IMG/VR virus record: IMGVR_UViG_3300032018_000004
Coordinates: 16,975 to 80,974 of that record
Length of the DNA stretch: 64,000 nucleotides
Reading direction: 5' to 3' (one strand)
Source: a virus
Shown: positions 1-64,000 of the stretch, in pieces
Layout of the letters: the number at the start of each line of letters is the position of its first letter
Numbering within the stretch: position 1 is the stretch's first letter
Made by a program: the position numbers and the translations under genes
The notes under the pieces: model-generated
What the model was told of the DNA's origin: nothing
What the model saw: the letters and a program-made list of their open reading frames with translations, nothing else
Databases searched by the model: none

Positions 1-566
1 TCATTCGCAAAATTAATACATCTCAAAATCCCATAGATATTAGGAGTTTTGGAAACAACATAGCTAAACGCCCAGTCAACATCGGGGGCTGACTTAATTA
101 CCTCTTTCAATTTCTCTTCATAATTATCCGTGAATGGGCGAAAATCAGCATGGCTAATCCGGCACCAAGTCACCTTATTTAATATTTCTGGTTTTATGTT
201 GTCCAGAGCAAGGCCATTGTCCACAAGACCAACTTCAATACCTGACTGGATAAAATACTCAATAATTTCATTAATATTAGGATGCAGACAAGGGCTTCCG
301 CCACCAGTAATCGTTACTGCTCTTGTTCCCAAATCCTTGCAAATGTCAATAATCTCCATCGCCTTAAACAAAGACATTTCAATTTCTCTGTCTTCGTTAG
401 CGCAACTACAGAATGGGCATTTGAGATTACATTTGTTTGTCGGGATAAATTGGATATGGATTGGGGGAATTTTTTTACTGTCATTGATGGAACTAATTAC
501 CCTTTCGTCACGCAATAACTTCACTGGTAGTGTATCAGCAGCGGTAAAACTTAACTTGTCAGACAT
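1..566 (-). CDS. radical SAM protein (3' end runs off the window)
   Basis: Not in the ORF track. Manual translation from ATG at 566 gives MSDKLSFTAADTLP...IQFIPTNKCNLKCPFCSC...TITGGGSPCLHP...VDNG, containing CxxxCxxC and a GGEP-like motif; GGAG RBS upstream. Confidence 0.85.
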   Translation of the reverse strand, partial: MSDKLSFTAADTLPVKLLRDERVISSINDSKKIPPIHIQFIPTNKCNLKCPFCSCANEDREIEMSLFKAMEIIDICKDLGTRAVTITGGGSPCLHPNINEIIEYFIQSGIEVGLVDNGLALDNIKPEILNKVTWCRISHADFRPFTDNYEEKLKEVIKSAPDVDWAFSYVVSKTPNIYGILRCINFAN

Positions 567-577
567 TTACTCTCCAT

Positions 578-754
578 TTATTTTCTGCACCTTTTAATTG
601 ACTTATTCAAGCGTTCTATCGCAGCATCTAACAATGCGGAATCAATGTTGGGGTTTTGCATTCTGACAAGTTTAGCATAATATAAAACTTCAAGCATAGC
701 ATTAACAGTATCATGACAACAAATATTGCATGGTGCTTCAAATTGTGAATCCAT
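578..754 (-). CDS. small hypothetical protein (58 aa)
   Basis: Manual ORF MDSQFEAPCNICCHD...KRCRK filling the gap between co-oriented genes. Confidence 0.5.
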   Translation of the reverse strand: MDSQFEAPCNICCHDTVNAMLEVLYYAKLVRMQNPNIDSALLDAAIERLNKSIKRCRK

Positions 755-763
755 CAATAATCC

Positions 764-790
764 TTATCGGAATATGATTAGAAAACTTTA
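764..790 (-). promoter_or_regulatory. sigma28/FliA-type promoter
   Basis: Minus strand TAAAGTTT-N11-TCCGATAA. Confidence 0.7.
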
Positions 791-1207
791 AGACTTTTGC
801 AAAATTATCTCATATTCTACTTGATATGTCCATTCCTTTACCACGTTGTCCCAAAATGGACCTAGCACGTTATATCTCTCTACTTTTATATCATTCCATC
901 CGGTTACTGTTATATCACAATTATCAAAATGAGATTTAAGGTATTCAAGAATTGTTCCAGCTTCCGAAGATGAATTTATGATATTAGAGTGAATGTTAAA
1001 AGCAACCTTGACAATTTCAAAGTTCGAAGCGTTTGTTGATTGGGCGTTTAGGTAATAATCTGGTTTGTCATGTATGAAGAAGTAGACAACGTATGGATAT
1101 ACAGCGGCATCTGCTGCTTTAACGAAGTAGAAACGATCAGCAATGGCTGTTTTAAAATTACTTGCAACTTGTGATCTTGAGTAGATTGCTGTAGAAAGCG
1201 CATTCAT
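788..1207 (-). CDS. putative tail completion/terminator protein
   Basis: Size, position after the gp10-like gene, and YPYVVY motif typical of this family. Confidence 0.6.
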   Translation of the reverse strand: MNALSTAIYSRSQVASNFKTAIADRFYFVKAADAAVYPYVVYFFIHDKPDYYLNAQSTNASNFEIVKVAFNIHSNIINSSSEAGTILEYLKSHFDNCDITVTGWNDIKVERYNVLGPFWDNVVKEWTYQVEYEIILQKS

Positions 1208-1665
1208 ATCTTATGTTTCTCGACTAGATTTAAGATTTCATCTTCTGCATCGTAAAGTGCTGGGCGAAGGAATGGGCGCTTATCTGGATTTGTACTTGTC
1301 CCTAATTCATGCCACAACCCTTTAGCTTCTTTGGTCCCTACATGCCCCACAGCCTCTTGCCCACTAGCAGGGGCATCAATCCCCTCAACATCGGATGCTG
1401 GACCCAACCCACCAGTTTTGCCGCTAGAGGTTGCATAGCTTATTGAATCCTTCAATTCTTCTGTGTCTGGGGCGGGAGGGGCAGGAGCTGCTGAAGCTTG
1501 GTGCATTCCACCACCAGGTCGCCTTGACCGATACATTTCACCCGTTCCCGCAACCATAGAATCTTTAGCTTTTTGAGTCACCAGTTCACAAGCATCCTCA
1601 ATGATAGCGTTTTCCGCCATTTGAACGGCACTTAAAACCGCTACATCATTCCAAACCGCTCTCAT
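1204..1665 (-). CDS. HK97 gp10-like neck/tail component
   Basis: HQASAAPAPPAPDTEELKDSI and ELGTS...RPFLRPAL motifs. Confidence 0.75.
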   Translation of the reverse strand: MRAVWNDVAVLSAVQMAENAIIEDACELVTQKAKDSMVAGTGEMYRSRRPGGGMHQASAAPAPPAPDTEELKDSISYATSSGKTGGLGPASDVEGIDAPASGQEAVGHVGTKEAKGLWHELGTSTNPDKRPFLRPALYDAEDEILNLVEKHKI

Positions 1666-2084
1666 TTAAGCAATTTCTCCCCACCCACAACTGCCCCTGC
1701 ACCTAAAGCTGCCGCCGCAATCCCAGGAGCTACTAAAGCTGGAGCCAAGGCAGGAATGAACGGGGCAAGCGCCGTGGTCACAGCAGCCTTTACAGCCCCG
1801 TCAATTGCTTCTTTCAAAGCTCCAGAAGCAATTGCTTGCCCCTCAAAAGCTTTAACCCCCTGTTCGTTTAAATCAACTGTATAGTCATTACCTCTCTTTT
1901 CAATATGAGCCACAAGAGAAGAAATCTCCTTCCCGTTATCTACTACCACCTCGCAACAACTCATTTCTCCAGTCGTATGGTTTGTAACAAATGGTTTAAC
2001 TGAATAATGAGCAGTACCAGCGTTTTGAAGAGAAGCGCACCCACAAAATGTAAAAAGAAAAACAACAACAAGTATTTTCTTCAT
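1662..2084 (-). CDS. putative lipoprotein
   Basis: MKK + hydrophobic stretch + FCGC lipobox; hydrophobic Ala-rich C-terminus. Confidence 0.55.
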   Translation of the reverse strand: MKKILVVVFLFTFCGCASLQNAGTAHYSVKPFVTNHTTGEMSCCEVVVDNGKEISSLVAHIEKRGNDYTVDLNEQGVKAFEGQAIASGALKEAIDGAVKAAVTTALAPFIPALAPALVAPGIAAAALGAGAVVGGEKLLK

Positions 2085-2401
2085 TCTACTTTCCTCAGTG
2101 TTATTTGTAAAAATCTGTTCTTTAAAGCAACATCTTCTGGTTCTGCAATAATTTCATAAAGCTTCGCACCATTTCTGACGCGATCTTTAGTTGTAATATT
2201 CAACCCATCTTTATATTTCATCATCAGAATGTAAGTAGTTGAAACCCTTGTAGAATCACCAATAAATTTCTCCCACCCTTCAACCCTAGTCAATGTTCCC
2301 CTGATATTTTCTACATCAGTCCACACAGTTACAAATCCGCCAGCGCCGTCACTAGCATCCGTTCTTCTCTGAATTTGAAAAATCGCTTTTGGACCTGCCA
2401 T
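2081..2401 (-). CDS. head closure protein (SPP1 gp16-like)
   Basis: IQRRT...DGAGG...W...ITTKDRV...YEI pattern and position. Confidence 0.8.
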   Translation of the reverse strand: MAGPKAIFQIQRRTDASDGAGGFVTVWTDVENIRGTLTRVEGWEKFIGDSTRVSTTYILMMKYKDGLNITTKDRVRNGAKLYEIIAEPEDVALKNRFLQITLRKVE

Positions 2402-3555
2402 TATACTTTAACCTTCCTATATTTAAAGAGAATTCTAATGACTTCTTTAGGAAGTGATTCTTCTTTATCAAATGATGCCCAAATATTGTGGGCGCGATAT
2501 TCTTTCAATCCAAAACTATCATCATCCCTCTTGTTATAAAAAAACTGAGCGAGAATCTTAACTGCAAGTTTCAAATCACTTGGCATATTCACTGAGGTGA
2601 ACCCAGCGGTGTAGTCAATATAAATATTTCCCGCTCCACAAGGCCATCCAGAATATTTTATCAACTGCCCTCTATCTAAATAGGTATCAAAATCAGAAAT
2701 TGGATTATCTGGTTTTTTTAAGTAGCACCAATTATTATCAATTGCACTTAACCCATATGTCTCAATCAATTCTGTGGACTTTACAGCCCCGTAGATGGAC
2801 GAATTAAGTTTTGCTTCCCACCCATTGCCAAGAAGGTTAATCGCAGCCACAATGGCGTTTAAGGTGGTGTTAGAGGTGAACGTGACAGTAGCATCGGCAA
2901 CACCATCAAACACAAGCCTCAACCCCGTAGGAAGAACAGAAACAGAAGCATATGAGTAAGTGTTTGTATTCTTTACACTAATCACATCTATCTCGCCAAT
3001 TGCAACCCTATCTATTGCCGTTACAGGGAAATTATCAATATTGAGAATTGGGCTTCCATTTCCATCATATTTTTCTTTCCTGTATGATGTTTCTTCAAAT
3101 GTCCTTCCACAATATTCTGAAGCAATCTGTTCTGCTGCATCCTTGATAGAAGAAACAACTTGACTAGGGTCTCCGGTTTCAATATCTGAAGTAATTGTCT
3201 GGGTGGCTGTTTTGCTTGCCGTGAATCCAACAGTTAGCCCAGCATCAGAAAGCGCATGATTATAGGCTATCGTTTTCCCAGTTCCGGCGTTTATGGAAAA
3301 TTTCATTGTTCCGGGGCTATACGTCACAGCAAAGATGATTGTCCCTGTTCCAGTTAGAGTGAGATTGGCATTCATTTTTGTTTGAATTTCTGTTGCTAAT
3401 CCAGTGCCATTATAATTCCCATCTGCTAAATTAATATCTACTGGTCCACCAGAAGACGAAGTTACATTTAGCGTGTTATTTGACGGAGTTATGATGAAAT
3501 ATGATGTCTCTATTCCCAAAAATTCAAGAACTTCATCAAGAGTGGTGATTGCCAT
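2401..3555 (-). CDS. head-tail connector (gp6/gp15-like) with large insertions
   Basis: ITTLDEVLEFLG N-terminus, AAEQIASEYCGRTF, YTAGF...PSDLKLAV, LPKEVIRILFKYR C-terminus. Confidence 0.7.
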   Translation of the reverse strand: MAITTLDEVLEFLGIETSYFIITPSNNTLNVTSSSGGPVDINLADGNYNGTGLATEIQTKMNANLTLTGTGTIIFAVTYSPGTMKFSINAGTGKTIAYNHALSDAGLTVGFTASKTATQTITSDIETGDPSQVVSSIKDAAEQIASEYCGRTFEETSYRKEKYDGNGSPILNIDNFPVTAIDRVAIGEIDVISVKNTNTYSYASVSVLPTGLRLVFDGVADATVTFTSNTTLNAIVAAINLLGNGWEAKLNSSIYGAVKSTELIETYGLSAIDNNWCYLKKPDNPISDFDTYLDRGQLIKYSGWPCGAGNIYIDYTAGFTSVNMPSDLKLAVKILAQFFYNKRDDDSFGLKEYRAHNIWASFDKEESLPKEVIRILFKYRKVKV

Positions 3556-3562
3556 TTCCTAA

Positions 3563-3931
3563 TTACCTCAAGTAGATGATTGTTTTGCCACCCTTGTTGA
3601 TGCCAGCGTTGGTTACAGACAAAGACAAGGTGCTGTTCACGACAGCCCCTACGCCATGAGTATAGTCTTTGATAGTCGGAACTGCGTTTGAAAGATTAGC
3701 CCCAAGCCCATGGAGAACATCAACTCCGTCACTATCATTCACCACAACATCATAAAGAGTTGTTGGCTGTGTACCACCACCATCTGGAAGCTGAATTACC
3801 CTCTGAACCATTCCAGTAAACGGGCTGGTTGTGGTTGATGTAGCATTACCTGATCCATCTGAAAGCCAAGTAAATGCAACTTTTTTAACAGAAAAAACAG
3901 TTAGTTCTGATTTTGTCACTGTGCCAGCCAT
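3563..3931 (-). CDS. hypothetical virion protein
   Basis: Thr/Gly/Val-rich ORF with GGAG RBS inside the structural operon. Confidence 0.6.
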   Translation of the reverse strand: MAGTVTKSELTVFSVKKVAFTWLSDGSGNATSTTTSPFTGMVQRVIQLPDGGGTQPTTLYDVVVNDSDGVDVLHGLGANLSNAVPTIKDYTHGVGAVVNSTLSLSVTNAGINKGGKTIIYLR

Positions 3932-3997
3932 ATATTTATCTCCTAATTTAATTTAACAAGCTATATAATTATATTTGGTTATGTTACCTAAATCCAT

Positions 3998-4801
3998 CTA
4001 ATTCTGTATTACCAATAAATGAAAAGCTATATCACACCTTGGGCTTCCGGTGATTACCGATGGAATAACCGAAGCCTTAATGAGGCTACCACCTGGACAT
4101 TTCTGAGAATGTATTTTTTTTTCACTGCTAGTATTTAGAGCAAGGTATATAATCGAATTAAAATGGTAAACTGAGCTGACAGTATGATCATCTGCAAATA
4201 CGGTTGCTCTTAGCCGTATATCCATATCTTGATTGATTGCCGATCCCCACCACCCAGTTAAATATGCAGAGTAGCCAGTTGGCACTTTGTATCTCCCAGA
4301 TAATGACCTATTTCCACCTGCTCGTATAAACTCAACCGTAGTTGCTTCTATAGCAACGCCATTCGTTGATGATATGGTTATGGCCCCTGCGCTAGTCTCT
4401 GCATTTCCAGTAAGACTCGCAACCTCCATCCACTGAATGAAGCTATAGCCTGCCCCGATGTTTACAGGCGTTGTGCCTGTTAAAGTTTTAGTTACTACTT
4501 GTTGATTGCCACTCACATCCAAGTACACAATTCGTACTGTTACAGCCCCGGCACCACCAGCCGCATCACTCGCTGATGTACTGACCAGATAATAAGTTGT
4601 GCCAGATAAGGGAGTATTCAACAGACTTTGCCCACCCACTAAATAATTACATATATCTTGAAACGTAGTGGCCGAATTAAAAGTAGTACGTCTCCCCAAA
4701 ATGGAAACCACATTGGCTATTTTCCCATTAAAATACCCTGTGTGTGAAATCTGAAAATCTTCACTGGCGATATCATTTCTTTCATTAAAAATGGTTGTCA
4801 T
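3998..4801 (-). CDS. hypothetical virion protein
   Basis: 267-aa beta-rich ORF in the structural operon. Confidence 0.6.
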   Translation of the reverse strand: MTTIFNERNDIASEDFQISHTGYFNGKIANVVSILGRRTTFNSATTFQDICNYLVGGQSLLNTPLSGTTYYLVSTSASDAAGGAGAVTVRIVYLDVSGNQQVVTKTLTGTTPVNIGAGYSFIQWMEVASLTGNAETSAGAITISSTNGVAIEATTVEFIRAGGNRSLSGRYKVPTGYSAYLTGWWGSAINQDMDIRLRATVFADDHTVSSVYHFNSIIYLALNTSSEKKIHSQKCPGGSLIKASVIPSVITGSPRCDIAFHLLVIQN

Positions 4802-5095
4802 TTACTGACTCAACCTTACAGTTGCAACGCCGCTAACAAATTCTCCCAACTTAGTGCCAATGCGATAGAAAACACCAGCTTCTGGCTCAAATCCATATTC
4901 TTGGGCATTGCTAACAAAAGTCTTGACATCAAACCAAGTGTCTCCAGAGTCGAAACTTCTTTGAACTGTCAAAGTGGCACTCCATGTTCCAGAAATAGAT
5001 ACATTAAAATGACCAGTCAATTCAACGCTATCGGTAAATAAATTATCAGAGTTGATGACTCTATCTATTTTCTTTTTTGGTCTATTCAGAGCCAT
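4802..5095 (-). CDS. hypothetical virion protein
   Basis: ISGTWSATLTVQRSFDSGDTWFDV motif; abuts the next gene. Confidence 0.6.
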   Translation of the reverse strand: MALNRPKKKIDRVINSDNLFTDSVELTGHFNVSISGTWSATLTVQRSFDSGDTWFDVKTFVSNAQEYGFEPEAGVFYRIGTKLGEFVSGVATVRLSQ

Positions 5096-5263
5096 GTTTA
5101 CCCTCTTGGATTATTGGCTGAAAAACGTCGTTCAAAACCTTACCGCTTAAATCAAAATAAACTTTCCTCCGACCTCTTTGAAAAAAAGACAAAAGAAAGT
5201 TTACAATTTTATCAATCATATTTTTCATATTATTCTATTCAACTATTATTTTTATATCCCTAT

Positions 5264-5293
5264 AAAGAAAAACAGGGAGGGTTTCCCCTCCCC
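5264..5293 (-). terminator. intrinsic terminator
   Basis: Minus strand GGGAGGG-GAAA-CCCTCCC followed by TGTTTTTCTTT. Confidence 0.75.
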
Positions 5294-5308
5294 ATCAAAT
5301 TCTAAAAA

Positions 5309-5746
5309 CTAAGCTTGTCTAGCCCAAATACCAACCATTTCCTGAATAATCCAACCATCAACGCCATCCGCAACAATCTTGATCATATCACCAAGTTTTG
5401 CAGTTGCCTTAGTATTGATAATTGCTTTATTATCAGCAGCGGTAATACCACAACCCTGGAACTTATCAATAGCAGCAGGAGCAACAGTCACTGCAACGGT
5501 ACCGTTTGCGCCAGCGTTTACAAAAGTATACGAAAGGCCAGCAGCGGTAGAGGGAAGAGTGATAGTCTTAGCATCAGTATCGATATATGTCCGATAGCCA
5601 CAATCGACAGCGGCTACGGTAGTGTCTGCACTGAGAGTCTGAACTTTTACAGCATCACTATCTTTTGAAACAGGTTTACCAGTTGCAACTACCTTGGTTA
5701 CAAGTTCACCAGCATTCCAAACACTTTTAACTTTAGTTACAGGCAT
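5309..5746 (-). CDS. putative capsid-associated/decoration protein
   Basis: TITLPSTAAGLSYTF...DGVDGW motif; GGAGG RBS; downstream of the major capsid gene. Confidence 0.55.
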   Translation of the reverse strand: MPVTKVKSVWNAGELVTKVVATGKPVSKDSDAVKVQTLSADTTVAAVDCGYRTYIDTDAKTITLPSTAAGLSYTFVNAGANGTVAVTVAPAAIDKFQGCGITAADNKAIINTKATAKLGDMIKIVADGVDGWIIQEMVGIWARQA

Positions 5747-5794
5747 AATTTATCCTCCATGCGGATTTAACCGCTTATAGGGAGATGGTTCCCC

Positions 5795-6067
5795 CTATTT
5801 AATTTTCTTCGGCCTTCTAGCTTTCTTAACAGCTTTCGCTGATTTGTCAACTGGTGCTGCCGAAATCATTTTGTTATTAGGCGGTTCATCAATTGATTTT
5901 GTTTTAACCTCTTCTCTGAATCCCACAAAGTCTCCCACGAATTCAACGGTCCCTCTTCCTTTCAGTTCGTTTGCTTTCACTTCAATTATAGAAAGAAGAG
6001 AACCTTCTGGATTGCCCATCCATTCAGATAGAAATTTAACTTTTACAAATTTATTCTGCCTAATCAT
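5795..6067 (-). CDS. hypothetical protein downstream of capsid
   Basis: VKVKFL...PPNNKMI with basic tail, typical of small post-capsid genes. Confidence 0.6.
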   Translation of the reverse strand: MIRQNKFVKVKFLSEWMGNPEGSLLSIIEVKANELKGRGTVEFVGDFVGFREEVKTKSIDEPPNNKMISAAPVDKSAKAVKKARRPKKIK

Positions 6068-6086
6068 ATTTTACCTTTTAAATTTT

Positions 6087-6116
6087 TAAAACTAGGGCTA
6101 CTCAGACGGTAGCCCC
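6087..6116 (-). terminator. hairpin, probable terminator
   Basis: Minus strand GGGCTAC-CGTCTGA-GTAGCCC then TAGTTTT. Confidence 0.55.
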
Positions 6117-6146
6117 ATCTCCTTCAAGTCTTGCTTGATGAGTTAA

Positions 6147-6632
6147 TTAAACAATTGCAGTTGGGGAAACTTCCTGAACAACACGGCCCTTGGAAAGCAG
6201 ACAGGTGATCGATCCACTAACCGGACTATTTACAACTTCAGTTGCTTTTACCCGAACATATTTATTAGTACCGCTAAGAGAAGCAGAATTCACTTCTACG
6301 GCGTATACCTGATCAGTCCCGGCAGTGGTGGTAAAGCCAGACGCGGTTGCAGTCTGCATATCACCCCAAGTGTCACCAGTAGTGCATACCCAATAAACAA
6401 AGGGAATTGCAGTTGCAGTGCCAGGAACAACGGTATCGCAAGACTCTACGGTAATGGTAGCGGTGCCAGTTGCACCAGCGGCCTTCTGAATGATAAAAGT
6501 TGCGTTCTCATACTTACCAAGATTGATAATGTCCGTTGCTGGAGTACCATTGAACAAGTCGTCATAAGCAGCCGCACTTGCAGCAGGAAGTGCATTTACC
6601 ACATGAACATTCTGAAAAAATCTTCCACCCAT
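6147..6632 (-). CDS. putative capsid decoration/cement protein
   Basis: Immediately after the major capsid gene; ITVESCD...KYVRV pattern; GGAGG RBS. Confidence 0.6.
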   Translation of the reverse strand: MGGRFFQNVHVVNALPAASAAAYDDLFNGTPATDIINLGKYENATFIIQKAAGATGTATITVESCDTVVPGTATAIPFVYWVCTTGDTWGDMQTATASGFTTTAGTDQVYAVEVNSASLSGTNKYVRVKATEVVNSPVSGSITCLLSKGRVVQEVSPTAIV

Positions 6633-6690
6633 AATTTATTCCTCCATATATTTTATAAAATTCTTTTTATTATTTACCCCAAATCAAACA

Positions 6691-6742
6691 GTGCGGAAAT
6701 CAGCCGGGAGAGTTGCTGACTTATCGGTTCCCCTATCCGCAC
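6691..6742 (-). ncRNA. structured RNA motif, copy 1 (three-way junction)
   Basis: GTGCGGATAGG-GGAA-CCGATAAGTCAGC-loop-GCTGATTTCCGCAC; a paralogous copy lies at 12370-12416. Confidence 0.55.
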
Positions 6743-6753
6743 CTAACTAAAAA

Positions 6754-8001
6754 CTATCGTGTTGCCAACGCCACAAACGGAGAAAGCGTATCGCTGGTAG
6801 CTTCAGGAGGTACCAATGCCTGTGGCATCCAACTTTGACCCGCAACATAAAATGCAAATCTAAATGCTTGCTGGTCATTTTCAAATTTAATATGCATAGA
6901 GGTATCAAAACGCATACCTTCACTACCAGCGAGCATACCAAGCAAATACTGCTTCATGTTGACAAGCATGATGTCGCCAACAGTACCAAGAGACTTAGCA
7001 TGATGGCTGAACACAATTGGCAATCCAAACAAGGTCGCGAAAGGAACGCCAGCCGCGCCATTTGCAGGCATAAAGACAGGAACTCCGCCTGTGCCGACAG
7101 CGAGGCTCATCGATGCAAGCTGGGGAAGGGTATTCGGATTGACAACCCAAACAGCATTAGAAGGGTCAAGACAACGAGAATACATCTTGATTACATTTTC
7201 CCAAAGAATGGTAGTTGAAGCTTGACCAGTTTCAGCAGTTACGGAAACTAGAGCAGGAGCATTGAGTACACCCTGAGGCTGACCTGCCCCAGTGCCCTTT
7301 AGAATTACCCGATTCATTTCATAGTTGAAGCCATCAACAAAACCCTCACGAAGAATGTTCTCCATAGACATCGGAGAAAACCGGAGAATTTCATCAGAAG
7401 CGTAGGCAAGGCCAGTTACTTTATGAAGGGTAAGGTTGATATAGCCAAGCTTGACACTCTTGGGAGTAAGAGCTTCTTCCTCGTCAGTCCAATTCCAAGC
7501 TACATTGCCATAAACCAAATTCCCGGATTTGTCGAAGCCATTGACATAGGGGATTTTAACAACATTGCTCTGCATGGGAATCTGAGTACAACGAGCCATC
7601 AGTTCATTCTTCTCACGGGAAGCAACAAGCAATTCCTGACGAAATTCTTCAGGAACTACATAGCCGCCAGATTCACCATCAGAAACATTCTGAGACGGGG
7701 TGCCAGCAGCCTTGGTACAAACAGACTCCCAATCGCCCAACTCTTTAGAAACCTTGCGAAAGCCACTTTGTGCAGCCTTTGCAACATCAAGGGCAAAGTG
7801 AGAGAAAGACTTGAATCCAGCCTTCTTATCCACCAATTTCTCGCCAACAACAATCCGCTTCTCTACTTCACCTACAGCTTCCTTAATCTTTGCATCAATC
7901 TCAGCAGCCATAGCCTCACGATCTTCAGCCATCACGCCCTTAACCGCCTCAACAGTGGTGTCCTTTACAAGGGCTTCAAATTCACTTTTTTCCATTGACA
8001 T
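6754..8001 (-). CDS. major capsid protein (HK97 fold)
   Basis: GGYVVPEEF, SDEILRFS, ILKGTGAGQPQGVL, TLFGLPI, SPFVALATR. Confidence 0.95.
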   Translation of the reverse strand: MSMEKSEFEALVKDTTVEAVKGVMAEDREAMAAEIDAKIKEAVGEVEKRIVVGEKLVDKKAGFKSFSHFALDVAKAAQSGFRKVSKELGDWESVCTKAAGTPSQNVSDGESGGYVVPEEFRQELLVASREKNELMARCTQIPMQSNVVKIPYVNGFDKSGNLVYGNVAWNWTDEEEALTPKSVKLGYINLTLHKVTGLAYASDEILRFSPMSMENILREGFVDGFNYEMNRVILKGTGAGQPQGVLNAPALVSVTAETGQASTTILWENVIKMYSRCLDPSNAVWVVNPNTLPQLASMSLAVGTGGVPVFMPANGAAGVPFATLFGLPIVFSHHAKSLGTVGDIMLVNMKQYLLGMLAGSEGMRFDTSMHIKFENDQQAFRFAFYVAGQSWMPQALVPPEATSDTLSPFVALATR

Positions 8002-8152
8002 ATTTTATTCCTCCAGATTTTTTGTTTTTATTTCAATCACTTACGGCCTAATATCTCTTAAATATCTCTAGCCAGATTGAATTTTTTATTGACATCCCCG
8101 CATATTTTATGTAATGTTAAATTGGGGATATATGCCTTTTGTTTTATTTATA

Positions 8153-9559
8153 TTAAAAAATGATGCCTTTTGCCTTTTTGATTCTTTCTTCTACGAGATC
8201 ACTAATTGATTGAGTTTTAGATTTTGCAGAGAGAACTGATTCGATTACCATCTTTTTAACATCTTCTGGTGTAAAATCCAGATCAATCGTTTGTTTTTTA
8301 ATTTCAAAATCAATTACATCTTTTTCTTTCACTTTCTCTGTATATACCTTATCGGCATTTTCTTCAGGAAACTTTAATGTTTTTTCAATCTTTTCGTCAA
8401 CATACGCACGAATTGATTTAATTTCTTCAAGAATTTCTTGGAATTTATCGATATCACTTTTGGTGGCAGTTTCTGTTTCTTTAGAATCGATTATCTTTTC
8501 TTCTGTATTATCTTCCTGATTATCAATAACCATGGTTTCTTTTGTTTCTTCCTGAACGTCCAATGATTTCTTCGTTGGCTTGTCGCAACCTTCATATTGG
8601 GGGCAATTTTCTCCATCACAACTACCGTCTTCCCCATCACAAGGCATAGCATCCTTTTCAGATTTTTCTTCCGCTGCATCTTCTACAACTTCAGTCATTT
8701 CTGTTTTTTCTTCGGTTGATTCTGTCTTTTCTTCGGATGATTCGTCAGAAAAGCTTCCCCAATCTTTCTCCATTGCTTTCCGCAATTTACTCTCTTCGTC
8801 TTTAAGGGCGAGAGAAATTTTTTCTTCCATGGCATCTCTCATCTTGGACATATTGCCTTCGCATTTTTGGGAAACGCTGAGGCTCCCATCCTCATTTTTG
8901 ACCAATGGCATATAGCCCTCGATATCAATATGACCAATTACTTTTGCTTTTTCTTCGGTGGGTTCGGAAGTAAGCTCGATGTATTCTTTTGAGTCTTTTA
9001 GTTTTTCAACCATTGATTTTACTTCAGCAGATTTGATTTCCCCCCTCTCTAGGGAGGCGACCATTGATTTAGCCCCGTTAATGATGGTCGCGGAGGGATT
9101 CGCTGGTATTGTTACACATGATAATTCGAGAAGTTCACACTCTTCATATACAGTACAAGGGACTTTCCCATTTTTATCAACATATTTCTGGCTCTTTTCA
9201 TTGTCATATATTCTAACTGGTCGAAATCCAACTGAAAAACTTGACATGAAACCATTTTTGTAAAGAGAATAAATCTCATTTCCCGCTTCCGTATCTGCGA
9301 ACTTGATTTTGAATTTCAAACCATTAGAGTCAGTCTTTTGCCAAATAGATTTCGCAACTGGGAGTGACCAGTAATCATGATTTACCAAAATTACTGGATT
9401 CATTCTATAATTCTTCAATCCTTCTTCCGTCCAAGCAGAAGCAAGAATCATTTCATTATGCCTATCGACCTCATTGGTAGATGCATAGCAAACAATTGAG
9501 TTTTCATCGTCCAACATTTCGCTTTTTTGTGCATACGCGAACATTTTATTTTCAGCCAT
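8153..9559 (-). CDS. HK97-family prohead protease with acidic scaffold-like extension
   Basis: NPVILVNHD, SFSVGF, LLELSCVTIPANP. Confidence 0.92.
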   Translation of the reverse strand: MAENKMFAYAQKSEMLDDENSIVCYASTNEVDRHNEMILASAWTEEGLKNYRMNPVILVNHDYWSLPVAKSIWQKTDSNGLKFKIKFADTEAGNEIYSLYKNGFMSSFSVGFRPVRIYDNEKSQKYVDKNGKVPCTVYEECELLELSCVTIPANPSATIINGAKSMVASLERGEIKSAEVKSMVEKLKDSKEYIELTSEPTEEKAKVIGHIDIEGYMPLVKNEDGSLSVSQKCEGNMSKMRDAMEEKISLALKDEESKLRKAMEKDWGSFSDESSEEKTESTEEKTEMTEVVEDAAEEKSEKDAMPCDGEDGSCDGENCPQYEGCDKPTKKSLDVQEETKETMVIDNQEDNTEEKIIDSKETETATKSDIDKFQEILEEIKSIRAYVDEKIEKTLKFPEENADKVYTEKVKEKDVIDFEIKKQTIDLDFTPEDVKKMVIESVLSAKSKTQSISDLVEERIKKAKGIIF

Positions 9560-9580
9560 CTAAATTCCTCCTATCTTACA

Positions 9581-9799
9581 TTAAAATAATTGCATTGAAT
9601 CAAATATGTAGTTTGATCTAATTTGTTTTATTACATTTCCTTGTTCAATGCCACAGCAATATTCTTCTCCGTTTTGACATACAGATTTTATTTGTTTGTC
9701 TTTATAAATAGGGCAAAAATCATGATTTACAGGCTCAAATTGCCCATGTGTGTTCATCTTTATTCTTACTAGGTGGTAAATTTGGGTTTTATTTGCCAT
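9581..9799 (-). CDS. hypothetical protein
   Basis: Coupled ORF within the operon. Confidence 0.5.
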   Translation of the reverse strand: MANKTQIYHLVRIKMNTHGQFEPVNHDFCPIYKDKQIKSVCQNGEEYCCGIEQGNVIKQIRSNYIFDSMQLF

Positions 9800-10107
9800 T
9801 AACTTCTTCTACATAGAAAATTCATCAAACGTCTTGAGATAGATATGATATTATCAAAATATCTCCAATCCCCTTTTAATTCTGGGACCACTAAATTTTC
9901 ATCTTCTTTAATTTCTACTAATTTAAATTTCTTAAATAGTTTTACCAATTCTCCATCTTTAATTTCTGGAGTGTCTGGATAGTATTCACATGAAATAGTC
10001 AACAAGCTATCAACTTCGCATTCCATATTGAATTTCTTACAACGCTTTGGTAACCCAAGAATTTTAATTAAATCAGTTACTTCTTTGCTATGCCCATTAA
10101 AAGCCAT
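9799..10107 (-). CDS. hypothetical protein
   Basis: Coupled ORF within the operon. Confidence 0.55.
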   Translation of the reverse strand: MAFNGHSKEVTDLIKILGLPKRCKKFNMECEVDSLLTISCEYYPDTPEIKDGELVKLFKKFKLVEIKEDENLVVPELKGDWRYFDNIISISRRLMNFLCRRS

Positions 10108-10108
10108 T

Positions 10109-10885
10109 TCAGTTCTCCCTCACCATTCTCATTTTCTCCAAAGTGGTTGTTTCCATGTCGAATCTTCCTGGCTTAAATGAATCAAGAAGCACTAACCCCT
10201 TCCAGTATTCAATTATCCGACCATGAATATAATCCTCTTCATCCTCAAAGAAACAACCAACAACCAGCACCTGTTGAAGATCATCCTGACCGTGACGCTT
10301 AAAATTTTCTTCTGCTTTACAATGCGTATGCGCGAATACAACACTACCAAACATTACTTGACTAACTTTCTTTGTTATATTAACACCAGAGATTTCTTTT
10401 GCCTTATTGAAAGGAATGTGGGTGAAGGCAATATCATTTATGTAGTAGTATTCACGATATGGAATAAATTTAATTCCACGCTCTCTCAATTTTAAGTCCT
10501 GATCTACGCTAACCAAACCCTCAAATGTTGGATCGCTCTCAAGGTATCTGTCGAGGCGATTCTCGTGATTTCCATTCAAATAAATAATTTCTGGCCGATA
10601 AATTTTTTCTTTATTTTTCCTTTGTCTATCTTGCAACTCATTCAATGGGTAAAAAATAATATCAAGTGCTTTATTTCCAGTATCGATTTCTTTCTTGTAC
10701 CTTTTCCCTTCCATTTTCATACGCTTATCTCTATCCCAACCAGACAAGCACTGAAAAGTTAAAAAATCCCCCATAAAAACAATATAATCCGGCTTTTTTT
10801 CGATGATATATTGACCTAGATATAAAAACCTATCCAAATCATCATCCGCTGAAACGTGACAGTCGCCTATCGGCAAAATTAACAA
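10109..10885 (-). CDS. calcineurin-like metallophosphoesterase
   Basis: GDCH, MGDF, GNHE, FTH, AHTH motifs. Confidence 0.9.
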   Translation of the reverse strand: MLILPIGDCHVSADDDLDRFLYLGQYIIEKKPDYIVFMGDFLTFQCLSGWDRDKRMKMEGKRYKKEIDTGNKALDIIFYPLNELQDRQRKNKEKIYRPEIIYLNGNHENRLDRYLESDPTFEGLVSVDQDLKLRERGIKFIPYREYYYINDIAFTHIPFNKAKEISGVNITKKVSQVMFGSVVFAHTHCKAEENFKRHGQDDLQQVLVVGCFFEDEEDYIHGRIIEYWKGLVLLDSFKPGRFDMETTTLEKMRMVREN

Positions 10886-11337
10886 GTCTTTCTCTCCCTA
10901 TTAAGATTTAAATTGCTGAATCCAACCAATTGCTCTCTTGCAATTCTACTCGCATCATTCTTCCTGTAATTATTCCAAGCAACCCACCCTCCAATTCTTA
11001 AAGCCCTATAAATTACAGCTCTCTGCCATTTAGATACACCAAGGACATCCATTGCTTCTAACAGTAATTGGTCACTTGCTTTCTGCGACCCCAAAAGATT
11101 CGTTTTATAGAGATGATCATGTAGTACAGCGGCCTTGCCATATTGCCCCCAAGGAGAGAGGATGTTTTGGACTATTCCTGGTATGCTTGCGCCATCAGTG
11201 ATGAACCCAATCGGCACCTCTATAATCTGTTTAGAGAGCATTCCCCCGACACGGTAGCGGAAATGCTCTCTAAGATAGAAGGTTTCAGATTCTCCGTCAA
11301 CTGGGGTGAGGAGGAGTTGGGTTGTAAAACTAGACAT
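10879..11337 (-). CDS. DUF1353-family protein
   Basis: VPIGFITDGASIP...AAVLHDHLY motif. Confidence 0.85.
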   Translation of the reverse strand: MSSFTTQLLLTPVDGESETFYLREHFRYRVGGMLSKQIIEVPIGFITDGASIPGIVQNILSPWGQYGKAAVLHDHLYKTNLLGSQKASDQLLLEAMDVLGVSKWQRAVIYRALRIGGWVAWNNYRKNDASRIAREQLVGFSNLNLNRERKTC

Positions 11338-11340
11338 TAA

Positions 11341-12333
11341 TTAACATCCTTTATGATCATGGCAGTCTTCGCATGTTATCAGTTGATGTGACATGTTATC
11401 TGCCTCGCTTATGTATTTAGATACCATCATATTGTGATGGATAATTAATTCAGATTGCTGTTTCTCTTTTCCGCATTTATCGCAGAAATTATACCCGAAT
11501 TCGTCTGTCTGCAATTCAAGCAGTGCCTGACGATTTACGGGTTGGTTGCAACGAGCTTGTTTTGCTACGTTCCTTAAAGATTTAGGGGTGTTCACTGTTC
11601 CAAATATATCGCACTCCTGCTTGCACTTTTCAGAACAATAGAGTCTATTTTCTCCTCTTAAAACACCACTTAATGCACCTATTCTCCATCTAATTTCCGC
11701 ATTCGTTACGGGAAAATATTCCTTACAATGAGTGCACCTACACCATAATTCGTTATCCCCTACTAATATTGGCTCTTCTTCAATGGTTAATCTTACTGCA
11801 TATGTAGAATAATTTGCAATTTTATTTCTATGGTTTCTGTCTCTTTCTATTATAATTTCCCTATTCTTCTTCCGGTATTCCTTGGTCTTTACTTCTATTA
11901 TTTTTTTATTGTTATTATAATATTTGTTTGATTTATCTATAATTGCTTCAGAATTTCTTTGATAATACTCTTTTCTCCGCGCTACAAATTCTTTATCGTG
12001 TTTATTAATTAAATATTTTTTATTTAGTTTCTTTTTTATTATTTCCCTATTTTTAACCCGATATTTATTAAAACATTCTTTGCAAATATAGCAAAGCCCA
12101 TCTTTACTTCTATTGTCTTTATAAAATCTATTTATATTTTCAACTACATTGCAGCGACTGCATCTCTTCAATCCATCTGGTAAAATTTCTTTTGGTGGAT
12201 GCTTTCTTATTCTGGCATTACGGCACTGTTTACATTCATTTCTCCTTCCATCTTTTGAATCTTTCCTTTTATAAAATTCATTTAACCATTTTTCAATTTT
12301 ACACTTTCTACAAACTTTTACTTTCGTTTTCAT
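11341..12333 (-). CDS. HNH-like homing endonuclease
   Basis: Two KxCxxC...F...DG...CKxC zinc modules; C-terminal CDKCG...IHHN...CEDCH. Confidence 0.75.
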   Translation of the reverse strand: MKTKVKVCRKCKIEKWLNEFYKRKDSKDGRRNECKQCRNARIRKHPPKEILPDGLKRCSRCNVVENINRFYKDNRSKDGLCYICKECFNKYRVKNREIIKKKLNKKYLINKHDKEFVARRKEYYQRNSEAIIDKSNKYYNNNKKIIEVKTKEYRKKNREIIIERDRNHRNKIANYSTYAVRLTIEEEPILVGDNELWCRCTHCKEYFPVTNAEIRWRIGALSGVLRGENRLYCSEKCKQECDIFGTVNTPKSLRNVAKQARCNQPVNRQALLELQTDEFGYNFCDKCGKEKQQSELIIHHNMMVSKYISEADNMSHQLITCEDCHDHKGC

Positions 12334-12350
12334 TATATACCTCTGTAGTA

Positions 12351-12416
12351 TATTCTGATTAATTAAATGGTGGAAATTGGTTCAGAATACCAACTTGTCG
12401 GACGCCTCCTATCCAC
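12351..12416 (-). ncRNA. structured RNA motif, copy 2, in the HNH gene leader
   Basis: GTGGATAGG-AGGCGT-CCGACAAGTTGGT-ATTCTGA-ACCAATTTCCAC; the loop is complementary to downstream TCAGAATA. Confidence 0.55.
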
Positions 12417-12437
12417 GCATTGCTCTAATTATAATCA

Positions 12438-13826
12438 TTATTTGTATTTTGTCAATAATTCCTTCATTTTTTCTGGGGAATGAATATTATTACCGCCAAT
12501 TGAGCCTTTAGTCACCCTGCTTAAAATTTCATCAATTACCGTTGTATTCAACTGGAGTAGAGGTTCATCAAAACGAGAATCAAACGGAATTTTCCCATCT
12601 TCTTTTCTAATTTCATTTATAGTTTCAAGACCATTTTGAACATATTTTACTTGTTTATTTAATTTAAACTCATCATCTTCTGGAACGCAATTATCAAACT
12701 TTACGAACAGGCGATCAGAGTACCTTGGAATTAATTTTTCATTCAACTTCTCTTGAAATCGTTGGAGCCTTGGCTGAATTGTAGAACTCAAGTAGAGCCA
12801 AGTAGCTCCTTGAAGGTTAGCTCTATTGCTATCTTTTGAGTACATAGACAAACTTATTCCATAACTATTCAAAATTTGCTCTTTTACGAACTCTCTTCCT
12901 CCAAGGTGGGCCATTTCCTTTGGGGACACAGACAAAGCCTTATATTTAAGTCCATGATCAAGCAACGGCTGTTTCCCGGCGTTTCTTGGTCCACTAAAAG
13001 CCTGTTGTATCTCGGTTTTCAACCGCTCGAACTCATGATCCCCAAGCTCTTGGTCTGTTTCAAATAACCCAGAGAGACTATTCCCGCCATTTCTAAACAT
13101 TGCTTCTTCATATTCATTAATTGACCTATCAAGTCCATATATATCAGACACAGAAGAAAATGGAGAATATCCATAATATTGACTTTTGGGATTCGCCATT
13201 TTAAAATGAATAACTTCTGATTCTTCTAATAAGACTTCATTTTGGCCTTTAATATATTTATAGCCAGAAATAAATTTTTGAGCATCAGGAATAATTTTGC
13301 AAAATTGAGGGGGGATTGTCCAAATTTCTTTAGGTGTCCCAAATTTATCTGAAAGAATATTCCAGTAGCAATTGCCTGTAAGTTCCTGCCAAAGTTGAGT
13401 CATTTCAAATAAATCGAATGTGTTCATGAACGGATTCACATTACGCATTAAAGTATGGTAAGGATGTTCTAGCACCTCTTCAAATTCTACTGCCTTCCTC
13501 ACAGCAGGAATATTGGACAAGAAGGCATTTTCCCTTATCCCAATCTCCTGAGCCTTACTTACTGCTCTAGTAGGATAACCTTTTAAACTTCCTTTATTGT
13601 TCTTTGCAACGTAGAGACGCAGGGGAACATTAGCCACCGTAGTCGCATTTTTTGAACTCGCTACATACACCCAACTTCTATAAGCATTTATCATGCTATA
13701 GAAGTCATCATCGCTATACAACCCCCTGCCGTATTGCCAACTATTCAATTGCGGCAATGGTGATTTTCTGACAGGATAGTTTCCCGCCTTCCTCGCCTTT
13801 ATCTCAAAATCAAACGGTGATCCCAT
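12438..13826 (-). CDS. HK97-family portal protein
   Basis: LTGNCYW, EVIHFK...YGYSP, FSGPRNAGK, TINEIRK. Confidence 0.93.
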   Translation of the reverse strand: MGSPFDFEIKARKAGNYPVRKSPLPQLNSWQYGRGLYSDDDFYSMINAYRSWVYVASSKNATTVANVPLRLYVAKNNKGSLKGYPTRAVSKAQEIGIRENAFLSNIPAVRKAVEFEEVLEHPYHTLMRNVNPFMNTFDLFEMTQLWQELTGNCYWNILSDKFGTPKEIWTIPPQFCKIIPDAQKFISGYKYIKGQNEVLLEESEVIHFKMANPKSQYYGYSPFSSVSDIYGLDRSINEYEEAMFRNGGNSLSGLFETDQELGDHEFERLKTEIQQAFSGPRNAGKQPLLDHGLKYKALSVSPKEMAHLGGREFVKEQILNSYGISLSMYSKDSNRANLQGATWLYLSSTIQPRLQRFQEKLNEKLIPRYSDRLFVKFDNCVPEDDEFKLNKQVKYVQNGLETINEIRKEDGKIPFDSRFDEPLLQLNTTVIDEILSRVTKGSIGGNNIHSPEKMKELLTKYK

Positions 13827-13831
13827 ATATT

Positions 13832-14164
13832 TTAAACCTCAAGAGCTTGATTTACTTTTACACGATTTCTCAAAAAATCTTCGTGAAATGATTTGTTCAA
13901 AAATTCTTTCTTTTCAATATCAAAATATTCGCAATGAATATAGAGTTTGCATTCGTTGAGTGTTGCTACTTTATTTATAAAATTTTCACTTGAAGAGTAG
14001 TCAAGGACATAAAATTCAATCCCATTATATTCAACCATCATCCCTCTTGGAAATGAGTATTGCAATGTCTCTTCATAGAATTTGAATTCCACTTTTCTTT
14101 CTTGAATTGGAAATAGGAGTGATCTTAAAATAAAGAAGATGTGTTTTAGAGATTGGAGATTCAT
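13832..14164 (-). CDS. hypothetical protein
   Basis: ORF with AAGGA RBS between the tRNA and portal. Confidence 0.55.
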   Translation of the reverse strand: MNLQSLKHIFFILRSLLFPIQERKVEFKFYEETLQYSFPRGMMVEYNGIEFYVLDYSSSENFINKVATLNECKLYIHCEYFDIEKKEFLNKSFHEDFLRNRVKVNQALEV

Positions 14165-14181
14165 TTTGTCCTTTAAAAAGT

Positions 14182-14257
14182 TGGAGCTGGCAGCAGGAAT
14201 CGAACCCGCGACAATCTACTTACAAGGCAGAGGCTCTACCGACTGAGCTATACCAGC
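14182..14257 (-). tRNA. tRNA-Thr(UGU)
   Basis: GCTGGTA TAGCTCAGTCGGTAGAGC C TCTGC CTTGTAA GTAGA TTGTC GCGGGTTCGATTCCTGC TGCCAGC T CCA: full cloverleaf, anticodon TGT, encoded CCA. Confidence 0.95.
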
Positions 14258-14260
14258 CAT

Positions 14261-15997
14261 TTATATTAGCCTTACCCTTGGTGTCGCTTGCTCATAGAAA
14301 CACATTCTTAAAGCAGCAAATTTATCGTCACTATTCCCATTTATTTTCTTCTTTACTGTCTTTTTATCGCTTACTTTAATTTTTCCAGAATTTTGATCTT
14401 CTCCATAGTCATATGCCATCATCTGCTCTTTCAATTCTGGATCATCTGGAATCATTGCGGAAGGCTCTTTCTTTAACCATTCGGCAACTTTCCACGCAAG
14501 CTCGTCGCGAATCAGACCAAATCTGCCTATATCACACTTCTTATCGCTTGGAGCAGAAACATAAATCTTTTTTACATTAAAGTGTTGACGAATCATTTCT
14601 TTATGACAAATTGGGCATTTAAAGAAATCTTCGTCTGTATATGTTTTATCAACACCTTCGCATTCAGAGTTACAGCATTTCCAGTAAAACATTCTGGAAA
14701 TTTTTGGAGGGATAGCAGCGCCAATTCCGTCGCTTTCTACATTGATCTGTTGACCGTCTAATTCAGCAGATATCTTTGCTATTTTGTCGGCAGATAAATC
14801 AACATCAATCCCACGCCACATGTCGAAGCCAGCGACATAGTTGCCATACTTCTTAGCTACACAACTATTGTCAGTTCCTTCATCTGCTATATCACAACCA
14901 AGAATTGGCTTGATTCCCTTAATTGCATCTTTCCCGTATTGAGCGGTATATAATTTCCATCTTGTTACCGCATTATCAATATCGGTTTCGGAGAATAGAG
15001 AATTTGCAGTGCTGGTGGGATACAGGCCCAACACTTTATACGAAAATGCAGAATTAATTATCCTGCGCCATCCACCTTCAAGCGGTGGATACTCTTTGCC
15101 AGATGGAGATATGGCAATACAACCAACTAAAAATTCCGGTACTTCAAAACAAGATGAATCTGGCTCTTCATCTTCCTTTAGAGGAATTGTCCAATCGTAA
15201 ATACGCTCTACTGTTTTATCTCTCGAAACAGCCCCAGGAATTACATTTTCTCCGGTCATGACATTCGGATGAGCGAACGCGCTCAGGATTATTACATTTG
15301 CCCTTTGGTTCTTTACTTGATCATATATCCATCCAGAGCGTCTTTTAGGGTTATAAAGATTTAACTGCCTACTCCCATCACCTGATAAACAACCATCTTC
15401 CCCTCTAAATACCTCATTCGGGATGGCATCGCATTCATCATTCACAAAAAGTAAAAATGGGGCGTGAGAACCTGAGAATTTAGACTCTCTCTCCTCTTCG
15501 CTGCCGGAAGTAGGAACAGTCTTACCAAGAATAAAATGTTTGTTACTTCCTTCTGATTCTTCACCTTCTTTGTAACTTACATCATCTGTTATTTTAAGAG
15601 TGAGAATTTTATCTGTCTTGAAAAGTTTTCTGTTGGCAAGAACCATATCATTGATTTCGCTAAACAGTTTGCTTTTCAAATTCTCCTCTGGTGGTGCAGC
15701 AGTAGCAATTACCTGTGACTGTGGGAAGCACTTGTACCACCATGCAGAAACAGCGGCAGCGATGTACGTCTTCCCAACTCCCGTGGCTGATTGGCAAACA
15801 GTTACTTTGTTGTCCCTGACCGACTCTGCAATGATGACAAGATCAGGAGGGATATTTGCAATCCCTAATTCCTCTCTAAAGAATCCAACGGGATCGCTCT
15901 GGTATTGTGTTAGATCATTTCCAAGAGAGTTTTTAATCTCATCTTCGCCAAATGCCTTAATCAAGCTATCTAAGGCGGCATCGTCAAATTCAGTCAT
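14261..15997 (-). CDS. terL: terminase large subunit
   Basis: Walker A SATGVGKT, Walker B FVNDEC, LYNP, nuclease GCDIADEGTD and SDDKFAA. Confidence 0.92.
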   Translation of the reverse strand: MTEFDDAALDSLIKAFGEDEIKNSLGNDLTQYQSDPVGFFREELGIANIPPDLVIIAESVRDNKVTVCQSATGVGKTYIAAAVSAWWYKCFPQSQVIATAAPPEENLKSKLFSEINDMVLANRKLFKTDKILTLKITDDVSYKEGEESEGSNKHFILGKTVPTSGSEEERESKFSGSHAPFLLFVNDECDAIPNEVFRGEDGCLSGDGSRQLNLYNPKRRSGWIYDQVKNQRANVIILSAFAHPNVMTGENVIPGAVSRDKTVERIYDWTIPLKEDEEPDSSCFEVPEFLVGCIAISPSGKEYPPLEGGWRRIINSAFSYKVLGLYPTSTANSLFSETDIDNAVTRWKLYTAQYGKDAIKGIKPILGCDIADEGTDNSCVAKKYGNYVAGFDMWRGIDVDLSADKIAKISAELDGQQINVESDGIGAAIPPKISRMFYWKCCNSECEGVDKTYTDEDFFKCPICHKEMIRQHFNVKKIYVSAPSDKKCDIGRFGLIRDELAWKVAEWLKKEPSAMIPDDPELKEQMMAYDYGEDQNSGKIKVSDKKTVKKKINGNSDDKFAALRMCFYEQATPRVRLI

Positions 15998-16003
15998 AAA
16001 ATC

Positions 16004-16213
16004 CTATAGTCTGTTCGCAACTAAATATGCGCCGCGCTTAATTACCTTAACACAATCACTGGCTTTCTGAATTGTTCTATGACCACCAACACAATCGCAC
16101 AATGGGATAACATCTTCCTCTGTTACAAAGAAAGCCCTAAAATAATTCATCGAGAAATTATCACCGAAATGAAAACATCGGATTAGAAAATCTATCCCAA
16201 GATCAGAGTACAT
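16004..16213 (-). CDS. hypothetical protein
   Basis: Coupled small ORF between terS and terL. Confidence 0.45.
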   Translation of the reverse strand: MYSDLGIDFLIRCFHFGDNFSMNYFRAFFVTEEDVIPLCDCVGGHRTIQKASDCVKVIKRGAYLVANRL

Positions 16214-16401
16214 TATTTATTCTCTTTAATTTCTGAAGAATCATCACGAAGAAAAGTAGGAATTACATTCTCCATCTTAGCAAAATGCAAGAAATTATTA
16301 TCCGTGGTATGAAATGTCATTATTCCCTTTTTCCACATCTCCCAATCTTGTTCAACTTCAAGATATAGAATCCTATCAGTTCCTTTTTCAAAAAATCTCA
16401 T
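16213..16401 (-). CDS. hypothetical protein
   Basis: ATGA overlap with terS. Confidence 0.5.
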   Translation of the reverse strand: MRFFEKGTDRILYLEVEQDWEMWKKGIMTFHTTDNNFLHFAKMENVIPTFLRDDSSEIKENK

Positions 16402-17096
16402 TTATTTCCACCTATGCGCCTAGCTAACGAGACCCGAATGTTGTCTTGTGTTTCTTGGGGGAGCATTGCAAGAAACTGCTTAAAATCGACTGGCAATGTT
16501 CTCTCTGCATCTTTATCAAATAACCCTAAATTCTTGGAAAGAGCATCAAGGCCATAATTCTTCTGGAGCAATCGATAACTTTTTGGATTCCCCTTTCGGT
16601 CATATACAATATCTTGGATTGCTGCTGCTTGTTCGCGTGTCAATTTCTGTATTGGCTTTAGAACACCTTCTTCATCATAATAATCTTGGAGATTGCTATA
16701 GGCAACCGAAGCATATTCAGTTAAGACACGCTCTTGAGTGATTTGAAGCTTCTTGGTGATCTTCTTCTGCCTATTCTCAATTTCCCGTTTCACACGCGGG
16801 ATTGTGAGAAGCCTTCGTCCAAACACAGCGGCGTTCCAAATAGGCCATCCAGCCTCTTGCGCTGCCTTTTCCTCGTTGTAGTGAATCACATATTCATTAC
16901 AGAATCGCTCAACCTTGAAGGGGAGTTCATCCTTGTCTGTGATGCCATCTAATTCTTTGACTGCTGCAATATATTCTTCAGGTTCGTATGGTTGAGTTTG
17001 AATTATCTCTAATTCAGTGTCAATATATTCTTGTTTTACAGCAGTTTTTTCTTTTTTAGAGACTCTTTTTGGTTTTTCAATCATTAAATTCTTCAA
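16398..17096 (-). CDS. terS: terminase small subunit
   Basis: RFCNEY...AAQEAG...RLLTIPRV...ITQERVLTEYASVAYSN...LSKNLGLF. Confidence 0.88.
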   Translation of the reverse strand: MKNLMIEKPKRVSKKEKTAVKQEYIDTELEIIQTQPYEPEEYIAAVKELDGITDKDELPFKVERFCNEYVIHYNEEKAAQEAGWPIWNAAVFGRRLLTIPRVKREIENRQKKITKKLQITQERVLTEYASVAYSNLQDYYDEEGVLKPIQKLTREQAAAIQDIVYDRKGNPKSYRLLQKNYGLDALSKNLGLFDKDAERTLPVDFKQFLAMLPQETQDNIRVSLARRIGGNK

Positions 17097-17300
17097 TTAT
17101 CTCTTTTAAAACGTCGATAAATCCCTCAAATTCTTCCTTTCTAATCATAGCAATCGCTTCTGATTCAGGAAAAAACTCAATAAATTCTTCCATTTTTACG
17201 ATTTCTTCTTCGTAATTTTCGATTGTTTCTTCTATTTTTTCTAAAATTTCGTTCATCTTATTTAAGTTTTCACACTTCCTCCGTTAAATTTATATATATC

Positions 17301-17327
17301 TTATCGGCATTTTACTTAAAAAACTTT
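17301..17327 (-). promoter_or_regulatory. sigma28/FliA-type promoter upstream of the terminase/head operon
   Basis: Perfect TAAAGTTT-N11-GCCGATAA. Confidence 0.8.
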
Positions 17328-17360
17328 AATAATTTGTTGTATTTATGTTATATGAGCTTT

Positions 17361-17552
17361 TTACCAATGAATATGATCAAGACTTCCTTCATGGTAATCA
17401 GAGGTATAATCATATTCTACCATTTTTCTTCTATGACACTTAGGAATTCTTGAACCATTACTCGTTTTAGTTTTTCTGCACTGCTCGCAAATAAAAATAT
17501 TCCCGATTAAATGAGCGTCTGAACCATCGAACAATTGATCAAAACTTTTCAT
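17361..17552 (-). CDS. small zinc-ribbon protein
   Basis: CEQC...KCH; purine-rich RBS. Confidence 0.5.
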   Translation of the reverse strand: MKSFDQLFDGSDAHLIGNIFICEQCRKTKTSNGSRIPKCHRRKMVEYDYTSDYHEGSLDHIHW

Positions 17553-17723
17553 ATCTCTTCCTTCCCTCGTTCAAAATCTTTTAAAATCCTAAGAGAATCT
17601 TCTTCCTCAAACCTACTCTTTCTCGATTTTCCAAATCTGTCTCTAATTTTGATCTTTTTCTTTGATTTATTGCTATGATCTCTTTTCTCTCTTGCATCTT
17701 CCTCAAAATCTTCCTGAAACATC

Positions 17724-18068
17724 CTAATCTCCTGAAATATTATTCTCTTCTCCGATATTTACATTGCATTCCTTATTCCCATCCCAAATCATTGTCCCAT
17801 ATTCCCAATCACCTTGGTTTAGGTAGTGGCAAAATCCATTCTGCTCTTGAGGCTTCTTTAAGACTAAACTCCAGTACGGGCAATAGTGCGTTTCTTGGCT
17901 ATACGATGAAACTGAGTGGGTGAAATAGCATTTTGTCCCAAGTGGGATGTAGGTTGGGTTTGATTCGATAGAAGTTTTAATGTTTTTATCTCTTCCTGGG
18001 CATGTATTACAATCTGAGTGGTCATAGTATGGGTCATTTCTATTAAAGCATTGTCTTGTGCAGGACAT
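17724..18068 (-). CDS. Cys-rich hypothetical protein
   Basis: GGAGG RBS; TTGACA-N17-TATAGT promoter upstream. Confidence 0.6.
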   Translation of the reverse strand: MSCTRQCFNRNDPYYDHSDCNTCPGRDKNIKTSIESNPTYIPLGTKCYFTHSVSSYSQETHYCPYWSLVLKKPQEQNGFCHYLNQGDWEYGTMIWDGNKECNVNIGEENNISGD

Positions 18069-18158
18069 TTAAATCCTCCAGTTCAATTTCACATACTATA
18101 ATCACAATATATTCTTTTGTCAAGTCGTTTAAATATCTTTTCTAGCCTATACAATCAC

Positions 18159-18186
18159 TTATCGGAATATTTCATTAAAAACTTTA
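18159..18186 (-). promoter_or_regulatory. sigma28/FliA-type promoter (leftward member of a divergent pair)
   Basis: TAAAGTTT-N12-TCCGATAA. Confidence 0.65.
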
Positions 18187-18237
18187 ATTTATTTTGTTTC
18201 TTTAGTTGACTTTTCTAGCCTAGTGATTACTTTTCGT

Positions 18238-18264
18238 TTAAGTTTTCGGTAGAAATGCCGATAA
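18238..18264 (+). promoter_or_regulatory. sigma28/FliA-type promoter (rightward member of a divergent pair)
   Basis: TTAAGTTT-N11-GCCGATAA. Confidence 0.7.
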
Positions 18265-18279
18265 GGTGTAGAAATCCAT

Positions 18280-18596
18280 CATTCCTTGTACTTAATGGTG
18301 AACAGACGGTTCTTGATTTTAACTTACTGATCCGTACCACGCCGGAAGTGGTGAAAAAGTAATGCGAGGTTGCGCTTATCCGGCAAAAGAATCACACAGC
18401 CCTCAAGACGTAATATGGGACGGGGTTACGGAAGAGATAATCAGCAAATAGCTGGTGTTAAATCCAAAACAGGCTTACGTATACGATGCCGTGAAAGCGG
18501 TGAGTGCTTGGGACACTTTAAAAACTCGCCTGATAATTCGTGTGATTCTTTCTTAGCTTGTTGACTTCTATTCCTATCGGAAGGGATAACAAGGAG
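18280..18596 (+). ncRNA. candidate ~310-nt structured ncRNA
   Basis: Nested helices: CCTTGT/ACAAGG ends, 12-bp AAAGAATCACAC/GTGTGATTCTTT, GCCGGA/TCCGGC, CAGGC/GCCTG, GAAA tetraloop; GC-richer than its flanks. Confidence 0.5.
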
Positions 18597-18743
18597 TTCT
18601 TAATTAGTCGTTGTATAAATAATATAGGTTGTATAGTAAAAGAATATAAACTACTATCTACTTAATATTATATACATCGGTGCGTAAGTCCCGAAATAGG
18701 TTTAAAATTAGATAATAACAAATACTAAAAGAAAGAGAAGTAT

Positions 18744-19355
18744 ATGGCAAAGTGGAAAACTAAGGAAGATAGACAAAAATTTTATAACTCTATAGAATGG
18801 AAAGCTATCAAGGAGAATCTGTTTTCTGTAAGAGGACGGAAATGTGAAATTTGCGGGAAGACAGAATCAATCCAAGTTCACCACTTAACTTATGACAGGT
18901 TTGGCGGAAACGAAGAATTAACCGACCTAAAAATATTGTGTGGGTTTCATCACATGGAAGAGCATGGACTTATTTTCAATAACAATAGTCGCTGTGTTAG
19001 CCTTGGGTTAATGTACGTTGACATTGTTGACGATCTAGTTGCTGGATTGTTGTTGTCTCAAATTATTTATTGGCATCTACCAGGGAAAACCGGCCAAACA
19101 AAATTAAGAATCCTGAAAGAAGACAGGAAATGGCTTGCTAAAAGAAGACAAGATTGGTTTGATGAATGTAGAATAACTATTCGTCAATATGTCAGAGCAA
19201 TTAAAATCTTGGAAGATATGAATATTGTTGTGACAAAGATTTTTAAATTTAACGGAGAGCCAACCGTACACATTTCATTAAATCAAGATATATTTTTAGG
19301 GTTAGTAGAAAAGTATTTAAACAACCAACCAGTTGAGAATGACGATGGCGAATAA
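18744..19355 (+). CDS. HNH domain fused to a phage replication-initiator-like wHTH
   Basis: CEICG...VHHLTY...LCGFHH followed by AGLLLSQIIYW...W..ECRIT...AIKIL. Confidence 0.7.
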   Translation: MAKWKTKEDRQKFYNSIEWKAIKENLFSVRGRKCEICGKTESIQVHHLTYDRFGGNEELTDLKILCGFHHMEEHGLIFNNNSRCVSLGLMYVDIVDDLVAGLLLSQIIYWHLPGKTGQTKLRILKEDRKWLAKRRQDWFDECRITIRQYVRAIKILEDMNIVVTKIFKFNGEPTVHISLNQDIFLGLVEKYLNNQPVENDDGE

Positions 19356-19737
19356 GTTTTACGACAGCAAAGAGTGGGCAGTTATAAAGAATGACCTTTT
19401 CATGATAAGAGGGAAGAAGTGCGAGATTTGTGGGAGCACTGTGAGAATAAATGTCCACCACTTGAGTTATAAGAATTTTGGCGGGAATGAAGAACCAGAA
19501 GATTTGATCGTTCTATGCAGGATATGTCATGAAGGCGAACATGGGATTGTAAGACCAACTACAATTAGTAAAACTGCTAAAAGGAAAGCAGCGAGAAGAG
19601 AACGGCTTCGCCTTAAAAGAATACGGCAAAGAGAAGGCCGTGCTGAATGGGAATTGTCGCAAGAAGTTAAGAGAAAGAGATTTGAAACGAAACTAATTAT
19701 AAGAAGAGTTGGATCAGACGATATAATTAGAAAATAG
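19333..19737 (+). CDS. HNH endonuclease (probable start 19345)
   Basis: CEICG...VHHLSY...DLIVLCRICH. Confidence 0.8.
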   Translation: MRMTMANKFYDSKEWAVIKNDLFMIRGKKCEICGSTVRINVHHLSYKNFGGNEEPEDLIVLCRICHEGEHGIVRPTTISKTAKRKAARRERLRLKRIRQREGRAEWELSQEVKRKRFETKLIIRRVGSDDIIRK

Positions 19738-20073
19738 GAGGCACTATGTTTAACTACCTATGCAGAAAATGTAATACAGTGTTTAGTTCAGTCCAAGGAA
19801 CAATAGCTAATATCTGCCCATGTTGTGGTGGAGATGCAGTGAGGGTGGAATGAAAACTAAAATAATACCACTCCTTATTTTTACTATTTGCCTTAAACCT
19901 AAATCAAGAACCCTTGGATGCCTCTTCTCAATTCTATCTTCCACGGTCAAAGCAAGAAAATAAGAAACAAATGGCGATCTATCCGAATTTCACGCTTGAC
20001 ATTTCTGAAATAAATGGTAATACTGAGTTGACTGGTGGTAGCATAAGATTAAGCTTTAGATTTTAGGATAATT

Positions 20074-21096
20074 ATGGACGAAGGAATTAATGTTTTAAGT
20101 TTGTTTGACGGAATGAGTTGTGGGCAGATAGCATTAGAAAGGGCGGGAATAAAAGTTAAAAATTATTTTGCTAGTGAAATTGATAAATACGCTATTAAGG
20201 TAACTCAATCTAATTACCCAAATACAATTCAGCTAGGAGATGTGACAAAAGTAGATAGTTCTAATTTACCTAAAATTGATTTGTTAATTGGTGGCAGCCC
20301 ATGCCAGGGATTTAGCTTTGCTGGAAAACAACTGAATTTCGAGGATGTTAGGAGTAAGCTCTTCTTTGAATATGTTCGTCTTTTGAAAGAATTAAATCCT
20401 AGATATTTCTTGCTTGAAAATGTTAGGATGAAAAAAGAAAGTAAAGATATTATTTCTGAATATTTAGGATTTGAACCGATTGAAATAAATTCTGCATTGG
20501 TTTCTGCGCAAAATAGAAAAAGATTATATTGGACGAATATACCTAATGTTGAGCAACCGGAAGATAATGGTATTTTTCTTAAAGACATTATTGAGAATGG
20601 GCTTATTGATAGAGATAAAAGCTATTGCGTAGATGCAAATTATTTTAAAAGGGGGAATCTGAAAAGTAACTTTTCAGATTGTAGAAGGCAATTAGTTTTT
20701 GAGAAACCTCATGGATGGAATAAGGGTGGAGTACAAGAGAAGGATAAATTTGGTTCTCTGAGGGAATGCACTAACGGAAATTATGCTGTATATGATAGCC
20801 AACGATGCGTCCAAACAGGAGAAGCCGACTTAAATGGATTTGACTGTATAAAAAGAACTTACGATATTTCTGGTAAGTGTCCGACACTTACCACTATGAC
20901 AGGAGGACATAGAGAACCTAAGATAACTTTATCAGAAATGAAGTGGCGTAAATTAACCCCAATCGAGTGCGAAAGATTACAAACAGTGCCAGATAATTAC
21001 ACAAATTATGTTTCAAATGCTCAAAGATATAAAATGCTAGGGAATGGTTGGACGGTAAACGTAATTGTGCATATTTTTAAAAACATAGAGATTTGA
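20074..21096 (+). CDS. DNA (cytosine-5)-methyltransferase
   Basis: LSLFDG, GGSPCQ, ENV, QNRKR, LGNGW motifs. Confidence 0.95.
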   Translation: MDEGINVLSLFDGMSCGQIALERAGIKVKNYFASEIDKYAIKVTQSNYPNTIQLGDVTKVDSSNLPKIDLLIGGSPCQGFSFAGKQLNFEDVRSKLFFEYVRLLKELNPRYFLLENVRMKKESKDIISEYLGFEPIEINSALVSAQNRKRLYWTNIPNVEQPEDNGIFLKDIIENGLIDRDKSYCVDANYFKRGNLKSNFSDCRRQLVFEKPHGWNKGGVQEKDKFGSLRECTNGNYAVYDSQRCVQTGEADLNGFDCIKRTYDISGKCPTLTTMTGGHREPKITLSEMKWRKLTPIECERLQTVPDNYTNYVSNAQRYKMLGNGWTVNVIVHIFKNIEI

Positions 21097-21097
21097 T

Positions 21098-21403
21098 ATG
21101 AGTAAGTGTGTTAAACAAGATGTCGTAGCAATTATAAAGAATAGAAATAAAATATTTATAGGAATTAATTCTTGTAATAATCCTCAATTTGTTTGCCCAA
21201 GAGACAATATGCCGTCTGGCATTGGATATGAGTTATGCAAATCTATATGTAGGCAAACTAATCATGCTGAAGTAAACGCTTGTATAAATGCAGGAGAATA
21301 TGCTAGTGGGGCTACCTTATATTTAATTGGGCATTCTTATTGTTGTGATGATTGCTTGCAAATAATGAAAGAGTATGGTATTAAGGAAATTATAATTCTA
21401 TGA
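21098..21403 (+). CDS. dCMP/cytidine deaminase-like protein
   Basis: HAE and CCDDC zinc motifs. Confidence 0.8.
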   Translation: MSKCVKQDVVAIIKNRNKIFIGINSCNNPQFVCPRDNMPSGIGYELCKSICRQTNHAEVNACINAGEYASGATLYLIGHSYCCDDCLQIMKEYGIKEIIIL

Positions 21404-21412
21404 GGTTCTAAA

Positions 21413-21838
21413 ATGAAAAAATTATTAACCCTTATATTTTTCCTGAACGCAACTATCGCCCATGCAAGTGGCTATGGAGACCTGAATGATGTCGAGTACG
21501 TAAAAAATTACGATGGAGATACAATCACATTCAACATCAAATCAGTCCATCCTATAATTGGAGACAAAATCCCAATCAGGGTAAATGGCATTGACACTCC
21601 AGAGATTAAAGGAAAATGCGAGAAAGAATCTATACTTGCAAAAAAAGTTAAGGAATTTGTGAAACAGGAAATGAAACAAGCCAAGACCATTAACCTAAGA
21701 AATATCAACAGGGAAAAGTATTTCAGAATCCTTGCAGATGTTGAATATGACAATAAACTTCTTTCACAAGAATTGATTAAAAGAAATATGGCTGTTGAGT
21801 ATCACGGCGAAACAAAACTTAAAAACTGGTGTGAATGA
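21413..21838 (+). CDS. thermonuclease (SNase) with signal peptide
   Basis: YDGDTI, RVNGIDTPE, KYFRILA. Confidence 0.9.
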   Translation: MKKLLTLIFFLNATIAHASGYGDLNDVEYVKNYDGDTITFNIKSVHPIIGDKIPIRVNGIDTPEIKGKCEKESILAKKVKEFVKQEMKQAKTINLRNINREKYFRILADVEYDNKLLSQELIKRNMAVEYHGETKLKNWCE

Positions 21839-22024
21839 GATGGGAATAGGATGCAAATATCTAGGTGGAACAAAACTTCTGAAATATGTTGTTCATAGGA
21901 ATAAATACAAATGGGATTTAAAACCTAAGTATCAACCTGACAAAGATGATAAAGAACCAACCTTGTGGCCTCTTGTATGGGCTTTACTTGGATTTATATT
22001 CCTAATCTCACTCTTAAAATAATC

Positions 22025-22053
22025 TTGACATAATCCAGAACATTTCCTATAAT
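22025..22053 (+). promoter_or_regulatory. sigma70 promoter
   Basis: Perfect TTGACA-N17-TATAAT. Confidence 0.75.
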
Positions 22054-22142
22054 CAGAACAAATAGGGGGTGGTAGTAATGCTAGGATTCACATATAGGCA
22101 AATGAACAAGAACATTCAAAATCCTTCTCCTCCAATGCCAGG

Positions 22143-22445
22143 GTGGTTGAAGGCTATATTATGGATATTGGCGATCATAGAATTATTATGACAAAACTAA
22201 ATGAAGTACACGTTGATATTAGCATTGATGATAGGATTCAGAGAAAGGAAACTTTCTGTTGCCCTAATTGTAAACACTCATGCTTGTATACAAATGGAGT
22301 CCAAAAAAATACAGAGCGTGGATTTTTCAATGTGGAGTCTTTCGCTGAACGAAATATGGGGACATTTATAGAACAACACTATGTTTATGGGTGCCCAAAC
22401 TGTAAAATGTTATTTCATAGTTTTATGCCTATTCCGAGCATTTGA
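22143..22445 (+). CDS. zinc-ribbon hypothetical protein
   Basis: Two CPNC motifs; true start may be upstream. Confidence 0.5.
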   Translation: MVEGYIMDIGDHRIIMTKLNEVHVDISIDDRIQRKETFCCPNCKHSCLYTNGVQKNTERGFFNVESFAERNMGTFIEQHYVYGCPNCKMLFHSFMPIPSI

Positions 22446-22595
22446 ACTTTTTCAACCAGAAAATAAATATTATAATATTTTGACATCCAGTATTCAGAAT
22501 CTGGTTTATTTCCTACGTTAAGACCCATACCCATGGATAAGATTGGGTATAACCTGTATATTATATTTGTTTAATGATTTTATAATGAATGTGTT

Positions 22596-22865
22596 ATGAA
22601 AAGGATTATTATGGCAAGAAGTCCAATTGAAATGATGATAGATAAGGGTTGTGGGTTGGAAATTGGATGGGAACTAAAAATACCTCCCAGTGATCTCGTA
22701 ACACTTTGTTGTCCTATTTGTAAAAAAGAAAAGATGGTTGATAGAGAAGACCATGATTTGCCAGGAACTGTTGTAGTAGAAGTATATTGTCGGGATTGCC
22801 CTATGGATGGATTCGAGGAAGTTCATTGTTACCGTTTAGACGGCACGGAGATTTTAGATGGGTAG
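22596..22865 (+). CDS. hypothetical protein
   Basis: CPIC/CRDC zinc motifs. Confidence 0.5.
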   Translation: MKRIIMARSPIEMMIDKGCGLEIGWELKIPPSDLVTLCCPICKKEKMVDREDHDLPGTVVVEVYCRDCPMDGFEEVHCYRLDGTEILDG

Positions 22866-23182
22866 TAATGTTATTACTTGAAAAAAGATTTTATAACATC
22901 CGGTTAAGGTAGTTACCGAGATTGAAGTGTTTTGAATTTGAAAATATAAAATGGTGTGAATAATGCCGAGCCTCCCATATAGGGGGTGGGGTGTTCGGTA
23001 AATAAAGCCCCATACCCCCTGATACCCTGCCTCCCCACAGGAGGTTACAGGAGCGTCACCACGCCACGTTTACACCTCTAGCCATACATCCCTACACTAT
23101 AGCCCTAGCACGTCACCTTGCACGCTCTATGATCCCTAGAACGCGATACGCCCCTGTATGCCCTGCTATTGCTATACACTAG

Positions 23183-23288
23183 TCATGCACTCATGCACTC
23201 ATGCACTCATGCACTCATGCACTCATGCACTCATGCACTCATGCACCTAGCATCATGCACCTAGCATCATGCACCTAGCATCATGCAC
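23183..23288. repeat. tandem repeat: (TCATGCAC)x8 then (CTAGCA-TCATGCAC)x3
   Basis: Read directly from the sequence. Confidence 0.95.
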
Positions 23289-23979
23289 TATCCTAGCAAC
23301 GCCCTAAACAAAGGTTCATATACCACCACTATACGCTTGGCCCCTTCCTTGCTCATGCCTAGCTTCATCAACCGTGCCCATATATGCAGCGGGTTGGTAT
23401 AGTGACGTACTGTATCGAGTGTGCTTATGTGTAGTGTTGTAGTTGTCATGGCGTTTCCCTCCTTTCTTTGTGTGATCTAATACATCTCTTTATTTTATTA
23501 TATTAAATGATACATACTTTGTCAATGGGTAGTAGCGTTATTAAACTTATTCAATGATATTGCATACTTAATTTAATTCTACAAAATAAATGCATTTAAT
23601 AAATAAAAATGCTTGACTCTATATATGGATATGGTAAAAAGAAGGCAAGAGCATTAAATATTACTAAATAAGGAGATAAGGCAATGGAAGCATATGACCG
23701 AGTAAAACAGGCAAGGATTGAAGGGAAGGCCACTTATCTCAATGGAGCCAACTATGTTGATTGCCCTTACCCTGCACACACTGCTGAGTGGAGAGCATGG
23801 AGAGAGTTTTACCGCATGGCAAAACGTGGGCGTATTTAGTTATATTAAACAATGGATGTGGTAAAACGTAGTCAAGAGGAGAGACGACAATGCTTAAATT
23901 GATCCTGGCAGTGGTAGCAGTTGGCGCATGGGCAGATGTAATCGCATTACTCAATAAAATGTTTTAAGGAGATACGGCA

Positions 23980-24180
23980 ATGAGCAGAGCAAAGGCAAAG
24001 ATAGCTAAACAGGATAATGGGACGTTTCTTGTCAGGCTGTATGTCAATGGAGTCTGCTCCCCCTACTCTGACACTATATGTAACACCCTTGAGGAAGCAC
24101 AAAAGGCAGCTGGGAACATGGAAGAGAGAAGCAAGCGGCACGATACATACAGGAAGAACAAACACGGAAGGAGGTACTAG
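23980..24180 (+). CDS. small early hypothetical protein
   Basis: AAGGAGA RBS. Confidence 0.55.
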   Translation: MSRAKAKIAKQDNGTFLVRLYVNGVCSPYSDTICNTLEEAQKAAGNMEERSKRHDTYRKNKHGRRY

Positions 24181-24523
24181 AAATGCCGAACCATTGCACT
24201 TACAAGAATTGCCCAAAATATCTTGTTTGCTCAGTTAAGATCGAGCCGGGATGTGTTCCGGTATGTAAGCCGGTAGAGAATAGGGAGTTGGTGAACATTG
24301 CAGCTCAAATATTAACCTTGCTGTACATTGCAGAATAGGGGGAGAAAATGAAAAGCCGATACTACCAGGCCAGGATAAAAGGTACAGATATATGGATTCG
24401 ACTATTGACGTATTTCCCGGATTCTGATAAATATCTATGTAGGACGGGAAAGCGAAAAGAGTTTTTCTGGTCAGACGAATTAACAGACTTTTGCGATTAA
24501 AAACAAATTAAGGAGATTGAGAG

Positions 24524-24805
24524 ATGGAAAGGATCACAGAGAAGATGCTACAAATGAGAATTGACAGACTAAACACGATAACCGAAAACCCGCTTACGCC
24601 ATACAGCAAGGGCGAGGACGGGAAACACCGGGCAAACGTGGGAAACTATCGCCTTGATATTGCTTATGGTGGTTATGCACTGGAACAAATGTGCAATGAC
24701 GGGGGCGGAGTCAATAGCGTCTTGAGTAGGGGAACAAAGAGGGAATTGTTTGACAAGCTTTGCGCTCTTATCCGAGGCATTGAGATTGGAAGAGGCCAAC
24801 AATGA
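24524..24805 (+). CDS. phage hypothetical protein
   Basis: AAGGAG RBS; AYGGYAL..M.N.GGG motif. Confidence 0.7.
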   Translation: MERITEKMLQMRIDRLNTITENPLTPYSKGEDGKHRANVGNYRLDIAYGGYALEQMCNDGGGVNSVLSRGTKRELFDKLCALIRGIEIGRGQQ

Positions 24806-24980
24806 TCTACCCACTATCAATAATAATCATCATTGGATTTTTTGTATTGCTCGACCTAATGCTATACGCCGCTGAAGTATTCCAGAAAAACCAGGACTGG
24901 AAAAACGGGGTGCGGCAATGTGGGCGCTGGAAGTGGTAGCATTTTGTAATATTAAATAAATATTTTGTACACTAAATGAG

Positions 24981-25232
24981 GTGGCAATTATGAAACAGCT
25001 TTTAAAGGAAAACGGTTTTCCCACAAAATACGGCTACGCCTGCGGGTATGGAAAGGAAGAATGGTCAGAAGATAAAAAAAGGAGAAAAACAATCTTTGAG
25101 GATGATTCCCATAATTGTATAAACGTGAGGTGGGAAGATGATAGTGGCTATCACTGGGAACAGTTTTTTTACTGGGACGGAGCAGGGGCAGCAAAGAGAG
25201 CGGAAAAACTCTATAAAAGTATTAAAATGTAA
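24981..25232 (+). CDS. hypothetical protein
   Basis: GAGGTG RBS; TKYGYACGY motif. Confidence 0.6.
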   Translation: MAIMKQLLKENGFPTKYGYACGYGKEEWSEDKKRRKTIFEDDSHNCINVRWEDDSGYHWEQFFYWDGAGAAKRAEKLYKSIKM

Positions 25233-25244
25233 TAAGGGGGCAAT

Positions 25245-25316
25245 ATGAGAACCGAAACGACAACCAGAACATTGTACTTTTTCAATGAATTTACAGAAGA
25301 TGGAAAACTCGCATAA
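25245..25316 (+). pseudogene. internally deleted phage gene remnant (23 aa)
   Basis: MRTETTTRTLYFFNEFTEDGKLA resembles the joined N- and C-termini of a longer phage family (recalled, not searched); good RBS. Confidence 0.5.
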
Positions 25317-25338
25317 CTAACAAATAAAGGGGAAGAAA

Positions 25339-25572
25339 ATGAAAAAAGAGTATTCATTATCTACACAAATAGGATGGAAGGAAACAACTTTCGAGAAGGC
25401 AGAAGATGCATATTATACAAATAACACACACTTCCCGGCGCAGATAAACAATGACCTGCTGCAATCTCTAATCGAGCTAATTGACAAGATAAAGTATTTC
25501 CCTGGGGAGTTGTCCAAGGATCATTATGCGGTGAAACGTGCCGAAAAATTAATTGATAGCATTGGAGGGTGA
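25339..25572 (+). CDS. hypothetical protein
   Basis: RBS; coupled to the next ORF. Confidence 0.55.
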   Translation: MKKEYSLSTQIGWKETTFEKAEDAYYTNNTHFPAQINNDLLQSLIELIDKIKYFPGELSKDHYAVKRAEKLIDSIGG

Positions 25573-25778
25573 AGAAAATGAGACAAGACATTTGTAATAT
25601 ATGCGGGAAAGATAAATACAATCCATATCGCTCATATGACGAGAAAGGGAACATTGTACAAGGTTGCGTATCTTCCTTCCACGACAATTCGCTTGTTCCT
25701 TGTAGCAATAATTCATATTGGCATAACAGGAAAGAGGCAAAGGCGATTAGAAAAAACCTAAAGAAATATGGTTGCTAA
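25569..25778 (+). CDS. hypothetical protein
   Basis: GGAGG RBS, GTGA overlap. Confidence 0.6.
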   Translation: MKKMRQDICNICGKDKYNPYRSYDEKGNIVQGCVSSFHDNSLVPCSNNSYWHNRKEAKAIRKNLKKYGC

Positions 25779-25791
25779 ACAAAACAATCAT

Positions 25792-25830
25792 GGCCCCTCA
25801 GCTTGACGGATGAGGGGCTTCCTTTTATTT
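25792..25830 (+). terminator. intrinsic terminator ending the early cluster
   Basis: GCCCCTCA...TGAGGGGC followed by TTCCTTTTATTT. Confidence 0.7.
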
Positions 25831-26764
25831 CCTATAGGTAGATATGGCAATAGACAAAGACTGCTGATACAAGCCTTCCTGTACGTTTTATAAGGGTATA
25901 GTTTCCAGCTATCCGGTGCAAGGCCGGTGAAGTGGTGCATTAAAATTGCTGCACTGGAAACTAAAGTATACAATTCTATTGTTTTACCCTCAAGCAACAT
26001 CCCTAATTGATCTATTCCATTTCGTATAACTAATTCCAAAAGACATAACTACATTCGTGTGAATTGTTTTTGGAATTACATAACTGATTGTGTGTGAATT
26101 TTTCCGGGGTGCAGCAATTTTGCTTCAGTGCATCAAAAAGTATGCAACATAACGGGAAGTGTGTGGCCTGCCCTATACACTAAATCATTACACTATATTA
26201 CACTATATTACAGGATTTCTTCGCCTGAATTTAGGGAAGCATATACACTAAATTACAGGATCATTACAGGTAAAAGATTCTTACTGACAACCTGAATTAA
26301 TGAACTCTATAACGCCATTCTTTTCCCTCTTAATAGAACATTACACACTATCTCTCTATGGTTCAATCATACCTATTCCCCTTCCTAGTTATCCTATTGT
26401 GATATTCTTCTATTTTGTATTACATTATCTCTTGCATTTTGTTTTAATTAAATATACAATATATCTATGTTGCGTTTAGTGGAATGATTTAGTTTTATTG
26501 TTGTCTTAAATGCAATGGTATAGGTTTACCTTACTTTTTAAAATTAGTGGGGAATTGGGGAATTAAGTGGTAATTTGTGCCAGAATAGTTGAAAGAATAG
26601 AAATTAGTTTTTGTAAGTTATTGATTTTATTGAAAATGAATTTAGTTTTAGAATATTCAATTTAGTTTTAGGAAATGTATTGCAAAATGAATTTAGATTT
26701 TGTATATTGAAATTGTAAATAGGATTTAGTTATTTAAAATAGATTTGGAGGATTGAAATGAAAA

Positions 26765-27280
26765 ATGAAATTAGAAATGGGTAACAAATACTTGGTAGTA
26801 AACGTAGCTCCTTACAATCCTTATACTGGGCATTCTAAAGTCGAGCCTAAGTTCCTTGAACTGACCGTCTTCGAGGAACGTACAGATGCCAACGGCGAGT
26901 TCACTGGCGAAGTCGGTACTGGCTATCTAGCCCGTGGAAGTGATGGAAAGATATATGGTTTAAACTACCCAACCGTCAATGAAGGATACGGGGATACATC
27001 TTGGCGCAGATATTGTACCGACAAAGATTTCCTTGCATTGACTGAGGGACAGAAGGAACAATTCATCATTGACTTATACTGGCGTGACGTAACATACTAC
27101 CAGTGTCCAGCAGAACCAGATTTTGTGAAAGGCCATGACTACTTGGCTTTTTGTAATGTTCACCAAATACTCCACTACAAACGTGATTCTTGCTTCTACT
27201 GCCAAATTAAACCAGAAATGCGGAGAAAAGTTGAAATGAATATGAACGAACATAAGTGGGTAGGATGGTATGCGGAATAA
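26765..27280 (+). CDS. hypothetical protein
   Basis: GGAGG RBS, 171 aa. Confidence 0.7.
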   Translation: MKLEMGNKYLVVNVAPYNPYTGHSKVEPKFLELTVFEERTDANGEFTGEVGTGYLARGSDGKIYGLNYPTVNEGYGDTSWRRYCTDKDFLALTEGQKEQFIIDLYWRDVTYYQCPAEPDFVKGHDYLAFCNVHQILHYKRDSCFYCQIKPEMRRKVEMNMNEHKWVGWYAE

Positions 27281-27368
27281 ATCCTTGATTTTCTCAGCCT
27301 CATTTTGTATACTTAAATCATGGAAAAGGAATTTAGATTTTGTTAAATTAAATAGGAGGGATTTAGAC

Positions 27369-27833
27369 ATGTTTTCTATCATTAGCGAAACAAAAATTGA
27401 AAAGGGTATTTTCTTCAGATCACCGATCCAGAAAGTTCAAGTGGAAACGTATTTAGGGGAAGCTTATTCCTGGGTAGATAATGCAAAGCGTCTTGTTATC
27501 CCATACCTACTCAATATGGACAAATACAGTCATTTTAAAGAGATTATTGAAGATGACGACCTTGCTGGTCTTGTCGTTAGGGTTTTTGCCTCCCCAATAT
27601 ATTTCAAGCGTTATGTTCGGACAGCAATTCACAAGTTCAAAAATCATCCCGATGGTTTGCTTGAGATTCGAGTTTTTGGAGAAGAACCCTTTAAGAATAA
27701 TTGCTCTGGTGCATGTATCTGTGAAAAGGCCATTTTTGTTTTCGACAACGAGAAGAAAGAAACAGTCAAGACTTATGGCTCATTTCACTATTACTACAAA
27801 CATGTTGTAGAAGCTGAATTCGGAATTAAATAA
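27369..27833 (+). CDS. hypothetical protein
   Basis: ATG at 27369 after AGGAGG (ORF track starts at 27270). Confidence 0.65.
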   Translation: MFSIISETKIEKGIFFRSPIQKVQVETYLGEAYSWVDNAKRLVIPYLLNMDKYSHFKEIIEDDDLAGLVVRVFASPIYFKRYVRTAIHKFKNHPDGLLEIRVFGEEPFKNNCSGACICEKAIFVFDNEKKETVKTYGSFHYYYKHVVEAEFGIK

Positions 27834-27847
27834 TAGAGGATTCAACC

Positions 27848-28150
27848 ATGAAAAAATCTAAATTCAATTGCATAAACATGAATAAGGAATTGTTTGAAGT
27901 CTCTGGCTATGTCTCTGAGCATTTCGGGATTCATAAAGTTAGCATCAGAGGTGGAACATTGTGGGATGTAACACATCTTAAAACAGGTGGGGCAATTGTT
28001 CCATTTGAATTAAAGAAGAAAGCCAGGGAGTTTGTTGGCAGGCTGGAAAATGAAACACCTACAATCCCCTGGCAGGATATGACTCTTGAGAATTGTTACA
28101 TGAACACAGAAATTATTCGCCAGAACAGAGATATTGTCTTGGGTTATTGA
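27848..28150 (+). CDS. hypothetical protein
   Basis: GAGG RBS; WDVTHLKTG motif. Confidence 0.65.
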   Translation: MKKSKFNCINMNKELFEVSGYVSEHFGIHKVSIRGGTLWDVTHLKTGGAIVPFELKKKAREFVGRLENETPTIPWQDMTLENCYMNTEIIRQNRDIVLGY

Positions 28151-28865
28151 AAACAAACATAACAATCAAATAGGAGATAAAAGAATGAAACTCTACAAAT
28201 TGACAAAACAAGATGGCACTACTCATGATGGATATAAATATGGAATTATTGGTAAAATTCATAAAAAAGAAGAAAAACATAACCCCCGACTTTGTTCTTC
28301 TGACGTCTTTCACGCCTACAAGAATATTAATTTAGCTTTTCTATTAAATTCCAACCATGCCAATATTAATAACCCTGTTTTGTGGGAGATTGAAGGAGAT
28401 ATTTGTTGCGAAGATTTTGGGAAGGTTGGTTCTTTCCAACAAAAAGTTATTGGTAAAATAAATTATCCCAAATGGGTGAATTCCGATAGAGATAATAAAG
28501 TCAGAGTTTTATTTGCTATTCTCTGCGCTGAATCAGTTTATCCTTTATGGGAAAAATATAATGGAAAAGATAAGCGGGTTTTGGAGGCTATTTTAGCAGC
28601 ACGGGAATATCTAAAAAACCCAAGCAGCGCTGCTGCTGCTGCTGCTGCTGCTGCTTATGCTGCTGCTGCTGCTGCTGCTTATGCTTATGCTGCTGCTGCT
28701 GCTTATGCTGCTGCTTATGCTGCTGCTGCTGCTTATGCTTATGCTGCTTATGCTGATGCTGCTGCTGCTGCTGCTGCTGCTGATGCTGCTTATGCTTATG
28801 CAGCTTATGAGATCGACTTCTGTGAATTGGCAGATAGATCGGTTATTGAAAATGGATTTACATAA
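28134..28865 (+). CDS. Imm5-like protein with Ala/Tyr low-complexity tract
   Basis: FAILCAESV...DKRVLEAILAARE followed by poly-Ala. Confidence 0.6.
   Translation: MSWVIENKHNNQIGDKRMKLYKLTKQDGTTHDGYKYGIIGKIHKKEEKHNPRLCSSDVFHAYKNINLAFLLNSNHANINNPVLWEIEGDICCEDFGKVGSFQQKVIGKINYPKWVNSDRDNKVRVLFAILCAESVYPLWEKYNGKDKRVLEAILAAREYLKNPSSAAAAAAAAAYAAAAAAAYAYAAAAAYAAAYAAAAAYAYAAYADAAAAAAAADAAYAYAAYEIDFCELADRSVIENGFT
28629..28808 (+). repeat. (GCT)n microsatellite with TAT/GAT interruptions
   Basis: Read directly from the sequence. Confidence 0.9.
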
Positions 28866-28874
28866 CTATATCAT

Positions 28875-29393
28875 GTGAATTTTTTAGAAAAGGAGACCAA
28901 AATGGGCGTTTCAGCAAAGATAATCACAAATGCAAAATATAATGCGGAAGATGTAGAAACCATTCTTGAGAATATGGATGGAGTGGCTAATCTAAAAATG
29001 CGATCAACGCATGCTTGCTCATACACAATCCTAGATTTTGAATTTAAGCAATATGAAGATAGCGAAGTTGAACAACGCCAGATGAACATTTTCACAAACT
29101 CAAATGAATACGGGTTGCCACACACAATGATTGATCTTGGAGCATGGGGAAGTGCCGAATTCATCCTTGAAAAGATTTGGAAGGTTCTTGGTGGGTTTTA
29201 TTGCAAGAATGATTGTAAAGACGTTTGGGAGAATTGTGCTGGCTCTTTATCAGAGACAAATGGATTTCCGTACTTCATCAAAAAAGCATTATTGAGTGGA
29301 ACAATGAAGAATGAAAATGATGGGAAGGGCTTGATCCAGTTTATTTCTGACTGGAAAGAAAGAATTGGGCATGGAACTAATGTTGTATTTTGA
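28875..29393 (+). CDS. hypothetical protein
   Basis: AAGGAG RBS before the internal ATG. Confidence 0.65.
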   Translation: MNFLEKETKMGVSAKIITNAKYNAEDVETILENMDGVANLKMRSTHACSYTILDFEFKQYEDSEVEQRQMNIFTNSNEYGLPHTMIDLGAWGSAEFILEKIWKVLGGFYCKNDCKDVWENCAGSLSETNGFPYFIKKALLSGTMKNENDGKGLIQFISDWKERIGHGTNVVF

Positions 29394-29395
29394 TC

Positions 29396-29424
29396 TTGAC
29401 ATTTAAATATACAAAATGTAAAAT
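29396..29424 (+). promoter_or_regulatory. sigma70 promoter
   Basis: TTGACA-N17-TAAAAT with extended TG. Confidence 0.65.
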
Positions 29425-29463
29425 GGATTTCTAAATACTGGACTGAGAATTAAGGAGGTTAAT

Positions 29464-29775
29464 ATGAATTATATCATTTCTATTCAAGGGAAGATAATGG
29501 TGAATGATCCTTTCGTTATTTATCAATGCGAAAATATCGTCTTAGTTTCTCTTGATTTAAAAAGCAAATATGCCGAATTGGATTATATCGGTGCGGACAA
29601 TAACATCCCATTTGTTATTTTGAAATCTACAGAATCAACAATTAACGAGAACCAAGAAGTAAGTCTTGGTAATTATACGGAAATTCAATTTCCAGATTTG
29701 GATGGTTGGGACATATGGGCGACTTCTATTGGGGGATATACACTTAATATTTGTTTTGTAAAAGAAAAGGAATAA
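29464..29775 (+). CDS. hypothetical protein
   Basis: AAGGAGG RBS. Confidence 0.65.
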   Translation: MNYIISIQGKIMVNDPFVIYQCENIVLVSLDLKSKYAELDYIGADNNIPFVILKSTESTINENQEVSLGNYTEIQFPDLDGWDIWATSIGGYTLNICFVKEKE

Positions 29776-29779
29776 CCAA

Positions 29780-30019
29780 ATGCAAACCACAATTAAAGAA
29801 ATGGCAAACACATTTTCAATCAATGGGATAATCCCCAACAAGGCAGAGCTAGGAATCCTCCTGAAATTCGCACAAGCCTCTGGAGAGGCGAAGGTTGCAG
29901 GACACGAACCTAATTTTGGAAGAAAGGGAAGGCCGGGAATTGTGTGGGAGATTTCAAACAATCTGAATTTCAAGATCGTTAAACGTGGGAAGTTGATGCC
30001 TAAGAAGAAGGAGAAGTGA
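29780..30019 (+). CDS. hypothetical protein
   Basis: Coupled ORF. Confidence 0.6.
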   Translation: MQTTIKEMANTFSINGIIPNKAELGILLKFAQASGEAKVAGHEPNFGRKGRPGIVWEISNNLNFKIVKRGKLMPKKKEK

Positions 30020-30639
30020 AGATGCATTGTCATTGTGAAGTTATTATGCCCCCGACAAACGACATTCAAAAAACCATAACTGAAATTCTCGAACCGTTTA
30101 ATGAGAAAAACGAGGAGAATTCATCCGGGCATCCATTCTTCAATTGGTTTGTTATCGGAGGAAAATGGGCCGGGACAAAAGAGACATGTAGATATGATAC
30201 CGACAAAATCGACTTGTTTTGTAAACGATTGGAGGAAGCGAAGGTAACTGTTTCTGGAATTCAATTTGGAAAGCAAGAATTATCTTCCAAAAGTCAGATA
30301 CCTATTGTTGACAAGATGTGGAACGATCTTTTCCCCACGGAGAATGGGGAAATAACGCCCTGCCCTATTTGTATGTTTGATGAAATCCCGGATAGTCTTT
30401 CATGTTCGCGGGTAATTATTGCTGCTCCTTCTCATAACGGAGAATCTATTGAGGCAAAATTTATGATTTGTGAAGATCAGTGGAATGGAGTAAACCACAT
30501 GCCTATCGAGTGGGATGGGAAAGTAAAACAAGCAATTAAGATGTTCACTGATAAATTCAAAACATACAGTCCTGAATATGTGAAGACAATAATGCCACAA
30601 TCGAACTGGATATGTGTCACGATTGACTATCATTCATAA
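30016..30639 (+). CDS. hypothetical protein
   Basis: WFVIGGKW and C-terminal IDYHS motifs. Confidence 0.7.
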   Translation: MKMHCHCEVIMPPTNDIQKTITEILEPFNEKNEENSSGHPFFNWFVIGGKWAGTKETCRYDTDKIDLFCKRLEEAKVTVSGIQFGKQELSSKSQIPIVDKMWNDLFPTENGEITPCPICMFDEIPDSLSCSRVIIAAPSHNGESIEAKFMICEDQWNGVNHMPIEWDGKVKQAIKMFTDKFKTYSPEYVKTIMPQSNWICVTIDYHS

Positions 30640-30885
30640 ATAGGAGAAGTGATAATGGATAATGAAATTCTAATCTTAAAGGAAGATGGAAAGGCCAAGG
30701 TCAAAATAACCAATGCGAAATTAAAGCTGGGATGAGAGGTGGATTTGTAATAACAAGCCAAATTGATAAGGAATATCCCGACTTATTTTGCTCAGAGCCA
30801 TATGTTGATTAAGTCCCTTTGATATTGTGAATGGTGGGGTTTATAAAGGAAATGTAGTAGGATGGCTTTAATTACGATTTAACCC

Positions 30886-30914
30886 TTGACAAAACACAAA
30901 ACATTTCTTAGAAT
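30886..30914 (+). promoter_or_regulatory. sigma70 promoter
   Basis: TTGACA-N17-TAGAAT. Confidence 0.65.
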
Positions 30915-30992
30915 ATAATTAAAGGGCAATATAGCCCCATGTAGTGCCAGCAGTTTAAAAACGTCAAACTCAATCTATAAGGAGGAAAAGTC

Positions 30993-31352
30993 ATGACGAA
31001 TCTGGCAGTAGTCGAAAGAACCATTGAGCAGGTAAATGAAGCAAAGATCAACAACAAATTCCGGCTCACTCCTGGGAGATTGAATGAGGTTTTTGAATTT
31101 CTGAAAATCCCGTACAAGACTTCCAGCCGTAAGATCGGGAAAGGAAGTAGGGTGTACGAATTGGAGAACAAGAAGGGCACAACCATTGCTTTCAATTCCA
31201 TGAAGGATTTGCTCTATTCTACTCCAATTGCAAAAGCCATTCAGAAGAGGGCGAAGGCTCAGATGACCATTGTGGAGAACTTCTTCGCTGATCTGAATGG
31301 GGAGAAGAAGCACAGGAAGGTTAGAAAGCCTTCTCTGGTGAAAGCTGCATAG
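30993..31352 (+). CDS. basic hypothetical protein
   Basis: AAGGAGG RBS with its own promoter. Confidence 0.7.
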   Translation: MTNLAVVERTIEQVNEAKINNKFRLTPGRLNEVFEFLKIPYKTSSRKIGKGSRVYELENKKGTTIAFNSMKDLLYSTPIAKAIQKRAKAQMTIVENFFADLNGEKKHRKVRKPSLVKAA

Positions 31353-31361
31353 GTTTAGAGT

Positions 31362-31448
31362 TTGTCTGGTGGGAGCGCCCAAGCTGGCGGCGGTGATGTC
31401 TAGTCAACATTGCGATGAAGTGTGACAGCTTCTACTCCAACCTGACAA
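31362..31448 (+). ncRNA. candidate small hairpin ncRNA
   Basis: Nested TTGTC/GACAA, GGAG/CTCC, AAGCTG/CAGCTT, GTGATGT/ACATTGC pairings. Confidence 0.4.
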
Positions 31449-31455
31449 TTTGTTT

Positions 31456-31497
31456 AATGCCGTTCTTGGAGAAATCTTTGGGCGGCATTTTTATTTT
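31456..31497 (+). terminator. intrinsic terminator
   Basis: AATGCCGTTC...GGGCGGCATT followed by a T tract. Confidence 0.7.
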
Positions 31498-31585
31498 CAA
31501 AATTAGATTTTGTTGTTGATTTGAGGATTAACATTTTGTATATTGAATTATAGATTTTAGATTATTTGACGATAAGGAGAAGGAA

Positions 31586-31990
31586 ATGAAAAAGAAAATT
31601 GATCCAAACATTTACCCAATAATCGAACAAGCAATCGACAAAGCGGCAGAAATTAGTTCCAAAATCAAACAACTCGAAAAAGAAATCGAGCCATTGAAGA
31701 AAGAGATTGAAAAATTCGTGAGGGATAACTACACAGATAGGGAAATTCTGGTTGGTGTAACTCTTTCAGGTCAAAACGGAATTGATAAGATTGCAGGATC
31801 AGAAAAACGAGCAGACGCAAAACCTGACGCTGTTTTTGAGTACCTGGATAAGAAAGGATTGGGAGATCGGTTCCTCGATTTGGTGAAGGTCCAAGTAAAA
31901 TGTCTTGATGATCTCGTTGGTGCTGAGAAGTCTCATGAGTTCCGGCCAGTTATTGGGATTCAGATGCGCCAATCATTGAGTTTGAAATAA
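31586..31990 (+). CDS. coiled-coil hypothetical protein
   Basis: AAGGAG RBS. Confidence 0.7.
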   Translation: MKKKIDPNIYPIIEQAIDKAAEISSKIKQLEKEIEPLKKEIEKFVRDNYTDREILVGVTLSGQNGIDKIAGSEKRADAKPDAVFEYLDKKGLGDRFLDLVKVQVKCLDDLVGAEKSHEFRPVIGIQMRQSLSLK

Positions 31991-32015
31991 CATAACTATT
32001 AAAAGGAGAAATAAA

Positions 32016-32618
32016 ATGAGAACTTTGGTTTTGACAGAAAAGGATTTTAAGAAAAGAGAAGATGGCTATAAAGAGTATAATGGGAATGAAGATTTTTCTA
32101 AATTTGAGGGGAATCTTGAGATTGAAACTAGTGGATGTTTCTTCTTTAAGGAGATATTCGTATCAGGCCATTTATGGATTAAAGCCGGTGGTTCCATTAA
32201 AGCCGGTGGTTCCATTAAAGCCGGTGGTTCCATTGAAGCCGGTGGTTCCATTGAAGCCGGTGGTTCCATTGAAGCCGGTGATTCCATTAAAGCCGGTGAT
32301 TCCATTAAAGCCGGTGATTCCATTAAAGCCGGTGATTACATTGAAGCCGCAAGAGGTGGGATTTGTTGTGGGCTGACGATAACCTGTAATGGAATTTTGA
32401 AATTTGCATTGAAATTATTCGCCGGGGTTTCCCCTCATTCTTGGAATTCAAATTGCAAAAATACCGTGACTTGCGGGAAGCTTGAAGGTAATGTTGTTTA
32501 TGGAACAGTTGTTGAAACAGGGATTAAGGTAGAAAAAGAAACCATTAATATCGGAGGAAATGTTTATGAAGTCACGGAAGAATTGAAAAATGCTTTGGAA
32601 AATTTGAAGAAGATTTGA
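32016..32618 (+). CDS. hexapeptide-repeat (beta-helix-like) protein
   Basis: Nine I[KE]AG[GD][SY] repeats. Confidence 0.75.
   Translation: MRTLVLTEKDFKKREDGYKEYNGNEDFSKFEGNLEIETSGCFFFKEIFVSGHLWIKAGGSIKAGGSIKAGGSIEAGGSIEAGGSIEAGDSIKAGDSIKAGDSIKAGDYIEAARGGICCGLTITCNGILKFALKLFAGVSPHSWNSNCKNTVTCGKLEGNVVYGTVVETGIKVEKETINIGGNVYEVTEELKNALENLKKI
32178..32348 (+). repeat. 18-bp coding tandem repeat, about 9.5 copies
   Basis: ATT(A/G)AAGCCGGTG(G/A)TTCC units. Confidence 0.95.
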
Positions 32619-32645
32619 AGTAACATAACTACAAGGATGTGAATC

Positions 32646-32852
32646 ATGTTCAAACTCATAAACCAAAACGAAAATCATGACTTCTATTATGAACCAGAAG
32701 GACCACTCTTCAATATTGTCCCGAAAGGCGATCCGTGCGGATTCGGTGGATATAAATCATGCGTGACGGTTATGAAGAAGTTTGGGTATGATGCAAATTG
32801 GTCAAGAGAAATTGCAGCTAGGGAAAAATTCATGGGGATTAAGAAGAAATAA
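32646..32852 (+). CDS. hypothetical protein
   Basis: ORF with RBS. Confidence 0.55.
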   Translation: MFKLINQNENHDFYYEPEGPLFNIVPKGDPCGFGGYKSCVTVMKKFGYDANWSREIAAREKFMGIKKK

Positions 32853-32997
32853 CTAGAGTAGGCAGAATTTAGAGGTATAGAGCCTCGTATTTGGACGATT
32901 GATGGGTAAGTAATAGGGAAGGATATTAATCTCTGAAGTCGGCTAATTTGAGCGTGTATGATAGCTTAAATTTGATTTCCTTTAAAACATTAGGAAA

Positions 32998-33303
32998 ATG
33001 AGGCAAAACATGAGACTACTTGAAGACGAATTCAATCGCCGTGGCTTTAGATATAAATTAATTTGCAAGAATTCTAAGGCTTTTTGCTATCAGATCAGTG
33101 ATGGAAATGATCTAAGAGGATTTGAAGTTTTCAAGAAAAAGATTTCTAAACCAGCAACAACCGTTATGAATGGCGTTGAAATTAGTTTTGAAGAATGTGA
33201 ACGATTTCCTGGGAATAATGATTTTGGTTCATGGGCTTGGAGTTATATCACATTGCCTTATGCTATGAAACGATTTGAATCAATTAAAATTGGGGAGAAA
33301 TAA
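32998..33303 (+). CDS. hypothetical protein
   Basis: FEVF...ERFPGNNDFGSWAWSY motif. Confidence 0.7.
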   Translation: MRQNMRLLEDEFNRRGFRYKLICKNSKAFCYQISDGNDLRGFEVFKKKISKPATTVMNGVEISFEECERFPGNNDFGSWAWSYITLPYAMKRFESIKIGEK

Positions 33304-33471
33304 AATGAGTAAAATAAAATGTTGCGATGATTGCGATCGTTTTTTGGAAGTAGAAAAAATAGGAGAAGAGGGTTTTTCTGAAGGAATATGCCAAAGATTT
33401 CCTCCTGTCTTGGTTTATGCAGACACTCATCTTTATCCTGACGGATGGGAACAACCTATGGTTAGAGGGAA

Positions 33472-34872
33472 TTGCCGTTGTGGGGAATTTTTAGAGAAGG
33501 CGGCTGGGATTTGAAAATCTCCCTAAAAAGAATTGACCCAACATGCCTTCAAATACTTTCTGGATTAGATCAAATCAAGGAGTGTCTTTCCTATAAGTCT
33601 GAAATATGGGTTAAGGGTCCGTTCAAAAAACACAAGAAAATCATAACTAAAGATTTTGTATACGGAAAGAAAGAAAAATTCGTATATGCAGGATTTGAAA
33701 ATAGAATTTCAGATTATGCAAAGAGAAGAGATATTGAATTTGAAGTGATTGGGGAAAGAGAAATCCTGACTCCGGTAAGGAAGCCGGAATTGGAGGGGAT
33801 AACTCTAAGAGACTACCAATTACAGGCTGTAGAAGAAGCATTTAGACATCAGCAAGGGATCATACAAGCCGGGACGGGCACAGGCAAGAGCTATATGGCG
33901 ATGGCAATTTGTTCCCGTCTTAAAAATCCAAGCGTTCTTTTTCTTGTTCCGAATCTTGATCTTGCTACACAAATCACTAATGATTTCAAGAAGTTCGGAT
34001 ATGATGTTTCTAAGTTGGGTGGTGGAGAAAAAGAAATCAAACATCATATTGTTGTTTCTACCATCCAAACATATTCCAGATTAAATTTAGTAGAATTATC
34101 TTGCAATTATGATTTAGTAATTGTGGATGAAGTTCATCTTGCTTCTGCGAAGAACGCGACCCTAGAAAAAATACTAAGCACATGCCTTGCTCCAATGAGG
34201 ATTGCTTTTTCCGCAACCGTTCCAAAAGAGAATGAAAGGAAACTTGTGCTGGAGGGGTTGTTTGGTCCGATTATATTTGATATGGGTATTAAAAAAGGAA
34301 TTGAAATGGATATATTAGCAACCCCAACCTTAAAGTTGTTAAGAATCCCAATTAGCAAATCTATAGATGAAAAAATAAGTCAAGAGAAAACTTACAAAGC
34401 TGCCTATAAATACGGGATTGTTGAGAATGATTCTCGGAATAGAATTATTGCTAGCACAGCGAAGTTGTTGACAGATGAGGGGAAGATTTGTATAATTTAT
34501 GTGAATGAAATAGAACACTTAAATAGAATCTCCAGAGAATTGGACAAGTTGGGGGTTATTCATAAAAAAGTTCAGGGTGTTTTAGAGGGAAGTGATAGAG
34601 AAACAATTATCTCTAATTTTAAATCTAGGAGATTGAAGTGTGTTGTGGCAACCATATGGAAAGAAGGGACTGATATTCCAGTATTGGATGTGGTAATGTT
34701 GGCCGGTGGAGGAAAAGCCGAAAGAACTCAATTGCAAATATTTGGTCGTGGATTCAGGAAGGCAGAAGGGAAGGATGGGGTTTTGATTTACGATTGTGTT
34801 GACTGTTATAAATATCTGGCTGTTCATTTTGCAATTAGGATCAATTTATATTTGGAACTAGGTTGGATTTAG
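33472..34872 (+). CDS. superfamily 2 DExH helicase (UvsW-like); probable start TTG 33511
   Basis: LRDYQ, GTGTGKS, DEVH, SAT, EGTDIP, QIFGRGFR. Confidence 0.93.
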   Translation: MPLWGIFREGGWDLKISLKRIDPTCLQILSGLDQIKECLSYKSEIWVKGPFKKHKKIITKDFVYGKKEKFVYAGFENRISDYAKRRDIEFEVIGEREILTPVRKPELEGITLRDYQLQAVEEAFRHQQGIIQAGTGTGKSYMAMAICSRLKNPSVLFLVPNLDLATQITNDFKKFGYDVSKLGGGEKEIKHHIVVSTIQTYSRLNLVELSCNYDLVIVDEVHLASAKNATLEKILSTCLAPMRIAFSATVPKENERKLVLEGLFGPIIFDMGIKKGIEMDILATPTLKLLRIPISKSIDEKISQEKTYKAAYKYGIVENDSRNRIIASTAKLLTDEGKICIIYVNEIEHLNRISRELDKLGVIHKKVQGVLEGSDRETIISNFKSRRLKCVVATIWKEGTDIPVLDVVMLAGGGKAERTQLQIFGRGFRKAEGKDGVLIYDCVDCYKYLAVHFAIRINLYLELGWI

Positions 34873-35519
34873 AGTTGACAACCGGAAAGATATTTAGTTC
34901 GATATCTAAAGAGAAGAAATATGGAACAACCAAAATTGACCAAGAAAGAGTGGGAGCAGTTGCTTGAGTATGTTGAAAGGGCCAATGGGTGGTATTATCC
35001 TGATTTGAGAGGTGGGTTCTGGACTCGCCACCACAGAATTCTTGATTTTGTAACCCGTATGACAAAGGGAGAATAAATGAATAAAAATCAGTGGGATGAA
35101 ATTAAAGTAGCTCTCAACAAGGGAGGAGAAAAATTATGATGACTGAAGAGGAAAAAGAATTGTACGATAGTTTTAGGGAAGAGGTAGAAAAATGTTATGA
35201 AGTTGCAAATTCTTTATGCCAGATAAATCCAGAAATTTATGGGACTTGGGTTGGTTCCCCAAGTGAAAGAATAAAGGCACAACTTAAATTTATGAACATT
35301 CTTAAATAGAGGAGTAAACATGCCAGTTTGGGACATCTACACCTACACAATGCTAGTCTACACAATTTTCGGGTTCTTATGGGGAATGAAGCTTGTACCA
35401 TTGGCAAAAACACAAGGGCAAAGATGGATAACATTAGGAGTTGGAGGACCGCTAATTTGGATTTTGTTTATGTATTACTTGACACGTGTGGTGATATTTG
35501 ATAAGAAGTAGGTAAGAGT

Positions 35520-35630
35520 TTGAGATTGGTAATGCAACGGAGCATCTTTGTGTACACACTGGCTATGGCAGATAAACGAATGCGTTGATTTCTGCGAAAG
35601 TTTGCAGGTTCGAGTCCTGCCCAATCTCAA
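35520..35630 (+). ncRNA. tRNA-like RNA with expanded anticodon domain
   Basis: TTGAGATTGG/CCAATCTCAA acceptor, ATGC-AACGGA-GCAT D arm, GCAGG-TTCGAGT-CCTGC T arm, 42-nt loop in place of the anticodon loop. Confidence 0.7.
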
Positions 35631-35655
35631 TTTTAATTAAACGAGGGTAATTGTA

Positions 35656-36081
35656 ATGAAATTTTATGATTCAAATGGGGTTTTAGATAAATTAAAAACT
35701 TCAATTTTCAATAAAACTTCGACAAATAAAGAATGCTCGGGTTTGATTTTTTATGATAACGATGGGAACCAATTCGCCCCATTTGATGTAGAAAAAAGAA
35801 TGAAGAAACTTGAAAGCAAAATATTGAATGAGGAAATAAAAATGAAAAAGATTATTTTGAACGGCAGTACAGACGAGGTTCATATTAAAGATGTTGATGT
35901 GAATAGGCCGATTTTTGTGAAGAAGGATGGGCGATTGATTGGAATTGTATGTAAGGAAATTCATACCACTCATTGTGGAATTTATAATGGGAGGAGCAAT
36001 GCTTGTTCTTCTCACTATAATCTTCATGATCTTATTCAGAACTATTCACAGTATGGCTATACCTTTCATGTGGAGGACTGA
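35656..36081 (+). CDS. hypothetical protein
   Basis: ORF with RBS; may have an internal start. Confidence 0.55.
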   Translation: MKFYDSNGVLDKLKTSIFNKTSTNKECSGLIFYDNDGNQFAPFDVEKRMKKLESKILNEEIKMKKIILNGSTDEVHIKDVDVNRPIFVKKDGRLIGIVCKEIHTTHCGIYNGRSNACSSHYNLHDLIQNYSQYGYTFHVED

Positions 36082-36083
36082 AA

Positions 36084-36350
36084 ATGGAAACACTATTTAT
36101 TGCAGCGATCATTGCACTACTACCGGCGTATATCGCACAATCTAAGGGATATGTCGCGTGGAAATGGTATTTGTACGGCTTCCTTCTCTGGATTATCGCC
36201 TTTCCCCATTCATTATTTCTGAAGAGGAATCTTGAAGTCATGGCGGAAGAAGATGGGTTGGTGAAATGCCCGTATTGCGCTGAGTTCGTCAAGAAGGAGG
36301 CAATCAAGTGCAGGCATTGTCAGAGTGATTTGGTGGAGAAGGTGGCGTGA
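36084..36350 (+). CDS. membrane protein with zinc ribbon
   Basis: Two TM segments, then CPYCAE...CRHC. Confidence 0.75.
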   Translation: METLFIAAIIALLPAYIAQSKGYVAWKWYLYGFLLWIIAFPHSLFLKRNLEVMAEEDGLVKCPYCAEFVKKEAIKCRHCQSDLVEKVA

Positions 36351-36873
36351 TGGAAGACAATTTTCGAGAAAGAATATTTTCGGGTTGGGTTGAAAAGTAC
36401 AGGGATAAATTCAATGACGCAACTATATTTGGAATTCCAATCTCCGAATTGAATGAAGACGAGCTGAGAGCGTCAATTTGTTTTCAAATGGATGATGGAA
36501 AGCAGAAAGCAGAAAGCAAAAGTAGAGAACGCGAAATGTGGAAATTATTTAATAGGAGAAAATAGGATGAGCAATTTTTGGAATTGTAATAGAGAAATTG
36601 TGATTAAGCATGTTGTAGATATGGAATCACTAGAAAGGAAAATCAAAAGTATCGAAACTCGACTTCTGCAACTTGAATGCAGTCATCCAGAAGTCGAGTT
36701 TTATAGAGAGAGAAATGAGTATAATTGGAGTATTTTCCACTTTTATAAAAAATGCAAGAGATGTGATAAGGTTTTGATGTCAACTAATTATGAGAAGGAA
36801 TGGCTGGTTGAGAAAGCAGGAGATTTAGAAAAGAAGCAGAATGCTATCATGAATCAAATTAACGGGATGTAAA

Positions 36874-37824
36874 ATGGTAGAAGATTACGAATTCCATACT
36901 GAAATTAATGAATTGAAAAGCAGAATCGAGAGTCTTGAGTATAAAGTCGAAGATTTGCAGAGAGATATCTTAAACAGGCAAGAAGAACCAATAGCAGATT
37001 TAACACAACCAACACCAGATTTAACACAACTAACACCTAAATTGAATAGAAAGATAAAACCACTTGCCACAAAGAAACCTAAACCCGTTGCCAAAGTTCC
37101 AGAAGATGTTCAAAAGATAATCAATTTCTGGAACAGTCTTGGATTGCGGCAGCACTCTAACCCAAATGCCAAAATTTATCTTGAAATTGTTAAGATGCTA
37201 AAAAAGTTGATGAATGCAAAATTCTTTGAATCAACTTCGCCATATGCAAAATATGCCGGAACTGAATTCACACCAAAACAAATTATGGATTCAATTCACC
37301 AATTCTCATTTGCTGCTCTTAATTTTAATTACAAACCACAAGGATCATTTAAGGAAACTCTAAAGAAGACAAGCCTCCAGGATTTTTTATATAATAATAG
37401 GATTGACAAATCCTTCTTTATTGAGTACCATGAAAATGAAGCTAAGTTATTGGCTGAATCAGATAAGATGGTTGATGATCCCGATCCAGAACAAACCATG
37501 ATTCTGAAAGATGTTTGGGTGAAACAAATTTTGAAGGATATTGCTCCCAATTCATGGTCAACATTCCAGGAGCGTGATTTCAGGAAATGCTCAAAAGAAA
37601 TTGGTGTTTGGTTCGGTAATAATGGAAAGAAGATCGGGAATTATTGGAACGTGAATGGCGATACGGTCATGCACAAGAGGAAGAGGGCAGAACTTTTGAT
37701 GAGTTGCTTGTTGAGTTCAGTGAATGAGGATGTTACAAAATTAACCGTTTCTCATTTAGCATATCCAAGCACATTTAATGAGAAATTTCCGAAGTACTTG
37801 AATCAACAGGGGGTTTTGGAATGA
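36874..37824 (+). CDS. hypothetical protein, possibly replication-associated
   Basis: 316 aa; coiled coil, DLTQxTP x2, IINFWN. Confidence 0.7.
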   Translation: MVEDYEFHTEINELKSRIESLEYKVEDLQRDILNRQEEPIADLTQPTPDLTQLTPKLNRKIKPLATKKPKPVAKVPEDVQKIINFWNSLGLRQHSNPNAKIYLEIVKMLKKLMNAKFFESTSPYAKYAGTEFTPKQIMDSIHQFSFAALNFNYKPQGSFKETLKKTSLQDFLYNNRIDKSFFIEYHENEAKLLAESDKMVDDPDPEQTMILKDVWVKQILKDIAPNSWSTFQERDFRKCSKEIGVWFGNNGKKIGNYWNVNGDTVMHKRKRAELLMSCLLSSVNEDVTKLTVSHLAYPSTFNEKFPKYLNQQGVLE

Positions 37825-38716
37825 TTGAGAAAAAATGTCATGCTGTTTTATATCATGGGCCAGGGCACCAAAGCAGCACAAAATGCCAAATAACTGGACC
37901 TCATTCAATACATAGGGCAGAGTATGGAGGCTATAGACAGGTGGCGTATTGGATCGGTGATGAAAAATTTACTGGGTATTTTGATGAGCCACCAACAGAG
38001 CCAGAATGGGATTATGAATAGCCCTCAAGGAACAAGATAGAGATACCCGCCATGCTTGTGCGGAAGCGGTTATTGGACTATCAGAGCGTCAATTTGGTGG
38101 TGAGATAAATAAAAGTGAAGCACACGCTGCATGTATGAATGCGATTGCTTTATAAAGGAGAGGGTATTATGTTCATCATGAAGTAATTAATGATTTGGTT
38201 TTAGAAGCAATTAAGAAAAGTAAACCTATTTTCACAAGCATTCAAGGTACTTATTGTAGGTGAAAAATATGAAAAGTAGAACTAAATGGCTGACATTTCT
38301 AACTGCACTTTGGTTTGTGATAATAATGACTCTTTTGTGGTTGGCTAAATAGGAGGGGAACATGCCTATAGATATATTTGTAGAGAAAATTGTTCTATCA
38401 TTAGTATTTTGTGGGTTTGGTATATATTGTTTGCATTTGACCAGGGGCAATAATGGGATGTGGCAAACAATATTAAGGCTTGCAATTATATGGTTTTCCT
38501 AAATAGGAGAAAAAATGGAGATTAGTAAAGAATGCATTGAAAACTTAATTAATGGGGCAGCGCTGAACGGGCCTGGAATATTAAGCCATTATGAAGCAAG
38601 CTTAATTTTTAAGATTGCACTAGAAAGAATATCGCCCGACAAAAATATAGGTGAATTGGCTATTGAAATCTTGAGGGAGTTATTTCCGGCCACAAGACCA
38701 ATAGGAATATTGAATA

Positions 38717-39271
38717 ATGACTAGCCAAAATCAAAAATCTCTCTGGCTCTTTGGAATCGCTTTCTACATTCTAATTGCAATTGGATTCATGCAAGCAGAG
38801 AAGAAGGCCGATAAGCTCCAAGAGCAAGTAGATACACTAACAAATGAACTAAGTGGGAATTATAACCTTGACTTTTACTGGACAGATAATGTAAAATTAT
38901 CAGCACCAGAAGAACATATCCTCGCTAAGAACATTTATTACGAATCTGGGGTTGAAGGATATGATGGAAAGCTTGCTGTTGCCCAGGTGACATTAAACAG
39001 ACTAGAATCTGGAAAATGGGGGAATACGATAAAGGAAGTCGTGTATTCCCCAAACCAGTTTTCCTGGACATTGAAGAAGAAACAGGAAGAGCCGAATGGG
39101 GTGTTGTGGGAAGAGAGTAAGCGTGTTGCTAGAGACTTCAATAGGGGATTAAGGATTAAGGAATTGGATTCAGCAACATCATATCATTCTGATTCGGTTA
39201 AGCCTGGGTGGGCTGTTTATGGTGAGCCAATCATTAAGATTGGAAAGCACATTTTTTATAGACAGTCATAA
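38717..39271 (+). CDS. cell wall hydrolase (SleB/Hydrolase_2)
   Basis: LAKNIYYES, AVAQVTLNR, QFSW, IGKHIFY; N-terminal TM segment. Confidence 0.92.
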   Translation: MTSQNQKSLWLFGIAFYILIAIGFMQAEKKADKLQEQVDTLTNELSGNYNLDFYWTDNVKLSAPEEHILAKNIYYESGVEGYDGKLAVAQVTLNRLESGKWGNTIKEVVYSPNQFSWTLKKKQEEPNGVLWEESKRVARDFNRGLRIKELDSATSYHSDSVKPGWAVYGEPIIKIGKHIFYRQS

Positions 39272-39272
39272 A

Positions 39273-40391
39273 TTATCGAAATAATTCACTTTCTTTGTTA
39301 GAGGAACTATAAATGCCTCTATTGTGGATATTAATAGCGCCGTTTGACTTATCAACTACGCCACATGAAGAACAGGTTTGGCTTGTATATGCTGGATCAA
39401 CGGAGAGAAGATAGAAACCTTCTTCTTCAGACCGTAATGCCAGTTTAGCCAGAACCTGCTTGTAAGACCAATATTGAAGTCTGTTTTTAAATTTAGTATT
39501 TAGTTTCGATTTGTATTTTACATTCTTAAGGTCTTCAACCACTACGAGATTATACGACCCAAGGTCGATGTTGTTTACAATTTGGTTAGTGAGATTTTTC
39601 TTGTGGATTAGTAGCTGTTTATAGTTCTTAGAGCCTCGTTTTTTGTCGGCAAGTTTTGCATAAATCTGTTTTAATTCCTCACCATAGTGAAAGCCATTTG
39701 AATCAGAAATTAACTTATTATAGCCGCAATCCAACCCGATTGATTTGCCATGTTGTTTTACTTGTGCTTGTTCTTTCTCATAGAAAAATGTGACGTAGAA
39801 ATTTCCATTGATTTTAGATAATTGAATAGTATTTTTTCGAGTCCAATCTTTAAATTTCAAACTATTCTTGTGCTGTTTAATTGGGACATTAATTGTTTGG
39901 TATAGGCGCTTATCTTTCTTATACGGAGTAGTTATCCTAATAAATGAGTCAAATGAACTGCTTTCCTTAATGTTCCATAAATGATATCCTAAATTTATTG
40001 AAATAGTTTTTACGTCAATTTTAATACGTTTCAAATAATTAATGTTTAGTTCTGAATATTTCTTATTTAAAAACGATTGATGGATATCCTTTATCTTACA
40101 CTTGGTATAAAGTTTCTGATATCGCTTGAATGTTTTGTTTTTTGTGTATTTTAGATTTGAGCGGATTATTTCAGAAGCTGTTTTATAGGATAACTCTTTC
40201 CACGAACTATATTCAAAAACATCATTATGGAGATCTTTGCATGACATTAACTTCTTGAGTGGCAACTCGCCTTTGACGATGAGATCGATATACAAAATTA
40301 CACACTGCTTAAAGTCCTCATGAATCTTTTCGAGGAGGGCAAGTTTGCGTTTATTTGCGAATTTAAGAGTATGTTTAGATGATCTTATCAT
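39273..40391 (-). mobile_element. tnpB: solo IS200/IS605-type TnpB with truncated zinc finger/RuvC-III
   Basis: RuvC-I GLDCG, RuvC-II VVEDL, VDPAYTSQTCSSCG, then directly NGAINI; no transposase nearby. Confidence 0.85.
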
Positions 40392-40430
40392 AATTATGTT
40401 GACTTTGGTTGAATTAATTATTATAGTATC

Positions 40431-40458
40431 TTATCGGCATAATTAACTAAAAACTTTA
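40431..40458 (-). promoter_or_regulatory. sigma28/FliA-type promoter upstream of tnpB
   Basis: TAAAGTTT-N12-GCCGATAA, 39 nt before the ATG. Confidence 0.7.
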
Positions 40459-40842
40459 ATGAAATTAGAAAAGGAAATAACTATGGGCTTGTCGTGCTCG
40501 TGTCCAGATTGGGATGGTGATGGGTGGTATTACATTCCAGCCAGTGAAGATTTCACAAAACTAAATACTAAAACTCGCAAACGGTGTTGTTCCTGTAAAG
40601 AGTTAATTGATGTTGGGGCTGATAGTTTGAAATTCAAGCGTTGTCGTGGGCCAATTTCCGATGTTGAAGAGCGTATTTGTGGAGATGAGGTTAGAATTGC
40701 CCCTTGGTATATGTGTGAGAAGTGTGGTGAGCAATACATGAATTTGGAAGACTTGGGCTATTGTATTTATATTGGAGACAATATGTTCCAGTTGTTGGAA
40801 GAATATAAGGAAATGCAGAAATGGAGGAGTGAAAATGCTTAA
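40459..40842 (+). CDS. Cys-rich hypothetical protein
   Basis: RKRCCSC...YMCEKC motif. Confidence 0.7.
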   Translation: MKLEKEITMGLSCSCPDWDGDGWYYIPASEDFTKLNTKTRKRCCSCKELIDVGADSLKFKRCRGPISDVEERICGDEVRIAPWYMCEKCGEQYMNLEDLGYCIYIGDNMFQLLEEYKEMQKWRSENA

Positions 40843-41486
40843 ATACCTAACATTTTTCTTCTTGCTATTTCTGCTAATTTTGTGTATACCTTATTTATCA
40901 AATGCCCAGACATACACAGAGCCGGATGAATACTACCAGAACATCCCTAAATTGAAAGACTGTCAAGAAATTGTAATTGATGAGCGTTTTATTGGTGGAA
41001 AACTGAGCAAGAAAACTATATGCTTTTGGGAAGTTAAGATTGCTTCTGGAGTTATGACATTCTGGAAGGAAATTGGGAAAGACCATTACGGATTTTGTGA
41101 ATAGGGGAATGAGATGAAGAGTTGGATTGTTCGCAATGTTCCAGAGTTCCCGAAGCTAATGAAAATGAATAGCTGTGGATGTGTTGTCCTATTTATTAAT
41201 AATTCTAAAGGGTTTGTAGTAAAATCTGATTTTGACGTGATTGATGATTACATGTATGAGGTTGGACATGAAAGTGACGAGTGGGAGATTTCTCAGTTTG
41301 TTTTTTTGACGGAATTATAAAACTACAGAATTGAGAAATAATAATTTTGTGAATAGGAGAGTGGGATGGTAGAAACAGTTTTATCTCTTGCTTTGGAAAT
41401 GGGGAAATGCCTTCTACATATATGATGCTGAAATTTAAGAAATATCTTGAGAGTGTCGTGATTGAAAACATATAAAGGTAAACACT

Positions 41487-41939
41487 ATGAATGAAATTCT
41501 TTTCCTACTAATTTTAGGCCATTTGTTTGGAGATTATTTGCTCCAGTCATATTGTCTTGCCGTCAATAAGAAGAAATATTCATTGATTGGTTGGAGTTCT
41601 GCAACTTATCATTGCCTTATTTATACCACTACAATTTATGGATTTTTATTAATTGAGGGAATTAAATTAAATTTCATTCAATGCCTCTTAATTTTCCTGT
41701 CACATTTTATCATTGACAAGTTTCCAGTTATTGAATACTATATGAAAGTGATGGATATTAGAAGTTGGGATAGAGAGCTTCCTAAAACAGGCAATGGTGT
41801 AGATTTTGAAAATAAAGAACCAATTACAATTATTCAATTAGTTACGACATCGTTTGGGTCGTTTGTTTATATTATGTGTGATAATACATTTCATTTATTC
41901 TTTATGTATTTAATTCTGAAATTCAGTATTGGAGTATAA
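41487..41939 (+). CDS. DUF3307-like membrane protein
   Basis: GHLFGDYLLQ, SHFIID, DNTFH. Confidence 0.8.
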   Translation: MNEILFLLILGHLFGDYLLQSYCLAVNKKKYSLIGWSSATYHCLIYTTTIYGFLLIEGIKLNFIQCLLIFLSHFIIDKFPVIEYYMKVMDIRSWDRELPKTGNGVDFENKEPITIIQLVTTSFGSFVYIMCDNTFHLFFMYLILKFSIGV

Positions 41940-41940
41940 A

Positions 41941-42858
41941 ATGAAGGTAGTATATCCTGGCACATTTAACCCATTCACAATTGGACATAAATATGTTCTT
42001 GATCAGACGTGTCGTATGTTTGGTGGTGAAAATGTGACAATCTTATTGGCAGAGAATACAGAAAAAGATCAAGGATATTTTAAGTCCAGGAAAAGGCATA
42101 TTGTCCCGGTACACAATAATGTCGATTGTTATAAAGGTCTTACTACAGGTTATTGTTTTAAGAATGAAATAGAATTGATTGTTCGCGGGGTGAGAAATCA
42201 ATCGGATTTCCAGAATGAATACAATATGTCAAGTTGGAACAATGAACTATCAGATAATGATGTCAAGACTATTTTAATTCCATGCCCACCAAAATTGCAG
42301 AATATATCTAGCAGCGCCATTAGAACCTTATATGATTGCGATGTAGACGTTAAAAAATATTTCTGCAATGATTATTCATATCATAGGTGGACAGTCAAGG
42401 AACCTAAATACAAAATTTATTTTGGCAAGATGGCAGTTGGCAAATCTAGCTTATTGAGTGGGGAAAAATATGTAGATTTTGACAAATTCATTTATAGCCA
42501 ATTTTCTGTAGAGGAAGAGTCAAGATATAGGGAATTATTTTCTGATGCTATTAGAAAAAGAGATCATACTCAATATAATTTTGCAATTGATTCAATGTCT
42601 TTAAATATAGATAAAGTCAAATTATTCAAGGATGCTTTTAAAATTTCCAACACATTTGAAATATCGGCAATTGGGTCGTGGTTTGATGAAATTCCTATAG
42701 GAATCATAAGAGATGCAGAAATTATTAAGGTCGAATGTTCAGAAGAGGAACGGGTAAATAGGGCAATCAAAAGGGGCATAAGTATGGAAGATTTTGAAAA
42801 TTTTAATTCTTTTTATAAAGACCCACCATTTTGGGACAGGACAATAGTTAGTGAATAA
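41941..42858 (+). CDS. coaD: phosphopantetheine adenylyltransferase (CoaD) fused to a dephospho-CoA kinase-like P-loop domain
   Basis: YPGTFNPFTIGH, IVRGVRNQSDFQNE, ISSSAIR; C-terminal GKMAVGKSS, VDFD, ERVNRAIKRG. Confidence 0.8.
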   Translation: MKVVYPGTFNPFTIGHKYVLDQTCRMFGGENVTILLAENTEKDQGYFKSRKRHIVPVHNNVDCYKGLTTGYCFKNEIELIVRGVRNQSDFQNEYNMSSWNNELSDNDVKTILIPCPPKLQNISSSAIRTLYDCDVDVKKYFCNDYSYHRWTVKEPKYKIYFGKMAVGKSSLLSGEKYVDFDKFIYSQFSVEEESRYRELFSDAIRKRDHTQYNFAIDSMSLNIDKVKLFKDAFKISNTFEISAIGSWFDEIPIGIIRDAEIIKVECSEEERVNRAIKRGISMEDFENFNSFYKDPPFWDRTIVSE

Positions 42859-43762
42859 TTTTGATTTTCTAAAATACTTCTCTGATAAAGACCTAAGATA
42901 TAAGACTTCTGGAAAAAATATCGGGGGAGACTGGGCGGCACTTTCGGACTGTTTTTTTTGTGGTAAAGAAAATTATCACCTAGCCGTGAATCAAAAAAAA
43001 CAACAAATAAGTTGCTGGGTGTGCGGAAAACACACTACGACTGAACTAATAAAAGCAATCGAAAATTGTTCCTGGCAAAAAGCAAAACAAATCCTAGAAC
43101 AATATTCCCTCACTCCAGACTCTATACTGGATCAAGAGGAAGAGATTGAAATTGTAAGGCCAAATTCTTACAAACTTCCACAAGAATTTACAGAGCTATT
43201 TCCAAAAGAAGCTAAGGATTATCTGGTAAGGAGAAGATACGATTTTCTGACGCTGAGAAAAAAATACGGAATTCTATGGTCAGAAAATTTTGGAAGAGGC
43301 AAATTTAGAATTATCTTTCCTGTCTTTGAAAATAACAAAATTGTGAATTGGGTTGGAAGAGATATCACTGGCAATAAATCAATCATGCCATATATGTTTG
43401 AGAAGAACGAAGTGGCTTTAGTCCCAAGGAATGAGCTAATCTATAATCTTGATAACGTAAAAAATGAAAAGTGTGTGCTATTTGAAGGTTTGTTTAATGT
43501 ATTAAGATTTGGGAATAATTCATTAGCTCTTTTGAGTCAGCAATTCACGAAACAACAGATCGTGAAATTGAAAAATAAAGGAATAAAGAAATTCTATATT
43601 TGTTTTGACAATGAAGAGAAGGCCCAGGAGAAAGCGAAATTGCTGGAAGGGTATCTCACCTGGGCAGATGAAATAAATTATATTGATTTACCAGAAAACG
43701 TGAATGATTTTGACGAGTTAGATGACGAATCGGTAAATTATATTAAAAGGATGATATTTTGA
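42851..43762 (+). CDS. DNA primase (zinc finger + TOPRIM)
   Basis: CFFC...CWVCG, RIIFP, GRDI, FEG, CFDNE. Confidence 0.88.
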   Translation: MNNFDFLKYFSDKDLRYKTSGKNIGGDWAALSDCFFCGKENYHLAVNQKKQQISCWVCGKHTTTELIKAIENCSWQKAKQILEQYSLTPDSILDQEEEIEIVRPNSYKLPQEFTELFPKEAKDYLVRRRYDFLTLRKKYGILWSENFGRGKFRIIFPVFENNKIVNWVGRDITGNKSIMPYMFEKNEVALVPRNELIYNLDNVKNEKCVLFEGLFNVLRFGNNSLALLSQQFTKQQIVKLKNKGIKKFYICFDNEEKAQEKAKLLEGYLTWADEINYIDLPENVNDFDELDDESVNYIKRMIF

Positions 43763-44127
43763 AAACACCATATAGAGTAATGAAAGTTAATGAGTGGAAG
43801 AATCAACCCGCAATCACCCATAGAGTTGCCTGTATGTGCGGAAGCAAGGACTGCGATATGACGATTGATTTTGAGATTGACCATGGGTATTTAACACTTA
43901 ATCTCTACAAACGAATGATTTTCAATACTTATGTTTGGGGAGAAAATAGATTTATCAGTTTTCTCAAAACATGGAAAAAGAAAATTGTAACTATTTTCAA
44001 GATTTTGTTCTATGGTTATCTTGAAACTGAAGAGTGTTTGATTCTTCAAGGAGAAGATCATATTCAAGGGTTTATTGATGCTCTTGAGGAAGGAAGACAA
44101 TTCATTGCTGAGAATAGGGAGAAATAG
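43759..44127 (+). CDS. hypothetical protein
   Basis: Coupled ORF; CMCG motif. Confidence 0.65.
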   Translation: MKTPYRVMKVNEWKNQPAITHRVACMCGSKDCDMTIDFEIDHGYLTLNLYKRMIFNTYVWGENRFISFLKTWKKKIVTIFKILFYGYLETEECLILQGEDHIQGFIDALEEGRQFIAENREK

Positions 44128-44353
44128 AAATGGAATACAAAATCACGCCAATTGCTTATTCAGTTCATAATGCAAAAGAAAATCCTATTTATAGTGAAAC
44201 AGCAATTCATGTTAAGATGGAAGATGAAGGGGCTGGGCCATTTATTGTGATAACTCAAGATGGGAGTGAAGAAAAAGAAATTCGTGTTGAGGTTGAGGAA
44301 TTGGAGAAGATTCTTGAAGCTTCTAGGATGCTGTGTGGAGAGGGGAAATGATC

Positions 44354-44639
44354 ATGGAGATGAAAAAACCAAAGCCCTGCCCGTTCTGTAATGCCATACC
44401 TCACACTTTTGAAGGTATGGGTGGAACATGTGTACTGTTGGAATGAAGATGGTAGTTGCGGTCATCGTGGTATCATTATGACGTTGGGGGAATGGAACAC
44501 CCGCACCCAACCAAAATATAAATGGAAAGACCAATATGAATGGATGAATGCCCACACCAAAATGTATAGAGGCGATAACGCGTCTGATTGTATGATGAAT
44601 GCATTTAACGCTGGACGAGAATTAAAGGAGAATAAATGA
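44354..44639 (+). pseudogene. Lar-like zinc-finger gene with a frameshift
   Basis: MEMKKPKPCPFC in one frame continues as HVYC...C...WNTR in another, with the shift near 44425. Confidence 0.5.
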
Positions 44640-45259
44640 AAATTTTTGTAGGCAAATATTGTTCGTGGTGGGGAGCGTATCAGATTGCCGATCTCTTGCA
44701 GCATTTAGGAGTATCAGAAGATAGATGCTATAAAATTGGGGAATGGCTTTCCAACACCAAACTCCAGACTTTTCTTGAATGGATTGATTCTAAAAAGAAG
44801 AGAGCAATAAATATTCATATTCACGACTACGACATTTGGAGCGCAGATCATACCCTTTCCATTATCATATTGCCAATGCTCAAAATGATTCAAGAGGACA
44901 AGCATGGAGCACCATTTGTGGATGATGAGGACGTTCCAGATGAATTGAAGTCAACCAATGCCCCACCTAAAAATAATGAATGGGATGTAGATTTGTTATG
45001 GTTCCAACGCTGGGACTGGGTGCTGGACGAGATGATTTTTGCGATGTCCTCAATTTTAGATGATTCGTGGGAGGAAAAATTTCATTCTGGTAACATGGAT
45101 TTAGTTTGGGAAAAGTGCGAGGGTTCTGATTTGTCTGAAATGAAGGATGGGCCAAATAATACCCATGTCTTTGATGCGGTAGGGTATAAAATTTATGCAG
45201 ACAGAATTCAAAATGGGTGTAGGCTTTTGGGACGATATTTTCGCTCACTTTGGACCTGA
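44636..45259 (+). CDS. phage hypothetical protein
   Basis: DIWSADHTL...HGAP...RWDWVLDEMIFA...YFRSLW. Confidence 0.8.
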   Translation: MKIFVGKYCSWWGAYQIADLLQHLGVSEDRCYKIGEWLSNTKLQTFLEWIDSKKKRAINIHIHDYDIWSADHTLSIIILPMLKMIQEDKHGAPFVDDEDVPDELKSTNAPPKNNEWDVDLLWFQRWDWVLDEMIFAMSSILDDSWEEKFHSGNMDLVWEKCEGSDLSEMKDGPNNTHVFDAVGYKIYADRIQNGCRLLGRYFRSLWT

Positions 45260-45287
45260 TTTATTTCACTACTACACTTAAAATCGT

Positions 45288-45315
45288 TAAAGTTTTGATA
45301 CATTTATGCCGATAA
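45288..45315 (+). promoter_or_regulatory. sigma28/FliA-type promoter upstream of the HTH gene and helicase
   Basis: TAAAGTTT-N12-GCCGATAA. Confidence 0.7.
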
Positions 45316-45336
45316 GGTATATGAAGGAGGAAGGAT

Positions 45337-45543
45337 ATGACACCTATTACAAGGCTGTTATTTGAGTTTATTAAACAAAATAGAGATAGCAACAATCAAC
45401 TCAAACTCAGCAATGAAGAGATTTCGGGTAAGCTTGAAGTGAACAAATCAAGTGTCTCCCGATGCGTGAAGCTGCTGAAATTAGAGGGGGTGATTTCAAC
45501 GGCATACGATGATGACTTGAGGAGGACTATCACGGTCCTCTAA
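45337..45543 (+). CDS. small winged-HTH DNA-binding protein
   Basis: SNEEISGKLEVNKSSVSRCVKLLKLEGVI. Confidence 0.8.
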   Translation: MTPITRLLFEFIKQNRDSNNQLKLSNEEISGKLEVNKSSVSRCVKLLKLEGVISTAYDDDLRRTITVL

Positions 45544-45598
45544 GAGATGAGGGGGTGGATGGGAAAGAAACTTAAAACAAGGAGAACTGTGATATCTT

Positions 45599-47125
45599 AT
45601 GACCGTTTCAATTAGGCCCAGATCAATCGATCAAAATTCAGAAAAAAGCATTATCACTCAAATCATAACAGATACTGAATTCTGCTGCGCTATCCTCCCA
45701 ATTGCCAAACAAGAATATTTTGAAATTAAATATGCAAAAATTATTTTTGGATGGTGCAAAGATTATTATGATAAATATGAATCCGCTCCTGGGAAATATA
45801 TCACTGATATTTTTAATACGAAGAAGAAAAAGCTCTCATCTGAGGATATAGAACTCTTAGAAGATTTCTTACAGGGTTTGTCAGGGAAGTATATTGAAGA
45901 TGGGGAAAAAAGAAACAATAAATTTTATATTGAAGAAGCTATAATTTATCTTAAAAAACAATCATATATGCGCTTGTCTGAAAATCTTGCTAGTTATGCG
46001 AAGCTTGGGGAAGTTGCAGAGTGTGAGAATCAATTAGTCAATCACAAAAAAGTAGAAGTATCTACTTCTATCGCCGTTAATTTGAATGATCCAGAAGTAG
46101 CAAAAAATATTTTAAAGAAGAGTGGGGAAAATAAACTATTTTCTCTTCCTGGCGCTATCGGCAAATTACTTGGAAATTTTGAATCTTCGAGGACATATGT
46201 TGTATTGGCTAAGAGCGGAATTGGCAAAAGCTGGTTCTTAACCGAATTGGCCCTTTGCGCTGCAATGAATAGAATTAAAGTAGTTATGGCAAATTGGGAA
46301 ATGTCTCAAGAACAAGTAGCCAGTAGGTATTATAAGAGACTTACGGGGCTTGGGGATTCTGCTCAAAACTGGAACTACCCTTGCATTGATTGCCAAAAAT
46401 CACAGATGGGCACTTGTAATATAAAAAGTAATAGAATCCCCCTTGTAAATTCTTCTGGAGAAATTCCATCATTTGAAGATTCAATATCTTCTGGATATGA
46501 GCCATGTAGTAAGTGTAGAAATGATCTAGATTTCAAGGCTGCTGTTTGGCATGAAAGTATTTACAGAGATGCTTTAAATACGGAGAAATTGACAAAAACA
46601 CTTAGCGGGTTTGATTTAATGTTTGGGAAAGATATGGTTAGGTCAATCTGCTTCCCAAAGTTTTCTGCAACCATTTCTGATCTCGAAAGAGAAATTCTAT
46701 CTCTCCAGTATAGGGAGGGATTTTTCCCGTCAGTGATTACCATCGACTACGATGCCCTGGTGCTCCCAGAAAGGTTTTACAGCGAACAAAGACACAACTC
46801 TGACGAAGTGTTTAAAAGCATTGGCAAACTATCTCACAAGTACGGTATTTGCATTTTTGTAGCCAGCCAAGTGAACCGTGAGGGTGCAAAAATGAAGTCG
46901 GCAAAAGTCACATCAATAGGGGATGATTGGAGAAAAGTGCAACATGCAGATGGAATTTTTATTTTAAATCAGTCTGATGAGGAAAAACGTAATAAAATAA
47001 TTAGGATAGGGCTTGGCAAAATGCGTGATGGGGAATGGAATGCTGAAAATGAAGTCATAGTTATGCAAAATCTAGGGACAGGACAAAGTTTACTAGACTC
47101 TGAAATTGTTAGAAGTGGTCGTTAG
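45599..47125 (+). CDS. dnaB: DnaB-like (SF4) replicative helicase
   Basis: AKSGIGKS, WEMS, IDYD, ASQVNR, KMRDG. Confidence 0.9.
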   Translation: MTVSIRPRSIDQNSEKSIITQIITDTEFCCAILPIAKQEYFEIKYAKIIFGWCKDYYDKYESAPGKYITDIFNTKKKKLSSEDIELLEDFLQGLSGKYIEDGEKRNNKFYIEEAIIYLKKQSYMRLSENLASYAKLGEVAECENQLVNHKKVEVSTSIAVNLNDPEVAKNILKKSGENKLFSLPGAIGKLLGNFESSRTYVVLAKSGIGKSWFLTELALCAAMNRIKVVMANWEMSQEQVASRYYKRLTGLGDSAQNWNYPCIDCQKSQMGTCNIKSNRIPLVNSSGEIPSFEDSISSGYEPCSKCRNDLDFKAAVWHESIYRDALNTEKLTKTLSGFDLMFGKDMVRSICFPKFSATISDLEREILSLQYREGFFPSVITIDYDALVLPERFYSEQRHNSDEVFKSIGKLSHKYGICIFVASQVNREGAKMKSAKVTSIGDDWRKVQHADGIFILNQSDEEKRNKIIRIGLGKMRDGEWNAENEVIVMQNLGTGQSLLDSEIVRSGR

Positions 47126-47128
47126 GCT

Positions 47129-47956
47129 ATGAAAATTTGTAGAGATTGTGGGATAAGTAAAGAATTAGACGAATTCGGAAATGAAAAAAGACAAAAAGAT
47201 GGTAAAACATTATCATGTAAGGAATGTAGTGGAATAAAAAGACGAGAACATTATGCCCAAAATAAAGAAAAATATAAAGAAAGGAATAGATTATATTATT
47301 TAACAAATAAGGAAGATGTTGATGCTAGAAATGTAGCTTATTATAAAAAACATAAAGAAGAAATAGCTGGATACAAAAATCAGTGGTATGAGAATAATAA
47401 AGAAAGAAACAAAGCAACGAAGAAAAAATGGACTGCCGAAAATGAAGAAAGGCTAAAAGAAAAAAGAAATAGTCCAGCGCCATTCAGTTTGTATGGACAC
47501 CAATTAACCATTGAGGAAGACCCCATAGAGGGAGAAAATGGGCTGATGCTTTGTAGATGCGCTAAATGTAATGAATACCATTATCCAAAGGCGCATTTGA
47601 TTTGGAATAGAATAAAAGCTATAAATGGTAAGCATCGAACTGGTGATTCGAGACTATATTGTTCTGATAAATGTAGGCAAGAGTGTGATGTGTACAATGC
47701 TTGGTTATTACCGAGGCATATGAGAGATATTAGGGATAGGGTTCGGTGTCACCAACCTACTAATAGAAAAGCACTGTTAGATTTACAAGTGGATGAATTT
47801 GGATATAATTTCTGTGAGAAGTGTGGGAAGAAAGAAAAATCTTCTAAATTATTCCTCCATCATAATATCATGGTTTCAAAAGATATGTCAGAGGCGGATA
47901 ACATGAGCCATCAATTGATATGTTGTTCTGATTGCCACGAACATAAAGATTGTTGA
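47129..47956 (+). CDS. HNH-like homing endonuclease, paralog of 11341-12333
   Basis: Shared C-terminal module ...DEFGYNFCEKCG...LHHN...SEADNMSHQL...CHEHKDC. Confidence 0.75.
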   Translation: MKICRDCGISKELDEFGNEKRQKDGKTLSCKECSGIKRREHYAQNKEKYKERNRLYYLTNKEDVDARNVAYYKKHKEEIAGYKNQWYENNKERNKATKKKWTAENEERLKEKRNSPAPFSLYGHQLTIEEDPIEGENGLMLCRCAKCNEYHYPKAHLIWNRIKAINGKHRTGDSRLYCSDKCRQECDVYNAWLLPRHMRDIRDRVRCHQPTNRKALLDLQVDEFGYNFCEKCGKKEKSSKLFLHHNIMVSKDMSEADNMSHQLICCSDCHEHKDC

Positions 47957-48836
47957 CCACAAATAAAAACCCTTTACACCACACCCAATATTAAGTAAAC
48001 TAGAAGAACTAGACAACTTAAACACTTGAATTGGAGGAATTATGGAAACTGAAGTTGTCAGTTATAATGGCAGAGATAGCGAAGTGTCAGCCTGCTCACT
48101 TTAAAGATAGCGGGAATACTGTTGCAGCGATGTACCTACCTTCAGAATCAATCGGAGTAATTATTTGCCAAGCTGCTGCAATGCGCCTTGAGTTATCCCG
48201 AAAGGATTCCGAAATTGAGAGGCTAGCTTCTTTGGAAGAGGATGATTGAATATGAATTTAGAAAACAGATACACGGTGCTGAAGAATAAAGATATTGCTG
48301 AATCTCTTTCAACCATTGAAATTGGAAGACTGGATTTTATTTGCTTTACAATCGATAAATGTAGAATTTATAATAGAAGAGGCAAGTTTAAATGCATTGT
48401 GATTGAAGAAGATTGGCCGGAATATGAAATTGTTCTTGAGATGTTAAAGAAAAGAATTAATGAAGAGTTAGAAATCAGTGAAGGTCAAAAGACATATTGT
48501 GGACAGGATATCTAAATGAACGAAGCTACCAAAGATCAAATAGCCTCTGTAATGCTTCAACTTGGCACACCAGAACAGCAAGAAGAAGCATTGAGATATA
48601 TTCAAGCTACTGAAATGTTTAACGACCCTGATGTATATGAAAATTTAGATATTGATGGAGTGGAGATATGAGTGAAGAAGAGTTGTCAGAACAAAGATCA
48701 AGCTTTGAATCTTGGATTGTTGCTCAATTCAAAGTGGAGAAAACACAACTCGCAAGAGGCGAAGACGGTAGTTATATCGGTCCAGACCTGCTTGACGCTA
48801 TGTTTATAGCATTTTGTGCTGGGTGGGAGTTGAGCC

Positions 48837-49124
48837 ATGAGCGATAATTGGGGAGAAGGCTTTTGTGATAAGCTGAAAAAGATGTCATCAAAGGACCAGC
48901 CATTGAAAACACTTGGGAATAGGCTGGCAGAGATTCTTGATGATGACCAGTGGGCACAATGCGAAGGACTGCTACTTGAGGTGTTGGACATGTACGCTCC
49001 ACCAGAATACAAATATCCTACATTTGAAGACTGGTGGACTAAATTTGGTAAAATATTTGATTATGATATTGAGGAAGAACAAAGCATCTGTGGATTTTTT
49101 AAAGCATTTCGTGAATTAAAATAA
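48837..49124 (+). CDS. hypothetical protein with shared EYKYPTFEDW module
   Basis: 32-bp identity with 49846-49877. Confidence 0.6.
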   Translation: MSDNWGEGFCDKLKKMSSKDQPLKTLGNRLAEILDDDQWAQCEGLLLEVLDMYAPPEYKYPTFEDWWTKFGKIFDYDIEEEQSICGFFKAFRELK

Positions 49125-49461
49125 AACCAAGTCATGAAAATAAATGAATTGAATTGTAAGATTATGATCCGAATTATAAACCATAATGACGCAATGGAAT
49201 ACATCGAATGTCCAGTGTGTAGTGGCAATCAAAATGAAGACAATATAGAAGATCTTAAAAGAATATGTAGAGAGGCTGGACAGAATGGAGAAAGGTGTAA
49301 TTCTAGTGGTCGGCAACTAAAATTCAGCGCAACTGGAGAAAAGTGGCTAACTATTTATAACATGTGTAATTCCTGTGATTATATTAAAATTAAAGAATTT
49401 TTAGGAAAATAAATGAAAATTAAAATGCTTGCCAGAATTTGATGGATTTTAAGGAGGAAAT

Positions 49462-49707
49462 ATGGAAACCACAACAATAGATAAATTATTTCTTGAACTC
49501 TCTCAGTTTACGAAAGCCAAGACAAGCAGAGAAATTGAATTAGAATATAATTACAACGAATTGATAATGGCAGTGCAGCGTAAGCACCACGGAGAAACAC
49601 GCCATCAAACGGCGTTGATGTATATCCAAGCTACTGAAATACTTAATAATCCTACCGTATACGAGAATTTAGATATCAATGGAGTTGAGCTATGGAAGAA
49701 GATATGA
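49462..49707 (+). CDS. hypothetical protein
   Basis: AGGAGG RBS; GETRHQTAL motif. Confidence 0.65.
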   Translation: METTTIDKLFLELSQFTKAKTSREIELEYNYNELIMAVQRKHHGETRHQTALMYIQATEILNNPTVYENLDINGVELWKKI

Positions 49708-49958
49708 CCTGTCCATTCTGTGGGCGGTTATCGTACCACCCGACGAGAATCAAAAAGAATAAAACTATAACCTGTTGCGCGAACAACAAGTGCAAAATAT
49801 TTGGGGTCAATATGACGTTGAAGACATGGAATACCCGCACCCTATCAGAATACAAATATCCTACATTTGAAGACTGGAGAGATAATAGCGGCTACCCAAA
49901 ACACTTTATAAATGATGATATAGAAATAGGATTTTCAGTATCCCGTGAATTAAAATAA
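49692..49958 (+). CDS. Lar-like zinc-finger protein
   Basis: CPFCG...C...C...WNTR. Confidence 0.6.
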   Translation: MEEDMTCPFCGRLSYHPTRIKKNKTITCCANNKCKIFGVNMTLKTWNTRTLSEYKYPTFEDWRDNSGYPKHFINDDIEIGFSVSRELK

Positions 49959-50331
49959 CCAACCAAAAGGAAAATAAATGCACGAACCAATCTACTCCAG
50001 CCGTTACGTTTCATCTTTATTTGGAAAGAATTACGATTTTAATGGACGTTTTAAAGAATGGATGTTATATAGTCAAGCATATTTAATTCTCGAATTTGAT
50101 GTGAGGTGAGATATGTTTGGTATATCATTAGAGAGGTCCACAAATGTCAAGAGGAGTGAAATAATTGCCTATAAATCAATGCCCCATGGGATTCTTCAAC
50201 TTGTAACAGAATCAAAAGAAGAGGCAATAGAAAGACAAAACTCAGATAGTCACATTTGCCAAGAAATCTTAAAAATGAGAGAAATTGGTCGTTTCGATAT
50301 TTACAAAATTATTGAGGATGTGAGGTGAAAT

Positions 50332-50598
50332 ATGAATAAAGTTTACATTGTGATAGGATCGGTTGACTATGAAGGAATGGGGATTGTAAGGTGTTTTAAT
50401 TCAGAAGAAGATGCAGAAAATCTTTGTGAGCAAATCAGAGAATACGAGAAAGCTAGAGTAAATTCCCCAGAGATGGATGCTTCAGATGAAGAATGGGATG
50501 AATATTGGGAATGGGAGAAAACATTTCTTGAAGATCATCCTCTGAGCGGTGAAGATATTTATGATAGTTATTATGTCCTAGAGATGGATGCGAGGTGA
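50332..50598 (+). CDS. acidic hypothetical protein
   Basis: GAGGTG RBS; KVYIV...DYEG. Confidence 0.65.
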   Translation: MNKVYIVIGSVDYEGMGIVRCFNSEEDAENLCEQIREYEKARVNSPEMDASDEEWDEYWEWEKTFLEDHPLSGEDIYDSYYVLEMDAR

Positions 50599-50827
50599 GA
50601 AATGTCAAATCCAGAAAGTGACAGGGGAAAACTAAAAACACTAGAAGGTAAGAACGCTAAAAATATTTATTCTGATGCAATTAGAGAGCTAAAAGATGCA
50701 ATGATATTTAGGCTTGAATACGCACAAATAACAGCAAAGATTCACAAAACTAAATTTGATGCCCTAGTAAAAGAAGGCTTCAGTGAATCCCAAGCACTTG
50801 AATTGTGCAAGAATATTGGTTGACAAA

Positions 50828-52156
50828 ATGCACAACAAAATAATCAAAACGCTCTGTGATAATGGATACAATGCTCATATTGTAGGCGGGGCAGTCCGTG
50901 ATATTCTTTTGGGAGAAAACCCTAAAGATATCGATATCGTCACAAACGCCATTCCAGAACAAATCATTTCTCTATTCCCTGAGAATAAGATTGATCTGGT
51001 GGGGGCGAATTTTCAAGTTGTTATGATTGATGGCATTGAAGTAGCCACATATAGGTTTGATTGTTATGATGGGTTTAATCTAGCGGAAACGGTTGTAGCT
51101 TCTACAATCAATGAAGATTTGTCCCGTAGAGACTTGACGATCAATTCCCTTGCCATGTGTCCAGTCAGTGGGGACATTATCGATTTGTTCGGTGGAATTA
51201 ATGATCTGAAAAATAGAATTATCAAGTTCACGGGAAATCCTAATGACAGAATTAAGGAAGACCCGTGTAGGATTTTGAGGGCTTGTAGATTTCTTGCAAA
51301 GATTGATGGTGAACTTGATGAAGAAACAGAATTTGCTTTGTTAGAAAATCGCCATTTGGTTAAAAATATAGCTCCAGAAAGAATTAGAATAGAAATAATG
51401 AAGTTGATGAATTGTAAGAATCCTTCATTATTCTTTGAAATCGCTTCCGATATTGGCATTTTAGAATTAATTCTCCCCAATCTCGATTTTTGCCTTGGAT
51501 TTGACGGAGGTCCACACCATGAGGAATCGGTATTTCAGCATTGCATGATTGCCGGAGATTCCATTTCTAATAAATTCCCTTTATTGAAGCTTGCCGGATA
51601 TCTACATGATATTGGGAAATACCAATCATCTGCTTATGATGAAGAGGGGTTTATTACATTCCATGGGCATGAGAAGATTGGATCAGAAATTGTAGAGCAA
51701 GAATTAAAAGCATTAAAATTCAGTAATGATGAAATTGAATATATAAAGAATTTGGTTGAATTTCATATGCGAAGTCTAAAAGATATTTCGCCAAGATCAA
51801 TGAGGCGTTTAATCTCAAAGATGTATGAGAAAAATATAAGTCATAAAGATTTTCTTAGGTTGAAAATTGCTGACAGAAAGGCCAATCTGAAGAAGGAACC
51901 ATTTACTTTTCAAGAAATTAAGCATATGGTTAAATTGTTCCAGATTGAATTCAATGCAGAAATCCCTAATGCGTTTTCAATTAAGGACTTGACTATTGAT
52001 GGAAATGATGTTATTCAAATATTTGCGATAAAACAAGGACCGATTGTGGGAAATATTTTGAAAGATATTTTTGAAATGGTTCTTGATGATCCAGAATTGA
52101 ATGAAAGAGAAATGCTACTTGTGATAGTGGAGGGAAGAAAATGTCGAACATTGTAA
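50828..52156 (+). CDS. cca: CCA-adding tRNA nucleotidyltransferase with HD domain
   Basis: VGGAVRD, KDIDI, RRDLTINS, EDPCRILRACRF, ERI, LHDIGK. Confidence 0.9.
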   Translation: MHNKIIKTLCDNGYNAHIVGGAVRDILLGENPKDIDIVTNAIPEQIISLFPENKIDLVGANFQVVMIDGIEVATYRFDCYDGFNLAETVVASTINEDLSRRDLTINSLAMCPVSGDIIDLFGGINDLKNRIIKFTGNPNDRIKEDPCRILRACRFLAKIDGELDEETEFALLENRHLVKNIAPERIRIEIMKLMNCKNPSLFFEIASDIGILELILPNLDFCLGFDGGPHHEESVFQHCMIAGDSISNKFPLLKLAGYLHDIGKYQSSAYDEEGFITFHGHEKIGSEIVEQELKALKFSNDEIEYIKNLVEFHMRSLKDISPRSMRRLISKMYEKNISHKDFLRLKIADRKANLKKEPFTFQEIKHMVKLFQIEFNAEIPNAFSIKDLTIDGNDVIQIFAIKQGPIVGNILKDIFEMVLDDPELNEREMLLVIVEGRKCRTL

Positions 52157-53031
52157 AAATGAAGAAAAAGAATCTAGTCAATCCCCCTGGTTTTGTTGTG
52201 GATGGCTTGCAATATGAAACCATTATGGGTAGTCAATCATATGGAGTCTCTAGTGACAATTCGGATGTGGATGTTTATGGATTCTGCATTCCACACAAAG
52301 ACATGGTTTTCCCGCACTTAAAGGGTGAAATTTTCGGATTCGGACAGCAAACACAGCGATTTGAACAATTCCAGCAGCATCACGTAAAAGACACAAGTTC
52401 TGGAAAAGAATACGATTTTTCTATTTATTCAATTGTAAAATATTTTCAATTATGCATGGAGAATAACCCCAACATGATTGATTCTCTCTTTACTCCAAGG
52501 GTATGTGTCACTCATTCAACTAGAATTGGGGAAATGGTTAGAGAGAATCGTAGGTCTTTTCTTCATAAAGGGTGTTGGCACAAGTTCAAAGGATACAGCT
52601 ACAGCCAGATGCATAAAATGAGGATTAAGAACCCAGAAGAGGGGAGCAAACGATACGAAAGTGTAAAGCAGCATGGGTATGATCTAAAATTCGCGTATCA
52701 TGTTGTTCGACTCCTTTCAGAAGTAGAAATGATTCTCGTTGAAGGTGATCTTGATTTAAGAAGAAACAGAGAACAGTTAAAAGCAATTAGGCGTGGTGAA
52801 TGGGAACTAGAAGAGATTGAAGAATATTTTAGCTCTAAGGAAAAATCTTTAGAGGAAATTTATTTATCTTCAACACTTCCATATAAGCCAAATGAAGAGG
52901 CAATTAAACAATTGCTTATTGATTGCCTGGAAGAACATTTTGGCTCATTGGGTGGATGTATTGTTGTTCAGAATCAAACTGAATTGATCTTAAACGATCT
53001 TCAAAATATTATTAATAAATTCAAATCTTGA
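52141..53031 (+). CDS. Pol-beta-superfamily nucleotidyltransferase (RlaP/YcgL-like)
   Basis: GSQSYG...SDVDVYG, NNPNMID, YDLKFAYHVVRL. Confidence 0.85.
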   Translation: MSNIVKMKKKNLVNPPGFVVDGLQYETIMGSQSYGVSSDNSDVDVYGFCIPHKDMVFPHLKGEIFGFGQQTQRFEQFQQHHVKDTSSGKEYDFSIYSIVKYFQLCMENNPNMIDSLFTPRVCVTHSTRIGEMVRENRRSFLHKGCWHKFKGYSYSQMHKMRIKNPEEGSKRYESVKQHGYDLKFAYHVVRLLSEVEMILVEGDLDLRRNREQLKAIRRGEWELEEIEEYFSSKEKSLEEIYLSSTLPYKPNEEAIKQLLIDCLEEHFGSLGGCIVVQNQTELILNDLQNIINKFKS

Positions 53032-53131
53032 CAATTCACACAACAATCAGCAGCCATTGCCCTTACAAAAATTAAGAATGTGATTTATTCAAATGAGTTT
53101 CAAAGCTACACTTGGGAGAGGAGGTAGAGTT

Positions 53132-54154
53132 ATGGAATTAATTAAATTTCCATCAATTGAACAATTCAGGAATGTTATCAAGAACGTCAAACATAAGACT
53201 CATTGGCAAGGAGTTGATGAGAATGGTGATGCCATCTTTGATCGCACTAGACCACTGCCTAAATTGAAATACCAGGGAGCCATTAAACTTCATGGGACTA
53301 ATGCTTCTATTGTGTTTGGAGAGAGCGTAGATGATGTCTATTTTCAATCGAGAGAAAGAATTATTACCCCACTGGATGACAATGCAGGATTTGCATTCTG
53401 GGCAGACAATAATAAAGAAATTTTAAACGATTTGTGCGGATCGGTTATTTCTACTTCTTACCTGTATAGAACTCCTACTATCCTCTATGGGGAGTGGTGT
53501 GGAGGGAACATCCAGAAAGGGGTTGCCATTAATGGCCTTTCTAAGATGTTTGTCATCTTCAAAATTAGAGCAGGGAATGATTGGCTTGACATGAGGGAAT
53601 ATTCTCATATCGAATCTCCAGAATATGGCATTTACAACATCCAAAACTTCAAAACATACGAATTGGAGATTGATTTCAATTGTCCACATGAAGTCCAAAA
53701 TGAGTTAATCAGAATCACCAAAGAGGTGGAAGAGAAATGCCCCGTTGGAGATCATTTCGGGAATATCGGGGTTGGGGAAGGTGTAGTATGGTCATGTGTT
53801 GACCCAGAGTGGAATGATAGTGCTTATACATTCAAGGTTAAGGGAGAAAAACATTCTGTTTCTAAAGTTAAGAAATTGGCATCTGTAGATATTGAGAAAG
53901 TGAATAGTATTAAAGAATTTGTGGATATGGTTGTCACAGAAAATAGACTAAATCAAGGACTTGCACATTTGAATGAAATGAAGTTGGATTTTGATGTGAC
54001 AAATACAGGTTCATTTTTGAAGTGGTTATATCAAGATGTGGTGAAAGAAGAGTCAGACACAATTTTCAAGTCTGGACTGGAGCCAAAAGAAATTGGTTCG
54101 GCTATTAGTGCTGCCGGAAAGAAGTGGTATTTTGAACAATTGAACGGGAGATAG
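53132..54154 (+). CDS. Rnl2-family RNA ligase
   Basis: KFPSIEQF, KLHGTN, QSRE, YGEWCG, GEGVVW, FKVKG. Confidence 0.88.
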   Translation: MELIKFPSIEQFRNVIKNVKHKTHWQGVDENGDAIFDRTRPLPKLKYQGAIKLHGTNASIVFGESVDDVYFQSRERIITPLDDNAGFAFWADNNKEILNDLCGSVISTSYLYRTPTILYGEWCGGNIQKGVAINGLSKMFVIFKIRAGNDWLDMREYSHIESPEYGIYNIQNFKTYELEIDFNCPHEVQNELIRITKEVEEKCPVGDHFGNIGVGEGVVWSCVDPEWNDSAYTFKVKGEKHSVSKVKKLASVDIEKVNSIKEFVDMVVTENRLNQGLAHLNEMKLDFDVTNTGSFLKWLYQDVVKEESDTIFKSGLEPKEIGSAISAAGKKWYFEQLNGR

Positions 54155-55048
54155 TCATGATTCGATTTGGATATTATGAATGGCGTGAAGGTGAGCATGG
54201 CTTTAAAAAGAAACATACTGTTGAACTCCGCCCTTGGGAAATCACTGGCAAATACATGGAAGTAAATGGTGAGATGTCAGTAGAGGTTAAGATTGAGGAG
54301 TGGCACTTGTTCTCTAAACCCACATTCAATACTTTTTATGTTAATGAATCTGATTTCTGGTTTGAAGATATCCAGTATTTTAATTGCAAGGAATAACAAA
54401 TGCCAGTTTTTATATATACCTGTAGTAATTGCGACTTCATGTGTCAAGAGAACGAGAAAATTAAATGCTCTTGTGGATGTGGTGGAGAGACATTTGAATG
54501 TGAGTGTGGCGGTACTATTGGTCTAAAATGTGAATGCTTACATGGATCATGCCACTGTATGGACGATCCAGATGAATTGAATGATGATATTAATGGCTGG
54601 TGGGAGAATTGATATGAAAATTACAACTGTGAAGACAATCATTCATTTTAAAAAGAATGGAATTTCTGTATGTGGGACTACAAGATCAGGAATGTCATCT
54701 CATTGCGCTAAAGATGTGACTTGCAAAAGATGTTTAAGTAAAATAAATAAAGATAAGGAAAAAAGTAAAATGAACAAGCGAAAAGATAATAAAAAGCAAT
54801 CCCAGATTGATAAAGCGAACCTAATATCTGAATATTGCTCTAGGTGTTACATATTTTTTAAACGATCTAGCAACGATTATTTTTATTTAGAGGCATATAA
54901 TGAAGAAGGAGAAGAATTAAAGATCAAAGGTGTTAAATGTCCGTATTGTGGGCATAAAGGAAGGGCATTGGAATATTTTGAAGAGAAATAGGCAAATTGG
55001 AATATAATGAACTATTAATTTTCGGGAGGAAGGAGATAGTGATGAAGG

Positions 55049-56203
55049 ATGAAAAAGATAAAGTTTAGTGAAGAACAGGCAGCGGAAATTTGTAGACTAT
55101 ATGTGGAGGAGGCATATGGGGCAGATAATATTGGGAAAATTTTCAGTGTTGGTGGCTCTCCAATCAGACGGATTTTAAAAGAAAATAATATCAAAGCAAA
55201 CAAAATAAAAACTAAGTACGAAGTTGTTTTAGGGAATGAATATGGTAGGCTGACAATCATAAAGGAAGAAGAGAGAGATGATCGCCGAAGGCGGCAAGTG
55301 TCCGCTCAATGTTCTTGTGATGGGAATATAAGACTATACAACTGGCTTTGTGTCGCTAGAGGAGATACAAAATCTTGCGGTTGCTATAATCAAGAAAAAC
55401 GATCTGAAAGAGCAAAAGCGAGGGCAAAGAATGTCATTGGTAAAAAGTATAACAGGATGACTATTTTAGAAGAAACAGAAAAACAAAATGGGATGAGGTA
55501 TGTCATTGCTGAATGTGAATGTGGGAAAATTAAAAAATGCCAATTAAGTCATATAAGAAGTGGCAATATCAAATCTTGTGGTTGTTGGTCAATAGAAGAG
55601 TTAAAATCAAGAGATAGGACAGAACAAGCAAACAAAAGAAGATATTCTGCGGATGATTATAAAAAATTACATCCATTCTTTTATGAAGTAGAGGAAATTA
55701 GAGATTCTGAATATGGTGGCATTGAAGTAAAATGCAAACTTTTCTCTTGCCAAAAATGGTTCAAGCCAACACATACTCAGATAAGAAAAAGAATTGATGC
55801 TCTCGATGGGAAGAAAGGCAACGGAGAAAGTAATCTTTATTGTTCAGAAAATTGCAAGCATGTTTGTCCTTTATATAATCTAAACTCAAATTCTATCATT
55901 TATAATAATTTATACCGCACTACAATCGAAAATAAATTCACCGTAAACGAACTTAGTATTTTTAGTCAAGAAGTTAGACATCGGCAGTTCTTAGAGTTCG
56001 GTTATAATTTTTGTGAATATGGAGATTGTAAGAATGAAGGACCATATCATGTTCATCATGAGCGTCCTAAATCAGTAGAGTGGATATTTGGGTTAGACCC
56101 CGATAATGGAATAGTATTTTGCGAAGAACATCATTACTCTATCGGTCATAGTGGAGAGTGCTCTACTGGTGCATTAGCATATAATAAATGTAAGAAAGGG
56201 TAA
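55049..56203 (+). CDS. HNH-like homing endonuclease, third family member
   Basis: GxxYGRLT...C.C...KSCGC repeats plus GESNLYCSENCK...FGYNFCE...HVHH...DPDNG..FC. Confidence 0.75.
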   Translation: MKKIKFSEEQAAEICRLYVEEAYGADNIGKIFSVGGSPIRRILKENNIKANKIKTKYEVVLGNEYGRLTIIKEEERDDRRRRQVSAQCSCDGNIRLYNWLCVARGDTKSCGCYNQEKRSERAKARAKNVIGKKYNRMTILEETEKQNGMRYVIAECECGKIKKCQLSHIRSGNIKSCGCWSIEELKSRDRTEQANKRRYSADDYKKLHPFFYEVEEIRDSEYGGIEVKCKLFSCQKWFKPTHTQIRKRIDALDGKKGNGESNLYCSENCKHVCPLYNLNSNSIIYNNLYRTTIENKFTVNELSIFSQEVRHRQFLEFGYNFCEYGDCKNEGPYHVHHERPKSVEWIFGLDPDNGIVFCEEHHYSIGHSGECSTGALAYNKCKKG

Positions 56204-56204
56204 G

Positions 56205-57161
56205 ATGAAAAAGAAAATAGACACATATACGCACCTTCATGTCCATTCAACCCTGTCCTTGCTCGATGGTTATGGATTGCCAGATGATATTGCCAAAAGA
56301 GCGAGTGAAATTGGTTACTCACACTTGGCTTTGACAGATCACGCTACATCTTCGGGGCTTATTAAGTTCCAGAGGGCTTGCGATAAATATAATATTTCTC
56401 CCGTTCATGGGGTTGAATTTTATATTGTTCCAAATGCTGAGATAAAAGAAAAAGGAGAAAAAAGAGGGCATATCACGGCATGGGCTAAGAACGAGGTTGG
56501 GTATCAGAACATTTTAAAGATGCTAACTCTTGCCAATTTAAACTTTTTCTATCATAGGCCAAGAATAGACTTTAATACTCTCTTATCTCACGCGAATGGC
56601 TTGTGTATAGGAACAGCCTGCTCCGCGTCTTTCGTTCACCTAGAAGGAGGCATTGAGTTTTTTGGACAACTTAACAATAAAATCGGAGAAGATTTATATT
56701 GTGAATTGATGCCATTTGATTATGCTGAACAAATAAATACATCAAATATTGTTCTCGACTTATCTGAAAAATATGGTAGAAAGATTATCGGATCAAATGA
56801 CACACATTACATTTTTTCCGATGATGCTGAGACGCACGAGGTTTTGTTAGCGTGCCAGATTAAGAAAAAATGGGATGATTTGACGAGATGGAGGTTCAAC
56901 TGCGATGGATTATATCTTTGTGGGCCAGAATTTATGGTGGAGAGATTTAAAAAGCAAGGTGTTCTGACAGATTCAGAAATCTCTCAAGCAATGCTCACAA
57001 CTACGGAGATTGCAAAAAAATGCGAAGGCTTTAGGATTGAAAAGAAAGATGTCTCTCTCCCGATGCCTCCTCAGTATGCAGGAAGGGATGAGGAGGAAGT
57101 CTTCAAAGAAATGATTACTCTGGGGTTTAAAAAGAGATTTGGAGTAGATTTGTGCCTATAG
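56205..57161 (+). CDS. dnaE: DnaE-type DNA polymerase, PHP domain (part 1)
   Basis: HLHVHS.LSLLDG, LTDH, GVEFY, RPRID, SNDTHY. Confidence 0.9.
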   Translation: MKKKIDTYTHLHVHSTLSLLDGYGLPDDIAKRASEIGYSHLALTDHATSSGLIKFQRACDKYNISPVHGVEFYIVPNAEIKEKGEKRGHITAWAKNEVGYQNILKMLTLANLNFFYHRPRIDFNTLLSHANGLCIGTACSASFVHLEGGIEFFGQLNNKIGEDLYCELMPFDYAEQINTSNIVLDLSEKYGRKIIGSNDTHYIFSDDAETHEVLLACQIKKKWDDLTRWRFNCDGLYLCGPEFMVERFKKQGVLTDSEISQAMLTTTEIAKKCEGFRIEKKDVSLPMPPQYAGRDEEEVFKEMITLGFKKRFGVDLCL

Positions 57162-57463
57162 ATATTGAAGAATACAAAAAACAAATTCAAGAAGAATTTG
57201 AACTAATTAAAGAAAAGGGTTTTATCAAATATTTTCTTATCGTGGCAGACCTGATTCAATGGGCCAAATCTGAAGGGATTCTAATAGGTTGTGGTCGTGG
57301 TTCGGTAACAGGAAGCACCATTGCTTATCTTTTGGGAATTACGGATATTGATGCTATAGTTCATAAAACAAACTTCTCTAGATTCCTAAATGCTGGAAGG
57401 GGAAAAGACTCCATGCCGGATATCGATATTGACGCGCCCGATAACAAAAGGGAAGATTTGTAG
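57152..57463 (+). CDS. dnaE: DnaE-type DNA polymerase, palm N-part (part 2)
   Basis: YFLIVAD, GRGS, FSRFLN, MPDIDID; ends in TAG in frame with part 3. Confidence 0.85.
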   Translation: MPIDIEEYKKQIQEEFELIKEKGFIKYFLIVADLIQWAKSEGILIGCGRGSVTGSTIAYLLGITDIDAIVHKTNFSRFLNAGRGKDSMPDIDIDAPDNKREDL

Positions 57464-57469
57464 AATCGG

Positions 57470-59509
57470 TTGAAAACCTTATACGGCTCTAATTCAATTG
57501 CGCAACTTACGACTTTTCTAAAGATCGAAGAACGGACTGCCATTCGGGATGTTGCAAGAGTTTTTGATGTTCCTCTAAAAGAAGCCGATATGTTTTCTAA
57601 ACTTATTGGAGATGACGATATTGAAACAGCAATGGAGAAGGCAGAAGGAAGAATCTTTGCAGATAGATATCCTCATGTAATCAAACACGCCCTTAAATTA
57701 AGGGGGCAATACAGAAGTCTAGGTCGCCATGCAGCAGCACAAATTATTTCAAGTGAAGATTTGACACTTGGGACGAGAGCATCATTGGCGGATAGGAACG
57801 GAGCTGTTGCAGTTTCTTTAGACATGGAAGATGCGGAGTACGCAGGGCTTTTGAAGCTGGATTTACTTTCTCTCTCGAACCTCACAGTAATAGCGGACTG
57901 CTTAGAATTAATAAAACAAAATCATGGGAAAAGTATTGATCTTGTAAATATTGATTTAACTAATAAAAAGATATTCAAGGAATTGAGTCTTTCGAATACT
58001 GTTGGTATTTTTCAGTTTAATACATATGCAATGTCTCGGCTTTCTAAAGAAATGGGAATAGACAGCTTTAGTGATATGGTAGCGGCTTTAGCCCTTGTCC
58101 GTCCTGGACCTATGGACTCTGGAATGACAGCACAATACATTCAAAGAAAGAAGACGAAAACATGGGACAAAAAGCATGATGTGTTCGAGTCCATAACCGA
58201 AGACACCTACGGTATCAATATTTTCCAGGAACAGGTTCTTGAAATTTTTGTTCAAATTGCGGGATTAGAACCGCAAGTGGCTGATAAGATTAGAAAAGTT
58301 ATCGGGAAAAAGCGCGATGCTGCCGAATTCGAACCTTACCGAATCCAGTTTATTGAGGGGTGTAAAAAAGTTGGATATTTTTCTGAAAAGGAAGCGGATA
58401 ATTTCTGGAGGGAACTCCAAGCATACGCTCGATATGGCTTCTCCAAGAATCACGCAGTTGCATATGCAAAGATAGCTTACGATTGTTGTTTTCTTCGTGA
58501 GTATTATTCTAGCGAATTTCTTTGTTCATGTTTGACATATGGTTCTGAAGGAGAAAAGGCCAAGTTATTGGCCGAGGCTCAACGCCTCGGCCTCTCCATC
58601 CTCCCCCCGAAAATCGCAACTTCCCATCCTACAAAGTGGGAGGCGCGAGACGGGATTTTAAGCATTCCGTTCATTGAAATTAAAGGACTTGGACAACGCT
58701 CAGTAGAAACTATAGCACAATACCAACAATCCCTTCAACCCGGATTCTTCACCTCCGAGGCTCCAGTGATTAAAGGGAAATTAAAAACTATTCTGGATAA
58801 CATCGGAGCTTTCACAGAAGAGGTGCCGGATACAATAGATGACTACTTCCCAGATTTAGGAATTTCTCTAAAGCCTAAAAGCAAATACAAAAAGCTATAT
58901 GAGCTGGTTGGAGAGAACACAAAATGGGATTCCAGCAAGCTACTGACTGGTGATTTCATTGGAGGACATTTTGGAAGGGAGATTAGCAAATCCAATCCCA
59001 TCCCTAAACTTTTCTCATGTACAAATTGTGATTTGAGAAATACGAACGAAATTCCTGTGATTCCAATTGTGGGAAAATACAACATAGCAATTGTAAATGA
59101 AGCGCCACATTGGGATCAGAAACCGGAGAAGTTTTTATTCAAAGAGCTTCAAAAATATGGGTTTGAGAAAAGTGATTTTTATTATACAAATTTAATGAAA
59201 TGTGCTTGCAAGAAACCATCTATTGAGAATATTAAAACTTGCGGAGAATGGCTGAAGCAAGAAATAAAAGAGAAAAAGATATTTTTGATCTTGACACAGG
59301 GCAGTAGTAATGTTACACTATTCTCTAATGACGATCAAGGTGTCATGAGGAAGAATGGAAGTTGTGAATGGAATGAAGAGTATGGATGTTGGGTTGTGTA
59401 TTCCATTGGGGCGAATTTGGCCTTGTGGAAACCTGAAATGAAATCTAAATTTGAAGAAAGCATTAAATTATTTGTTCAGAAATGTGAGCAATTGGGAGGG
59501 TTGGTGTGA
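57470..59509 (+). CDS. dnaE: DnaE-type DNA polymerase, fingers/HhH plus C-terminal UDG family-4-like domain (part 3)
   Basis: GRHAA, KLDLL, GIFQF, RPGP, FQEQ, YGFSKNHAVAY, IKGLG. Confidence 0.9.
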   Translation: MKTLYGSNSIAQLTTFLKIEERTAIRDVARVFDVPLKEADMFSKLIGDDDIETAMEKAEGRIFADRYPHVIKHALKLRGQYRSLGRHAAAQIISSEDLTLGTRASLADRNGAVAVSLDMEDAEYAGLLKLDLLSLSNLTVIADCLELIKQNHGKSIDLVNIDLTNKKIFKELSLSNTVGIFQFNTYAMSRLSKEMGIDSFSDMVAALALVRPGPMDSGMTAQYIQRKKTKTWDKKHDVFESITEDTYGINIFQEQVLEIFVQIAGLEPQVADKIRKVIGKKRDAAEFEPYRIQFIEGCKKVGYFSEKEADNFWRELQAYARYGFSKNHAVAYAKIAYDCCFLREYYSSEFLCSCLTYGSEGEKAKLLAEAQRLGLSILPPKIATSHPTKWEARDGILSIPFIEIKGLGQRSVETIAQYQQSLQPGFFTSEAPVIKGKLKTILDNIGAFTEEVPDTIDDYFPDLGISLKPKSKYKKLYELVGENTKWDSSKLLTGDFIGGHFGREISKSNPIPKLFSCTNCDLRNTNEIPVIPIVGKYNIAIVNEAPHWDQKPEKFLFKELQKYGFEKSDFYYTNLMKCACKKPSIENIKTCGEWLKQEIKEKKIFLILTQGSSNVTLFSNDDQGVMRKNGSCEWNEEYGCWVVYSIGANLALWKPEMKSKFEESIKLFVQKCEQLGGLV

Positions 59510-59916
59510 TTGTTGAATTTGTACAAACAAAGGAACTCAAAACTCAGTTTTTCAAAGAAGATGTTTATAAACTCAGGAAAGATAGGCCATATCTTTGGTT
59601 ACAGAAAATATGTTGTTGGACAATGAAGAAGTTGGAAGCGTTTGATGTCGGAGAAGAAATTAGCTATACAAGACACACTATAGATACAGAATCTTTTATT
59701 GATCGTTTATTCAAGCAGCAAGACCATATACGGGGATATTTTAACCGTCGCCCAACTCGCTTATTGATCGGAGCAGAAGACTTCGCTGCGCTGATGGGCA
59801 CAGAGGAAATACGGCAGATGCTCAACTTCCGTGCCGAGTATGGATATAACAAAGAAATAATGGGGTTGATGGTCGAGGTTGTCCCGTGGATGCGTGGTAT
59901 TTTAGTAATGCCATAA
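59506..59916 (+). CDS. hypothetical protein
   Basis: GTGA overlap; GGGAGG RBS. Confidence 0.7.
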   Translation: MIVEFVQTKELKTQFFKEDVYKLRKDRPYLWLQKICCWTMKKLEAFDVGEEISYTRHTIDTESFIDRLFKQQDHIRGYFNRRPTRLLIGAEDFAALMGTEEIRQMLNFRAEYGYNKEIMGLMVEVVPWMRGILVMP

Positions 59917-60116
59917 TAAACCGGCAAAGCCTTAACACAAAATTAGTCTAACTATAAAGTATCATTAAACAAACATCGGCAATAGGATCGGTAGAAAGAT
60001 GATTAAAACAGATAAAACAGAAGACCTTATTTTAGACTGCGTAAAAGGGCTGAAATTAGAAGGTCTATCACTACAAGAAAATCAGTCCAAGAGGGTGCTC
60101 CAGATAGAATCTCTGA

Positions 60117-60887
60117 GCAGCCTTCACTTCCAGTATGAAACTAATCCAGAATCGACATGTTCAATCAATCCTGTCTCAGCCGGAATATTCAGGTCATGAT
60201 GGAGAAATTATTGTCGGAGAGCCAAATGATCTAAATGCCTTTGCCAATACAACTGGCGCAGTTCGTAGATTTGATGGAGAACCGAATTTCAAGTATTATG
60301 TATTTGACAAATGGGATATTAAATCTCCATATTCTGAAAGACTTGAACAGTTAAAAAGCCACGGAGTTATGGAAGTTATAAAGCAAGAAACCTTATATTC
60401 CCCAGAAGATGTTATCCAATATACAAATTGGTGTACAGAACAGGGGTATGAAGGAGCAATGATCCGTTCAATGGATGGGGCGTATAAAGAAGGAAGATGC
60501 ACACCCAGAGAATTGAATATCTTTAAGCGAAAACCCGTAGCCGATGATGAATGTGAAATCTTATCCTTTGAACAGCAATTCGAAAACCAAAATGATTCAT
60601 TCACAAATGAATTGGGGAATAGTACCAGATCATCCCATAAAGAGAATATGGTTGGTAAAGGAACACTTGGAGTGTTCATTGTCAAATCCAAGAAGTGGAA
60701 TGATGTATTCAAGATTGGCACAGGTGAAGGGCTGACAGAAGAATTGAGAAGTGAAATTTGGAACAACAAAGAGAAATATCTAGGGAAAATTATCACATAT
60801 AAATACCAGGAATATGGTTCAATAAATGCGCCAAGGCAACCAATCATGAAGGGATTCAGAGAAAAATCTGATCTTACTAATTATTGA
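60117..60887 (+). pseudogene. ATP-dependent DNA ligase lacking N-terminal motif I
   Basis: DGEI, YVFD, EGAMIR, KRKP, IGTG, ITYKYQ and PRQP present; no KxDG; in-frame TGA at 60114. Confidence 0.75.
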
Positions 60888-60916
60888 TTGACAAGCGATT
60901 AAATAGTTATTATAAA
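60888..60916 (+). promoter_or_regulatory. sigma70 promoter of the NAD module
   Basis: TTGACA-N17-TATAAA. Confidence 0.6.
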
Positions 60917-60947
60917 GGATAGAAGATAAATAATTTAGGAGGTTGAT

Positions 60948-61709
60948 GTGATTAAATTAAATAATAGAGAGGTATATTTCGGAGAGTTTCCAAACAAGGA
61001 AATGAATCTTCCACTAGAAGCCCTTGAAATTAAAGAAAACAATTCAATATTCATGGCATACGAAGATGATTCCGATTTCATGAAACTCGCCATGTTGAAA
61101 GGCGCTATAGATGACTTCTCAGGGGAAGCATCTCTGTATCTAACATACATGCCATATTCAAGGATGGATAGGCCAAACGGCCATTATTCGGTTAGTTTGA
61201 AAGCAGCTTGCAACCTTATTAACGCAATGAATTTTATCACGGTAGAGGTGAGAGAGCCACATTCACAAGTGACATTAGACCTACTCAACAATTCATTTCC
61301 AGATAATTGGTCTTATGCCATGATGGAGCGAGTTATTGGGGAAGGAAATTTTGAATCAATTTTCTTTCCAGACATGGGAGCGAAGACAAGATACAATTAT
61401 CTTGGAAAATTGCCAACTGCATATGGGAAGAAGGGGCGAGATTTCCTAACAGGTAAAATTACTGGACTCGCCGTTTCTGGAGAAGTGTCAGAGAATGTTC
61501 TAATTGTGGATGATTTGTGCAGCCGGGGAGGAACATTTGTAGAAGCAGCCAAAATTTTAAGAGGAAAAGGGGCAAAGAGAATTGGGTTATTGGTTGCATA
61601 TTGTGAACACAATGTTTATAATGGAGAAATATTTGATCATGTAGACATGATCTATACAAGCAGCGAAAACAATTTGAAATATCATCCACGAATCACTAAA
61701 TTAAACTAA
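60948..61709 (+). CDS. Prs-like pyrophosphokinase (putative ADPR-PP synthetase)
   Basis: FPNKE, YMPYSRMDR, EPHS, FPDMGA, IVDDLCSRGGTF. Confidence 0.88.
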   Translation: MIKLNNREVYFGEFPNKEMNLPLEALEIKENNSIFMAYEDDSDFMKLAMLKGAIDDFSGEASLYLTYMPYSRMDRPNGHYSVSLKAACNLINAMNFITVEVREPHSQVTLDLLNNSFPDNWSYAMMERVIGEGNFESIFFPDMGAKTRYNYLGKLPTAYGKKGRDFLTGKITGLAVSGEVSENVLIVDDLCSRGGTFVEAAKILRGKGAKRIGLLVAYCEHNVYNGEIFDHVDMIYTSSENNLKYHPRITKLN

Positions 61710-61718
61710 GGCATAATT

Positions 61719-62183
61719 ATGAAAACGATAAATGGGGATTTAGTCCAGTTGGCGTTGGCTGGAGAGTTTGATGTTATTATTCACGGGTGTAACTGCCTCT
61801 GCACTATGGGTTCTGGAATAGCAAAAACGATCAGAGAGTATTTCCCAAAAGCGTATGAGATAGATCAGGAAACAATTAAGGGAGATAAAAATAAATTAGG
61901 GAAATACTCCTGCATTAAGATTGAAAGAAATGACTTAAAATATTTACATATCGTAAATGCCTATACTCAATACAAGTACGCGAACCGCAATATTCAAAAT
62001 GCAGATTATGATGCAATTAGAAGCGTTATGAAGAAAATTAAAGAAGATTTTACAGGGCTGAGAATTGGGTATCCTAAAATTGGCGCTGGATTAGCTGGCG
62101 GTGATTGGAATATTATTTCTAAAATTATAGATGAAGAATTAGACGGCGAAAACCACACTTTGGTAATTTTCAACAAAATTTAA
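61719..62183 (+). CDS. macrodomain protein (ADP-ribose binding/hydrolase)
   Basis: GDL, HGCNC..MGSGIAK, NAYTQ, PKIGAGLAGGDW. Confidence 0.92.
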   Translation: MKTINGDLVQLALAGEFDVIIHGCNCLCTMGSGIAKTIREYFPKAYEIDQETIKGDKNKLGKYSCIKIERNDLKYLHIVNAYTQYKYANRNIQNADYDAIRSVMKKIKEDFTGLRIGYPKIGAGLAGGDWNIISKIIDEELDGENHTLVIFNKI

Positions 62184-62192
62184 GGAGAAAAA

Positions 62193-63650
62193 ATGACAAC
62201 CCCAGCAACCCTACTTTGTGACTTTTACAAGATTTCTCATCGTGAGCAGTACCCAGAAGGCACGGAAATTGTTTATTCAACTTGGACTCCACGGGCTAAT
62301 AAGCATCACCCCACATCTGATAAAGTAGTTGTTTTTGGTATCCAGGCGTTTGTTAAGAAGTATCTGATTAAGTATTTTGACGATAATTTCTTTTCTCGGC
62401 CACTTGAAGATGTGATTGCTGAATATGAACGCATTATTAAATTTGCGCTTGGTGTGGCAATTCCGTACACTAAGCATATTGAAGAACTTCATGAGTTAGG
62501 ATATCTGCCGTTGAAGCTACGGGCATTGCCAGAAGGGTCTACCGTCCCATTGCGTGTTCCGATGATGACGATTGAGAATACAGATTCACGTTTCTTTTGG
62601 TTGACTAATTTTGTAGAAACTCTATTGTCTGCTGAACTGTGGCAACCGTCCACTTCTGCGACAATAGCAAAAGAATATCGTGATTTGCTTGATGCGTATG
62701 CTGAAGAGACTGGCGATCCTGGTTTTGTTCAGTTCCAAGGGCATGATTTCTCCATGCGTGGAATGGGTTGTGTAGAATCTGCTGCATCTAGTGGGGCAGG
62801 ACACTTGCTATCGTTTGTCGGCACTGATACAATTCCGGCAATTTGTCACCTTGAAGAATACTACAATGCGAATGTTGAAAACGAAATTGTAGGTACAAGT
62901 ATTCCGGCGACTGAACATTCTGTGATGTGTGCTGGGAGTAAGGATGGAGAGTTTGCTACATACAAGCGCCTGATCACAGAAGTATATCCCAGTGGCTTTG
63001 TAAGTATTGTTTCTGATACTTGGGATTTGTGGTCTTGCATTGGCAATATTATCAAACCGATGAAGAATGAAATTATGGCAAGGGATGGACGTGTTGTTAT
63101 CCGTCCAGATAGTGGTGATCCAGTTAAAATTATCTGTGGCGATCCGCTATCGAGCAACCCAATGGCGAATAAAGGTTTGATTGAATGCCTCTGGGATATT
63201 TTTGGTGGGACTGTTAATGATAAAGGATTTAAAGTCATTGATTTTCATATAGGTGCAATCTATGGTGATTCTATTACACTGGACAGGTGCAAGAGGATTT
63301 GTGAAGGGTTAAAAAATAAAGGGTTCTCATCCACCAATATGGTTTATGGTATCGGGAGTTATACCTATCAGCACAATACTAGAGACTCATTTGGCTTTGC
63401 CTTGAAATCTACCATGTGTGTGATTGACGGTAAGCAAAAAAATATCTACAAAAATCCAGCTACAGATGATGGGACGAAGAAATCCAACACCGGCGTAGTG
63501 GCCGTTCAGGATTGTCAGGGCGAATTAATCTGTGTTGATGGGCTACTCATTAAACATTTTGTAGATGATCTAATGCGCGATGTATTTGTAGATGGTGAAC
63601 TTATGGTTGATGATACCCTTGCTAAAATTAGAGCGAGGTTGGCAAACTAA
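62193..63650 (+). CDS. Nampt-like phosphoribosyltransferase (putative Namat)
   Basis: DFYKISH, HDFSMRG, PATEHSV, SIVSDTWD, IRPDSGDP, IYGDSIT. Confidence 0.92.
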   Translation: MTTPATLLCDFYKISHREQYPEGTEIVYSTWTPRANKHHPTSDKVVVFGIQAFVKKYLIKYFDDNFFSRPLEDVIAEYERIIKFALGVAIPYTKHIEELHELGYLPLKLRALPEGSTVPLRVPMMTIENTDSRFFWLTNFVETLLSAELWQPSTSATIAKEYRDLLDAYAEETGDPGFVQFQGHDFSMRGMGCVESAASSGAGHLLSFVGTDTIPAICHLEEYYNANVENEIVGTSIPATEHSVMCAGSKDGEFATYKRLITEVYPSGFVSIVSDTWDLWSCIGNIIKPMKNEIMARDGRVVIRPDSGDPVKIICGDPLSSNPMANKGLIECLWDIFGGTVNDKGFKVIDFHIGAIYGDSITLDRCKRICEGLKNKGFSSTNMVYGIGSYTYQHNTRDSFGFALKSTMCVIDGKQKNIYKNPATDDGTKKSNTGVVAVQDCQGELICVDGLLIKHFVDDLMRDVFVDGELMVDDTLAKIRARLAN

Positions 63651-64000
63651 GATGAAATTTGAATTGACAGAAGGACAGTTGGAGAAGTTCAAAGAATGGG
63701 ATAGCACCCATGATTGCGATGGCGCTGCTGGCGCAATAGGAGGAAAGGTTGGCTTTAAATTCATTCCAACGGGGCTAGGAATGATATTTCAAGCGGAATG
63801 TATTTGTGGAGAAAAACTGCAATTGACAGAATCGGAGAATTGGTGATATGCTCAATCCATCAGAAGACATTAAAATAAATCGCTTCAGGCTAGATGAAGA
63901 GGCCGCAAGCATTTCAAGCCTAATCTATGAATATGACAGAAAATGGTGCGATGCCTTCTCAAGGCTCGAAAAATTGAATAGCCAGATAGAAAATTTAAAT

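Follow-up and report, generated by a model that had tools for sequence, protein, structure and literature searches.

Sigma-28, the flagellar sigma factor called FliA in E. coli and Salmonella and represented in Bacillus by its counterpart SigD, is restrained by FlgM and is freed when FlgM is exported, which constitutes the motility checkpoint of the host. On the phage side, regulons run by phage-encoded sigma factors include those of SPO1 (gp28 and gp33/34), T4 (gp55) and phiEco32 (gp36). Such a factor runs the middle/late regulons of phiEco32 and 7-11, as summarised in PMC8948821. Phage-borne genes have also been assigned to the host FliA regulon, namely flxA of the Qin prophage (PMC1935009) and the prophage flagellin gene fliC_P of Enterobacter prophages (bioRxiv 10.1101/2023.11.30.569447), according to these two sources. 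The E. coli sigma-28 consensus is given as TAAAGTTT-n11-GCCGATAA in PMC2859248.

The present phage comes from sediment and is uncultured. It is represented by an 80,974-bp IMG/VR record (G000, estimated completeness about 86%), of which bases 16975-80974, a stretch of 64,000 nt, are the window; positions below are those of the window unless the record is named. The phage carries boxes that share both octamers and the N11/N12 spacing with the class 3 promoters of flagellar and chemotaxis genes, which sigma-28 (FliA in E. coli and Salmonella) reads. Like flxA and fliC_P, it would place phage-borne DNA on the host FliA/sigma-28 programme, here as a prediction from sequence. Unlike them, which their sources present as single accessory moron genes of lysogens, the boxes stand at core lytic units in eight places, and G000 looks lytic, with terminase, capsid, tail and helicase genes headed by boxes. 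The layout resembles the phage-sigma regulons in that a host sigma-70-type early class is accompanied by a second, separate class ahead of the replication and virion genes; it differs in that no sigma gene was detected in G000 or three relatives, and in that the late-class sequence is a host alternative-sigma consensus and not a phage-specific one. A literature search found no paper describing a sigma-28-type promoter class heading such phage genes.

Sigma-28-type boxes and the units behind them

The window holds seven sites of the form TAAAGTTT-N11/12-(G/T)CCGATAA-G, six exact and one with TTAAGTTT, and one more just outside it brings the whole 81-kb record to eight:

764-790, minus strand: TAAAGTTT-N11-TCCGATAA, then G
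8349-8376, minus strand: exact, within the 3'-terminal part of the prohead protease gene
17301-17328, minus strand: N12, heading the leftward virion operon
18159-18186, minus strand: N12, facing a 114-aa Cys-rich ORF (17724-18068)
18238-18264, plus strand: one mismatch, TTAAGTTT-N11-GCCGATAA, then G
40431-40458, minus strand: N12, with the TnpB-like gene starting 39 nt further on
45288-45315, plus strand: N12, then GGTATATGAAGGAGG, then ATG 21 nt past the box
record 14962-14989 (outside the window), minus strand: N12, inside the GT2 glycosyltransferase gene

Their number is not random. The pattern TAAAGTTT-N10..13-CCGATAA occurs six times exactly in the window and not once in any of 100 dinucleotide-preserving shuffles, and CCGATAAG gives nine matches (shuffles: mean 0.95, maximum 4). 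All six sites listed by an earlier sequence-only reading, which had proposed such a comparison with shuffled controls, are present on the strands it named; it had overlooked the exact copy at 8349-8376(-) and had taken 17301-17328 for an N11 site ending at 17327, where the spacer is N12. The -35 octamer TAAAGTTT (core TAAA) is exact in seven of the eight record sites, the remaining one having TTAAGTTT. For the -10 octamer GCCGATAA (core CGATAA), CCGATAA is present at 8/8 sites, preceded by G in five and by T in three. Counted against the E. coli consensus as cited above, four sites match at all 16 positions, three deviate by a T in place of the G that opens the -10 octamer, and the remaining site is the one with TTAAGTTT. 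The spacer is N11 in two sites and N12 in six. As that reading had noted, a G directly follows the -10 box (7/7 in the window, 8/8 in the record) and every site faces a downstream gene, all eight pointing the same way as the next gene. Its six sites do lie in or overlap intergenic gaps, as it had stated, which makes 6/8 for the record; the other two (8349-8376 and record 14962-14989) are intragenic and precede the capsid gene and the tail-tube gene. The geometry is promoter-like: at the wHTH, TnpB and terS units of G000 and its relatives, a Shine-Dalgarno sequence and a start codon come 15-45 nt past the box. Transcription is predicted to start about 7-9 nt past CCGATAA; a search for RNA runs containing this stretch gave none. 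The two-part motif has a spacer of variable length, unlike the contiguous promoter of about 20 nt used by T7-like phage RNA polymerases.

The main genes concerned are as follows:

6754-8001, minus strand: major capsid protein, HK97-type Phage_capsid (Pfam E 4.5e-43)
8153-9559, minus strand: prohead protease (Peptidase_S78), whose C-terminal extension contains the internal box
14261-15997, minus strand: large terminase (TerL), by tblastn to phage terminase-region proteins; 55-63% identity to clade relatives
16398-17096, minus strand: small terminase (terS), Pfam Terminase_2 (E 4.4e-22), first late unit
39273-40391, minus strand: TnpB-like (Cas12f1-like_TNB), with a 22-aa in-frame gap relative to the G005 orthologue
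45337-45543, plus strand: 68-aa winged-HTH (wHTH) gene, with a weak, MarR-like Pfam HTH_Crp_2 match and weak PadR/MarR-like PDB matches
45599-47125, plus strand: DnaB-like replicative helicase, by tblastn to phage DnaB-like helicases

Eight units would thus be headed by boxes. The box at 17301-17328(-) would serve a 59-aa acidic ORF (17077-17256), terS, TerL, portal and onward, and the one inside the protease gene would serve the major capsid gene, which lies 347 nt downstream of it. The box at 764-790(-) overlaps the stop codon of a 139-aa ORF (788-1207) and precedes a 59-aa ORF, the radical SAM, methyltransferase and glycosyltransferase genes and the tail tube gene; since a start codon lies 6-9 nt past this box, its mRNA may be leaderless. 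The box within GT2 (record 14962-14989) precedes the rest of this sugar module and the tail tube gene, as a putative further entry. The box at 18159-18186(-) stands in tandem with a downstream sigma-70-type TTGACA-N17-TATAGT (18123-18095), both facing the 114-aa ORF, and is divergent from the box at 18238-18264(+), which is followed by some 480 nt lacking a credible ORF and then two HNH genes (18744-19355 and 19333-19737), so that its predicted unit is an untranslated stretch plus these genes. The last two putative units are the TnpB-like gene and, behind 45288-45315(+), the wHTH gene, the helicase gene and an HNH-like gene. The terminase/head, radical SAM, tnpB and HTH-helicase units had been named as targets before and are retained; the structured RNA named with them is not, since the stretch of about 480 nt has no Rfam family, no homologue in the related phages and a fold z-score of -0.54, no better than shuffles.

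The boxes would form the second promoter class of the phage, beside consensus sigma-70-type promoters of small early genes. One such promoter in the early region (22025-22053, plus strand) has TTGACA-N17-TATAAT, 12/12, and three others with TTGACA-N16/17-TATAAT also score 12/12 (23525-23497(-), 34468-34496(+) and 12455-12428(-)). TTGACA/TATAAT promoters, noticed previously for the small early genes, do exist as these four full-score sites, but the total scoring at least 11/12 (n=10; shuffles mean 4.5, maximum 11) is not clearly above chance.

Conservation of the boxes in related phages

Three relatives, G001, G002 and G005, share virion genes with G000, capsid included, at 46-79% protein identity; G003 is a near-identical part of G002 and G004 is an unrelated contig. 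The clade has 30 sites (G000 8, G001 12, G002 6, G005 4). Where comparison is possible, the box positions are orthologous at terS (4/4), capsid (4/4), inside GT2 (3/3), after the 139-aa ORF (3/3), at wHTH (2/2) and at TnpB (2/2), and the sequence flanking these boxes has diverged between the phages. The capsid-gene box and the terS box (counterpart of 17301-17328) are common to G001, G002 and G005. Counterparts of 764-790 lie at 48043+ in G001 and at 71771- (TAAAGTCT) in G002. That of 18159-18186 is found at 23864+ in G001, before the homologue of the 114-aa ORF and followed by TTGACA, and at 94563- in G002, also followed by TTGACA but placed by position alone, no homologue of the 114-aa Cys-rich ORF being detected in G002. 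The box at 40431-40458 corresponds to 58733- in G005, ahead of the TnpB gene, and 45288-45315 to 141137- in G001, where box and leader again precede the wHTH gene; the G001 helicase gene has its own separate box (116156-). Among IMG/VR loci with capsid identity of at least 73% and upstream sequence, many of them near-identical strains, a box lies 476-905 nt upstream in 9/9, and none of six more distant capsid loci has a convincing one. The assignment to the sigma-28 promoter class, made earlier from the window, is upheld by the match to the consensus as published for E. coli, by promoter-like distances and by orthologous positions in three diverged relatives.

The same data bear on the idea that the boxes have no promoter function and represent a repeated packaging, replication or recombination site, a mobile-element end, or partly chance. 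Two copies within coding sequence, and several close to HNH or TnpB genes, would fit it. We regard it as hardly credible, given the empty shuffles, the co-orientation with genes, and the Shine-Dalgarno sites and start codons at promoter distances; in addition, the terS and capsid boxes occur in all four phages regardless of nearby mobile genes, and the intragenic copies keep their position in front of virion genes that are highly expressed.

Across the clade, the -35 octamer is exactly TAAAGTTT in 26/30 sites (26 of the 30 having been ascertained with that pattern), the spacer is N11 in 11 and N12 in 19, and the bases flanking the -10 box are A at -3 (27/30), T at -2 (29/30), G at +1 (30/30) and G at +2 (20/30). 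These flanking invariants exceed the sigma-28 consensus, which could mean a more specific reader.

Candidate readers of the boxes

No recognisable sigma factor is encoded by the phage. In G000, searched in six frames at E<=10, there were no matches to Sigma70_r2, r4, r4_2 or FliA_WhiG (PF04542, PF04545, PF08281, TIGR02479), and none of the 54 ORFs searched with Pfam and/or PHROGs belongs to a sigma family; Pfam models would miss a very divergent sigma. Sigma70_r2 is missing from all five other contigs (G001-G005), and FliA_WhiG at E<=10 from the five contigs G000, G001, G002, G005 and the unrelated G004. For Sigma70_r4, the other contigs gave just two sub-threshold HTH matches (14.5 and 15.9 bits), in 412- and 439-aa open frames adjoining the homologues of the HNH-like paralogues. 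Neither the record nor its relatives yielded a FlgM gene. The 316-aa ORF at 36874-37824 was considered as a sigma candidate and rejected: its 'sigma-70 family' structural match reached just TM 0.27/0.38, and longer members of its family carry HTH_36 and resemble replisome organisers. The absence of a visible sigma gene, noted for the window, thus holds across the whole record, and the accompanying suggestion of an own sigma encoded elsewhere is weakened, because the remaining 17 kb and the relatives have no match to these models (the record being about 86% complete).

A phage-encoded sigma would make the boxes a self-contained middle/late regulon in the style of SPO1 gp28 or phiEco32 gp36, with its gene in an unassembled part or too divergent for the Pfam/NCBIfam models. 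The incomplete genomes (relatives' contigs 58-83%) leave room for it, an early consensus sigma-70 class is the usual layout for a phage that brings its own late sigma, and the boxes hold invariants that host promoters lack and avoid the host-flagellin variant. Nevertheless we consider it unlikely: the independently broken contigs G000, G001, G002, G003 and G005 all lack Sigma70_r2, the four clade phages lack FliA_WhiG, the best structural lead falls in a replisome-organiser-like family, and a sigma divergent enough to escape the models would hardly keep to every base that FliA recognises at -35 and -10.

A reader outside the sigma-70 family appears quite improbable. It could be a phage transcription factor such as the wHTH or the Cys-rich 114-aa protein, an RNA-polymerase-modifying protein acting with the host polymerase, or an unrecognised polymerase, with convergent likeness to sigma-28. 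The conserved -10 flanks would suit it, as would the wHTH gene and the Cys-rich ORF directly behind two boxes in G000 and G001. However, convergence is very unlikely to have produced a match of 15-16/16 to the cited consensus at each of eight correctly spaced sites, and the two blocks lack the palindromic or repeated form typical of HTH operators. Furthermore, no large unexplained ORF exists outside the tail region, and a search for T7-type RNA_pol (PF00940) was negative in 4/4 records, a weak result as the control genomes were silent too.

Since no sigma or RNA polymerase is detectable in the phage or its relatives, the host polymerase with the host sigma-28 is the most likely reader. With moderate confidence we suggest that the boxes are sigma-28-class middle/late promoters, fired by the host core RNA polymerase with the host's own FliA/SigD-type flagellar sigma, beside sigma-70 early promoters. 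Promoter use may then be coupled to host motility, as was supposed earlier. A timed programme that includes replication genes is hard to square with a sigma restrained by FlgM.

More tentatively, and with some doubt, these elements may be joined into one picture, in which the clade has handed its middle/late programme (replication helicase, terminase, capsid, tail and virion glycosylation) to host sigma-28. The motility checkpoint would then control virion production, as sigma-28 is freed on FlgM export, and the phage-specific 'super-consensus' A-T-N-CCGATAA-G-G would have been shaped to win scarce holoenzyme from host class 3 promoters. Entry through the flagellum, if it occurs, would guarantee active sigma-28 at infection.

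Flagellar promoters in the candidate host group

G001 has also been deposited within a flagellated Melioribacteraceae MAG, as one of its contigs, binning being weak host evidence. This MAG has flagellin genes, flagellin promoters of sigma-28-like sequence, and FliA-like matches that stay under the curated cut-off. The Melioribacteraceae flagellin promoters, TAAACTTTT-N12-nCGATAAT, are similar to the phage boxes but not identical: in 20 credible sites, C replaces the phage G in 19 and T replaces the phage G in 17. An unbiased scan of the four phages with TAAA...CGATA found the host-type combination in 0/61 and the phage type in 32/61. This systematic difference from the flagellin promoters of the candidate host runs against reading by host sigma-28.

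Compared with host class 3 promoters, the phage boxes, whose sigma-28 dependence is putative, head virion, replication, sugar-modification and selfish-nuclease genes, are more uniform, and have extra invariants (A-T before G/T-CCGATAA and G after it). They are alike in that the exact box precedes flagellin, cheW and flaG genes in Ignavibacteria. In 301 genomes of this class, the one candidate host class, it has 68 matches outside the phage contig versus 23 for the reversed control, and the ten ORFs tested behind it include four flagellins, two CheW and one FlaG; the exact box marks flagellar genes there.

The boxes and the units behind them

The phage record is a single linear IMG/VR virus of 80,974 bp with a G+C content of 0.376 and a completeness of 86%, the completeness figures being CheckV estimates. 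The window covers its bases 16975-80974. The DNA originates from sediment metagenomes, two runs of which contain 99% of the sampled words of this stretch, and no RNA run was present among the sequencing runs matching 8320-18300. The leftward arm carries the genes below and goes on past the window edge with a radical-SAM/methyltransferase/glycosyltransferase module, the tail tube and tail genes:

16398-17096, small terminase (terS)
14261-15997, large terminase (TerL)
tRNA-Thr
portal region
8153-9559, prohead protease
6754-8001, HK97-type capsid protein

In the rightward arm, numerous small ORFs precede the genes for replication and nucleotide/RNA repair (SF2 helicase, primase, DnaB-like helicase, split DnaE, ligases and CCA-adding enzyme). 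No close cultured relative was found: 5 kb of the phage gave no megablast match against 50,697 phage records, and the TerL and helicase proteins matched none at 60% identity or more (top matches 31.7% and 23.5%).

A promoter motif of the sigma-28 (FliA/SigD) type, here called the box, occurs seven times in the window and eight times in the record. The pattern TAAAGTTT-N10..13-CCGATAA was found six times in the window versus zero times in each of 100 dinucleotide-preserving shuffles; the seventh in-window box at 18238-18264 (+) carries TTAAGTTT, and the eighth, at record 14962-14989 (-), came from a scan of the whole record. All six boxes listed in the sequence-only reading are present, one of them placed one base off (it is 17301-17328, with N12), and the in-window box at 8349-8376 (-) had been missed. 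The G noted in that reading after the -10 box recurs in all eight boxes, each ending with the G of CCGATAAG, a string that occurs 9 times versus 0.95 expected. Two fixed-spacer patterns allowing up to 3 mismatches gave 11 and 10 matches versus 4.3 and 3.8 expected, so that additional weak boxes are few if any; weaker box-like sites were left out of the counts, among them 31549-31575 (+), which has 3 mismatches and lies 10 nt upstream of the ATG of ORF 31586-31990.

All eight boxes face the next gene on their own strand. In the unit of the 68-aa winged-HTH (wHTH) gene at 45337-45543 (+), CCGATAA-GGTATATGAAGGAGG is followed by the ATG, 21 nt past the box, and the distance from box to start is 44 nt for the leading ORF of the terS unit and 39 nt for the TnpB-like gene. 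Behind box 764-790 (-) the start codon of a 59-aa ORF comes only 6-9 nt after the box (unit 754-790), and thus the mRNA of this unit may be leaderless; the counterpart in the related contig G001 (48043, +) has a distance of 8 nt, and the orthologous unit in the relative G002 has an ordinary leader with a Shine-Dalgarno site. Two boxes are intragenic: the capsid gene is preceded at 347 nt by one that lies where the C-terminal part of the protease is encoded, and the tail-tube gene by one within a glycosyltransferase (GT2) gene. Box 18159-18186 (-) has TTGACA-N17-TATAGT in tandem behind it, and then comes a Cys-rich 114-aa ORF (17724-18068). The structured RNA proposed behind box 18238-18264 (+) was not borne out: for 18265-18740 (+), Rfam gave nothing at E<=1, the fold z-score was -0.54, and no counterpart turned up by blastn in the relatives G001, G002 and G005.

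The TnpB-like protein (39273-40391 (-), 372 aa) is 72% identical to its 394-aa orthologue in G005 (L198 17483-18667 (-)), and, after its first CxxC and ahead of the NGAINI motif, lacks 22 residues of the latter. The segment missing through this in-frame gap includes the second CxxC and the RuvC-III D-A-D. Moreover, the stop codon of the gene is 1 nt away from that of the convergent endolysin gene, leaving a guide-RNA scaffold without space. Judging from these features, the TnpB-like gene under its sigma-28-type box may be a dead or TldR-like derivative.

Occurrence of the boxes in related phages

The exact box pattern is multi-copy in other IMG/VR contigs, three of which are related to the phage, namely G001 (144.5 kb), G002 (113 kb) and G005 (74.7 kb), with identities of 55-63% in TerL and 46-79% in the capsid protein; G003 is a near-identical part of G002, and G004 is unrelated to the phage. 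Orthologous boxes were found before terS and before the capsid gene in 4/4 phages, within the GT2 gene in 3/3, after the 139-aa ORF (788-1207) in 3/3 (one with TAAAGTCT), and before the wHTH gene and the TnpB-like gene in 2/2 each. In addition, the box precedes the Cys-rich ORF in the phage and in G001, the 2/2 phages with a detected homologue, and G002 carries one at the corresponding position next to terS, though no homologue of the Cys-rich ORF was found there. The sequence flanking the orthologous boxes differs between phages. We count the window as a further member of this box-bearing clade.

In the 30 boxes of the clade, the positions left free in the search pattern show A at -3 in 27, T at -2 in 29, G directly after CCGATAA in all 30 and a second G in 20, and the spacer is 11 nt in 11 boxes and 12 nt in 19. 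Since 26 of the 30 were ascertained by the search pattern itself, only these unfixed positions and an unbiased scan bear on specificity. Furthermore, of the IMG/VR capsid loci that reach 73% identity and include upstream sequence, a box was present in 9/9, 476-905 nt upstream, many of these loci representing one phage species. A convincing box was found in 0/6 of the more distant capsid loci (31-46% identity), and none was found in a phage-like contig that carries the same radical-SAM/glycosyltransferase module at 37-46% identity. On this distribution, the box class is a trait of this clade.

The module itself, at 37-46% identity, travels among phages beyond the clade, for in that distant phage-like contig (L289), binned in a Cloacimonadota MAG, a radical SAM, a DXD glycosyltransferase and a GT2 gene adjoin a terS-like gene. 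Elsewhere, in six IMG/VR loci on unrelated viral contigs (L028, L093, L098, L108, L114 and L119), the box is interleaved with a sigma-70-type promoter, with TTGACA in the box spacer and TATACT or TATAAT just past CCGATAAG, an arrangement that suggests dual sigma-28/sigma-70 promoters.

The reader of the boxes and a candidate host

Sigma-28 promoters are textbook elements, and lytic phages time their genes by sigma factors and polymerases of their own, by activators and by modifiers of the host sigma-70 holoenzyme. Phage-encoded sigmas are on record (PMC8948821). Our literature search, covering few subscription journals, found no paper on core lytic phage units under sigma-28-type promoters. 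Other phage-encoded sigmas are known besides, and such a factor was sought here. Sigma70_r2, r4 and r4_2 were all missing from the whole record in six-frame family scans at E<=10, and none of 54 of its ORFs run through Pfam and/or PHROGs matched a sigma family, in agreement with the sequence-only reading, which saw no sigma gene in the window. Sigma70_r2 was likewise missing from five other box-bearing contigs, and FliA_WhiG, a model that detected 12 sigma genes in a bacterial MAG, matched nothing at E<=10 in five records. With Sigma70_r4, two HTH matches below threshold turned up in long open frames of 439 and 412 aa, which adjoin the G001 and G005 homologues of two HNH-like paralogues (11341-12333 and 47129-47956). 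No FlgM-like gene was found in four records; no T7-type polymerase was found either, a weak result as the control was also silent.

A 316-aa ORF was considered as a sigma on account of a weak "sigma-70 family" structural match (TM 0.27/0.38) and was rejected; because its longer homologues carry HTH_36 and resemble replisome organisers, we read it as a replication organiser. For a 207-aa ORF (phrog_11543) and the 114-aa Cys-rich ORF, PDB and Pfam gave no match, and their homologues are too few for a useful fold. With no match above threshold in the sigma, FliA_WhiG and Pfam/PHROGs scans and the 316-aa lead reassigned, a recognisable phage sigma is unlikely, though the record is only 86% complete.

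All activity of the boxes is deduced here from sequence. They equal the published sigma-28 consensus (PMC2859248), and hence a host FliA/SigD-type sigma would be their simplest reader. Consensus sigma-70-type promoters lie at 22025+, 23525- and 34468+ (12/12 positions) and at 29396+, 30886+ and 18123- (11/12); the 10 sites scoring at least 11/12 are not clearly above the shuffles (mean 4.5, maximum 11), and only four 12/12 sites stand out. We assume that the sigma-70-type promoters would serve the small early genes and the sigma-28-type boxes the replication (wHTH and helicase), virion and accessory units, with a time switch possibly provided by an early protein releasing sigma-28 from FlgM or disabling sigma-70. 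By analogy with the known discriminator contacts of sigma-70, open complexes might be made more stable by the G or GG behind the -10 box.

As to a candidate host, the G001 sequence is at the same time contig 1 in the deposit of a Melioribacteraceae MAG, in which 10 of the 11 exact boxes lie within this phage contig and FliA-like matches are below the curated cut-off. Scans of genome contigs with TerL and capsid protein returned only this 144.5-kb relative and a 31% Anaeromyxobacter match, and the radical-SAM gene only another phage-like contig, boxless, with the same module and binned in a Cloacimonadota MAG. The Melioribacteraceae are a flagellated family, with flagellin genes in 27/31 genomes. 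Ahead of 30 of their flagellin genes there are 20 credible boxes, 111-171 nt upstream, of the form TAAACTTTT-N12-nCGATAAT, with C at -35 position 5 in 19/20 and T after CGATAA in 17/20. In the unbiased scan of TAAA...CGATA matches in the four phages, this flagellin-type combination occurred in 0/61 versus 32/61 for the phage type; by these bases, the boxes of the phages form a variant of their own, tighter than these flagellin boxes.

In 301 Ignavibacteria genomes, TAAAG/CCGATAA had 68 exact matches outside the phage contig versus 23 for the reversed control, and the 10 downstream ORFs tested included four flagellins, two CheW and one FlaG; in these host boxes, CCGATAA is mostly followed by T or A. 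Going by these matches, this version is used by the class Ignavibacteria, and since its flagellar genes carry the exact version, reading by a host sigma-28 is plausible. BLAST of 1-20000 against 166 Melioribacteraceae genomes gave tRNA-like matches (73-81%) and short low-complexity ones, with 0/5 fetched matches in a CRISPR-like repeat array. The extended box occurs in 24 stretches of genome contigs over many phyla, 3 of them in the phage contig, and no host taxon emerged.

If true, control of the core units for replication and virions by an alternative sigma of the host would be a different timing strategy, in which burst production is tied to host motility; infection outcome in sediments would then be predicted to depend on host state, and resistance to arise via fliA loss or flgM changes. 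The boxes hint at a flagellated host and offer a practical marker, a ready map of transcription units in an unculturable phage.

Other genes of the record

The RNA-repair set of the rightward arm comprises three genes (50783-54154 (+)):

50783-52156 (+), CCA-adding/poly(A) polymerase-family enzyme with HD domain
52141-53031 (+), RlaP-family nucleotidyltransferase
53093-54154 (+), RNA ligase

In the split DnaE-type polymerase (56205-59509 (+)), the PHP domain is separate, on a 318-aa ORF, and in a 679-aa ORF a uracil-DNA-glycosylase-family domain is fused to the NTPase and finger domains of pol III alpha. An Imm5-like protein (28134-28865 (+)) contains a long alanine/tyrosine low-complexity tract at about residues 165-225. 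The stretch 22900-26500 has no credible ORFs, its translations being hydrophobic or low-complexity only, and no Rfam family at gathering score; its G+C content is raised (0.39-0.41), and consensus sigma-70 promoters lie at its bounds. Finally, there are at least six genes for HNH or endonuclease-VII-like nucleases, which are probably selfish, including:

11341-12333 (-), HNH/endonuclease-VII-like gene
47129-47956 (+), HNH/endonuclease-VII-like gene, paralogue of the preceding one
55049-56203 (+), HNH/endonuclease-VII-like gene
18744-19737 (+), two HNH genes (18744-19355 and 19333-19737)
record 12296-13213 (-), HNH/endonuclease-VII-like gene

One nuclease gene within the virion operon has its own perfect TTGACA-N16-TATAAT promoter at 12455-12428 (-).
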